A stretch of DNA of 63,475 nucleotides, filler included, from Reclinomonas americana ATCC 50394 (GCA_048213135.1; 6 parts of 4 records of this genome joined end to end with filler, not necessarily neighbours in it), one strand, 5' to 3'. Counted from the whole stretch's first letter, positions 1 through 63,475 are shown. The notes: generated from the sequence alone by a model not told the origin. Made by a program: numbers and translations.

Positions 1-19
1 CCCTTCCATCCCACTCACC

Positions 20-1915
20 CTTCGAGGCAGCCGCCAGATACCGCCCATCCGGCGAAAAACTCAAACTGTAAATCTCCTTGCCGCGCGTCTCAATCTCGCG
101 CACCAGCGCCAGCGCCTCCACCTGCAGCAGCGAGATGACGCCCCGACTGTCGCCCGTGGCCAGCATGGTGCCGTCGGGCGAGCGCGCCACCGAGAAGAGC
201 TCATTGGAGGTACGCTTGATGCCCAGCTGCGTCGTCTCGTCCCACACACGCAGCGACTTGTCAAAGCACGCACTGACCAGCAACGACGAGTGCTCGTTGC
301 CGACCAGCACCAAGCCATAGACACTGTCGGCGTGACCACGCAGCACTCGCAAGCACCCGCCACTGGCCGTCTGCCAAACGCGGATCGTGCGATCGGCCGA
401 GCCACTAAACACCTGCGAGCCATCATACGAGAGCGCCACCGCCTGCACCGCGCTGTCATGACCCTCGCCAATCCACACCGGAGCATGACGCACACTGCCG
501 GTGCCCGCGCGCGCTTGCGCCGCTCCCGGCATGAAGCGCGCAATGTTCCACAGTCGCACTCCATAGTCGGGATACCCGCCGGCACTGACCAGCACAGTGG
601 CGTCGCTGGGCGAGAAGGCCACGGCGAGCACGGTGCCGCGATGATTGCGCAACTCGCACATCATATTGGCCGTGTCGTCCGCGTCAAACACACGCACCGC
701 CGACTCATTCGCCGCTGTCGCAATCAGTTGTCGCGGGTACCGAGCGGCGTCTGCCACTCCCGCCGGAGGTGCAATGAGCGGGGAGACGGCCACGGCATTC
801 ACCACGCCCTTGTGGGGCTCCAGGCGNNNNNNNNNNNNNNNNNNNNNNNNNNNNNNNNNNNNNNNNNNNNNNNNNNNNNNNNNNNNNNNNNNNNNNNNNN
901 NNNNNNNNNNNNNNNNNNNNNNNNNNNNNNNNNNNNNNNNNNNNNNNNNNNNNNNNNNNNNNNNNNNNNNNNNNNNNNNNNNNNNNNNNNNNNNNNNNNN
1001 NNNNNNNNNNNNNNNNNNNNNNNNNNNNNNNNNNNNNNNNNNNNNNNNNNNNNNNNNNNNNNNNNNNNNNNNNNNNNNNNNNNNNNNNNNNNNNNNNNNN
1101 NNNNNNNNNNNNNNNNNNNNNNNNNNNNNNNNNNNNNNNNNNNNNNNNNNNNNNNNNNNNNNNNNNNNNNNNNNNNNNNNNNNNNNNNNNNNNNNNNNNN
1201 NNNNNNNNNNNNNNNNNNNNNNNNNNNNNNNNNNNNNNNNNNNNNNNNNNNNNNNNNNNNNNNNNNNNNNNNNNNNNNNNNNNNNNNNNNNNNNNNNNNN
1301 NNNNNNNNNNNNNNNNNNNNNNNNNNNNNNNNNNNNNNNNNNNNNNNNNNNNNNNNNNNNNNNNNNNNNNNNNNNNNNNNNNNNNNNNNNNNNNNNNNNN
1401 NNNNNNNNNNNNNNNNNNNNNNNNNNNNNNNNNNNNNNNNNNNNNNNNNNNNNNNNNNNNNNNNNNNNNNNNNNNNNNNNNNNNNNNNNNNNNNNNNNNN
1501 NNNNNNNNNNNNNNNNNNNNNNNNNNNNNNNNNNNNNNNNNNNNNNNNNNNNNNNNNNNNNNNNNNNNNNNNNNNNNNNNNNNNNNNNNNNNNNNNNNNN
1601 NNNNNNNNNNNNNNNNNNNNNNNNNNNNNNNNNNNNNNNNNNNNNNNNNNNNNNNNNNNNNNNNNNNNNNNNNNNNNNNNNNNNNNNNNNNNNNNNNNNN
1701 NNNNNNNNNNNNNNNNNNNNNNNNNNNNNNNNNNNNNNNNNNNNNNNNNNNNNNNNNNNNNNNNNNNNNNNNNNNNNNNNNNNNNNNNNNNNNNNNNNNN
1801 NNNNNNNNNNNNNACGCAGTTCTCCGCGAACATTGCCTGCTGACGCGCCACCGCCACCCGCGCCGGGCACGGAGGAGTCGCCCGCTCCGCGATCTTGCGA
1901 GTGAGCGCTGCCCAT
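20..1915 (-). CDS. WD40-repeat protein, 3' end outside the window; N-terminus MGSAHS is a possible N-myristoylation signal
   Basis: Open frame 826->20 gives HKGVVNAVAVSP...GHDSAVQAVALSYDGSQVFSGSADRTIRVW...GHADSVYGL...FDKSLRVW...FSPDGRYLAAASK and ends at donor G|GTGAGT. Putative first exon starts at ATG 1915, across the N gap. Confidence 0.8.
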
Positions 1916-2470
1916 GCGTAAGAAGGAGAGGGAGCGGAGGGAGCGGGGAAGGCGGACGGTTGTGCGAGAGTGTGTTTCGTTCTCGTGGGACAGAGACTGT
2001 ATCGTCAGATGCAATGCGCACGCACTGTGGTTCTTTCTCGCTGAGCCTCTCGCAGGTGTGAGGATGCTTCTCTGAGAGATGTGGCTCACGGAGCACCGGC
2101 AGCGTTTTTTGAGACGCGTCGAAGTTGCGACGTTTGCCATAACTCGTGAGCTGGCTGTGCTTGAGCCGCGCGCGCAGGTGCATACGAGAGGCCATGTGTT
2201 CAGTGTCACTGACGGCAAAGGCGCAGTGCGCGCAGCTCTTGCAGAGTCTGCAAAGCGTGAACATGACAATTTATCCTAAACATGCACACGCGCCAGCTGT
2301 GGCGCAACGGATGCACTCAGCCAGCAAGCAACCTTGTGAGAAGTGTCACCCTTTTGTGGGTGACTGTGAGAGGAGCCAAACACGGCCCCCTTACGACAAC
2401 TTTCCGACTGGTGCAATAGGACATTTTTCCCGCGCATTGTCAAGTTTGTTTTCTTGTTCCGAGCGCAAGC

Positions 2471-5400
2471 ATGTTGCGTTTCCCCTCTCACACTGTCTCC
2501 CACTCCCTCTCTATGCCTCCCTCTCCCCTCTCCTCCTTCACCACATCGTGCATCCTCTTCCTCAATGCGAGGAGTTGTCGTCAAAGTTTGCTCACACATA
2601 CTCAAACTCACTCTCACTCGCGCGTGCATGCAGGCCGCCAAAGAAGGAAAAGAAGGAGAAGAGCTACGAGAACAAGGATCGCTCCGAGTGGGTGAACCCG
2701 ACGCCGGTGGGCGAGCGGAAGGGTGAGTGTGCGGTGGTGGGGACATTGTGACTGACTTGCCCCCTAAAAACACACACACACGAAAGAGGAAGTGCACGCT
2801 CTCTTTCTGATGCACATACTCCAATTGCTGTGTGCTGTCTGCGCGCGCTTCGCACTCCACGGCATTCACGTGCACTTTGAGCAAAAGAAAGCGTGCACAT
2901 GTCTGCGTCATGGCTCACTCTCACACACATTTTACACACAGATGTGAGTGGCGAGATGGAGGCCGCGTATGATCCGCAAAAAGTGGAGGCTGCGTGGTAC
3001 GACTGGTGGGAGCGCGAGGGCTTTTTCCGCCCGCAAGAGCGTCGACCGGGCGCCGGCACATACACGGTGGTGTTGCCGCCGCCGAATGTGACGGGTTCGT
3101 TGCATCTCGGCCACGCACTCACCGTGTCCATTGAGGATGCTATTTGCCGATGGTGAGTCTGAGGCAGAGGGAGGGTAAAGGGGAAGGGATTTGTCTCCAA
3201 GTTGTCATAGGCATTGTCTGCTCTCTTTCTGTTTCACTACTTTTCTCTCTCACGCGCGAAGTCTCACCGTGAGTGCTTTCTCTGTACCTTTCTTCCCCCC
3301 CTTTCTCTCCCCCGTTCCCCCTCTTCCCCCTTCCGCTTATCTCCCCCTTTCCCTTCTCACAGGCGCCGCATGAAGGGCCAGGCCGTGGAATGGCTCCCCG
3401 GAACGGACCACGCCGGCATCGCCACGCAGAGTGTGGTGGAGCGCAAGCTCTACATTAGCCAGGGCAAGACACGCCACGACCTCGGCCGCGAGGCTTTCGT
3501 GCAGGAGGTGTGGAAGTGGAAGGACGAGTTGCGTTCCTTTGCCTTGGAGAAGACTTTGCGTGCTCTGTATCCTCACTGTGTGTGCGAATACAGGTACGGT
3601 GGTCGCATTCACAGCCAGCTTCGCCGCACTGGTGCGTCGCTCGACTGGGAGCGGTGTTTCTTCACGCTGGATGAGGTTTGTGTTTCAAAATCGTTCGCAA
3701 CGTCTCCTCTCGTTTCTCATCTTTCCTTGTCCGCAGCCGCGCGCCGCTGGTGTGGAGGAGGCCTTTATCCGCATGTTCGAGCAGGGCATCATTTACCGCG
3801 CCAACCGCCTGGTGAACTGGTGCTGCGCACTGCGCACTGCCATCTCCGACATTGAGGTGTGCTTTTGTGTGTGTCGTCATTGCTGCAAAGTCGGCGAGAT
3901 CACTGACTTCTTCTCTGTTGTAGGTGGACTACATTGATGTGGAGCCACTGCAGAAGCGCAAGTTCCCTGGCCACGACTCGGCTGCCGATTTCGGCACCCT
4001 CACCTCATTCGCCTACAAGGTGGAAGACTCAGGTTCGTGAGGGCGCTGGTTAATGAGAGTGTCATTCTCTCATCTCATCTTTTACGAATGCAGAGGAGGA
4101 GATTGTGGTGGCCACCACCCGTCCGGAGACCATGCTCGGCGATACTGCCGTGGCGGTGCACCCAGAGGATCCCAGATACACGCACTTGCACGGCAAGTTT
4201 GTGGTACATCCGTTCAACGGCCGTCGCATTCCCATCATTACGGATGCGGTGCTCGTGGACATGACGTTTGGCACAGGTGCGTGAGAGGGGAAGAGAGGGA
4301 GAGAGAGAGACGCATAGTTTTGTGCGTGTATATGTGTCGCGCCGGATCTTCCTTGTGTACTCGGTCCTTATCTTCCGCCATTCTGCTCTCAATCCTCCTG
4401 CTCCTCTCTTTTCCCATCATCCTGTTCTCAATCCCCCCAGCTACCCCGCTGATCTCAATTCGTATCCTATCCTTGTCTGTTCAATCCTTCACCTCTCCGT
4501 TCTCACCCTCTCTCTAGACTACATCCGCCGCCCTGTTCCACTCTGTTCCTCTCAGTCTCTCTCGGCTTCTCCCTCTGCCACCTCCTTCTCTCTTTCTCTC
4601 CTTCTCCCTCTTCACTCTCTCGCTTCCCTTCCATCCTCTGCTCTCCTCCTTCACCTGATTTTGTGTGCTCAGCTCGCGTCCTCTCCGCTCCCGCCCTTCT
4701 ATTCTCCGTCCTCCTCTTCTCCTCCTTTCCCGCCCTCCTGTTCTCAATCCCCGCTAATCCTCTTTCGTATCCTCTCCTTGTCCACACTGTTATTGTCAAT
4801 CCTCCTCTCCGCTCCCGCCCTCTTGTTCGCGAACTCCATCCACCGCCCTTTCCACTCTGTTCCTCTCTGTCTCTCTCCCCTTCTCCCTCTTGTTCAACCC
4901 TCATGCTCTCACTCTCCATTCCCTCTTTTCCGCCCATCACCTTTACCTCCTTCTTCCCCCCTTACCGTCCCTCCTACCCTCCCTCTCCCTCATCACCCCC
5001 TTCCCCTCCACCGCACAGGCGCCGTGAAGATCACCCCGGCCCACGACCCGAACGATTACGAATGCGGTCGCCGCCACAGCCTCGAGTTCATCAACGTGAT
5101 GGACGACGACGGCCTGATCAACGACAACGGCGCCCCGTTCACCGGCATGAAGCGTTTCGATTGCCGTACGGAGATTGTGAAGAAGCTGGAGGAGAGGGGT
5201 CTGCTGCGTGGCATCCAGGGCAACGCCATGCGCCTCGGCGTGTGCTCGCGCTCCGGCGACGTGATTGAGCCCATGCTCCGCCCGCAGTGGTACGTGAACT
5301 GCTCGGAGATGGCCGCGCAAGCGGTGCAGGCGGTGCGCGTTGGCGACCTGAAGATCATTCCCTCGTCGCACAACGAGACGTGGTTCCGCTGGCTGGAGAA

Positions 5401-8400
5401 CATTCGCGACTGGTGCATCTCACGGCAGTTGTGGTGGGGCCATCGTATCCCCGCCTACCTCGTGTGGCAGCGCGGTCAGTCAAGACCAGAGGTTTGTGTG
5501 TGGTTGTTTGTATTGGTTTGATGATTCCTTGATCTCACGGGCGGCTGGCTGATTGCAGAGCACGTCCATGGACGCCTGGTTCGTGGGACGCAGCGAGGCC
5601 GACGCCAAGGCCAAGGCCGCCGCCAAGTTGGGCGTGCCGGTGGAGGAGCTGGAGGCGGAGCAGGTGCGTGCGATGGACAGGGGATTGGAAACGACAGTGT
5701 TTGCTTCTGCTCTTCTCATCACTGCCTCTTTCTCTTCCTGTTGCTGCCTTCTGCCCTTCTCCGTCACTGCTTTCTCTTTTGTCACTGTCTTCTGCTCTTC
5801 CTCATCTCTGTCTCCTGCACTTCGCCGTCACTACTTCCCCCTTCTGTCATGTATCTGTCATCACCATGTCAAACTCATGTTCGTCTCATTTCACTTGTCT
5901 CTATTCGGATCGCTCTCACTGTGTTCCTTTTCTTGGATGTTTCTTGCATGTCGAGAAACTCCTTTCCTTCACTGCACCGCCTTCCCCCATATCCTCACTT
6001 TCTCTATTTCCGACCACAGGACCAAGACGTGCTGGACACGTGGTTCTCCTCGGGCCTGCTGCCGTTCACGGGCTACCACTGGCCGCACACCGAGCACCCC
6101 GACTTTGAGCAGTTCTTCCCCGGCAGTCTGCTGGAGACCGGTCACGACATTCTGTTCTTCTGGGTGGCGCGCATGGTGATGATGAGCCTCAACCTGACTG
6201 GCAAGCTGCCGTTCACGGAGGTGTTTTTGCACTCGATGGTGCGCGACCGACAAGGTCGCAAGATGAGCAAGACCCTCGGTAATGTGGTGGACCCGATTGA
6301 TGTGATGGAGGGTATTACGCTGGAGGTGAGTGTGGGAGGAAGGGAGAGGGTGGGGAGAGGGAGACTGCTCGGGGTGATTCATTTCATTTCTCTGCTCTTC
6401 TGGGTACGTGGACTCTTGTCTGTTTGTCTCCACGGTGCGATACTTTTGACTCCATCTTTCTCTCGCTCGTAGTCGCCTCGTGTTACTGTGCTGCATTCTT
6501 GTCTATTTGTCTGCCGCGTGTATGACTCTTTTCTGTGTCTCTTCCTGCGTTGTTGGCGTGCTGGAAATTGTGTTCATTGTGTTGCTTGAGTTGTCATTCT
6601 CTCCGTATCTGTCGCGTCGTCCTCTGCGTGATGTGGATTGCGTCTTGTCTGTTTGTCTCCACCTCACTCTCTTATTTTACCATGCTGCGTGGGTGCGATA
6701 CTCTTCACTCTTTGCTTCCTTGTATATTTGTCGCTTCGTGATCAGTGTGCTGCAGAGTGCGTTTTTTGTGGCTCTCTTGTCTTTCCATTAACTGCGTTTG
6801 TGTGACACTCCTGTCTGTTTGTCTCCGCCGCTCTTTCTCTTCTACCCTCCCCTCTTCTCCTCCTCCTCCTGCTCTCCTCCTTTGCTCACCCTTCCCTTAT
6901 CATGCACAGCGACTCAATCAGAAGCTCTCCGAGGGCAACCTGGACCCTCGCGAGGTGGAGCGTGCGAAGGCCGGACAGGTGCGTTGATCCTGTGCTCTGC
7001 AGCTGATGCTGCTTTGCACCGCACTCAAACCCCCTCGCAGAAGCAAGAATTCCCGCGTGGAATCGCCGAGTGCGGCTCCGATGCTCTTCGTTTCGGTCTG
7101 CTGGCGTACACCGCACAAGGTACAACGTTGTTGAGCTGAGTCTTTTGGCAATTGCGCTCAATGTCTATGTGTGTGTGCAGGCCGCGACATCAACCTGGAC
7201 ATTCAGCGTGTGGTGGCCTACCGTCAGTTCTGCAACAAGATGTGGCAGGCCACCAAGTTTGCTCTGTCCATGCTAGCCGACTTTGACGCGCCGGCCGCCG
7301 ATGCTGTGCTGCAGGTGTGTGTGGCTCATTGTCATGGTGCCTTTTGTCGTCGCTGATTCTCACGCTATTGCAGACGGACGGCCTCGCCCTTATCGATCGA
7401 TGGGTGCTGAGCCGATTGAACTCCACGGTGCGCTCGGTGAGCGAGTCGCTGGAGGCGTACGAGTTTGGATCGGCCGCCAGCTCCATGTACTCGTTCTTCA
7501 TGGACGAGTTGTGCCCGGTGTACATTGTTGCGTTGCTGGGCCCCACTCCGCAATCGATTATCGCTGCTTGTTATCTCACGACGCGCGAGTGTAGGAGGCA
7601 ATCAAGCCGGTGTTCCGCGCCGACGGCAATGTGGATGACAAGCGTCGCACGCAATTCGTATTGTTGCGTTTTCACAGTCTCTGAGAGAGAGAGTGTGTGT
7701 GTGTGAGGGGGAGGTGCCGACATGATGTTTCAAACAATCTATTTCACTCTAACTGACGTATTGAGATGATAACGTTTTTTTCTGATTGGCCTTGTAATGA
7801 GCACTTGAGAGAAAGCGGGAATGAGAGGAGACTGTTTCCGCTAATGCGCTATATTTCTTTGTGTCCGCCAGGTACACGGTGATGGACAACATTCTGCGCC
7901 TGATGCACCCGTTCCTGCCGTTTGTGACGGAGGAGCTGTGGCAACGGTTGCCGGGCAAGTCGGCGCTGCCGGCCGGTGCGTGCTCCATTATGGTGCAGTC
8001 GTACCCGGAGCCGAACGCGGCGTGGCAGTCGGGTGAGACGGAGGAGCTGGTGTTCCACGCGCTGGAGACCGTGCATGGCGTGCGCTCCATGCGCGCTGGC
8101 TTCGAGATCAGGCCCAAGGATCTCCTGACTGTGTACGTGCGCTGTGCCGACGAGCCTCTGCTGCGCGGCATTCAGCAGACGGCGGATCTGATTGCGGCCC
8201 TGGCGTTCTGTGCGTCGGTGACGGCGATTCCCGCGGGTGAGCGCGCACCACCCGGCTGCGCGGCCATGGTCATGTCCGACAAGCTGGAGGTGTTCCTTGG
8301 ACTGGAGGTGAGGAGATCTGAAAGAGAGAGAGAAGAGACCCAAGGGGATTCGCGTGCTGTGTTTGTTTTTGTCCTTGTCGACAGAGAGATGCAGATCGAG

Positions 8401-9696
8401 GAGATTTGTGTGTTGCCTCTCGATACAAAGAGATGGAGATCTCAGGGGGTTNNNNNNNNNNNNNNNNNNNNNNNNNNNNNNNNNNNNNNNNNNNNNNNNN
8501 NNNNNNNNNNNNNNNNNNNNNNNNNNNNNNNNNNNNNNNNNNNNNNNNNNNNNNNNNNNNNNNNNNNNNNNNNNNNNNNNNNNNNNNNNNNNNNNNNNNN
8601 NNNNNNNNNNNNNNNNNNNNNNNNNNNNNNNNNNNNNNNNNNNNNNNNNNNNNNNNNNNNNNNNNNNNNNNNNNNNNNNNNNNNNNNNNNNNNNNNNNNN
8701 NNNNNNNNNNNNNNNNNNNNNNNNNNNNNNNNNNNNNNNNNNNNNNNNNNNNNNNNNNNNNNNNNNNNNNAGAAAGAGAGAGAGAGAAAGATGCACAAAG
8801 AGTGCACGAGGGACAAGAGTGGGACAAGAGAGGGCTTGGTGTGTGCACCTCACCCTCCCTCTCCCTCACAAACGAAGCAGTCAGAAAACGGTGCACAAAG
8901 CAGACACACAACACGCGGACCAGGAGTCGGCAGAGTGAAACAAAAAGTAGATACAACAGGTCACACGGCACGCTAATCCCCTTGAGATCTCCATCTCCAT
9001 CGCCATATCTATCTCTCACTCTCTCTATCGAGAGGCATAACACAAATCCCCTCGATCTCCATCTCTCTCTCTCTCTGTCGACAACGGCGGAAACAGACAC
9101 AGCACGCACNNNNNNNNNNNNNNNNNNNNTCACAGACACACACACCTTCCTCGCGGTACGACTCGAGCTTGGCAGCGGTCTCCTCGCGCACACTCTCCGG
9201 AACCTTCTCCTCGTAGCCAGGCACGCTGATCTTCTTCTCGGTGCTCTCCACCAGCTTGCGGATGTCGGTCAGCTTCTTGCCCATCTTTTGCAGTTGGGCC
9301 GCCACGTCCACCATGCCCTGTGGAGGAGGGGAAGGGAGGCGGGTCAGAAGAAGGAGAGAGAGGGGATAGGGGGGTGGAAGGGGGAGAGGTGGGGAAAGGG
9401 AGGAAGGGAGGAATAGAGATGCGGGCAAGGGGATGCAGAAGGGGATAAGGGAGAGAGAGAAGACGATATACCGGCGAAGAGCACAGTATGCCTGCAAGCG
9501 AATAGAGACAGATACAGAGAGAAAGAGAGAGAGACTGGCAGACAGACAGACAGGCAAACACACACACACACNNNNNNNNNNNNNNNNNNNNTGGAAGTCA
9601 TTTCATCGAAAGTCGTGTATGTTGACTGACCCCCCGGTGGTCGCAGCCATCAAGCTGGAGGGCGCCATTAGGATGCTCGAGGAGCTGGCCGTGTAA
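2471..9696 (+). CDS. VARS1: Valyl-tRNA synthetase, about 19 exons; penultimate exon sits on a mis-oriented contig
   Basis: [13 protein letters not shown] (HIGH motif), [86 protein letters not shown] introns restore the frame, and the start is AT|G split by intron 2473-2633. Confidence 0.97.
9146..9317 (-). CDS. VARS1: ValRS C-terminal coiled-coil exon on an inverted, gap-bounded contig
   Basis: [57 protein letters not shown]. Its phase-0 acceptor matches the + exon ending at 8307, and its phase-1 donor matches the + last exon 9647-9696. Confidence 0.9.
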
Positions 9697-9803
9697 ACAG
9701 AGGAAGCAATGCGACAGAGTGAGACAGAAGAGAGAAGGAAGGAATGCATAATGCATGATCAATGGTTGTTTTCAGACAGGAAAATTGCTTTTATCTTTAT
9801 CAA

Positions 9804-10184
9804 ATGATCGTCGCGCGCTGGAAGCTGCTCTCGCTGGCGGTGCTGCTCTCTGCACTGATGTTTGTGGTGGTGCCGGCTGTGGCCAAGTGGGAGTGTCCGT
9901 CTCCGGGTTTTCCCAAGTTTCGTCGCGGCTCTCTCTCACACTTTGCGCGCATGTCCACCGACTGACCCCCAACTCACTTTCTCTCGCTTCCTCTCTCTTT
10001 CTGTAATCTGTGTGTGTGTTTCGCGATGCAGGTTCGACTGCCCGTTTGTGCCTGCATCGCCGATGGTCCCCGACGATGTAAACAAACTGCGCCCCGGCGA
10101 CATTCAGGCTGTCATGGCCATGGGTGACAGGTGAGAGAGTGGAGAGGGAGAGTGGAGAGCAGAGGGAGAGAGGAGTGCAGAGAG

Positions 10185-10219
<35 letters not shown>

Positions 10220-10265
10220 AACGTGCCGCATGTGAGGATCTGCATTTCGAACACATGTATTCGTT

Positions 10266-10316
<51 letters not shown>

Positions 10317-12712
10317 GAGAGAGAGAGGAGGAGGAGGAGGANNNNNNNNNNNNNNNNNNNNCTCCTCCATCTCTTCTCCTCTTTCTTATTCCTTCCCTTC
10401 CTCCCTCCCATCTCATCTCCTCCCCCCTCTTCCCCTCCCATCTCCTCCCTTCTCCCTCATCACTTCCCTCACATCCCCTCCCATATCCTCTGCAGCATCA
10501 CTGCCGGTTTCGGCATGATTGGCGTGGCACCGCTCGAATACCGCGGTCATGTCTACTCGACGGGCTCTGAGGGCGGTCACACGCTCGGTCACTTCCTCAA
10601 GTTCTACAACCCCAAGCTGGAGGGCACCTGCACCGGCACCACCCTGCCGCTCACCAAGCTCGGTGAGTTATGCACGAGAGCACAATGTCACTGTGCTCTC
10701 TCTTCTAAATCGATGCGTGCACAGGCAAGGGTCTCAACGTGGCCGTGAGTGAGGCCAAGGTGGAGGATCTGCCTCCGCAGGTCGACCGCCTGATGGAGCT
10801 GCTGAACACGACCTACTCGCACGTGTTGAACGAGTGGAAGCTGCTCACGATTTTCATTGGTGAGTGCTTGTGATACTGTATATCTGTGCAGTGAGCGTGT
10901 TGCCATTGAGTTGGATGCAATCGGTTGTTAAACGCGCTTGCCAGTGTCTTTCTCTTCCTCCTCTCTTGTTACCTGAGGAAGTGAGTGAGTGAGAATGCAA
11001 GAAAGGGATCGAGTGTCTGTGAGATGGAGGAGTTTCGATTGTGTTTGATGAGGTCAGTTGTAAAGTGCGTCGCCCTGTACGTTCCTTTCCCTCTCCTTCC
11101 ATGTTACCTCAAGGAGAATGAACCAGCGTCTGTATAAGTGCTTGTGTGGTTTCATATCTTGTACGCCTGCATCTACATGAATCTCTTCCTTACTCCTCCC
11201 TTCCCCTCCTCCCTCTCCCTTCCGCCCTCTCCACTCCTCCCTCTCCTCCTCTCCTCCTCCCTTCCTCCTTTCCTTTCCTCCCCCTTACCCACCCTCTGCA
11301 TCACCCAGGTGCCAACAATCTCTGCGACAGCTGCGACCCGAATAACTCGCACGGCGATCCCGAGAACTTCCGCGTGCATCTGCGCGCCGTGCTGCGCAAC
11401 ATTTACCAGCGCATGCCGAAAGGTTCCGTGAATTTGCCGTGAAGAAGGCAAGCAGAGCGCGGCTGACCCTTCTTCTCCTCCGCAGTGCGCGTGCAGCTGA
11501 TGACGATCTTCAACGTCTCGCAAGTGTGGGACGTGGCCATGGAGCACTGGGGCTACTGCAAGGAGGTTGTGCCGCGCGTGCACGAATGCGGATGCATGGA
11601 GGATAGCTGGCAGACTCGCGTGGCTCTCGGTCTGGCCACGCCCAAGTTTAATGGTTTGTTCGCTGCATGAGAGGGTGGGGATAGTGATCTCCTTGCTTCT
11701 CTCTTCTCATTTGCGTCCCATCGTTTGTGCAGCCGTGACGTACGAAGTGGCAGCCGAGTTCCAAAACCTTTCGAGCGAGTTCACCGTGGTGGTGCAGCCG
11801 GGCGTCGATCAACTGCCGTTTGGCCAGTTCTCGGAGGCATTCTTGTCAGGTGAGCGGGTGGTCTGTGAGAGGGGGGGGGGGAGAGAGAGAGAGAGAGAGA
11901 CAGAGAGAGACAGAGAGACAGAGAGAGTCAGAGAGAGGGAGAGAGAGAAAGAGAGAGAGACAGAGAGACATGAGAGCGAGAGAGTGGGAGAGGGCNNNNN
12001 NNNNNNNNNNNNNNNNNNNNNNNNNNNNNNNNNNNNNNNNNNNNNNNNNNNNNNNNNNNNNNNNNNNNNNNNNNNNNNNNNNNNNNNNNNNNNNNNNNNN
12101 NNNNNNNNNNNNNNNNNNNNNNNNNNNNNNNNNNNNNNNNNNNNNNNNNNNNNNNNNNNNNNNNNNNNNNNNNNNNNNNNNNNNNNNNNNNNNNNNNNNN
12201 NNNNNNNNNNNNNNNNNNNNNNNNNNNNNNNNNNNNNNNNNNNNNNNNNNNNNNNNNNNNNNNNNNNNNNNNNNNNNNNNNNNNNNNNNNNNNNNNNNNN
12301 NNNNNNNNNNNNNNNNNNNNNNNNNNNNNNNNNNNNNNNNNNNNNNNNNNNNNNNNNNNNNNNNNNNNNNNNNNNNNNNNNNNNNNNNNNNNNNNNNNNN
12401 NNNNNNNNNNNNNNNNNNNNNNNNNNNNNNNNNNNNNNNNNNNNNNNNNNNNNNNNNNNNNNNNNNNNNNNNNNNNNNNNNNNNNNNNNNNNNNNNNNNN
12501 NNNNNNNNNNNNNNNNNNNNNNNNNNNNNNNNNNNNNNNNNNNNNNNNNNNNNNNNNNNNNNNNNNNNNNNNNNNNNNNNNNNNNNNNNNNNNNNNNNNN
12601 NNNNNNNNNNNNNNNNNNNNNNNNNNNNNNNNNNNNNNNNNNNNNNNNNNNNNNNNNNNNNNNNNNNNNNNNNNNNNNNNNNNNNNNNNNNNNNNNNNNN
12701 NNNNNNNNNNNN

Positions 12713-12750
<38 letters not shown>

Positions 12751-13127
12751 GAGAAAGAGAGAATTTGGTGTGTGAGATCGTGTTTGGGCAACTGTGTGTG
12801 TGTTTCGCGGTGAAGATGATGCTCACTATGTGCCCGCAGATCTCGACTGCTTCCATCCATCATTGTGCGCCGATCAGGTACTGTGACGTCTCCTCTCTCT
12901 CTTTTATCTTCCGTCTACATCCCCCTCATTCGTTTTCGTACAACAGGCATTCGCGACGGCGGTGTGGAACAACATGGTATGTCCACTCTGCTCATGTGTT
13001 GGCTGCTGCTCGTTACCGACAAGATCTCCGCACGCAGTTTGTGCCTCCAGAGCAGAAGCAGCACACGCTGAACCCGCTGAGCCCGCCCAAGGCCTACTGC
13101 CCTGGACCCAATGAGTTCCTGCAGTGA
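9804..13127 (+). CDS. Secreted phospholipase B1-like SGNH/GDSL hydrolase
   Basis: Signal peptide MIVARWKLLSLAVLLSALMFVVVPAVA; VNKLRPGDIQAVMAMGDSITAGFG; NVAVSEAK; WKLLTIFIGANNLC; LDCFHPS catalytic D/H block. Confidence 0.88.
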
Positions 13128-13434
13128 GAGAGAGAGAAAGAGAAAGCGATTGCTTGCAACGCCGCGGTCGGGTGATGCTTCGCGAATTGCATTGCCAGCC
13201 GTCTCACTAGTAATACCTGCAGAATGAACCACAAGTTTATAATCCACAGCACAGATGCGAAGGATATGCTCACAGTATGGAATCGCAGCGAATTGGATGG
13301 TCACACACATGTAGAGGTCTTACGGTGAGTTTGACATGTCAATCGTGTGTGTGTTTTTTCCTGAAGTCGACTGATGTGTCCTGCACTTTACTCGTCATTC
13401 AGTTTCTTTCGAGCATACAGTGGAGCGCAGACAC

Positions 13435-14316
13435 ATGACCGAACATGGCAAACGCCTTCTCGCTAGGCTCCATGAGTGCATGAACTCCATCCCGCGCAAA
13501 ACCTTCCGCAACTACGCGTGGGTGTGGGCCAAGTTCCAGTGCTTTGTGAGCGCAAACATGGTCATTCGCGGTGCGACAACTCCCCCACTCTCTCCTCATC
13601 GCGCGCTGCTCTCTTGCTCACTCCCTCTCACACACGTGTTGGTGCAGACAAGTACGCTGATGACGAAGCTGGTCAAGTGGCCTTCAACAAGCAGTGCGCA
13701 GTGTGCTTGGAGGAGAAGAATTTCGACAAGGCGGCCGCTGCGTTCCTCCTCTCGCGCAGAAAGGCAGACAAGGTCAAGTACTGCACGCTGGTGACTGACC
13801 TCGCGGCCCTCGACTGGTACGCCAAGTATGAGCTCGGTCACACCAAGGTGCGCGCGCGATCAAAGTGCCTCCTCGAGTTGAAGTTGCATGATGTTCCGAC
13901 CAGTCGACCAATGTTTCGTGTCGCGTTAGACGTACAATCTCCGCAAGGGCAAATGCAGAACGGCGATGCGCATTGTGAAGCGCGAGGAGCGCGACGAGTA
14001 CTGGCCGTGGAATGGACCCGGCTTTGACCTCGATTCTGGATATGTGTACATCACAACCGATGGCCAGGAGCGCCCAGTCGCGGCCGGTGACAACTCAGTG
14101 CGAATGTGGTCGACGCCGTGCGGTCACGCTCGACTCGATGTCGACTGCGCGCGCTCGGCCGTGCGTGTCGTGCAGGAGATGATGCGTGAGGCTGTGGAGG
14201 ACGAAGTTGAAGTGGAAGAGCGCTGCCTGCCGGAGATCGTTCTGCGCTGTTTCATCGTCGAGGAGGCGCAACTCGTCGTACATCGATGTCTCGCGGAGTC
14301 ACGGCTGTTTTGGTGA
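13435..14316 (+). CDS. Unknown 3-exon protein ending in a WD40 remnant plus the C-terminal module shared with the two downstream genes
   Basis: Spliced frame MTEHGKRLLARL...YELGHTK|TYNLRKGK...VAAGDNSVRMWSTPCGHARLDVDCARSAVRVVQEMM...RCLPEIVLRCFIVEEAQLVVHRCLAESRLFW*. Confidence 0.65.
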
Positions 14317-14522
14317 TCTTTTGCAAGTGATTTTCCTTTTGGTATCGATATCTGCATGTTTGTTCGGAAATGCGAGTGTATGGAGACAAGAGGGCGGTGC
14401 ACGCACGAGCACGAGGGTCGGTGCACACACGAGCACGAGGGGTGGTGTTTCGTGCTCCTGTCCTCGGGATTATCCAAAGATATCTTTTTTTAATATTCCG
14501 CATTCTCTGCATGACGAACGCC

Positions 14523-15830
14523 ATGACAACGAAGGTGTGTTTGTGCGCGTACATGAGAGAGAGAGGGGGGTGGCGAGGGAGGGAGGGAGGGAGGAGAGAG
14601 AGAGGGACGGAGGTGTATGTGCACGTGTGCGTGTGTAATGTGTGTGTATGTGTGTGTTTGTGTGTGTTTGTGTGTGTTTCGTTTGTGCATGCACGTGTGC
14701 GTGCATGTGCGTGTGTGTGAGAGAGAGAGAGAGAGGTATTTGTGTGCGTGAGTGTTTCCCACCGTGTGTGATCCACGCAGATCTTCGAGGGGCACACTGA
14801 CAGAGTGTGGTCTGTCGCCCTCACCCCCGACGGCCAGTTCGTGGTCAGCGGGAGTGGCGATGGGACTGTGCGAGTGCGGTCACTGGCGAGCGGAGAAGAA
14901 GTTCTTCTGCTGCAGGGTCACACTGGTTCTGTGACTCGTGTCGCCGTCTCTCCCGACGGGCAACACATTGTCAGCAGTAGTGTTGACTCCACGATTCGCG
15001 TGTGGTCACTGACGAGTGGCGAGGAGGTGCGACGATTGGAGGGGCACATTGGGCGAGTGCAGTCGGTCGCCGTCACTCCCGATAGCCAGCACATTGTGAG
15101 TGGTGGTGAGGACAGCACCGTGCGGGTGTGGTTGCTGGCGACGGGGGAGCAGGTGCGACAGTTGGTCGGGCACGCGAGGCAGGTTGGGTCTGTCGCTGTC
15201 ACCCCCGACGGTCAGCACATCGTCAGTGGCAGTATAGACAAGACAGTGCGCGTGTGGTCTGTGGCGAGTGGACGACAAGAGCGACTGCTTAAGGGACACA
15301 CTGGGTGGGTGACTTTCGTTGCCGTCACTCCCGACGGCCAGTTCGTACTGAGCGGGAGCTGGGACACGACAGCGCGAGTGTGGTCGCTGGCAACTGGCGA
15401 AGAAGTACATCGGTGGGAGGGTCACATGGGGTCGGTGCGTTCCGTCGCCCTCGATGGCCAGTGTGTGGTGAGTGCGAGTGACGACGGGAGTGTTGACGTA
15501 TGGTCGCTGGCGAGTGGCAAAGGAGTGAAACTGCTGGAAGGCCGAGCCGGCGGCGTGATGTGTGCCATTGTCACGTCGGACGGTCAACACATCGTGAGCG
15601 GGAATGGCGACGGCTCGGTGCGGGTGTGGTTGACGCCGCGTGGTCTCGCGCGATGCGAACTCTACACTGCGCGGTCGGCCATGCAGGCCGTGCAGGCGAT
15701 GATGCAACTCGAGGAGGACGACGCGGATTCACGCTGCCTGCCGGAGATTGTTCTGCGTTGTTTCATCGTCGAGGATGCAGAAGCCATGGTGCATCGGTAC
15801 CATAGTGACGATTCCTGGCTCTTCTGGTGA
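14523..15830 (+). CDS. 7-blade WD40 protein with conserved C-terminal LPEIVLRCFIVE module
   Basis: Exon 1 MTTK (14523-14534), exon 2 14781-15830. GH repeats at 14790, 14916, 15042, 15168, 15294 and 15420 give a 126-bp period. Confidence 0.92.
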
Positions 15831-16082
15831 TGCATGGTGTTCTTTGGCGAGGCCTCTTTGTCTCTCTCGCTGCCTTGCACAACTAAATACGTCTCTGATA
15901 AAGATTGCTTTTCTTCTTTTTGGTATTTGCTCCTTTGCCGACTTCGGGCCGAGAGCTGCGAGGACCGAGTCACGCAAACAGCGCAGGCAAAGCATCGCGA
16001 AGCGGAAGACTGAGTTCCATCGGATGAATCAAGATTCACTTCACTCGTATCGCTCCCCACACTCGCGCACGCAATGAACGGC

Positions 16083-17215
16083 ATGTCAACAAAGGTGATG
16101 GCTGTGTGTGTACTCGTTCGTGTGCGTATGTGTGCGCGCGTGTCGCTCACCCAACGCAGGTCTTGAAGGGACACAATGGCGCCGTGTGGTCCGTTGCTGT
16201 CACTCCCGATGGTCAGCACGTTGTGAGCGGTGGCGATGACTGCACAGTGCGTGTATGGTCACTTTTGAGTGGAGAAGAAGTGCGACGGTTGGAAGGACAC
16301 GCTGACGGAGTGAACTCTGTTGCCATTTCTCGCGATGGCCAGCACATCGTGAGCGGGAGCGACGACATGTCAGTGAGTGTGTGGTCACTGGCAAGTGGCG
16401 AGGAGGTGCGACTGCTGAATGGCCACGCGTTATGGGTGATGTCTGTCGCTGTGACTCCCGACGGCCAGCACGTTGTTAGTTGCAGTTGGGATAACACTGT
16501 GCGAGTGTGGGCACTGGCGAGTGGGGATGAAGTGCGTCGATTGGAAAGTGATTCCACTCGCGTCGTACAGGCAATCGCCGTCACTCCAGATAGTCAGTAC
16601 GTTGTCAGTGGGAGTGGGGACAACACCGTGCGAGTGTGGTCGTTGGTGAGTGGAGAAGTAGAACGACAGCTGACGGGACACACTAATGAGGTGTTGTGTG
16701 TCACTGTCACTCCCGATGGCGAGCATGTAGTGAGTGGGAGCGAAGACCGCACAGTCCGAGTGTGGCCGCTAGCGAGTGGAGACGAGGTGCGACGGTTGGA
16801 GGGACACACTGCGGCGGTGAAGGCCGTCGCCGTCACTCCCGACGGTCATCGCATCGTCAGCGGCAGTCGCGACGAGACTGTGCGAGTGTGGTCACTGGCG
16901 ACTGGCGAGCAAGTGTGCCGGCTGGAGGGACGGAGTGGGCGGGTGCAATGTGTGGCCGTCACTCCCGATGGTCAGCAAATAGTGAGTGGGAATAGTGACG
17001 GCACGGTGCGAGTGTGGTTGACACCGGTCGGTCTTGCGCGATGCGAACTGCACAGTGCGCTGTCGGCCATGCAGACCGTGCAGGAGATGATGCAGCTCGA
17101 GGAGGACGAAGTGGAAGCACGCTGCCTGCCGGAGATCGTTCTGCGTTGCTTCATTGTCGAGGATGCGGAAGTCGTGGTGCATCGCTGTGTTGCGGACCCT
17201 GGGCTGGGCTGGTGA
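16083..17215 (+). CDS. 7-blade WD40 protein with conserved C-terminal LPEIVLRCFIVE module (tandem paralog)
   Basis: Exon 1 MSTK (16083-16094), exon 2 16160-17215. Same intron position and architecture as the upstream paralog. Confidence 0.92.
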
Positions 17216-17897
17216 TGCGCAGCGTGGCGTCCTTTGTCGAGGCCTTTTTCTCTATTTCGCTGCACGTGTTTCTTGTTTCTCGACTCTCCTCGCTATGTAT
17301 GTCGAGCCATTTTTTGTGTGTCGCAACTCACGCCTTCGAAGCGGCATTGATATCAATTGCACGCCTTGCGTTGGTATATGTTGTTTACACCTACATGCGT
17401 TGCCACCTCATCAAGACAGCTGTTGCTTGTTTGATGGTGAATGAATTGTTGTTGTTGTTGTTGTTGGTGCTCGGAAATGGTTCGTCACAAGCTGTGACAC
17501 CATTAGACTTTTGTTCATTCTACTGGCACTGATAATCGACTGCAAGTTTCCCGGCTTCGACGGATTTCCTCTCGACTCCAGGCACCCGACCATCTGACGT
17601 CTCCTTTCCTGTCAAGATTCAACGACGATGGTGTTCTTGTAGCTGTTGTTGTTGAATTCGAAAACCAGCAATTTGGATTTTTCTTCAATTGTTTGTGCAT
17701 TCCTGCTCGTAACTGCTCTCTTGACGATGATCATGAAGCTGTAGTGCTGTTTGTCGATTACCAGAAGGCGCCACACCACAGCCCTCCCTGCTTCCGCTGC
17801 CTGCAATCCGAAACAAAATCCATTCATCCATTGACGTCGCGCGTCCCAATGCACCAATCCAATTTGTCCCCGACGTCGTTCGTGTTTCCGCTCGTCA

Positions 17898-21808
<3,911 letters not shown>

Positions 21809-22321
21809 NNNNNNNNNNNNNNNNNNNNNNNNNNNNNNNNNNNNNNNNNNNNNNNNNNNNNNNNNNNNNNNNNNNNNNNNNNNNNNNNNNNNNNNNNNNN
21901 NNNNNNNNNNNNNNNNNNNNNNNNNNNNNNNNNNNNNNNNNNNNNNNNNNNNNNNNNNNNNNNNNNNNNNNNNNNNNNNNNNNNNNNNNNNNNNNNNNNN
22001 NNNNNNNNNNNNNNNNNNNNNNNNNNNNNNNNNNNNNNNNNNNNNNNNNNNNNNNNNNNNNNNNNNNNNNNNNNNNNNNNNNNNNNNNNNNNNNNNNNNN
22101 NNNNNNNNNNNNNNNNNNNNNNNNNNNNNNNNNNNNNNNNNNNNNNNNNNNNNNNNNNNNNNNNNNNNNNNNNNNNNNNNNNNNNNNNNNNNNNNNNNNN
22201 NNNNNNNNNNNNNNNNNNNNNNNNNNNNNNNNNNNNNNNNNNNNNNNNNNNNNNNNNNNNNNNNNNNNNNNNNNNNNNNNNNNNNNNNNNNNNNNNNGTG
22301 CCCCGATCCTTGGCCCCTCAC

Positions 22322-23150
22322 CTGCGCATTGATGGCGTCGCGATGAGCGAGAATCTCGTCGAGCTCCGACTGGCCGACGACGCTGCGCAGCGTGGTCTGC
22401 GCCAGCAGATCGGTGGCCACCGAGGCATTCTCGACCGCCATGACGGACTTGATGGGGTCGGCCACGTAGTGCATCACCACGGCGTCCACTCGCACCGACA
22501 CGTTGTCCTTGGTGATGCCCTCTTGGTGCGCTATGGTGAGACTCACCTGTCGTGCACGCGAGTCAGAGTGGCGTTCCTGCACAGCGCATACTTGATCTAC
22601 GTACGCACCAGACGCAGATCGACAATCACTGTGCGTGCATGAGTGAGTGCCACGGGAAGAGGGGGGGGGGAGAGGGAGGGACAAAGAGACAACGCACGAC
22701 ACTTGTCAAGGCACGGCATCACGAGGATCAATCCGGGCCCTTTGGCACTGCGAGCTCCCAGTGAGAGGAGATTGAGGAGTAAGCAGAGGCGCATCCTGTT
22801 GCCCCCAGAGACAGACCCCACAAGTCGGCCGAGGCGGAACAAGACAGCACGCTCGTACTCGCGGACCATGCGGATCTGTGCATTCTGTGTGGTCATTGCA
22901 CTGCTGCGGTGCCTCCGCACATGCATGGCACACTCACCTGACACGGCCACATGCACAGAAGCGACAGCAGGCTGCAGATCCACAAAACGACTGTGCATAC
23001 ATCCGAGCACAGGCCGCCGCGATCGCGTATGAGGGCCGGAGACAGCAGCTGTGTGATCGCGTGAGAAGAGCGAGATGGGAGCACAGAGAGAGAGAGAGAG
23101 AGGCTCACCGGTGTGCGTTCCTGCACACTGCCGCCTCCACCGCGGAGCAT
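22322..23150 (-). CDS. Stomatin/band-7 (SPFH) protein A, N-terminal half, on a probably inverted contig
   Basis: [34 protein letters not shown]...IVDLR...QEGITKDNVSVRVDAVV...[28 protein letters not shown]. Confidence 0.9.
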
Positions 23151-23257
23151 ATCACGCACGACAATGAATCGGAGAAACAAGAAACAAAGCTCAAATTTCA
23201 CGGTCGCCAGCTGGCGTACTATATTCACTTGGGGGGCGACAGCAGCGCGGTGGAGAG

Positions 23258-23458
23258 TCAATTGAAGAACATGTCGGGCTCGTAGAGCTCCTGGCCTGTC
23301 GGATAGGAAGCCGGCGGTGCGCCGTAGCGACCATTGTAGGCAGCAGCTGCCGCAGCGGCAGGACCAGCTGCGGCTGATGATGACGATGATGACGAAGAAG
23401 ATGGTGGTGGTGGCGGTGGAGGTGGAGGTGGTGGTGGTGGTGCTGCATGCTGCATGGT
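23258..23458 (-). CDS. Pro/Ser/Ala-rich terminal exon, most likely the end of the CID protein gene (inverted contig)
   Basis: MQHAAPPPP...YNGRYGAPPASYPTGQELYEPDMFFN*. Flipping 22298-23458 places it directly after the + exon truncated at 21808. Confidence 0.6.
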   Translation of the reverse strand, partial: TMQHAAPPPPPPPPPPPPPSSSSSSSSSAAAGPAAAAAAAYNGRYGAPPASYPTGQELYEPDMFFN

Positions 23459-23515
23459 NNNNNNNNNNNNNNNNNNNNACCCATGTTCATGTGGTTGACG
23501 TGCTTGTGCTTCCAG

Positions 23516-23979
23516 CTGCAAAGAATACTGGACGAGGAGAGCGAGCCGTGGGGCGTGCGGGTGACTGCAGTGGAGATCCGAGATCTGCAGGTCCCGCAAA
23601 ACATGGTGCGTTCCCTGGCCTCGCAGGCCGAGGCGGAACGTCATCGGCGAGCGCGAATCATCAGCGCCGACGCCGAGTTGCAGGTGAGAGGGAGCGATGA
23701 TCACTCGTGAGGTGCGCACATTCGATTACTGAGCGTAGTGTGTGCGGCAGGCGGCACCGAGGCTTCGCGAGGCTGCCGACATTCTCGCCATGACACCTGG
23801 CGCCACGGATCTCCGCCTCCTGCAGACCTTGGCGCAAGTGGGCGAGGAGCGCAGCCGAGTCAACGTGATTCCACTGGTAGGCCAGAGTTCGTTGTGCCCT
23901 CTCTTACCCTGTTTTGAAATACTCACTTGTGCGTTGCATGCAGCCACTGGAATTCGCGACCATGCTTGCCGCAAGTTAA
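23516..23979 (+). CDS. Stomatin/band-7 protein A, C-terminal half
   Basis: [68 protein letters not shown]...LRLLQTL...IPL|PLEFATMLAAS*. It continues exactly where the 22322 exon stops. Confidence 0.9.
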
Positions 23980-24099
23980 TGAACGCCGACTCTAAACGAG
24001 GGGAGAAAGCAAGCACAAAGGCGCCGACTGTATCATTCACTCAACACCACAGCCATTGCCACTCAAACACAAAGAAGAAGAAGAACAAGAACAAGACCA

Positions 24100-27054
24100 T
24101 CACAAATTAACTTGACGAGGACCGTGCATCATCGCACCAGCCGCCGCACTGTGTCCACCGGCCGTGGCACCACCACTCAGCATCGGCGTGCCGCCAGGAA
24201 TCAACGCCGAGAGCTGCACCGGAAGCGGGAACCAGATGGTGCTGGGACCTGCGTATGTGGATGCAAAGTGAGCGAATCAACTCGCGCAGCCTCTTGTGCG
24301 CTCTCTTCTCTCTCGAGTCTCGCTGTGTTCTCTCGTTCTCTGTCTCCCAGGCACGTGTGCACGTTACTCTTCTCTTTGTTGCACACCCTCACTCTCCCAC
24401 TGCTTTGTTGCACATGTTATTCACAGACTGTGCACCTCGCAATCCGCTCTCCTCTCTCTTCTCACGAGCGCTCCATGTGCACAACACCGGTCTCTCTTGC
24501 TCTCTCTGTATGACTCCGCAGTCGCACTTCCCACTCCCCTCTCCCCTTCTCTTCCTTCGTAAACTAATACGCACCATCAGTGGCAATCTCCGACACCGTC
24601 TGCATGTAGCGCAGCTGCATTGCCGCTGGATTTCCGCTCATCACCTCAGCCGCCTCGCGAACTGTTTTTTTCACAGGTATCAGCATGACCCTCCTCTCTC
24701 TCAAGCACCGCCAACGAGGCAACGCAACTGCGTGTGGCCGCCTGATACTCGCCGTCGGCATTGACGACCTTGGCACGGCGATCACGCTCGGCCTCGGCCT
24801 GGCTGGCCATGGCACGCTGCAAGCTTTGCGGCAATACCACATCCTTCACCTCCACGCCCGTGATGCGCACACCCCAGTCGGCCGAGTCCTTGTCGAGAAT
24901 GTCGCGAATCTTGGTGTTGATCACGTCACGCTGCGACAGCAGCACGTCGAGCTCCACTTGGCCAATGACCGAACGCAGGGTGGTCTGTGCGATCAGCTGC
25001 GTGGCGCGATCGTAGCCGTTGACGTTGCAGATCTGCGAGGGGCGCAAGGGTGGGTGATGGGAAGGAGGAGGGAGAGTGGGGAAGGGGAAGGGGGAAGGGG
25101 GAAGGGAGATGAGAAAAGGTTCTTCAGCAGCAAGAGAGGCAAAGAGAAGGGGAACAAAGTCGCCGTGATTCGAGATCTTGCAAACGATGAGAGTGAATCA
25201 AGAAGAGAGCGAAACAAAGAAATGGGAATGAGAGCACACAAAGCCGCTCTGATTCGAGCATTCGCACACCAGCGATGAGTGTGAACAGAAGATGAGGAGA
25301 AACAAAGAAACTAAACAGATTTCCTTAAGTTCTCCTGCTCGAGGAAAGCAAAAAAACATACGAATAGAATGAGAGCACACGAGGCCGCTTTGTATCGAGT
25401 TCTTGTGCAGCAGACATGAGTGTGAACAAAGAAAAAGTGATGCGGAAATGGAGAGAAACAAGAAGCAAATCGGCTTTGAGGAGAGGATAGAAAAGGCATT
25501 GAGAACGGAAAAGGAACGTGTTACGAGAGGTGAAGGGAAAGAGTGCACTTCTCCGCCAGTTCAACGCACCGCCTGCTCCGGGTTGACGACCTTGTAGAAG
25601 ACGACAGCATCGACCTGCACCAGCACACTATCGCGGGTCATGGACTCCTGGTTCGGCACACGGAACGAGCGCGTGCGCAGATCCACGACAACTACACAAC
25701 GCGGAGGTGAGCAGGCTTCATGGCGTCGACCGCGGCACAGAGACAGAAGCGCAACTCATGGAGTCAATGCACGGCAGCAGCACAAACAGTCCGGGGCCCT
25801 TGCAGCCGAGGAAGCGTCCAAAGCGGAAAATCACACCGCGCTCGTACTCGGATACGACGCGGATGAAGCACGGCCACAGGCACAGGAACCACATGAAGCT
25901 CATCATGTACAGGCAGCACGTGCAGAAAGCAGTGCAGCAGCCGGCGGGCTGTCGCACGAGGGAGAAGGGAGGAGGATGTAAGGGGAAGGCGGAGGGAGAA
26001 GCGGATACAGGGACGGGAATGAGGAGGGGAGAGAAGCCTGGAGAGAAGAGAACGAAGGGATGGGACGACAGGAGAAAGGATGCTGGAAAGACAGAGAATG
26101 CAGACGGAGGACTGGTGAGAGAGAATGGACGAGATGGAAGGCGAGACGTGAGAAAGAAGCAGTGGGTAGAACGAGGAGAGAGAGAGAAGGAGAGGAGGGG
26201 GAGAGTGCAAGGGACAGAGATCGGAGAGATGGGAAGAACGAGAGAGGAAGAAGAGAGAATGAACAGGTGCTCGGAACGGGGAGAGAGAGAGAGAGAGAGA
26301 GAGAGGAGGAGAGAGAGGAGGAGTCGACGNNNNNNNNNNNNNNNNNNNNNNNNNNNNNNNNNNNNNNNNNNNNNNNNNNNNNNNNNNNNNNNNNNNNNNN
26401 NNNNNNNNNNNNNNNNNNNNNNNNNNNNNNNNNNNNNNNNNNNNNNNNNNNNNNNNNNNNNNNNNNNNNNNNNNNNNNNNNNNNNNNNNNNNNNNNNNNN
26501 NNNNNNNNNNNNNNNNNNNNNNNNNNNNNNNNNNNNNNNNNNNNNNNNNNNNNNNNNNNNNNNNNNNNNNNNNNNNNNNNNNNNNNNNNNNNNNNNNNNN
26601 NNNNNNNNNNNNNNNNNNNNNNNNNNNNNNNNNNNNNNNNNNNNNNNNNNNNNNNNNNNNNNNNNNNNNNNNNNNNNNNNNNNNNNNNNNNNNNNNNNNN
26701 NNNNNNNNNNNNNNNNNNNNNNNNNNNNNNNNNNNNNNNNNNNNNNNNNTGTGGGGAAGGGCTTGATGGAGAGAGAGACAAGAACGAGAGAGGATGGAGA
26801 GAATGATCACTTGCATTTATCCCGACGAAGACAGCACTCTCTCCATCGCCTCAAAGCACCATCCTCCGTGCATCCTCCCTCCCATGCTCTCTTCTCCCTC
26901 TGTGTGTGTGCATGTGTGTGTGTGAGAGAGAGAGTGCACTCACCGGGGCCTTCGGAACTTCTCGCCGCACGTGGCCCACCGCCAGCCCCGCATGCTCCGA
27001 CGAATCCGCGCTCCCTCCCGCGCCTCGCAACGGCTCATCAACGTTGAGCGACAT
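24100..27054 (-). CDS. Stomatin/band-7 (SPFH) protein B
   Basis: [35 protein letters not shown]...[14 protein letters not shown]...[36 protein letters not shown]...AMQLRYMQT...STIWFPLP. The first exon is tentative because of a gap. Confidence 0.9.
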
Positions 27055-27302
27055 ACCACAAACACTCAACAAACACAAACAAAGAGAAAGAGGTGCGTCC
27101 GCCTCTGATCTGATGCACTTTGCTAAATTTGAATGCGAAGATTGCATTGATCATGATTCGCTGTTTGTTTGTGTTGTTGCTTTCAGTGATGCAGCGCGCT
27201 CGTCAGGGTGTTGGTGTCAGCGGCTCTGATGTGGACCCTGACCGCAGTCCGGTGTGTGNNNNNNNNNNNNNNNNNNNNNNNNNNNNNNNNNNNNNNNNNN
27301 NN

Positions 27303-27314
27303 TTAATTAATTAA
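27303..27314. other. Artificial scaffold spacer TTAATTAATTAA (also at 40049, 44793, 55207 and 61215)
   Basis: Identical all-frame stop linker, each copy embedded in equal-length N runs. Confidence 0.97.
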
Positions 27315-27366
27315 NNNNNNNNNNNNNNNNNNNNNNNNNNNNNNNNNNNNNNNNNNNNGGCGATAG

Positions 27367-28279
27367 ATTCTGGCATGTGTCGGCGATCTGAAGGCGTCGC
27401 CACTTGGCATTTTGCTGCTCATTCTTAGCGCGCTGTTCTCGGCCGTGAAGGTCACTCTCTCCAACAAGTTCCTGACCGAGCTGAAGGTGCACCCGGTGGT
27501 GCTGCTGGGACACTTGTCGCCGCATGCGGCCTGGCAGATTCTCGTGCTGTCGCTGCTCAGCGGCGAGCTGTTTGTCGCCTGGAACGACATCTGCCAGATT
27601 GTGCGCTCGTACAGCTATGTGGTGGTGATGGTGACGGCGTTCTTCGCCTTCTTCCTCAACATTTGCAATTTCTACACCAACAAAACCACCTCGCCGCTGA
27701 CGCTGACGGTCGCCGGCAACGTCAAGCAAGTGGTGTCGATCGTGCTGGCCGTCTTCATCTTTGAGGGGCCGATCAACCAGCTCAAGACCATCGGCANNNN
27801 NNNNNNNNNNNNNNNNNNNNNNNNNNNNNNNNNNNNNNNNNNNNNNNNNNNNNNNNNNNNNNNNNNNNNNNNNNNNNNNNNNNNNNNNNNNNNNNNNNNN
27901 NNNNNNNNNNNNNNNNNNNNNNNNNNNNNNNNNNNNNNTTTGCATCACCATTGTCGGCTCCATCATCTACTCGGGTGCGGACGATGTACCGATCGTCGAT
28001 TTTTTTTTTGGTGACTGACTGTTTGCGTGTCACGCAGTGGTCGAGTACAACGAAGGCAAGGCGCGCACAAACGCCGCCAGCAGTTCTGCCAACGGTAACT
28101 CCTCCTCGTCTTCAACCTCGTCTTCGATCAACGGCGATCCGGAGGCCGCGATGCGTGGCGGCGGCAGTCGCGAGAGATTAGCAGACCTCGACGACGGCCA
28201 GTCGCCAACCATGGGCGTACGCGGTCGACGAAATGCGGGAGGCACAGCTGCTGCTGGTGGTGGAGGCGCACCCACATGA
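27367..28279 (+). CDS. Triose-phosphate/nucleotide-sugar transporter family protein (DMT fold), 5' partial
   Basis: Multiple TM segments with FFLNICNFYTNKTTSPLTLTVAGNVKQVVSIVLAVFIF...CITIVGSIIYS. Confidence 0.85.
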
Positions 28280-28422
28280 GCAAAGTGAAACTGTGGATTC
28301 ACAAAGCGACAAGCAGAAGCTGCAGTTCCATCCACGAAGCAGAGTTGTCCTTGTCCGTCCATATAGCAGAAGTCGGAGGTGGATCTTTGCGCGCGCATTC
28401 ATCGACCTTTGCCTTGTCTCCC

Positions 28423-29681
28423 ATGAGTGGCAAGAACCAACAGCTGGCATCGGCGCCACCAGCGTCGCTGGCCTCCTCCGGAGAGTTCCGATACTCATCG
28501 CTCGACGGTCGTCCACCACCCGAAAACCCATACGCTGTTGCGTGGTGTTCACAGAGAAAGAGACACATGAGCACAGAGACACAGTCATCCTCTCTCCCTC
28601 CCATGTGCGATGTGTGTGTTTCGCGCCCTCGTGGTGGCGGCGGTGGGTGATGATTGTAGTTGCTGATGTTCGATTCTTTTGACCTCGCATTCCGCGCCAT
28701 CAGTCGCCGGTGAGTGTGTGTGACAGAGTGTGTGAGTGTGCAACGGGGAGCACGTCCACTCATTCTCTCTCTCTCTCTCTCTCGTTGTTGGTGTGATTGC
28801 GTTGCGCAGCGATACGATGAGGTGAGATCGGCGATCGACAAGACTTCTCTTTTGTTGCTGCTCACCGTTGTCGAGTCGCAGGCGTACCACTCGCAACCGG
28901 CACTGACGTACCAGTCATCCTCATCACCGTCGCCACCACCATCATCATTACCGCCATTGGCTGCGTATCAGGAGCCACCACCGCCTTATCCTGGCTACGG
29001 TTCCATCGGCCGTTCGTATCCACCGGCGCCACCACCACTGCCACACGCTCCCCTGCTTGCTCCACCGCCGCTGTACGCCGACTGGGGTCCACCACCATCG
29101 TTGCCGGGACCACCGCCACCGGCGGTGCCGCAGACGGGACAGGTGGTGTTGCCGGCGGGCGTGCAGCTCGGCCAGCCGACGCGAACCCACCTGGAGTGCA
29201 GCAATGTCATTTGTCCGCGATGCTCGGCCCTCGGTGCGTGTCATTGTGCTGCATTTGCGCTGTTTGTCTTGCTCACTGCCGTGCATCTGCAGTCACCACA
29301 AGGTGCATGCTCGTCGCAGAAGAAATCGACGACTAGCATTGCTGTTCCAGCTGACTTGTTGTGTGTGTGTCGTGCAGAGTCGTTCGCGGTCCAGGCGCGG
29401 CGGTGTGGACGTCGTCCATTGCAGTGGCGCTCCTCGGCGGATTCCTCGGCTGCTGTCTCATGTTGCGTACGCTTTCTGTTCCCTTCAAATTTGCTCGAAA
29501 ACTCACCTGCTATCGTGCAGTCCCTGTTGCATAACATCGCTGCAAGACACGGTTGGTGGTACCGTGCAATCTTGATATGCCATCTCACCTCTCACTCGCT
29601 TCTGGCTTGTTGTCGTTGCTGGCGCAGAAACACTACTGTCCCGTGTGCGACCATCTCATTGGGGTGTACAAACCGTGCTGA
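28423..29681 (+). CDS. LITAF: LITAF/SIMPLE-domain protein
   Basis: Pro-rich N-terminus with PPPY, then CPRCSALVTTRVVRGPGAAVW...[32 protein letters not shown] after splicing. Confidence 0.92.
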
Positions 29682-29892
29682 CATGAGCGCATGGAAACGA
29701 TAGGAGGAAGAACTGTGATTAAATACCCATTGTGTTGCTGTTGTTGCGAACTGCGACGGAGTATCTGCGTACGTACACTGGTCGAGTTGAAAACCTCGCA
29801 CGTCGAGTTCGACGGCGACAGTCGTCCCGCCGTCGTCGGAAGAAAACCACTACTTTGTTGTTTTGCATCAAGAGAGAGTAAGCAAGCCACTC

Positions 29893-31439
29893 ATGGAGAG
29901 CACCAACACTGCCAGCGATAGCAGCGCGGTCGCCGACCTGATCGGCTCCATGCAAGCACTCACGGTCAGTGCGCCTGCGCCTGCGCCTGCTGCACGCGCG
30001 ACTGCCTCTCGATCTCCTCGCCCGCGCAAGTCTCGCACCTCTGCTGCTGCTGGTGCGTCGTCACTACCCTGTCTCTCGTGCACACGCGCGCGTGTGTGTG
30101 AGCCACCTTTGCTCACATTCATGCATGTGCATTCTTGCCCGCTCTGCAGAGGATGGCCCGTCAACACCCAGTGGATTCGAGGCGTGGCCTGTGGCACGAC
30201 TCATGTACGACGTTGACGACAGTGGTGCTGTGGCTGCAGCTGTGGACGCAGGATCAGCGTCGGAGGCGCAGGTGGCGCTTGGCGAGCGCATTGGTCGACT
30301 GCGTCGTGTCGAGGCCTCTGCCTGGGACGATCACAACACGTCGGTGAAGGACGGCAGTCAGGTGGTGGCGCGCGAGCGCATCATGCAGGAGCTGGGCTTG
30401 TCGCTCGACGCGTTTGAGCGACAGCGCGAACTGTGGGCCGCCTACTTTACCCCGGCAGGTGCGAGCGGGTGAAAGGCGCGAGAGAGAGCGAGAGAGGCAC
30501 GAGCTCAACGTGCTGTCTGTGCCCCCGCCCGCAGTGGACAAGGCGGAGTTGCAGGGCGACTCGTGCTCCTCGTTCTCCACGTGGCGCGACACGGTGCTGC
30601 CGCGATACATGCAACCGGGCGATTTCGAAAGGTGGAGCGAGGTGCCGACCGACCACTCGTGGGCCGACCGCTTCACCGTGCGTATCTGCGAAGGCACCCG
30701 CGACTTGCTGAGCATCCTCGATGAGTGTGAGGTGAGGAGTGGCATGGTCTGCCAAGAAAAATGGATCTTTTCTCTTCGCCTCCTCACTTTTACAAATTGC
30801 AGATTCCCGCCGCCGACAGTCCGTGCACTGGCCTCGAGCAGCTAGAGACACTGGATGTGAACGAGTGCACGTGTCGGCTCTTTATCGATGTGTGGTTGTG
30901 GCCGCTGGTGACCATGTATCGCGGGCGTGTGCGCAGTCAGGTGCGGCCGCCGACTTGAACAGTGCGCGCACTTTTTCTCCTCTTGTCTGACGAGCGCCAC
31001 AGGTCGAACCACGTATCGGCAGCAAAGAGACGCTGTCGAGTGGTCCACTCGACTACCGCCTCACCTTTGTGCACCCGCCACAAGCCGATGGCGAGGCCTC
31101 GGCGCACTCGCACGTGGTTGTTGAGGCCAAGCGCGGCAAGGGCAAGATGACACAAGGTGGGCGTGCCGTGCTCTTTGTGCCCTTTTTTCCTTCACAAAAC
31201 TCACCTCCTCCACAGCCGTGGTACAGTCCATGGTGCAACTGCTGACGCTGCAGCAGCAAGTGGGCGCAGCACGTCCACTGTACGCCGTCGCGTGTTCGGC
31301 CTACCGCTTCCAATTCCTGCGACTGGACGCCCATCGCTTCCTCCTCTCCCCGCAGTACCAGGCCGACACCTGGGAACGCATGTACTGGATCCTCGATCGT
31401 GTCGCCGGCATCATGGCCGAGGCCGCCTCCGCCGAGTGA
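29893..31439 (+). CDS. PD-(D/E)XK restriction-endonuclease-fold protein, similar to Crinkler REase domains (6 exons)
   Basis: NECTCRLFIDVWL...VEPRIG...SGPLDY...VVVEAKR...AVVQSMVQL...LYAVACSAYRFQFLRL motif order, recognised by eye. Confidence 0.7.
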
Positions 31440-31512
31440 GAACAATAAACACCACAACCCAATATTCCGACGGATTCGTCGTGTCCTTCTTCATTATCGC
31501 TCCTCCGAACAC

Positions 31513-34500
31513 ATGAGCGACGAGGATGTGCCTCGCAGTGGCACAGGCAGTTGCGTATTCTCTCTTCTTCTCTCTCTGTCTGTTTGTGTGGGGCCGGCGA
31601 AAGGAGAGCAGCGCGTGGCCATGTCCAAACACGCGAATACTTCTCGCGCACACACGCACACACGCACACACTCTGACTCTCACCACCCAAACAGGCCAAC
31701 GATCATCGCGTCGCGGACACACAGGGAGCGGGCGGCATCAGGTACCGATTGGAGGCGGTGATCTGATGATGATGTCGGGCGAGGGAGTGGTGACAGGCGA
31801 GGACATTGAGCGGGAGATGGAGGAGCGTGAGTTGCAGACCATGCTGGTGGATCCAGAGACCGGCAGCAGTGGAGGTGGCAGTCGTCGGCGAGCTCCGCAA
31901 GTGGCACTGCCATCTCCGCGACCGAGACGCACCAGTGCTGCCACTGCAGCGGCCGCCGCTGCGGCTCCTGCATTGCCCTCAGGCTCCTCGGCGCGACGCT
32001 CACGGCCGCCTTCCCGCGATGCGTCACTATCCGACTCTCGTCGCCACTCTGCCGGTCTCTATGTGAGCGGTGAGGTGGCGCACAATGCGGACGGTGATGA
32101 CGACGATGACGATGGTGATGGTGACGACGAGGAGAACACGCGTTCCATGGCCTGGGATGAGGTGCCGGGATCACGCGGCAGTCGGGTGCGTTGCTTTGCT
32201 GTGTTGCTTGTTTTGCGTGGAAGGGTGGGTGTGTCTTGCTCACCCGGGCGTCGCAGTCGAGTGTTCCTGCGTCGCATCAACCGCGTGACCTCGAGGAACG
32301 GCATCAGGCGATCAATGCCTTGTTTGGTTTCATCCCGTTGCGTCTTTGTTACTTGTTGCTCGGCGTGGAATGCCATGTTCTAGCCTCTGACTCTGACTGC
32401 AAATGTGTGATGTGCAGATGGAAGGGCAAGATCATGAAGCGGTGAGTGGTACATTTGTTGACTTCCAGTGTATGCCTCTTGTTTTGCTCACTGCATGTGT
32501 TGCCTGCGTGCAGACCACTTGAACTGCGGTCGCCGGCGGTGCAGACTCTATACAGAGCACAAACCAAGGGCTCTGGTGTGTGTATATCTTACTCCTCCTG
32601 TCGATGTCATGTCATTCGCACTCACTCCTCCTCCGGGGACACGCAGAGCGCTTCTGCCAGATGGGCAACTGGATTTGGTTCATCGTGATTGGCTGGTGGC
32701 TCTCCTTGATGCACCTCGTGTGCGCCCTGCTCCTGGCAGTCACCATTGTGGGCTACCCTCACGCGGGCGCCTGTCTGCGCTTTGCGAGATACATTTTCTG
32801 GCCGTTTGGAACGCGCATAGAACGTGAAGTGGAGGCGCATGCCAATGGAGCGCACAGTGCACGGGTTCGCCAATTGCTTGTCTTCGTCATGGTCGCTTCA
32901 ATCTGACGCTCACCCGCTCCACCAACAACCTGACAGGCGTCGCTGGCCATGGCAGACGACGCAATGCCGTCGTATCAGAGTGTCGAACGGTATCCGTCGC
33001 TGTCCATTCAGAACGCGAAGCCGTCGAGTTTCCGACAAGCGTGCTTCTCCTCGGTCGTCTACTTTGCTCTTGTTTGTTGCGTAGCACACACCCCCCGTCG
33101 AACCCCAAGTGATGTGCTGCAACCGACATCAATCTCATCGCTCGCCCACCAGATCCCATACTCTTCGTGTTGCACGCGATTGCGGCCAGTCTCTGCTGGT
33201 TCTTCATTCTGTGGATTCCAATGAGCAAGATGCACGTCACTGTGCTGCGAGTGCTGGCTGTGGATCCACTCAACATGCAATTCAATGCCTCGTCTGTTGC
33301 GTCGTGTCACACAATCTTGGCCCTCATCGCTGTCTCTCCCTCACCTGCACCCATTCGTGGTAGCGTGCGGAGGAAGACTACGGTCACTGGCACGTGGAAA
33401 GCTGTGTGTTCTCCGCCTCCAACGTCTACTACTACAAGTACTCGGTGTACGGCATGAACATTATCCTCGTCAGTTGCGCCCACCACCATTCCCCATGTCG
33501 ACCACCCCATGCTGTTGTCCTCACCACCTGTCCGTGCTGCGGCAGATTTGCTGGTGTTTGTGCTGCTGTCACTCGGTGGCGGCTACCTCACACCGAAGCA
33601 GTGGCGTGACGATTACTGTGTGCTGATCTTTGCCGCCTGCCTCATTTCTGTGGTGCCCTTGGCCTACTACATTGGCAAGGCTGTGTCGAGGTGTGTGAGA
33701 GAGAGAGAGAGAAAGCACGCTGTTCCAACCGTCTCTTCGCGGTGCGCTCACTCCTTCCTGCCCGCTCCAGCATCTCTGCACAAACGTCGTTTGTGGTGGG
33801 CGCCTTCCTGAACGCCACGTTTGGCACGGTGGTGGAGCTGGCATTGTACATTTTCATGCTCCGTGGCGGTCTGTTGCCGATTTTGAAAAAGGCTCTCACT
33901 GGCTCGCTGATTGCCGTGTTGCTGCTTCTGCCTGGTCTCGCAATGGTATTCCTGTTTCTTCTGCTGCTTGCTGGTCGATGGCTGCTGACCGCGACGTGCA
34001 GATTCTGGGCGGCTTTGTGAAGCGTGAGCAGCGATTCAATCGTCGTGCTGCCGGCGTGTCTGGTGTTCTGCTGCTGCTCTCGGTGCTCGGTGCCTTCCTG
34101 CCCACGTTTGTCATGTGGTTCATCGGGCATCCGACACTCGACTGCAGTCACTGTGATGTGGCAATGTTCAACTCGAATTCAACACTCGCATGCGGCGACT
34201 GCACGTATCGTGAGGTGGGTGTGCGCCTCACTTTATGCTGTCTCGTTCGTAACACATTGTATCATCTCGTTCACCTTGCAGACCGATCTGTCACACGATT
34301 CCGCGTACGAAACTCGTGTCAGGTGCGTGCTGAGACGGGTCACGCCGCACGCCGGCCTCGCTACTCACCCTCTCGCGCAGACCGTTCATGTACTTTTGTG
34401 CCATCCTACTCCCCGTCTGCTACATCATTGGACTCGTGTTCACACTGAAGACGCACATCCACCTGTACCGCAAGGCACACGATGGCGACGATGCTCCTGG

Positions 34501-35587
34501 TGAGGCAGCGATGAGAAGTGATCGTGTCGTCCGTGCACTCATGTGAGTGGCAGAGGCCGGTGGTCATGGTGATGCGGAGTGGCCTACTTGGGCGGCTGTG
34601 GTCATCCTGCTCGTCTCCACGCTGTTGTATGCGGCAATTGCAGAGGTCTGTGTTGTGTGCCACTGCTTTTGTTCGCGATGGATGGACTCTCACCTATTCT
34701 CGATGTGCGCAGGCCATGGTGCACGCCATGGAGCCGGCGTTGCATGCCATGGGATTACCAGAGGTGCCGTGACGACTCTTGCGCGCAACCGAGCTGTTGA
34801 ACAGTGCTGATACTGCATGCTGCAGGATTTCGCTGGTCTGACGCTGATTGCGCTGGTGCCCAACATTGCCGAGATTGTCAATGCGTGTCAGTTTGCGGTG
34901 CAAGACAACATTACGCTGGGGCTCGAAATCGGCAACATTGCTGCCATTCAGGTGGGGTGTCGACGGCGACGCTCGTGAGCGTGTTTTTTTTTTGCGCTGA
35001 CTCTCGTTGCAGATCTGCCTCATTCAGATGCCGGTGCTCGTGCTCACCTCGTACATCATGTACGGAACGTTGCGTGCGAAGCCGACTGCGGTACGCCACG
35101 ATCTGCTTGTCTGCGTATCAATTCAACGTGTTCTTCGGTGCACTCTGCAGGGAGGTGGACAAGAGCTTCCTGCTCATCTTCCAGACGCAAGACCTGCTCT
35201 GTGTCATTGGCGTGGTAATTATCGTCAACGTTGCGTGTGCCCGCCTGCTTCCCACCCCTCCATCTCTCTTTTGGCAAACCATCCACGTCGTGACAGTATC
35301 TGTTTATCGACGGGCGCTCGAATTACTTTACCGGCAGCGCACTGGTGACCCGCATGTTCCACGTCTTGTGCCGTGAATTGTTTGCTCACGGTTGTATGCC
35401 TCGCAGGTCCTGGTGTATATTCTCATTCTCGGCAGGTGCGTCTCGTGTGCATGCATTCATTGATCTTCAAAGCGGCTGACGCCTTGAGCGCAGTTATTGG
35501 TTTGTCTTTTCCGGATCGGACGACGTCGAAGTGCACAGCGCACGTGCCGCAACGTCTATAGGGCCCCGGCTCGTACATATTCATTAG
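31513..35587 (+). CDS. Type II cation/H+ exchanger (CAX, Vnx1-like) with YccF-like N-terminal membrane region, more than 20 exons
   Basis: [15 protein letters not shown]...TIVGYPHA...[90 protein letters not shown]. Confidence 0.92.
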
Positions 35588-35689
35588 ACAGCTGGTGGAA
35601 GCGACGAGGGGGGCAGAGAGAAAACTACAAAATGTATGGCAATATGATGGACAAACACTTGTCCCGCCACCACGCATCCGTCAGTGGCG

Positions 35690-37362
35690 ATGTCGGTGGC
35701 GCGCGTGTACAAGGACGCGTGCATCTCTCGCGGCAGAGAGTACTGGGACTACGATGCCCTGGAGATCCAGTGGGGGTGCGTCGTATGTGTGTGTGTGTGA
35801 CGGTTGTTTTTTGTGTGTTTGTGCCATTTCGGTCACGCACACGCACTTACACTCTGTGAGCACACGAATGCCACGCCATGTTGGCATGTGCTCTCTCTCC
35901 CTACGTGCTCTCTTGAGCTGCCTTTTGCGCCTCTCTGTGTCTCTGTGTGTCTCTGTGCGTGTGTTTGTGTGGGCGGGTGTTGTACATCACTTGCTCACGC
36001 GCACTCCACTCACTGGCCTCCACGCTGCGCGCAGTGAACAAGACGACTACGAAGTGATCAGGAAGGTCGGTCGTGGAAAGTACAGCGAAGTGTTCGAGGG
36101 CGTCAAGTTGAGTCACCGTACTCACACTCACTTACACTCGCAAGTGCTGCGCTGACCGTCTGTCTCTCTCTCTCTCTTGTGTGTGCGTGCGTGCGTGCGT
36201 CTGTGTGTGTATGATGTACGATGCGATGCAGTGTTCTGAATGGAGAGAAGTGCATCATCAAGATCCTGAAGGTCAGTGTTTTTTCACTCTCTCTCTCTCG
36301 CTCTTTCCCTCCTGGAACCTCACACATGCGCTCTGTGTTGTACCATCACGCAGCCGGTGAAGAAGAAGAAGATCAAGCGTGAGATCAAGATCCTGCAAAA
36401 CATTTGCGGTGGCACCAACGTCATTTCGCTTCTCGATGTGACGCGCGACTCGGGCTCGAAGACACCGGCGCTCATCTTTGAGTACATTAACAACACCGAC
36501 TTCCGGCTGTTGTACCCGACGCTCTCCGATCGCGACATTCGGTTCTACATTTACGAGCTGCTGAAGGTGTGTGTCTACAGCGCGCCATTTCTGCTTGCGT
36601 GTTGCTGCTGACTGTGCCAAAGGCGCTCGACTTTTGCCACTCGATGGGAATCATGCACCGCGATGTGAAACCGCACAACGTCATGATTGACCACTCGGCA
36701 CGCAAGCTGCGGCTGATTGATTGGGGTCTCGCCGAGTTTTACCACCCAGGGCAGGAGTACAATGTGCGTGTGGCCTCGCGCTACTTCAAGGGACCCGAGC
36801 TGCTGGTGGACCTGCGCGAGTACGACTACTCGTTGGACTTGTGGAGCCTCGGCTGCATGTTTGCCGGCATGATCTTCCGCAAGGAGCCGTTCTTCCACGG
36901 ACGCGACAACTACGACCAGCTGGTGAAGATTGCCAAGGTGCTGGGCACGGAGGACTTGTTTGCGTACCTGGCCAAGTACGATCTCGAGTTGCACCCGCAC
37001 TACCGCGGCAAGATCGAGAACTTCCCGCGGAAGAAGTGGAAGGTGAGAAAGAGGGAGAGGCTGGCGCAGAAGGAGTTGCGACTGACTCATGATTGTCTTG
37101 CACACACAGGAATTCATCACCGCCGAGAACAGACACTTGGCCACGGACGACGCCATTGATTTCCTCGACAAGCTGTTGCGATACGATCACCAGGAGCGAC
37201 TGACGGCCGCTGAGGTGCGTGCGCGTCGAGTTTTTGTCGCGTCGAGTGCTTTTTAAACTCACACACGTTTCCGCACAGGCCATGCAACACCCCTACTTCT
37301 ACCCAATCGTCATGGCCATGGACAGTGATGCAACGACAGGCCACTCGTCGGGTTCTGCATGA
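35690..37362 (+). CDS. CKA1: Casein kinase II alpha subunit
   Basis: [70 protein letters not shown]. Confidence 0.98.
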
Positions 37363-37564
37363 TGACGATGCTGAGTGTGCTCCAGCGGTTAGCCCGTGGT
37401 TGAAAAAAAGGGAGAGGGAATAGTGGTTGACGAACAGGAGTGGAGAGAGAAAGCGAAAGATTGTGTGCTTCTAGTCGTTTGTGCGTGCATTCACTGGGTG
37501 ATGGGAGAGGTAAGATTGCTACCCAGCCGCACGTGCAGGAGGCGACATGCGGGGTGGGTGGTTT

Positions 37565-38188
37565 TCAAAGAGCGTAGAAACCGCTGCCGGGCTCGTACGT
37601 TCCCCACGTTGCGCCCATCCACACCATGGAGAGACCTGCCAGCACCGCGAACGAGTAAGAGTGCATGCATGAGAAAGAGGGAGACAGTGGGGAGAGAGAC
37701 GACCAACCAGCAATGATGAACGGCATGATGGCGCGCTTCAGCGGCACCGTCTTGAACACAAAGTACTCGATCGCGAAATGCAGACCCGCCACAGCGTACG
37801 TGGCAAACGCCGCCGCGTAGATGGCCGTGCTTCCGCCCAGATCGGCGGCCGCCAACAGGCGCACGGCACTCGTCGCCAGCGTCCATGTGGCAAATGTGCG
37901 CTCAAACAGCTCCGATGCCTCTGCAGTCATCGCAACAACAGAGTGTGTGAGCGCGTGTGCGCGAGGGGGAGAGAGGGATATAGAGAAGAGACTAGTGCTC
38001 AACTGGGCTGGCTGCCCGAGTACATGGTCTTGGCGAGGTACCCGGGGCGGAAGAAGCCGCTGACGGTGGAGAAGAGGCCGGCGACCGCCGTGAATGCAAT
38101 CCACCCTGCGATGTGCACACAGTGAGTGCACGCACACACGCAAGAGAGAGAGAAGGAGACACTGAACGCAACAGGCAAGGAGCGTCAT
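37565..38188 (-). CDS. ERG28: Ergosterol biosynthesis scaffold protein Erg28
   Basis: Small multi-TM protein with ERTFATWTLATSAVRLLAA...ATYAVAGLHFAIEYFVFKT. Confidence 0.85.
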   Translation of the reverse strand: MTLLACCVQCLLLSLLRVCVHSLCAHRRVDCIHGGRRPLLHRQRLLPPRVPRQDHVLGQPAQLSTSLFSISLSPPRAHALTHSVVAMTAEASELFERTFATWTLATSAVRLLAAADLGGSTAIYAAAFATYAVAGLHFAIEYFVFKTVPLKRAIMPFIIAGWSSLSPLSPSFSCMHSYSFAVLAGLSMVWMGATWGTYEPGSGFYAL

Positions 38189-38252
38189 CGATACGTGCGC
38201 GAGAGAGTGTGAGAAGTGAGCGAAAAAACGCAACCGCAATTTCGCTTCGTGC

Positions 38253-38925
38253 ATGCTTCATGTGAGACAACGCCTCATGTGGATGGCGTACCATCAGAGT
38301 CTGCTGGCGTTGCACAGTGGCGAGGTGAGGCACACACAGACTCTCCTCTCTCTCTCTCTCATCTCTCTTCTCACATTGCATTGCACAGGTTCCCGTGGGC
38401 GCGGCCTTGTGGCTTCCGACGCACGGCGTGTGGCTTGCCGCACACAACATGCGACACACGCAGCAGCGCGTGACGGGTCACGCAGAGGTTCTGTGCACTG
38501 CCGATTCTTCCCTTCTTTTTCGTGCACAATCGTCTGATCATCGTCGTTCTTGATGAAGATCTCGGTTCTGAACGAGGCTGCTCGGCTGGTCGGTGGCAGC
38601 TGGCGCTTGCCTCCGGGCGCTGTCATGTGCGTCACTCTGGAACCGTGTGCCATGTGTGCCGGAGCCATCTTCCAGTCGCGAGTGGTTGGTGGAAGCAAAG
38701 CTGCTTGTTCCGCAACGTGTCGCGCTCAATGTGTGCCCACAACAACAGTCGACGCTAATCTACGCGGTTCCATCGCTCAAAGAGGGTGCGTGCGGTAGCG
38801 TGGTCGATCTGCCAGCATCGCTGGCGCATCACACGCAGGTGCTACGTGATGACGACGAGGAGATCGTTGCTGCGTGTCGGCAAGTGCTCTCCGACTTTTT
38901 CGCGGCCAAGCGAATCCCGAGATGA
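38253..38925 (+). CDS. tRNA adenosine(34) deaminase, TadA/Tad2 family
   Basis: GEVPVGAAL, GHAE, VTLEPCAMCAGAIFQSRV, KEGACGSVVDL, CRQVLSDFFAAKR. The start is 38253 or 38277. Confidence 0.88.
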
Positions 38926-39439
38926 CAACCCTCCCTCGACCCACCATCGGTTCACCAGCACCATCCGATTTACACACACAGCGAGAACAAAAAACGATAC
39001 CAACGAGCAGGACGGTAGGCAGCGACAGGAGAGGAGAGAAGAGAGAATGAGAAAGCAAACAGCAAAGAACCCAGCCGGCCCAACAAGGCCAGCAGTAGCA
39101 GCAGCAACAATACAGAAATAAAAGAAGACACACAGCTGTCATCGTTCGACCAACATCAAAAAAGCCAGAGGTGTNNNNNNNNNNNNNNNNNNNNGGAGGG
39201 ACGACGTGCAAATGTCGTCACACTACTCTCCACACCAGCAAGCGCACTCACACAAACAGCTGCCTGCGACCCGCCACACTCGGGGCCGCACATTCCGACT
39301 CGTGCCACCACCCTCCCGTCTGCACACCTCCCATTCCTCTCCAACCCCCCAACCCATCCTGCATCATCATCCTCCGCGCCTCTATCGCCCTTTTTCTCGA
39401 GCTCCACCTAATTCTGCATCCACCCTACGCGCGTGGAGT

Positions 39440-40004
39440 TCAGCTGCGGCGGTAAACCAAACGGCGGTTCTTGATCGTCGACCAACGCAGACGCTTGTAG
39501 TAGTACGAGAAACCGGCCATCACTGCCAGCATGAAGCACCACTTCAGACCCATCTGCTTGCGCTCGTCGGCCTCCGGCTCTGATGATGGTGTGAGAGGGG
39601 TGGAAAGGGAAAGGAGAAAACATAGGAAACACACACGCACCGGCGGCCCATGACAGGAACGTGACGACATCCTTGACCAGCTGTGACAGGCTGTTGGGTG
39701 TGCCATCCTCGTACTCGATTGATTCGTCCATCAGAGGCGGTGTCATGGCAATGGCACCACCGGGGAAGTACGGGTTGTAGTGCAGGCCCGGGAGGAGCTT
39801 GACTCCCGCTGGTGCCTCCTGCTCTCACACAGGGGAAAACAGGAGACGACCTTGAGTGAAAGGAGAAGGAAGATGCACACATAGACGCACGCATGCATGC
39901 AACAGCGCACCTTGTATCCAGTCAACAGCGCAAACACATAGTCGTCTCCATGCTCACGAGCCTTGGTCATCAGCGACAGATCTGGCGGGTAGGCGCCATT
40001 GTTT
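39440..40004 (-). CDS. CYT1: Mitochondrial cytochrome c1, 5' truncated at the scaffold end
   Basis: [30 protein letters not shown]...[12 protein letters not shown]...EYEDGTP...[24 protein letters not shown]. Confidence 0.97.
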
Positions 40005-40112
40005 NNNNNNNNNNNNNNNNNNNNNNNNNNNNNNNNNNNNNNNNNNNNTTAATTAATTAANNNNNNNNNNNNNNNNNNNNNNNNNNNNNNNNNNNNNNNN
40101 NNNNAGACATAC

Positions 40113-40674
40113 GTCAGTCAGGCTGCGCACGCAATCCCGAGGCGTGCCCGAACAACCAACGCAACTGAGCGACTCGAGCACCATGGTCATGTAGTGCAGC
40201 TTGCGATCCGGTTGCTCCCGCTGCTCCAGTTGTGACACTTGCTGCATGAGCACCTGAATTCTCTCCTCCGCATACCACATGGCCACGAGCTGCCTGGCCG
40301 GGCACGTCCACATTCGATACAGACACACCACCGCGTTGTTGTGCAGATGTGGTCGATACTCCGTGGTGAACACGTGTTCCTGCGGGGGCACGAGGCCAAA
40401 CGAGATGAGCATGAATCCCGTACGGAGGTTCAGCAGGCGCGCGAGTGCACCCCAACGCGTACTCACCAACAGTGAATAGGCTCGACACCTCACACACGAC
40501 TCGGCACACTCGCCCTGTCCACAACACAGTGCCAGGAACAGTACAATCTGGTCGGTGTACGACCGAATCGCCATGTTCGTGTTGCCAAAGTTGTCGGCCC
40601 AGGTTGCCAGCAACGAGCACCGCATCACACTATCGAAAAAGTTCTGTACAAACACTATTTGGAACACACGGTCC
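40113..40674 (-). CDS. Helical coding exon of unknown function, possibly an upstream part of the TPR gene on an inverted contig
   Basis: About 187 open codons ending at donor GTATGT, bounded by gaps. Confidence 0.5.
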
Positions 40675-41346
40675 NNNNNNNNNNNNNNNNNNNNNNNNNN
40701 NNNNNNNNNNNNNNNNNNNNNNNNNNNNNNNNNNNNNNNNNNNNNNNNNNNNNNNNNNNNNNNNNNNNNNNNNNNNNNNNNNNNNNNNNNNNNNNNNNNN
40801 NNNNNNNNNNNNNNNNNNNNNNNNNNNNNNNNNNNNNNNNNNNNNNNNNNNNNNNNNNNNNNNNNNNNNNNNNNNNNNNNNNNNNNNNNNNNNNNNNNNN
40901 NNNNNNNNNNNNNNNNNNNNNNNNNNNNNNNNNNNNNNNNNNNNNNNNNNNNNNNNNNNNNNNNNNNNNNNNNNNNNNNNNNNNNNNNNNNNNNNNNNNN
41001 NNNNNNNNNNNNNNNNNNNNNNNNNNNNNNNNNNNNNNNNNNNNNNNNNNNNNNNNNNNNNNNNNNNNNNNNNNNNNNNNNNNNNNNNNNNNNNNNNNNN
41101 NNNNNNNNNNNNNNNNNNNNNNNNNNNNNNNNNNNNNNNNNNNNNNNNNNNNNNNNNNNNNNNNNNNNNNNNNNNNNNNNNNNNNNNNNNNNNNNNNNNN
41201 NNNNNNNNNNNNNNNNNNNNNNNNNNNNNNNNNNNNNNNNNNNNNNNNNNNNNNNNNNNNNNNNNNNNNNNNNNNNNNNNNNNNNNNNNNNNNNNNNNNN
41301 NNNNNNNNNNNNNNNNNNNNNNNNNNNNNNNNNNNNNNNNNNACAG

Positions 41347-42975
41347 GCACGGTGGACAACCTGAGATATCCACGGCCGGACTTGATTGACCAGTTGCCGC
41401 CAAGGCTGACGGGTACGCCGACGACGCTGCACAACATGTTGCCGATTGAGCAGCTCAGTGACATTACTGGAGGTTTGTGTCGGGGAAGCATATGTGCTAC
41501 GGGCTTGGTTTGTGTGTATTCACTGCGCACGCTGCAGCGGAACCATTGATCCCGACCGCGTGTCTGGACATTTACTCGTCGTTTGACGAGGGTCTGCTGA
41601 TGTCGCTGTCGCTGGAGAGCATCCAAAAGTCGCTGCACTTCTTGGGACCAAAGGTCGCGGCGTGCACCGAGGCCGACAAGCCAAATCTGCTCAGTGCGTT
41701 TGCCGTCGTGTACAGGACGCAAATATCGAATCCAGGTCTTTTTCATCGAGACATGCGCTATCTATCTTTGCTTCTCACGCACGCGCCACAGCAATTGCGA
41801 GATATCCACTGTTCCCGAATGGTTCGGCGTCACCTGGTCGTGGCCTACCCACCAGACCTGTGGATTACTTGCATGCGTTGCACGCTGTTGCGTTTCCGAT
41901 CTTCTCTACCTTCACTTGCTTTCCTCCTTTGCTCACCTGCGTGCGCAGGCGGGTGGCGAGGCGGACGACGAAGACGAAGACGACGGATCGGCCGCGGCCA
42001 AGAAGCGCAGGAAAAAGAAGAAGAAGAAGAAGAGCCGAGCCAAGGCGAATGGAGGGGTGGAGGGCGAGAGTGAGCTGCAGGCGACGGGGGCCGTATCCGG
42101 CGACGGAGCCGTGCCCGAAGACATGCCGGATCTGGAAGACACGAGCTCTGTGGAGGGCGGCGTGTCGGACTCGATCCGCGAATTGCCGCCAGGGCTCGCC
42201 GACTCTGCCATGGCACTTCCCATGGTTTGCCGCGTTTCTGCTGCACAAGTGCTGCTGGTCTCCTCCCTTACCACCTTTCTCTGCGCAGCCGTCAGAGTTC
42301 TCTCGCGGCATGTTTGTGGCCACATCCACATGGTACGCAGTGCTGCGAGCCGAGGTGGGTTCGAGTCATCGGATAGCCCTCGGCAAGGTGCGTTGGTGGT
42401 TTTTTTGAGTGCGTGAGTGTCGTTGATTCCTTTTCTCACCTTGTGTGCATTCGTGTAGGAGCGTGGTGACTCCGAGTTTGCGTACGGCGAGTTCGCCAAG
42501 GCGATTGGCAGCTACGGCTCAGTGGTCGAGTCGTGGGACTACTTTTGGGCGGATCCGCACATCTTGAATGCGACGCTGTGCAATCGGGCACTGGCGTACA
42601 TGAGACTGGTGAGTGATGCACGGCAAGGAGAGAGTGGTGCGAGTGAGTCGTCTCACTGTCTCGGCTGCTAATGCAGGGCGACTATGCACGGGCGCAACGC
42701 GACTGCGAGTACGTGTTGAGACACGATTCACGGAACGTCAAAGCGCTGTACCGGCACGCACTGTGCTGCAAGGAGCACGGTGATTTGCCGCAAGCCATTG
42801 AAGGTATCTATTTGTTCACCCACTCAATCTCTCCCACGCACATGCTGTGTGTGGTTCGTGACACCTGTCGTGTGCAGATGCATCGTCGTTGGTCACCTGG
42901 TTACCGGAGCACGCTGGAGCCGCGAATTTGCGTGCAGAACTGCTGTCCTCGTTGGATTTGCAGGCGATGGACTGA
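41347..42975 (+). CDS. TPR-domain protein, 5' partial
   Basis: ERGDSEFAYGEFAKAIGSY...LCNRALAYMRL|GDYARAQRDCEYVLRHDSRNVKALYRHALC; basic KKRRKKKKKKK NLS-like patch. Confidence 0.8.
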
Positions 42976-43116
42976 GATGGTGAGCGGAGGGACGAATAAA
43001 CCAAACGAGAGCACGGACGGATAGACGGAAATATCGAAACATTGGGTTGCTGTTGTGGGATTCATGTGCATTGAAGGTAGGAGAGGGAGACAGGATCGAG
43101 ACGAGTGCGGCGGTTC

Positions 43117-46100
43117 TCAGCGATTGCGAGACTTGTCACAAATGTGGTTCAGCTTGCGCGCGTGATCCAGCTTGTGGGCTTGCGTTCGGCATTCACGGCC
43201 CCACCTACAGTCACGGCGGCGTGTGCGTGTGTGAGGAGAAATGACGGATCTCTGCATGTGGGCCTCGCTCGGCACACGCACCAGCAGTTCGATCGATTCT
43301 TGGCCCAGTCGGGCATGTCGTCCTTTGTCAGTGCGGCACGGTACTGGTACAACAGCTCGGAGAACACGGAGAAGCAGCAGTTGCGGCACACGTACAGATC
43401 AGCGGTGACCGGGTTGCCGTTGCGAACTGAGCGCGACACGCAGACAATGGAGTCAACTACTGTCGTCGAACACGCGAATCAAGATGTACGCAACCCAGTG
43501 CCATCTCGTGATCGCGCAGGCGCTGCACGCAATCCTGGAACACATCGTTCGGTGTCAAGCCGCGCTGCGTCATGTGGTAGCGCACAATCTCCATCTCGGC
43601 GGGGTTGCTGTTGAGCGCGGTGGCCGGCAGCGCATCCATCGACCAGTCACCGAGCTTCTTCAGCGCACCGACCGCGCCCGACGCACACCCACCAAAGTAC
43701 TGGTCGCACATGAATATGCGGCAGAGGCCACCTGGGATGCACGTCAGCATTCTCCTGCATCACAATGTGGCCGCAGAGTTGCGCACGCAACAGGTCTGCA
43801 CACGCTGACAGCCGGCATCACGCATCGGCATGAGGCTGCGACAGAAGCCGCAGTACACATGTTGACCGGTGCACTGGAAGCCATCGGGGCCTGAGTGGAA
43901 GGGGAGATAAGGAGATTGGCACATACGGACGAAGGGAAGAAGAAGAACGGTCATCGCACCTGCAGCAACGCACTCGCGACACGTGGGTCGACCGAAACGC
44001 GGAATGTCGTCGTCGTCGTCACTGCCACTGTAGTCGTCCGAGTCCTCGTCGTCGCTGCCGTAGTCGTCGTCGTCGTCGCCACTGTCATCGTCATCGCGGC
44101 GACGGCGACCCACACGCATGCTGTGATCTCTGCCGGTGAGCCATGCACCTTGCGAGATTGATGCGCAGAAGAACCACACACCTCTCCGACGTGATCATGT
44201 TCATCTTGTCCAACTCGGCAATGTCGTCGGGTGAGCGCTTGGCCTCCGGATGTGACTGCCGAGAGAAGCAAGTGACGTGAGCAGAAGGAAGAATGGAAGA
44301 GAAGAGACCATGATGTGGTGCACCTCCAGATACGCCTCCACCACTGCAAACCAAGCGATTCGGTGAGACCCAGGGAGGAAAGAGTGACATCGACGGTATG
44401 GTACGCAACAATTGCTAACAGTGTGATTGCGGTGCACGACCTCAACACGACGGCGGCATTGCGGGCACGTCTTGTTGCTCTTCAGCCACTGGCTCATGCA
44501 CGGCGCACAGAATGTGTGCATGCCTGTCACACAAATGTCAACTCGTGGCAGTTCACATTCACACCTGGGAGAGCGAACGCAACAAGGCATGGCCGAGACC
44601 GCCAGGTACAAAACCTCGTAGCACACCGGGCATTGCAGTTCCGACTCGAGTTTCTTGTGCTGTGCACACACACACACACATAGTTGTGAGCGACAGCGAC
44701 TTTACACAAGAATAAGAAAAGAATGTGAGTGTGTCACGCACCAGACGCNNNNNNNNNNNNNNNNNNNNNNNNNNNNNNNNNNNNNNNNNNNNTTAATTAA
44801 TTAANNNNNNNNNNNNNNNNNNNNNNNNNNNNNNNNNNNNNNNNNNNNGTGTCGCTGCTGGACGAGCCAGCAGCGGCCGACGCCGACGCAGGCGGCGGCG
44901 CAGCGGCCGAAGCCGCCGCCGACTCACCCACTTTGCGGATTTTGGTCGGCGGCTGACCATCATCGTCGGCCGCATCCAGCGTGGCCAGCAGCGGTGCAGC
45001 GGAGGGCGAGTCCGCCGTCGACAGCGAACGCTTGCGCTTGATCAGGTACGGCGACTTGTGCATGCGATCCTGCATGACCACCGTGTACGACGGCAACGAA
45101 TCCACGACAGCCGCAGGTGCTGCTGCTGCTGCTGCTGCTGCCGACGGCTCACCGCGTGGCGGCAAGCACAGCGACACCACATCATTGTGTCGCAGCGACA
45201 CGGACTTGTTCTTGCCGACAGCGGTGCAGTTCACAAACGTGCCGTTCGTGCTGCANNNNNNNNNNNNNNNNNNNNNNNNNNNNNNNNNNNNNNNNNNNNN
45301 NNNNNNNNNNNNNNNNNNNNNNNNNNNNNNNNNNNNNNNNNNNNNNNNNNNNNNNNNNNNNNNNNNNNNNNNNNNNNNNNNNNNNNNNNNNNNNNNNNNN
45401 NNNNNNNNNNNNNNNNNNNNNNNNNNNNNNNNNNNNNNNNNNNNNNNNNNNNNNNNNNNNNNNNNNNNNNNNNNNNNNNNNNNNNNNNNNNNNNNNNNNN
45501 NNNNNNNNNNNNNNNNNNNNNNNNNNNNNNNNNNNNNNNNNNNNNNNNNNNNNNNNNNNNNNNNNNNNNNNNNNNNNNNNNNNNNNNNNNNNNNNNNNNN
45601 NNNNNNNNNNNNNNNNNNNNNNNNNNNNNNNNNNNNNNNNNNNNNNNNNNNNNNNNNNNNNNNNNNNNNNNNNNNNNNNNNNNNNNNNNNNNNNNNNNNN
45701 NNNNNNNNNNNNNNNNNNNNNNNNNNNNNNNNNNNNNNNNNNNNNNNNNNNNNNNNNNNNNNNNNNNNNNNNNNNNNNNNNNNNNNNNNNNNNNNNNNNN
45801 NNNNNNNNNNNNNNNNNNNNNNNNNNNNNNNNNNNNNNNNNNNNNNNNNNNNNNNNNNNNNNNNNNNNNNNNNNNNNNNNNNNNNNNNNNNNNNNNNNNN
45901 NNNNNNNNNNNNNNNNNNNNNNNNNNNNNNNNNNNNNNNNNNNNNNNNNNNNNNNNNNNNNNNNNNNNNNNNNNNNNNNNNNNNNNNNNNNNNNNNNNNN
46001 NNNNNNNNNNNNNNNNNNNNNNNNNNNNNNNNNNNNNNNNNNNNNNNNNNTTTGCAGAGAGTGGTCAGCACATCTCCACACACCTGCACACTCCTGCACA

Positions 46101-46500
46101 ACAAACCTGAGGTCCTTGACCACCAAGTAACCGCGTCCACTGGCCGCATCCTGCTCATACCACACCGCACAGTGCCGCGCCGACACTCGGCGATCATCGA
46201 AACGACACTCGTCGGGCAGCTCGGGTCGTCGCCCAATCACCACTGCCGACTCCTCGTTGAGATTGCGCGAGGAGAAGACACCAATGGGTTGCAAAGAGGC
46301 GGGCCCAGCCGAGTACGATGCGCCAACGGGGACGAGACGGGCAACAGGCTGCTCCACCTGTGACTGATTGAGCGCAGAGTGAGTGAGTGCAATGAATTGC
46401 AGACAACTGTGCGCGTGATGTGCACCTCGTCGTCTTTGGTGGAGGAAGAGAGGTCGGCGGCATCCGCGTCAGTGATCTCCAGAGTGGCGTCCAGCGACAT
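43117..46500 (-). CDS. CHFR: E3 ubiquitin ligase CHFR (FHA, RING, Cys-rich and PBZ domains); spans a scaffold spacer
   Basis: FHA IGRR...VSARHC...DLSTNGTFVN; RING CPVC...PCMHTFCAPC...CPQCR; PBZ NCWWGRECRTQAHKLDHARKLNHIC. Confidence 0.93.
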
Positions 46501-46590
46501 GTGACCAGCGCACACACACCAACAAAGAAGAGAGATAAGAAGAGCGCGCGAATTGGTCAGTCCTGCAGGCGGTCGACATCGACTCGCAAG

Positions 46591-48150
46591 ATGACTGCAG
46601 TTGCGCGCTCACCACTCTCACTCTTTGCTCACTCACATACTCACTGTAATCAGGTGCCCACCTTTGGCCACGCGCTTGGACGCGAGCATTTCGGCTTGGC
46701 GGCGACCTATCGCAACTTCAATCATGGCTCGTTCGGGTCGGCTCCTCGCGCAGTCACCTCTGCGCGACGACGATACGAGGACTTGTGTGAGGTGCGTCTC
46801 CTTCTCTTTCACACACATCTCCTTGGTGTCTCAATGCTGGCGTGCAGGAACGCCCGGATCGATGGTTCCGCGAAACCTTTTACCAACTGTGTCGTGAGTC
46901 GCGTGAGGCACTGAGCGCCTACCTCAACGTGCCGGGATCTGTCGATGATTTGGTGCTGGTGGAGAACGCGTCCACGGCGGTCAACTCGGTGCTGCGATCG
47001 ATGCAGTGGAACGAAGGCGATGTCATTCTCTACTTTTCCAACACGTGCGTGCGCTCTCGAGAAGCTTCTGTTGCTCAACTGAGAGACTCTCGACTCGACT
47101 TACACTCTTCGCCTTTGTTCCGCAGGTATCCCATGATCCCGTACACGGCAGAGTGGATTCGCGATCTGCAGTCGTATCGTGTGTCGCTGCGACTTGTCAC
47201 GGTGCCGCTGCACTTCCCGCTCGTGGACAAGGAGTCGGTGTTGGGGCCGCTGCGTGAGACGCTGCAGTCGCTGGTTGCGGAGGGCGCCCGGGTGCGTGTG
47301 GCGTTTGTGTGCCACGTCAGCTCCATGCCGACGGTGGTGATGCCGGTGCAAGAGATGGTGGCCGAGTTGCGCGGCTCGGGCGTGGTCGACAGTGTGTTTG
47401 TGGACGGCGCGCATGCCATTGGGCAAGTGCCGATCGACCTCACGGCCATGGCACCCGACTACTACACCGCCAACTGCCACAAGTGGCTGTACGCGCCCAA
47501 GGTATGTGCAAAAGAGACACAAGATCGCCGCTTCGAAGACTGAGATGTAAAACGCAACACAGGGCGCTGCCGTGTTCTATGTGCGCCCCGAGTTGCAGAC
47601 GGAGTTGTCGCCGCAGCCGACGGTGATCTCCAGCACTGGCATGCGCGGTTTCGTTGACCGCTTCGCGTACACGGGAACACGCGACTACACGCCGTTCACC
47701 TCGATCAAGGACGCGCTGCAGTTTCGCAACGAGGTGTTGGGCGGCGACGAGGCCATTCGTGACTACGTGGGCGAGCTTGCACGCTGGGCGGGTCACTACC
47801 TCGCCGAACAGTGGGGCACCAGGGTGCTTGTGCCTGACGGCATGGTGGGTCGGGCGAGGAGGGGGGTTGATGACCACCATGTCACTGCACGCTGACATCT
47901 TCTTGATTTCCAGATTGGTTTCATGACGAATGTGGAGCTGCCGGTGCGCAGTTTCGCCGAAGCGCAGCGCCTGCAGGAGCGTCTCGATAAGCAGCACGAC
48001 GCGTACATGACGGTGCTGCAGGTGGACGACATTGTGTACAGCCGCATCTCGGCACAGGTGTACATGGAGAAGGAGGACTATCAGTGGCTGGCACGCATGG
48101 TGCCGGAGGTGCTGGCGTCGATGCGAGAGGGCGAGGCCGGTGAAGCATGA
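46591..48150 (+). CDS. Class-V PLP-dependent enzyme (L-cysteine desulfhydrase / Egt2 / isopenicillin-N epimerase-like)
   Basis: FNHGSFGSAP, VENASTAVN, VDGAHAIGQ, YTANCHKWLYAPKG, YTGTRDY, RISAQVY. Confidence 0.9.
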
Positions 48151-48250
48151 GAGTAATACACACATCTTTTTTGTCTTTAATCAACTACAGCAAAGCAAGG
48201 AAAAGCAACAACAAGAACAACGACACCAATACTAAGACACGAAAGAAATT

Positions 48251-51200
48251 CTAGCGAGCGGAGGCAGCGGCCGCTGGCCGCTGCGGGGTGTGGTACAGAT
48301 TCGGGTCATTGCTGGTGGCAACTCTGGCGGCGGCACACGTCGGTGAGTTCCTCATATCGCAGAGCAAGCAGAGATGGCACGCAACAACAGCCGCAACTTC
48401 CTGCTGAGCTCCTCCAGCACGGCCTCACGCTCCTCAGCGGAGAGCGACTGTGGGGAGTACGATCGGAAAATCATCTGGTTGTCACTCGAATCCTGTGGCA
48501 GGTCGGGCAGCGTCCGCTCAAGCGGTGGACCGCCGACCCACAGCGGTCGCGACGATTGCCTGTGGCGACAGCGAGTGAGTGGGCGGTTGGATGAACGTGT
48601 ACATGGCAGCACTCTCACCGAGGCGGATTGTGCAACACGTCGCCAATCGCCACCAAGTCAGGCGTGTGCACTGCGCGCTGACCCGACAGCGCCTCGTACA
48701 ACTGCTTCTTCTCTGATCGGATGGCCTTGTTGATGGCCGGAATGCCTGCAATGCTGTGAGGACGCCACATACACACGGAACGAGCACCTCTTGATCAACG
48801 CAACATTGCCGAGGAATGGCGCCCGTCTGCACCATTTGCACCAAGTCATCCAGTGCCTTCACATGGCGCTCGGTGCTCATTGTTTCCGCTGGCGCATTCG
48901 CTGCTGCTGCTGCTGCTGTCGTCGCTGTCGTGGTGGACGACGAGTCAGCATTGCCGTCGGCAGCGGTGGCCGAGCGGAACGCACGCCCACGGGCCGTCAT
49001 GCGCGACCCGTTGTCGGAGGAAGCGACTGGCGAGTGTGGTGTTCGTCCACTGAGAGGTGGAGGTGCCGGTCGAGCACCAACTGCTGCAATAGCGGCAAGG
49101 AAACAGTGTGAGACGCCAGCCGACAAGGATTCCCACTTCGCCAGCTGACAAACCCAGGAGCGACGTGGGAGTGGCCAGGCGCTGCAATCCAGTCGGTAGT
49201 GTCCGTGGTGTCTGTGCCACGGTCGAAGCAGACGACAGCGGCATCTCTCTCCGCTGTCGGCTGTTGTGACGGTCGCTCACGGGTGGCAGATTCGGGGCCG
49301 AGTGCGCGGTCCCCGGCACCTTGCCCATCCTGAATCGCAACACAATGAGAAGGAGGGGGAACAAGAATCAGGCAGCAGCAAGCAAACTTACATTGTGGAG
49401 GCGCTGGCGGCCGTAGCCGAGCGTGTGGTGGTCGTCCCGGACATGGGCTGGCCCCACGCCGACGCCGATCCGAATGCCACCATCGGTGACGGCTCGGGCA
49501 GTGGTGCACGCGGTGGACTCGCCTCAGTCACGTCGGGCAGGAATTCGGTGAACTCCAGAATCGTGCGCTTCGCAATCACCTCCTCCAGCACAAACGTGTG
49601 TCGAAGTCGCGGACCACGCATCGTGCGCGCCGATTGCACTCCGTTCTGATGCACCGACGACTTGATTCCCGCACCAAAGCCATCCTCGTCGTCCATCTGC
49701 TCTCGCCCACGACACGGAGTGGTGAGGAAGGATGAGCAGGCAAGGAGTCAGAGATGGAAGCGAGTGCGTACCGCTCGCATGCCAGCAAGCCGGAGAGAGG
49801 GCACGGAAGGTGGTGGGTGTCGCGTGCCAAAGGCCAGCGGTATGCCGGTGCCACGGGAGGCACTCGTGGGCGACACAATCTCGGGTCTCCGCGTCGACTG
49901 CGCTGACGGTTGTGGCTGCGGCTGCGGCAGCGGAAATGACTGCCGACTCCTCCGTCGCTGTCCCTGGCGACCAGACGAGTGCGCAATGTGCATGTTGACC
50001 ACGGTCGGCACCGACAGGTCGGCGTTGCGTTGAATGCCGGTGGCTGTGCACCATGAAGAGGTTTGGTCGGTGACGGACGGAGAAAAGGGGAATAGCGTAG
50101 CACACAAACCAGTCACTCGCGCCGAAGGCACCACCGAGGCTCCTGTCGTCGACTCCCCTTGTTGCTTTCTGTGCTCCAGGTCAGTGGATCGGAGAACTGC
50201 TGCTGCTGCTGCGCACGCGATCCACCACGCACCTCTCCAGCAACTTGCGCACACGGCGAGCGCGCTCCGTGGCATACTGTTGCCGCATTTCACGCCACGT
50301 CGGGAAGGTGCGCTCCAGCAGCGACTTGGCGAGGTCGTAGTACTCTCGCGAATCAACCGAGTCCGTCCAGGCTGTGTGCGCACGCGCACGTATCAGCACC
50401 ACACGTTGCGAGAACACAGAAAGCAGAAGAGTGTAGGCGAGGCGCAACTGTCGATAATCTCAAACATGGAATCGAAAAAGAGCGCAAACGTGATGAATGG
50501 TTCGTGTGTGCGATCCTGGTCCCACTCCGCCTGTGTGCAGATCGTGAGTGAGGCTGGAAAGAGCTGGTAAAGACGCGTGCATGCACAACGCAGTCGCACC
50601 TCGAGAAGCCTGTCTATTTCCGCACTGGTGAAGCCCACCATGAGCGTGCTCAACACTTGCGCGAAGAACATGCGGTACTCGCCGCGCGAGAGCACGCCAT
50701 CGTAATCCGCGTCGGCGCATTCCCAAAGCTGTGTAGAGTGAGCAAGGGAGGATGTGAAGAGTGGAGAGTGGACGAGGATGGCGCACCGCGTGAAACACAT
50801 CAGTCAGCTGCGGGTCGCGGTACGTTCGTGCACGCTCCACAGCCGCCACCTCCGTGTGCTTGTTCACAGCACTCTGCCGCCAGGCCGGTAATTGTACAGC
50901 GCTGCCGCGAGATCGCAGAGTGAGTTGTAATGCGAGACGACAATGGGCACGGGCACGGCACGCACGGATCGTACTCGATCTCGACCTGACCAGACTGCAA
51001 CAACTCGTACATGACAAGCTTGTCTGCGCACGCCAGTTCACATGTGAGATGATTGCGGTCACGGAAAGGACAGCAAGCGACGCAGACTATACACAACATC
51101 TGTCGACACGCTCCCGCCGCGAGTAGGCCGACGAGAGGAAGAGGGAGCCCTTGAGCACCCCACGCTGCGCATGCGAGTGAGAGGCGAAACTTTAGACAAA

Positions 51201-52985
51201 GAAATGCGAAATTGTCGTCCACACCTGCTCTCCCACTGCTCGACTGAGGCCGGCAGGCGGTGCCAGTGGTGGCACAGTGCCCGGTGTGCTGCTCCCCTTG
51301 GCCTTCTTCTTCTTACTCTTCTTCTTGGCACTCTTGTTCTCTTCCCCATCGCCATCCGCCGCGTCGCTACCGTGAGACGCAACCAGCGGCTCCACGCGTC
51401 TCCGGGGCAGCGCGGCGACTGGTCGACCATCGGCCGTCGTGGCGGTGGTGATGTTGAAGTTGGAGAGCGTGGCCGGCCCGCCGTCGGTGGATGAAGGTGC
51501 GCCGTCGCCCGAGGTGGGGTTCTGGAGAGGGAAGGGTAAGAAGGGCGTGAGAAGTGCATCGAAGTACCGACGCGGAAAGACAGTGCAGCGGGGATCGTAC
51601 AATGAGAGAAAGCACAACTTGCGGAAACAACGACGAGTGTCACAAGAGGGCGACTCAAGGGAGTATCGGAGAGTACGAGGAGGTGCTTGCAGAAGGGACG
51701 AGCAGAATGATCGCACAGGAGAAGAGCATCAGAGGGGCGGGAAAGAGTCACGCAGCACGGGGGATCGCAGAAGGGGAGAGAAGAAGACCGCGCGAAGGGA
51801 CGAGACTGAATCGCACAGGGTGCATCGGAGAGGGGTGATTGAATCACACCGAAGTGTAAAGGAATCGCGAATGAATCACACAGGAGTGACAAGGCAGCGC
51901 GACAGGGTTGAATAGTACCGCGAAGGAACGAGAAGCGCATATACAGAGGGTGCGAAGAGGGATTGCGAATGGTTGAGAAACGCACTGCGAACGCATCGCG
52001 AAGGGATGACAAACACATCGCGAATGGTGAGACTCAATCGCATCGGAGTGAACAGACATAGCGAGCGCATGAGAAGCGCACAACAATCGCGAAGGGAAGG
52101 AGAACGGAGTGCAAACGGGTTGTAAAGTATCGCAAAGGAACGAGAACAGTTTGCAGAGGAGACAGACGCGCATCACAGAGCGATGGGTTGAACAATGTGA
52201 ACAGCTGAAAAGTATCGCGAAGAACGAGAAGTGCATCATGGAGGGTGCGAAGAGGGATCGCGAGCGCAGGAGAAACGCATCATAGAGATGTGAAGAGCAC
52301 ACGCATCGCAGAGACGCAAGACACGCGCATCCACGGAAAGGGATCGCTGCCACAGTTGACCTGCAGCAGTCGATATCTCCCCAAACAAGCAGAACATCAA
52401 GCGCGGTAACTCACTGTCGGTTCTCCATCCACAGCAGGCGCAATCTCCGGCGGCGCTACACCCCACAAAAAGCGTCAGACACTTATATCTCGGATAAAAA
52501 AAAAACCCAACCAACAAATAAACACATGAATGAAGCAACAATGAGGCGCAACAATGATACGCGTTTTCTGTGCCAAGCAACTGCGCTCGGAGTGCGCCCG
52601 TCCACGAGCCCACTTGCACAATGTCCAACACCAAAAGCTGAGAGAGAGTGAGAAAAAAGACACAAGAGAGAGTGAGAGAGACACACTTGAGCACGTGCCT
52701 GCCAGAGAGCACATTGACGAACAATGGCGCTGTTGTTTGAATGAGAGAGAGAGCGTGTGAGTGTGTGTGTGAGAGAGAGGAAAGAGACGTCGCACTGTCT
52801 TTTTCTCTCACTCACCGACGACGTTGTACTGTAGTCGGTGACGCCTGATTGGCAGCAGCTGTCCCACCACCGCCACCTCCTCCGCGACTGAGAGAGAGAG
52901 AAAGAGAGAGTGAGTGCGTGGAAGTCAGACGCGTGCTCACAAACAGACGACGAAACTAAGATCGCGGGGAAGGCATCAGCTCCAT
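48251..52985 (-). CDS. Large multi-exon protein with an EF-hand-like region and long low-complexity tail; 5' exons uncertain
   Basis: LWECADADYDGVLSRGEY...FFDSMFEIIDTWTDSVDSREYYDL; chain of GT-AG-bounded open exons. Confidence 0.6.
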
Positions 52986-53151
52986 GAGCGCCCCACTCTC
53001 TTTCGCTCACTCACTCACTCAAAAGAACGCGAGTGTGGAGATGTGTGTGCGTGCGGAAATGTGTGTCAGCCGTCAACGTCCGGTCGACGTTGCGCCGTCC
53101 CGCGGTCCCGGCGCAGCGATTGTCCATCACTCATTGTGCGATTTGTGTGCG

Positions 53152-54985
53152 ATGGTGGTGCGTTTGTGTGAGAGTGAGAGACAAGAGTGTGTGTGTGTGT
53201 GTGTGTCAGGCAGCACAGAGGAGAAGAAAGAGTATCGGACAATATGACTTTTATCACAGAAAGTCAGAGTGATTGAGAAGAGAGAAGAGCTCTCTCTGTG
53301 TCTTCTCTGTCTGTCTCTGTGTGCATGTTCAAGGCGTGTTGTTTGACTCTGTTTGTGATTTTTTGTGATTTATAGGGAGTGATTCTTGCGACATCGAGTT
53401 ACGATCATACGATTCGGTTGTGGGAGGCTCCGAGCGGGATTTGTTATCGCACTCTGCAGTATCAGGATAGCGTTGCGTTTCTCTCTGTGTGTGTGGGTGT
53501 TGGGGCAGAGGGAGGGCGAGGGAGGGAGGGAGGAGTGGGAGGGAGGGAGGGAGAGAGAGAAGAGCAGAGGAGAGACGTGCGCTCTCTCCATGCTCCCTCA
53601 GTCTGCTAGTGTGTCACCTCCCTCTCTAACTACGAGACGAACAGATGTGGGGACAAGAAAGTGCGTTCTGAGCGAGAATGCATGAGAGGGAGAGCAGAGA
53701 GAGAGAGAGAGAGACCTGCGCTGTTCCTTTCCCACTCTTCCGCATCAGCTTGTGTGTCACCTCCGTCTCTGACTACGAGACGAACAGATGCGGGGACAAG
53801 AAAGCGAGAAAGCACGAGAGAGAGGAGCTGTGTGCTCTTCCTTTCCCACTCTCTCTCAGTCTGCATGTGTGTCGCCTCCCTCTCTGACTACGAGACGAAC
53901 AGATGCGGGGACAAGAAAGCGAGAAAGAGGGAGATCGTCTCTCGTTCTCACTCCGTCTCAGTCTTCTTGTTTGTCGCCTTGCTCTCTGCGTACTGACAAG
54001 AGACAAGAAGAGTGTTCTGAGCGAGAATGCAAGAGAGGGAGAGAGGCCTGTGCTCTCCTCCCACTCTCCGCAGTCTGCTTGTGTGTCGCCTTTCTAAAGC
54101 AAGTGAGAAAGACCAGGAAGAGAGGCCTGTGCTCTCCTTCCCACTCCTCAGTCTGCTTTTTCTCTGAATGCGAACGGGTGAGATGCGATCTGAGCGAGAA
54201 AGCAAGAGAGGGAGAGCAGAGATAGACATCGTCTCTCGTTCCCACTCTTCTCCAGTCCGCTTCCTCGCTGTGTGCGAACGGTAGAGTTGTGGAGACAAGA
54301 AGTATGTTCTGAGAGGCACCGTCTCGCATGCCCTTGCTTGTGTGTGGCGTCACTCTCGGAGCACGACGTGGCATGTCTGTTCCCCGTCGCTCTCCACTCA
54401 CTCTCTCTCTCTCTCTCTCCCAACCTTGCAGCAAGTAAACTGCCTGTGCACCACCCCCGACCGCCAGTTCCTGGCCGCCGGTGGCCATTCACATATTCGC
54501 CTGTTTGATCTCAACTCGAAGAACCCACAGCCGGTGCGTTTCTTTCTTGACCTGCTTCTCCTCCCTTGTCAAGTCCTCAAGCGCACGCCACGATGCAGGT
54601 GGCCAACTTTGAGGGGCACACCAACAATGTCACCTCGATTGGGTTTCAGCGCGACGGCCGGTGGATGTACAGTGGATCGGAGGACGGCACGATTCGTGTG
54701 TGGGATGTGCGGTGCGTGTGTGCCTGCGTGCAATGTGTCACATGGCGTGTTCTGTGGACTCACTGCTTTCATACACACAGAACAAGTCAAGTGCAGCGGG
54801 AACTGAAGCACAGCGCGGCAGTCAACTCGGTGGCGCTGCATCCGAATGAGGTTTGTAGTGGGGTTGGCGAGTCATTCGTCCCATTTTCTCACATCATCTG
54901 TGAGCAGCGGCAATTCTTCTCTGGCGACCAACATGGTAATATTCGCGTGTGGGACATCAACATGAACGAGTGCTCGCTCGAGCTG
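53152..54985 (+). CDS. LST8: TOR complex subunit LST8, 3' truncated at the scaffold end
   Basis: [39 protein letters not shown]...[31 protein letters not shown]. Confidence 0.97.
53560..54300. repeat. Degenerate intronic tandem repeat in LST8 intron 2
   Basis: Core ctacgagacgaacagatg(c/t)ggggacaagaaag recurs near 53630, 53773 and 53888, with more diverged units after it. Confidence 0.8.
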
Positions 54986-54992
54986 GTGAGTG

Positions 54993-55162
54993 GGAGGCGA
55001 GGGAGTGGGAGCGAGAGAGCAGAGGCGAGGGAGTGGGAGCGAGAGAGCGGAGGCGAGGGAGTGGGAGCGAGGGAGCGGAGGCGAGGGAGTGGGAGCGAGA
55101 GAGCAGAGGCGAGGGAGTGGGAGCGAGAGAGCAGAGGCGAGGGAGTGAGAGCGAGAGAGCAG
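54993..55162. repeat. Approximately 28-bp purine-rich minisatellite
   Basis: About 6 copies of gaggcgagggagtgggagcgagagagc(a/g) running into a gap. Confidence 0.9.
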
Positions 55163-55262
55163 NNNNNNNNNNNNNNNNNNNNNNNNNNNNNNNNNNNNNN
55201 NNNNNNTTAATTAATTAANNNNNNNNNNNNNNNNNNNNNNNNNNNNNNNNNNNNNNNNNNNN

Positions 55263-56196
55263 ACTTGCCGTAGTTGCCGCAGTTGAAGTCTTTGCACACG
55301 TCAACTGGGTACGGTGGTGTCTGGCAGTTCGGGCCCGAGTAGCCACCGGTGCACACACTGCATCATTGACATGGAAGGAAGACAGGGAGGTGAGTCTTTT
55401 CTTGCTTCTCACGCAGGTCTACTTTGACATCACTCACCATTTGGGTGTATTGCTCTCCAACACACATGTGCCGTAGCTGCCACACCAATATTCCTTGCAC
55501 AAGTCGACTGGGTACGGTGGTGTCTGGCAGTTCGGGCCAGAGTAGCCACCGTTGCACACACTGCACCGTCGACGTCAGTCCTTCCCTACTTATCACACAG
55601 ATCTCCCTCGGCATCACTCACCACTTGGGTGTGTTGCTCTCCACCACGCATTTGCCGTAGCTGCCGCACTGCAATGCCCAGCACGGGTCTGAAGGCTGCT
55701 GTGGCGGAATCTCACAACGCGCGCCGGTCCACCCGTCGTGGCACACACTGCGTCAGGGCATCAGTACAACAACGCACGCATCCGTTTTCCACCGCGCGCG
55801 TGAGTTGCACACGCACCATTCAGAGTGGCCATTGTTGCTGTAAGCACTGCCTGGAGTGCAAAAGCCGTGGTTGTTGCAATCGCTGTCAGTCCTGCAGCAG
55901 GCCGACTTCCGGGTGCCGCGGCCGCCGTTGTCGTCAACAAAGTCCAGGGTGTTGGCGGTCAGTTCTGTGATGATGAAACGCGAGTGATTGGTCACGTGCG
56001 GCACGATAGATGATGCCCAGCAGCATTTTTTCACCCATCCGGCGAGAAAAGACAGCAACCGCATCGGAAGAAGATGACTGCGTGCGTGTGCGCGTGTGTG
56101 CGACTCACCTTGAGCCACGGTGACATGGTACGCTGCGCATGCCACCACCAGCAGCACCACCACCAACAGGATCCGCGAGACGCCCGCGCTCAACAT
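55263..56196 (-). CDS. Secreted or surface protein with tandem EGF-like repeats, 3' truncated
   Basis: Signal peptide MLSAGVSRILLVVVLLVVACAAYHVTVAQ; repeats CGSYGxCVxESNTPKCVCxGGYSGPNCQ. Confidence 0.88.
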
Positions 56197-57849
56197 CGCA
56201 GTCGACGAGCACTGTCACGCGGTGGTAGTTTCTCCTTCACACGCGGCAACAACAAGGGCACAAGACAAGAGAGTGACAGAGAGCGGTGACTGCTGCTGCT
56301 GCTGGATGCTTTGCCTCGGCTCACGGTCTGCGCTGAAATGAAAGATGGGAAAATTTGACCGTTGTAACGTTCTCTGCTCTCTGTTCGGAAATGCACGCCA
56401 GCTTGGCCGCATTTGTCGGTCATAGGCAGCATACATGAATTTGTACATTCCATTCGCAAGTGCGTGGAGGTTTGGCATGAACGACGGACGCACGAGTAGC
56501 ATGCGGCACCATGTACATCACACCGTTTTCGGCAACCAGTTTCCTTCCTGTGCGTTCGCCCGCGTGGTGGTGCCTCGCGCGGAATGCAACAACAATTCAT
56601 ACGCCAGCAAATCAGCAATAGCTGTCTCGATGACCAAGTCCAACCATAACCAAACCATCAACGCGAACACCAGTCTTGAGGCAGCAGCAGCTTTTCTTGA
56701 CAGTGTGTGTTCGTGATCATAAAAAGAGAAAGCGCCCCTATGGCCTGTTGCCACCGGACTGCAGAGGCCAATTTCCTCTTCTCCAGCGCAAGGCGAGTTA
56801 CATGATGCAGTGTGCGCAGAAGCGCTGGACCGTGCTGGTCGGTGTGTCACACGCAGCGGACAGACGGCCATTTGTCCCCTGGGGGACGCAAGCTCGCCAA
56901 CCCACGTCATCACTGCGAATGTGCGACTCTACTCTCAATAGTGCGCGCCTCTGTCTGTGTCTGTCTGTCTGTCTGTATTGTTGTTGTCCCATGTGTGTTT
57001 GATCGTGACTGGTGTGGGCGTGGGCATTCGAATTCTCTGTGACATTTTGCCATGCACACCTGAAACCTTTTTTGAGCTTTGATCTCTCACCTTCCTCCTC
57101 CATGACCAGTCCCCACTTTGATTGACCCCGCCTTTGAAGGCACAAGCTACTGGGTCACCAAGGCCAACTTTGCCGCTGCTGAAAACGTATACGTTTTCAT
57201 GCGCACACTGCGCTGCGTGTTCACATGTACGCGCCATCGTGTCGTCACTAACCCGCGAATGGATTGTGCTTAGACGGCCGTTGTGGGAGAATTAATGGGT
57301 GACACACTGGCCACCAGCTATCAGCTGGCAACCTTGTCCAAGGTCCAATCTCCCGCCTTCTGTGACGGCGGCACATGGTAAGCGCACACGCACGTAGGCC
57401 TTCAGCCAATTTCGGATACGCGTAGCGCACCTCAGCATCACTCATTAATTGCAAGTGAACACCGCACACCCGGGCCCCTTTTGTTGAACTTGGCGCAGCG
57501 TCCTTTATTGTCTGTGTCTCTGGATCCGGCGCGCGAGGGTGGGGCCGGCGGAGGGAGCGGGAGAGGGAGAAAAGAAACAAATGAAACGCTTGCTCAACAA
57601 AACACAACGTGGATGTGCAAGCAGTGCCGCACTGCGCTCGCCTGCATGCGCAGCGCGTTCGAATTCAGCGAATCGAATTCTCGCACCACTTCAGCCGCCA
57701 CCTTGCTCCTCTCACCCTGTGCACCAATGTGCACACACACACACACCTCTTCTTCGCCCACCACGCCATGATACGCTTCTCCTTCTCAAGTCGTCGCTGA
57801 TGACCGCGCATGACACCCACCCCATCACGAAGACGTTACGCAAACAGCA

Positions 57850-60398
57850 ATGAGTGCACGCAGACCCACTCCTGCCGCCGCTCCCAGACGCGCCGTCTAC
57901 GACATGGGTGATGACAGCGGCGACATTGGAGAGGACGAGGTCACGTTTGGCGACGACGACGATGGGTTTGTGCGGAACGACGACGGCGACGACGATGATG
58001 GCGACAACACCGATGATGATTTCGTGAGTCGAGTGGCGCCTCCACGCTCGGCGCTGAGCAGCAGAATGCCACACGACACTCCTGGTGCGGCGGCGGCGAC
58101 GGCGGCGGCGGCGGCTTCGTCAGCGACGGGAAGCGCACGCGGAGCAACAGTGTTTCGTTCATCTTTGTTTGTTTGTGTTTCATCCTCGCGACTCAACCCC
58201 TCGCCGGTGCTGCGCAGCGACGACCGCAATCGAGCAGGTTCGCGGCCGACCAGTGCCACCAGCAGTCGACGACGAGTGGTGATCGCCACTGGATCGGCAC
58301 CATCGTCGCACAGTGCATCGTCATCGATTGCCTTCACTGGCGACGATCAGCAGCAGCAGCAGCAGCCTGCGTCGGCGGCAGTGGCCAATGCAGCAGCTGG
58401 ACGCACGGCGGCCGAGGTGGAGGAAATGAGCCGAGCGCTGCGTGCGCTCATTTCGGGAGAGGCGGCGGCGGCGACGGCAGCGGAGAAGAACGCCCGTGTC
58501 AAGACATCGGTGTCGGGCGCCTGGCTCGGCTCTCATCAGTACTCGAAGGACTCCCCACTGGACGGTCCGTGCGCATTCGCCTGTCCTTGTGCCGTCTCTG
58601 TCTCCTAACACATGCTGCTGCTGCTGCTGCTGCGCAGTTTCGGGCTTCTCGGCCAGTCGACCTCTGGCCGATCCGATGCGTGGTCGCATCAACACGGAGG
58701 GTCTGCCCGACCCAACCGCGCAGCAAGGTGCGTGTATCACTGGCTCGCAGAACGTGCTCTTGCTTCCGCTACTCACAGTCTCGGCGGTGCAGGACGATCA
58801 TCGAGTCCCTCTCCCTTTCCAGGTGCTCGCCGCACCGTCACCGTGCAGTACGGTCCCGGCACTGGTGGTGCCGCCAGCCCACCAGAGCTCGATCGTTCAG
58901 CATCGGCTCCAAGCTTTAGCAGACCAGCGTCTGCATCTGGATCCTTCTCGTCCACCGTCCCTGCTGCTCTGCGCGATACGGCGCTGCAGGCGCTGCTGGA
59001 GCAGCTGGAGTTGGACGACACCGATGCGTCCACTGCTGTGTCGGAGGGCCACCGAAGTCGCACTGGTGAGCGTGACTCGCGAATGCGCACAGAGGGAGGG
59101 AGAGAAAGTGCATATAACTCCTCATGTGCGAATTGTAACTCGCAGATCGACGCGGGTGGGCGCCTCATGTCGACGTGCTGGTGACCATGGAGGAGCTGTA
59201 CTGCCAGCTGCGTGATCGTGACGAGGGACTGGACAACCTGCTCCGTGCGGAGGAGGAGCGCTGGGTGTCGGGCTTCGAGACGGAGGTGCCAGAGTTTATT
59301 CGTCAGCGGTCTCGCATATTTTCGCACTTGGATCCCTCGCAAGGCATGTTCAAGGATGTGAATCGGCTGAGTGAGGAACTTGTCCGCCGGCTGGGGTCGC
59401 TCTTTGAGGAGATTGTCAGTGTTGGCGCCAAGGTGAACGGCTCAAGAGCCGACGGTGACGGGTCGACATTTGTCGGTGATGAGGTGCGTCGGAGGAATTT
59501 TGGCAACCGTGTGTGATGAGAGACACAAAAGCGTTCTCATGTCGTCGTCACATGCACAGCGACGTTCGGAGCTCACCGAAGAGTACGAGGCGGAGTTTCG
59601 CGCACTCATGCTGCAGTTCCGACAGCGCATTGAGGTGGGGTCGAGAATCAACCAGAGTATCGCTTGGTCCGAAACTCTCTCACCTCTGCACTGCAGGGCC
59701 TTGTTCGCGATTCACCATTCGTGCTCGGCATGGAGGATCTGCGTCTCAACTACTTCCGCCACGAATTGCTCAAGCAAAGGCGACTCCTGACGCACCTGTT
59801 CGACAACCTCAACGCCGTGAAGGAGACGGAGAATCAGCTGCGGCGCGACTTGCGCAAGGCCGAACAACGCATTCAACGGCGAGACCAGGTCGGTGTTTTG
59901 CAATTGTTGCTACTCGTTGCCAGCCGCACCACCGCTCACGGATCAGTGTTGTAGGTGTTGGACGAGCTGCGACGAAAGTTCATTCAGGAGATTATCGTGT
60001 CGCGTGAGCAGTCGCTGATGGCCACGGCCAAGTCGCGCATTCAGATGCAGACGCAAATGTCCGACGTCATCAGCCTTCTAGATTGGCGCACTGTGGTGGG
60101 TGAGGACTCTGTTGGTGGCCACGAGGAGTGTGTGCGCATGCGCACGCTTATTCTGCGGGAGAAGGAGGACTTGGAGAAAAAGTATGACCGGCTGAAGGCC
60201 GAAATGGCAGTGCTGGGCAGCGGCAATGTCGTCGCCACGGGCGATCGCCGGACGCCGGGCGACGCGTCGCACGATCATCCACGTGGACCACTGCTCAACG
60301 GGGTGCATGCCGATCAGCTGAGTGCCGTGAATCTGGTCCGGCAGGAGATGCAGCGCGAGATGGACGAACTGCGTGAGCATCATCACTTTGAGCGTCAG
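57850..60398 (+). CDS. Unknown low-complexity and coiled-coil protein; probably continues in inverted contig 60426-61170
   Basis: About 9 GT-AG-bounded open exons with heptad-like segments such as LNAVKETENQLRRDLRKAEQRIQRRDQ. Confidence 0.7.
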
Positions 60399-60425
60399 GT
60401 TCGTCNNNNNNNNNNNNNNNNNNNN

Positions 60426-61170
60426 GCGGTCCCTGTGCCGTGGTCGACTTGGTGGTGCCGCGAGCCGAGATGAACATGCTCTTGCTGCGGCCTGCGTGCG
60501 CCAACGGCACTTTGCCGGAGCCTTTGCCGCCGACCTGTCGAAAACAACGACGACAAGTGAGGAAACACACACTGTTTGAGAAAAAGAACATCGGGGGGCT
60601 GGTTACTCACCGGTGGCGCATCCTCGTCGGCGAGTGTGGAATCAGTGTTGGGCGCCTCGTCCTGGTCGCCCTCTTCCTCCTCCTCCTCCTCTTCGTCATC
60701 GTCTTCGCCCTCCTCTTCCTCATCGTCTTCGAGTCCCTCGCCAGTGCCGCCAGCTTCCTCCTCCTCTTCCTCCTCGTCTTCTTGGTTGCGGCTACCGGCT
60801 CGACCCTCGTCGTCGTCGTCGTCCTCGTCGTCGGCAGGGGGTGCCGAGTCAGTCTGCCGCGACCCTCCGTCTTCGTCATCAATGTCTTGCGAGGCTGCAC
60901 TGAACTGGTCGCCGACATCGTCGTCGTTGGAGGAGAGTCCAGCGCTGGAGCGACCCGATCGTGCGTCAGGTGGTCGCAGATACGACATGACGTGCTGCGA
61001 GATAGTGGCGCGGAGGGGAATCAGAAGAACAGCACGAGGCACATGTGCGGTACTGTGAGAAAACGCACAGGTCGCCGATTGTTGCTCCCGCCATCGTCCT
61101 CGTCGGCGTCCCTTTGAGCCAGCTGCTGCTGCAGCTGCGTCAACTGCTCTTTCAAATCCTCCATGTCGTG
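60426..61170 (-). CDS. Acidic/coiled-coil exons, probably the continuation of the 57850 gene
   Basis: HDMEDLKEQLTQLQQQLAQRD... then an Asp/Glu-rich exon ending at G|GTGAGT; bounded by gaps. Confidence 0.55.
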
Positions 61171-61513
61171 NNNNNNNNNNNNNNNNNNNNNNNNNNNNNN
61201 NNNNNNNNNNNNNNTTAATTAATTAANNNNNNNNNNNNNNNNNNNNNNNNNNNNNNNNNNNNNNNNNNNNGAGAGAGAGAGAGAGAAAGAGAGAGACAGA
61301 GTGATGGAAACAGAGTGACACACAAATAGAGAGAGAAAGACACAGAGACCGACACACATAACAAAGAGATAGAGAAAGAGAGAGCGACACACAGAAAGTG
61401 AAAGTGAAAACGAGAGACACAAAGAGAGAGAGAGGGCGACGAACACGACACACACAAAAGGAGAGTGTAGAAACAGAGAAACAGAGAGAGAGAGAGAATT
61501 CTCTTCTCCTAAA

Positions 61514-63053
61514 CCCTTGGTGATTGTGGACGCAACTGGCAGCCACCTCGCCACCCTCCTCGCGGACGGCGACACCCTCAGTGAACACCTGGGGGTCGAC
61601 GACCAGGCGGTAGCCGACAACCTTGGTGATGACCTTCTCAATGGCGAACTCCTCAAAGCCAAACAACGTCTTCTTGGCGGTGAAGGTGTACACAAACTTG
61701 CCGAGCTTGTCCAGGGTCTGGGTGTTGGCGCCAATGTAGCCGAGAGCCTCGTCGTTCCACTGCAGCTTGTCAGTGGCGGCCTCCTCGTCGTCCTGACCCG
61801 GCAGCTGGATCTTCAGCTCGACCGTGAGGCTCGAGTCGAAGACGTTCATGTACTGCAGGCGCGAGGCCGTGCGGAGCTGCGTGCCCAGCACCACCTTCTC
61901 GGCAGTGATCGGGCCGCTGACGCCCTGGAAAATCGTCACCATGGCGTCCTCGAAGAACTGGGTGAGCTGGCCGCTGTAGGCCAGGGCCACGCAGCCGGCG
62001 TAGATGTCCTCCAGGCGGGGGAGGGCGTTGGCGTGCGCAAAGCCGAAGCCGCGGAGCTTCTTGGCGTCGACTTCCTCGTTGGCGCTACGAGGGGAAAGGG
62101 GGATGTGAGAAGGGGGAAGGAAGAGGGAAAGGCAAAGGTGGAAAGAAAGGCAACAGATGCGGAAAAATGTAACACACTCAGAAAAAATCACAGAAAAAAG
62201 TGAGAGACACGAAGAATGGTTACCAGCAGGGAAAACCGCAGCCAACAAGCGAGCAAGGGAGGTGAACACACAGATGAAACAGAGCCAGAGAGTGCGAAAA
62301 AAACGCAACACACTCAGCTGAAATCACGCGGAAGAAAATGAGTGTAAAGAGACAACGATAGTCGGCAGAGAAAGGGAGAGAGAGTGCAAACCAAATGTTG
62401 CAAACATCACGGAGAAAAATGACTGTGAGACAAAGGAAGCGAGCAGCAAGTGCCTCACAGAGAAAAAATCTTTCGTACCTCCCCTTTCCCTAATCTCCCT
62501 TTTCCCATTACGCAACTCCAGCACCGACAGCGTGAGCGCCACATAGCTGCTGCCCTCGACAATACCGTCAGCGTGATCGCCCGACAGCTCAAAGCCGCCG
62601 TTGCTAATCTGCGCGGCCTTCAGCGTCTTGATCATCGCGTCCTTGTCGAACTTGGCCTCGGCGTGCACCGCCAGGTACGTGCCGACGTAGTTGTCCTGCA
62701 GGCGCGGTGCGGTCTTGTCCAGGCGGAACAGACCGTCCTCACCCTGGGCCGGGAGCTGCACACGAGAAGACGAAGGTAAGGGAAACGGGAGAAGCGGGAT
62801 TTAGTTTGCGTGCCAGTGACAAACCTGAGAGCGCACACCCGCGAGCGCGGCCTTCACGGCCTCATTGTCGAGCTGGTCGAGCGCCTCGTAGATGCGGATG
62901 GCCGCCGCAGTGGCCTGCAGGTCGGCCTTGGACTTGCTGTCGGCGGCAAACAGACCCGAGGACGAATCCTGCAGCGTCTGCACGTAGCTCAGAATGCTGT
63001 CGGTCGACGGCACCGCAGTCGAGCCCGAGTACAGCACGCCCAGCACGGCATCG
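61514..63053 (-). CDS. Internal exons of a protein with prenyltransferase-like helical repeats followed by a beta-rich domain; possibly ribophorin II/Swp1-like
   Basis: ILSYVQTLQDSSSGLF...IKTLKAAQISNGGF repeats and strongly C/G-ending codons. The family assignment is by impression only. Confidence 0.5.
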
Positions 63054-63475
63054 CTGTGGGAGGGGGGAGGGGGAAAAAGGGGTGAGTGCGTGGGGGAAAC
63101 GAATTTGAGACATGGCCGCGCGCACGACCACCAAACAAAACACACACGCGCGCGCACGCTTGTGAAGAGCGAGGAGAGCGTAATGCTCGAAGGGGCAAGA
63201 GAGGGCGCGAGGAAGAAAAAATGTGCACGCACAAATTTTGGCGCGACAAGGCACGCGACATGGCGGGAAACCAGCGGAGAATCGGAAACAACGCCGCCTT
63301 GCGCCACACACAGCACACAGAGCACACGCCCAACAACACGCACAACAACACAAGACACAGCCAACACGACACAGAGCACACACACACACAACGCGCGGAC
63401 ATTGTGTGTGCAAACACCCGACATGAAAGTGCGACTTGTCTCACACACACAAAAGTCACACTCCCCATGACAACT

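Follow-up and report, generated by a model that had tools for sequence, protein, structure and literature searches.

How is the start of an intron recognised when the exon before it does not end in G? The usual explanation for the choice of a 5' splice site is base pairing with the single, nearly universal 5' end of U1, and sites that pair out of register are generally viewed as rare curiosities. In the window analysed here, a stretch of 63,475 nt of Reclinomonas americana ATCC 50394, a motif of that kind is found at the start of roughly one intron in five; all counts below come from this one 63-kb window. An earlier note had listed GTTGCG, GTTGAG and GTTTCG donors following exon bases other than G. 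All 31 motifs were found at their coordinates and strands (25 GTTGCG, 2 GTTGAG and 4 GTTTCG), and none of them (0/31) is preceded by G.

Two donor motifs among the introns of the window

The introns were parsed with a donor-agnostic gene parser, whose sole knowledge of intron starts was "GT", and with a refined parser. In the GT-only parse the commonest donor hexamer was GTTGCG, found at 15 of 119 GT donors against a background of 72 of the 7439 GT hexamers in the window (0.97%; enrichment p = 9.8e-13). Non-donor copies make up 45 of these 72 occurrences. An unsupervised EM mixture on the same parse yielded -2A -1G^GU(G/U)NG(U) (41%) and W^GUUGCG(U/C) (19%), the caret marking the cut. We refer to G^GT(G/T)NG(T) as class 1, every site of which carries +5G by definition, and to W^GTTGCG(T/C), where W is A or T (U), as class 2. 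In the refined catalogue class 2 accounts for 26 of the 136 kept introns (19%), in line with the earlier estimate of about one in five; its composition is +3 U 100%, +4 G 88%, +5 C 92% (24/26) and +5 G 0%. The commonest class-1 hexamer with -1G is G^GTGCGT (18/81 donors).

The donor-agnostic parser recovered 15 and the refined parser 25 of the 31 listed sites. Both missed 29462, 33076, 35069, 35230, 18690 and 52956(-), to which only frame logic was applied.

Junctions pinned by conserved proteins

For pinning, the family HMM scored all donor/acceptor pairs up to 40 to 45 nt on either side, whatever their dinucleotides. With ValRS, slipin and CHFR HMMs and LST8 structures, 8 of the 31 listed sites and one further site, 43791(-), were pinned to the base, giving nine class-2 junctions. 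The pinned set leaves out ValRS 5664/5697 (rank 230), CHFR 44181 (scores about 20 bits) and the second junction of slipin gene B, where there is a 20-nt micro-exon. The nine junctions and one exception are:

3528..3593, +, class-2 intron, ValRS, cga^GTTGCGTT...CAG; HMM rank 1/2418
7527..7594, +, class-2 intron, ValRS, att^GTTGCGTT...TAG; HMM rank 1/1400
7663..7871, +, class-2 intron, ValRS, att^GTTGCGTT...CAG; HMM rank 1/1903
24662..24728, -, class-2 intron, slipin/Band_7 gene, gca^GTTGCGTT; rank 5/1872, best GT/GC-AG
25692..25755, -, class-2 intron, slipin/Band_7 gene, tga^GTTGCGCT; rank 2/2153, GC alternative 6.3 bits lower
53472..54431, +, class-2 intron of 960 nt, LST8, agc^GTTGCGTT; exons align to 5fvm_C
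44524..44583, -, class-2 intron, CHFR RING finger, ctt^GTTGCGTT; HMM rank 2/2287
44344..44409, -, class-2 intron, CHFR, att^GTTGCGTA; rank 1/1502, GC alternative 8.2 bits lower
43732..43791, -, class-2 intron absent from the earlier list, CHFR, cct^GTTGCGTG; rank 1/1705
43427..43494, -, exception with -1G, 68-nt intron, CHFR, tgg^GTTGCGTA; rank 144/2340

All nine pinned class-2 introns (9/9) are GT...AG, and their removal restores the conserved reading frame. The ValRS model scores 141.7 bits with the 3528 intron spliced versus 120.3 with it retained (the assembled protein, 927 aa, has at most 59.8% identity to 120 fetched homologues). In LST8, residues 3-33 of chain 5fvm_C correspond to the exon upstream of 53472 and residues 34-68 to the downstream exon. 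In CHFR, the codon T^GC split at 44583(-) encodes the third zinc-binding Cys, and 44524..44583(-) is the sole GT-AG intron of at least 40 nt that preserves the RING pattern. The slipin junction at 24728(-) is a near tie, with a margin of 0.2 bits over a GC-AG pair 8 nt downstream.

These scores bear on an alternative in which the true donors are of the GC-AG type and lie three bases further downstream (GTT^GCG...), with the exon retaining GTT. Such donors would be in frame at all class-2 sites, and at 43494(-) the GC donor ties with the GT donor (107.3 vs 106.8 bits). However, they score 4.7 to 8.2 bits lower at seven pinned junctions (3528, 7527, 7663, 25755, 44583, 43791 and 44409), and the two LST8 exons join directly, no residue being added between them, which makes this reading highly improbable. 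G^GTTGCG at 43494(-), which the earlier note gave as an exception, is probably a genuine donor.

Even less credible is a chance motif or gene-model error with no donors at all. The six listed sites of 31 that the parsers missed and the 45 of 72 copies that are not donors would fit it, but the donor enrichment was found without a motif prior (p = 1e-12) and nine junctions are pinned by homology. At the level of sequence, these results show that the two donor classes are real and that the class-2 donors are genuine.

The other listed sites, and one extra candidate, are as follows:

2473..2633, +, class-2 intron candidate, 5' end of ValRS gene, cat^GTTGCGTT; both parsers, upstream exon not defined
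9917..10031, +, class-2 variant candidate, caa^GTTTCGTC; refined parse only
17968..18206, +, class-2 intron candidate, aga^GTTGCGCA; both parsers
18690..18695, +, listed donor, gga^GTTTCG; motif present, neither parser
28537..28703, +, class-2 intron candidate, gct^GTTGCGTG; refined parse, low-scoring gene
29462..29520, +, listed donor, LITAF-like gene, cat^GTTGCGTA; 59-nt intron, frame logic, neither parse
31550..31694, +, class-2 intron candidate, gca^GTTGCGTA; refined parse, low-scoring gene
32337..32417, +, class-2 intron candidate, YccF-CAX gene, ccc^GTTGCGTC; refined parse
33076..33081, +, listed donor, ttt^GTTGCG; motif present, neither parser, acceptor ambiguous
33296..33363, +, class-2 intron candidate, tct^GTTGCGTC; both parsers
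33473..33545, +, class-2 intron candidate, tca^GTTGCGCC; both parsers
35069..35150, +, listed donor, aac^GTTGCGTG; 82-nt intron by frame logic, neither parse
35230..35235, +, listed donor, CAX ...IVN^, aac^GTTGCG; motif present, not recovered by parsers
36107..36231, +, class-2 variant candidate, protein kinase gene, caa^GTTGAGTC; refined parse
37921..38003, -, class-2 variant candidate, Erg28 gene, cca^GTTGAGCA; both parsers
38106..38172, -, class-2 intron candidate, Erg28 gene, cct^GTTGCGTT; refined parse
41887..41948, +, class-2 intron candidate, gct^GTTGCGTT; both parsers
46600..46653, +, class-2 intron candidate, aminotransferase gene, gca^GTTGCGCG; both parsers
48351..48385, -, listed donor, doubtful, gtt^GTTGCGTG; refined parse, implausible 35-nt intron
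50372..50448, -, class-2 intron candidate, aca^GTTGCGCC; both parsers
52888..52956, -, listed donor, tta^GTTTCGTC; 69-nt intron by frame logic, neither parse
58152..58217, +, class-2 variant candidate, agt^GTTTCGTT; refined parse
62085..62516, -, class-2 intron candidate, gga^GTTGCGTA; both parsers
61149..61536, -, extra class-2 candidate, unlisted earlier, cca^GTTGCGTC; refined parse only, spans N run

The refined parse also contains model-only class-2 candidates, unlisted earlier, at 52552(-), 48804(-), 40165(-) and 13913(+). It had been claimed that conserved protein frames pin many of the donors. This holds for LST8 and CHFR, which are pinned by homology; LITAF CCL-I-PCC and CAX IVN^YLFIDG were checked by frame logic alone, since the CAX exons are too short for Pfam/PDB pins. 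An exon query with the CAX gene, which holds six listed sites, found no homologue, and 35230(+) has no homology pin because of the micro-exons there. In the LITAF-like gene at 29462(+), not homology-pinned, open frames give ...CCL-I-PCC... Class-2 junctions would be lost or wrongly placed by gene finders that rely on one donor matrix.

The exon side is shifted by one base

In the refined catalogue -1G is found at 0/26 class-2 and 81/91 class-1 donors; since the donor model of this catalogue includes -3..-1, these statistics are partly circular, and more weight was put on the agnostic and pinned sets. The association of class 2 with a -1 base other than G, checked within the window, was borne out by the agnostic parse (class 1 43/54 vs class 2 0/16, p = 5e-9) and by the homology-pinned donors (class 2 0/9, other donors 13/13; hypergeometric p 2e-6, by hand). 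G directly before GTTGCG is scarce throughout the window (7/72 occurrences), so that "never after G" is strong relative to class 1 but only moderate relative to background. C at -1 is also scarce in class 2 (1/26). Intron phases 0/1/2 number 5/14/9 in class 2 vs 46/30/16 in class 1, with phase 0 depleted in class 2.

When the refined catalogue is aligned with a one-base offset, class-2 positions -1 and -2 are similar to class-1 -2 and -3 (p = 0.014 and 0.53), and match class-1 -1 and -2 far worse (p = 8e-17 and 0.004). The exon-position shift in the donor-agnostic set points in the same direction. The exon context of class 2 is thus shifted by one base relative to class 1. On the intron side, moving the commonest class-1 donor, G^GUGCGU, by one base into the intron gives the class-2 motif; class-2 +4 and +7 agree with class-1 +3 and +6 (p = 0.33 and 0.08), and the minor variants GTTGAG and GTTTCG mirror class-1 GTGAGT and GTTCGT. 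The earlier alignment of the classes as a one-base slide, with the intron +1G taking the place of the class-1 exon-final G, agrees with both exon positions and motif. As a simple slide it falls short at two positions: class-2 +5 is C in 24/26 vs 34/91 for C at class-1 +4 (p = 1.7e-5), and class-2 +8 differs from class-1 +7 (p = 0.004). Constraint in class 2 is far tighter than a mere displacement of class 1 would give.

It could be argued that nothing is shifted. GUUGCG would then act on the intron side as a signal in its own right, which U6, U5/Prp8 or a protein would recognise at a step after U1, in an extreme compensation where a strong intron side offsets a weak exon side. [quoted passage not shown] Class 2, without -1G and with much more intron-side information, shares with this split the stronger intron side that accompanies loss of the exon-side G. 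However, the known intron-side class keeps +5G, whereas class 2 has +5 C and +6 G, and class 1 joins -1G (81/91) with +5G, so the known pair does not correspond to the two classes seen here. This reading, which we consider unlikely, also gives no account of why class-2 -2 resembles class-1 -3. Assignment of class 2 to NN//GURAG itself was rejected, as it needs +3 R, +4 A and +5G, and class 2 has +3 U, mostly +4 G and never +5G. In a compensation test among class-1 donors, GTGCGT was found at 5/10 sites without -1G vs 18/81 with it, which was not significant (p = 0.115).

Pairing with U1 and the proposed reader of the class-2 motif

Moving the canonical U1 5' end from the normal to the +1 shifted register raises the number of pairs at 21 of the 26 class-2 sites (mean Watson-Crick pairs, 5.1 shifted vs 3.0 canonical). 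The predicted duplexes are nevertheless negligible: median energies are -7.5 kcal/mol for class 1, -1.3 for class 2 and -2.8 for decoys, and 87% of exonic decoy GTs bind canonical U1 as well as class 2 does (best duplex, any register). RNAduplex with bulges allowed found no stable class-2 duplex with the canonical U1 5' end, from which the organism's own U1 may differ. An ordinary U1 that pairs in the shifted register is therefore not enough to select class-2 sites. Of the earlier shifted-register reading, the two classes, the slid motif and the better shifted pairing stand, and the canonical U1 duplex does not.

Shifted-register sites are rare in mammals. Those described by Roca and Krainer in 2009, as cited in PMC4856993, resemble class 2 in keeping GU at the cut, in fitting the consensus only after a one-base slide into the intron and in having G at +6, not +5. 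They are atypical exceptions with a long run of pairs to canonical U1 (PMC4856993), unlike the present window, where a shifted-type motif is found in ~19% of introns, is a nearly invariant GUUGCG and is not predicted to bind canonical U1. By analogy, one ordinary U1 (with U6) might routinely bind class 2 in the +1 shifted register, helped by snRNP proteins and with no variant snRNA involved. The shifted alignment of motifs and exon positions, the pairing at 21/26 sites and the proof of this register in human cells (PMC4856993, citing Roca and Krainer 2009) speak for such a mode. Yet PMC4856993 gives -6.5 kcal/mol for its human shifted test site, compared with the class-2 median that 87% of decoys equal, and the near-invariant +4G, +5C and +6G would go unexplained, because +5C faces U1 position 5. 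This mode seems to us improbable, though by no means negligible.

A modelled reader separates class 2 much better. An 11-mer matching GCG (positions 5-6), with A at position 8, gave -6.4 kcal/mol for class 1, -10.3 for class 2 and -4.5 for decoys, and in silico 0.9% of decoys were as good as the median class-2 site. A single model U1 matched to GUGCGU fails to separate class 2 (42% of decoys as good). The U in -1 of half of the class-2 sites would not pair with U1 position 10 in a shifted register. As far as is known, conservation of the U1 5' end is nearly universal, so an altered U1 is a priori unlikely. Searches with Rfam, at gathering and at E<=1, found no snRNA genes in the window.

As to which RNA reads the class-2 motif and in which register, we infer that the reader RNA of the 5' splice site would pair one base out of its usual register. 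The nucleotide that normally reads the exon -1G would read the intron +1G instead, and cleavage would stay at the only GU. Such a reader would differ from the ordinary U1 5' end, being either a U1 5' end peculiar to this lineage or an additional U1-type snRNA matched to GUUGCG, and introns could occupy positions where coding sequence cannot end in G. We give about even chances to this reading as a whole, namely that class-2 introns are genuine major-type (GT-AG) spliceosomal introns with a second, nearly invariant donor motif, and that this motif has a reader particular to the lineage, for example a modified U1 or an additional one. Since the standard reader RNA is not predicted to bind GTTGCG, the lineage probably recognises intron starts by a second, unusual way; the need for variant snRNAs is the part of the earlier reading that appears most likely. 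A more specific version, which we put forward tentatively and hold to be rather less probable, is a major spliceosome with two readers, an ordinary U1-type one for G^GUNNGU and a second for W^GUUGCGY, the latter, whose pairing would be displaced by one base, being either a further U1-type snRNA or U1 and U6 re-tuned together; introns would then be kept at codon positions unable to end in G. If true, the shifted, lineage-specific reader would offer a natural system for how the cut site is fixed independently of U1 pairing, for whether variant U1 snRNAs define intron classes and for the adaptation of splice signals to coding constraints.

Relation to other donor types and to the remainder of the intron

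U12-type introns, with an RTATCCTT donor and a TCCTTRAY branch, likewise form a second, highly constrained donor class without a -1G requirement. U12-type identity was rejected, as the class-2 donor GTTGCG is not RTATCCTT and the branch and 3' end are those of class 1. The branch region is CTCAC-like and the end CAG, as in other introns here: YTVAY occurs in the last 50 nt of 22/26 class-2 and 66/91 class-1 introns, and CAG or TAG ends 25/26 class-2 introns, with similar values in class 1.

Bulged and asymmetric-loop U1 registers have been described (PMC4856993), and an inserted U in the class-1 core, GU-[U]-GCGU, is another way to describe class 2. A +3 bulge register was rejected, as it would still use -1G, absent in 26/26 class-2 sites, and RNAduplex finds no stable duplex.

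Among Mamiellophyceae, an atypical donor GTGCGT(G) is described in Ostreococcus, with possible snRNA changes raised (PMC2483917), and AG^GTGCGT in Micromonas (PMC3879977). The main class here likewise prefers G^GTGCGT, with a +4 C unexplained by canonical U1 or U6. This window differs in being far more intron-dense and in its ValRS, which no fetched homologue matches at more than 59.8% identity. The consulted passages of PMC2483917 and PMC3879977 describe no GTTGCG class, and no description of GTTGCG/GUUGCG donors was found in the main texts of the literature searched.

A ValRS exon matched 80 metagenome loci. The eight scanned (L001-L008) include no close relatives (identity at most 69%, GC 31-53%), and their ValRS matches have few gaps or are broken by stop codons only. 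An introner or repeat-derived origin was rejected, as the 26 class-2 introns share only 15-20-nt low-complexity matches. A CGCAA complementary to the motif lies inside the same intron in 5/26 class-2 and 8/91 class-1 cases.

Genes in the window

The window (63,475 bases, 57.5% GC among called bases, with 26 runs of N totalling 5,976 N) is eukaryotic in character and dense in both genes and introns. Genes were identified by Pfam on stop-to-stop open reading frames.

Genes identified by Pfam
about 2.5-9 kb, + strand: valyl-tRNA synthetase (ValRS)
22.3-27 kb, - strand: two tandem slipin/Band_7 genes
several WD40 genes
YccF-CAX transporter
protein kinase
Erg28
cytochrome c1
CHFR (FHA plus RING)
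class-V aminotransferase
LST8

Joined from its called exons, ValRS gave a stop-free product of 927 aa, whose identity to the 120 fetched homologues did not exceed 59.8%. An Rfam search of the 63,475-nt window found no snRNA gene.

Donor classes found without a prior motif

We parsed the window with a semi-Markov gene parser that scores coding frames, intron composition (with the first 8 intron bases unscored) and the acceptor, and whose donor rule is GT or GC only. This agnostic parse returned 122 introns and recovered 15 of 31 donors (25 GTTGCG, 2 GTTGAG and 4 GTTTCG) that an earlier note had listed as a second class (class 2). GTTGCG was the top donor hexamer, found at 15 of 119 GT donors, whereas window-wide it accounted for 72 of 7439 GT hexamers (p = 9.8e-13). 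A mixture model of two position matrices and a background, fitted by EM to 118 agnostic donors, reached the same optimum in all 10 reprinted restarts: one component read -2A -1G|GT(G/T)NG(T) at 41%, the other (A/T)|GTTGCG(T/C) at 19%. In the agnostic set, G stood at -1 in 43 of 54 donors of the main class (class 1, GTNNG) and in 0 of 16 class-2 donors (p = 5e-9).

All 31 listed motifs were indeed present at their positions, none of them preceded by G, and the sequence 3' of them resembles other introns: it is rich in pyrimidines, carries CTCAC-like branch motifs and ends in CAG or TAG. Judged from sequence and homology, the class-2 motifs are donors, and the existence of a second class is confirmed.

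Class-2 donors at conserved protein junctions

Homologues were fetched for ValRS (120), slipin/Band_7 (120, mostly bacterial slipins) and CHFR-like proteins (14), and HMMs were built from 79, 117 and 8 sequences, respectively. At each junction, all open-frame donor/acceptor pairs within ±40 to 45 nt, with any dinucleotides, were spliced and the resulting peptides scored by the family HMM.

Class-2 donors, HMM rank among donor/acceptor pairs
3528, ValRS: 1 of 2418; 141.7 bits spliced, ungapped across profile positions 136-219, and 120.3 bits retained
7527, ValRS: 1 of 1400
7663, ValRS: 1 of 1903
24728, slipin: 5 of 1872; top GT/GC-AG pair, 0.2 bits over a GC-AG pair 8 nt downstream
25755, slipin: 2 of 2153
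43791, CHFR: 1 of 1705; absent from the earlier list
44409, CHFR: 1 of 1502
44583, CHFR: 2 of 2287

At CHFR 44583, the split codon T|GC encodes the third of the zinc-binding Cys residues in the RING finger, and no other GT-AG pair 40 nt or longer preserves the RING pattern. The LST8 exon ending at 53471 aligns to residues 3-33 of 5fvm_C and the exon starting at 54432 to residues 34-68, so that this junction is exact. An in-frame GC donor three bases downstream was considered as the alternative and scored 4.7 to 8.2 bits below the class-2 donor at seven sites.

The same method pinned 13 other donors (3153, 3676, 3857, 4033, 4277, 5492, 6326, 6979, 7120, 7315, 25569, 22816 and 43281), all with G at -1, versus 0 of 9 pinned class-2 donors (p = 2e-6, hypergeometric, calculated by hand); ValRS 5664/5697, the second junction of slipin B and CHFR 44181 were left out of this set. 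The G|GTTGCG donor at 43494 (-), noted earlier as an exception, probably is a real one and defines an intron of 68 nt; it ties with the GC alternative three bases downstream (106.8 versus 107.3 bits).

Micro-exons of 20-35 nt are common, and because of them simple exon-to-exon homology chaining was broken.

Micro-exons
22609-22628, - strand: slipin gene B
29521-29548, + strand: LITAF-like gene
44309-44343, - strand: CHFR

Refined intron catalogue

A refined parse, in which the EM mixture scored the donors, gave 155 introns, reproduced every pinned ValRS donor and recovered 25 of the 31 listed sites. A catalogue of 136 introns was kept; these were 40 nt or longer, had a donor context free of N and belonged to genes scoring 25 or more.

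Refined catalogue; the -1 counts are partly circular because the donor score includes positions -3 to -1, and the -1G claim is therefore carried by the agnostic and pinned sets
Class 1 (GTNNG): 91 introns; G at -1 in 81
Class 2: 26 introns (19%); at -1, T 13, A 12, C 1, G 0
Other: 19 introns

Since G rarely precedes GTTGCG anywhere in the window (7 of 72 occurrences), the absence of -1G from class 2 is striking relative to class 1 but only moderate relative to background. Intron phases 0/1/2 were 5/14/9 in class 2 and 46/30/16 in class 1; the shortage of phase 0 in class 2 fits introns lying at codons unable to end in G. Lengths, branch motifs and 3' ends showed no difference between the classes in this catalogue. 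An introner family was ruled out as the source of the class-2 introns, because they share no sequence beyond the splice signals.

Class-1 donors lacking -1G in well-scoring genes were all GTGCGT:
20170, + strand
41694, + strand
47045, + strand
50965, - strand
61068, - strand

This hints that +4C contributes binding energy; the excess of GTGCGT among such class-1 donors (5 of 10 versus 18 of 81) was not significant (p = 0.115).

Possible one-base shift and predicted pairing with U1

The earlier note had explained class 2 by a U1 register shifted by one base, a reading that found partial support. In the refined catalogue, class-2 -1 compared with class-1 -2 gave p = 0.014, versus p = 8e-17 with class-1 -1; likewise, class-2 -2 gave p = 0.53 with class-1 -3 and p = 0.004 with class-1 -2. 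These exon-side positions favour a one-base shift, and the agnostic set points in the same direction. On the intron side, class-2 +4 and +7 agree with class-1 +3 (p = 0.33) and +6 (p = 0.08), whereas +5 versus +4 (p = 1.7e-5; C in 24 of 26 versus 34 of 91) and +8 versus +7 (p = 0.004) differ and speak against a simple shift. T occupies -1 in half of the class-2 sites. The predicted pairing of class 2 with canonical U1 was negligible.

Pairing was computed by RNAduplex, with the sequence of the canonical U1 5' end taken from PMC4856993 and 1240 exonic GTs as decoys; the altered U1 ends serve to try out an idea and do not represent data.

Median pairing energy (kcal/mol) and decoys as good as the median class-1/class-2 donor
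Canonical U1 5' end: class 1 -7.5, class 2 -1.3, decoys -2.8; 3.4%/87%
Model with positions 5-6 matching GCG: class 1 -9.9, class 2 -6.2, decoys -5.8; 7.0%/42%
GCG-matching model with A at position 8: class 1 -6.4, class 2 -10.3, decoys -4.5; 20.5%/0.9%

The shifted register outpaired the canonical one in 21 of 26 class-2 sites, its pairs being interrupted by two mismatches and having no predicted stability. The GCG-matching end failed to set class 2 apart from decoys, and adding A at position 8 gave class-2-specific binding in silico. Near-invariant and of such information content, the class-2 motif would, on our reading, need a complementary reader of its own. The likeliest candidate, we infer, would be an altered or second U1-type snRNA pairing one base out of register.

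Relation to known donors

In human cells, it is established that U1 can pair in shifted and bulged registers (PMC4856993). The known split between AG//GUNNN and NN//GURAG donors (PMC11732430) does not describe these two classes. PMC2483917 and PMC3879977 give GTGCGT(G) as the main donor consensus in Ostreococcus and Micromonas, respectively, and the former raises snRNA changes as a possibility for such donors. We found no description of GTTGCG/GUUGCG donors in the literature covered; if not already described for this genome, class 2 is of clear interest to splicing specialists.

Other features of the window

Several further features were observed:
7717-7790, + strand, within class-2 intron 7663-7871: weak box C/D snoRNA-like match (SNORD26, 25.2 bits, E = 0.45, under the gathering score)
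4277-5018, + strand: ValRS intron of 742 nt with ordinary signals, within a 418-codon stop-free frame (4265-5518) in phase with the downstream exon
9130-9571, - strand: Val_tRNA-synt_C (Pfam, HMM positions 961-1018), the C-terminal tRNA-binding arm of ValRS, bounded by 20-N gaps (9110-9129 and 9572-9591)
10249-10466, both strands, around a 20-N gap (10342-10361): weak miRNA-precursor-like Rfam matches, far under gathering scores
27259-27358, 40005-40104, 44749-44848, 55163-55262 and 61171-61270: repeated layout of 44 N, 12 called bases and 44 N
22298-23150 and 24033-27054, - strand: tandem pair of stomatin-like (slipin) genes

The stop-free ValRS intron could be a chance occurrence in GC-rich DNA or an optional insert. 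With the rest of ValRS on the plus strand, its minus-strand C-terminal piece is most likely a small, wrongly oriented scaffold fragment. The matches at 10249-10466 suggest a long inverted repeat flanking the assembly gap, possibly an assembly artefact, and the 44 N/12 bases/44 N layout seems to be an artefact of masking or assembly and not biological. One slipin exon is 62-66% identical to slipins of 255-262 aa, those named by organism being from Verrucomicrobiota, and the spliceosomal introns of the two genes include both donor classes; the pair is a candidate for an old bacterial transfer followed by duplication.
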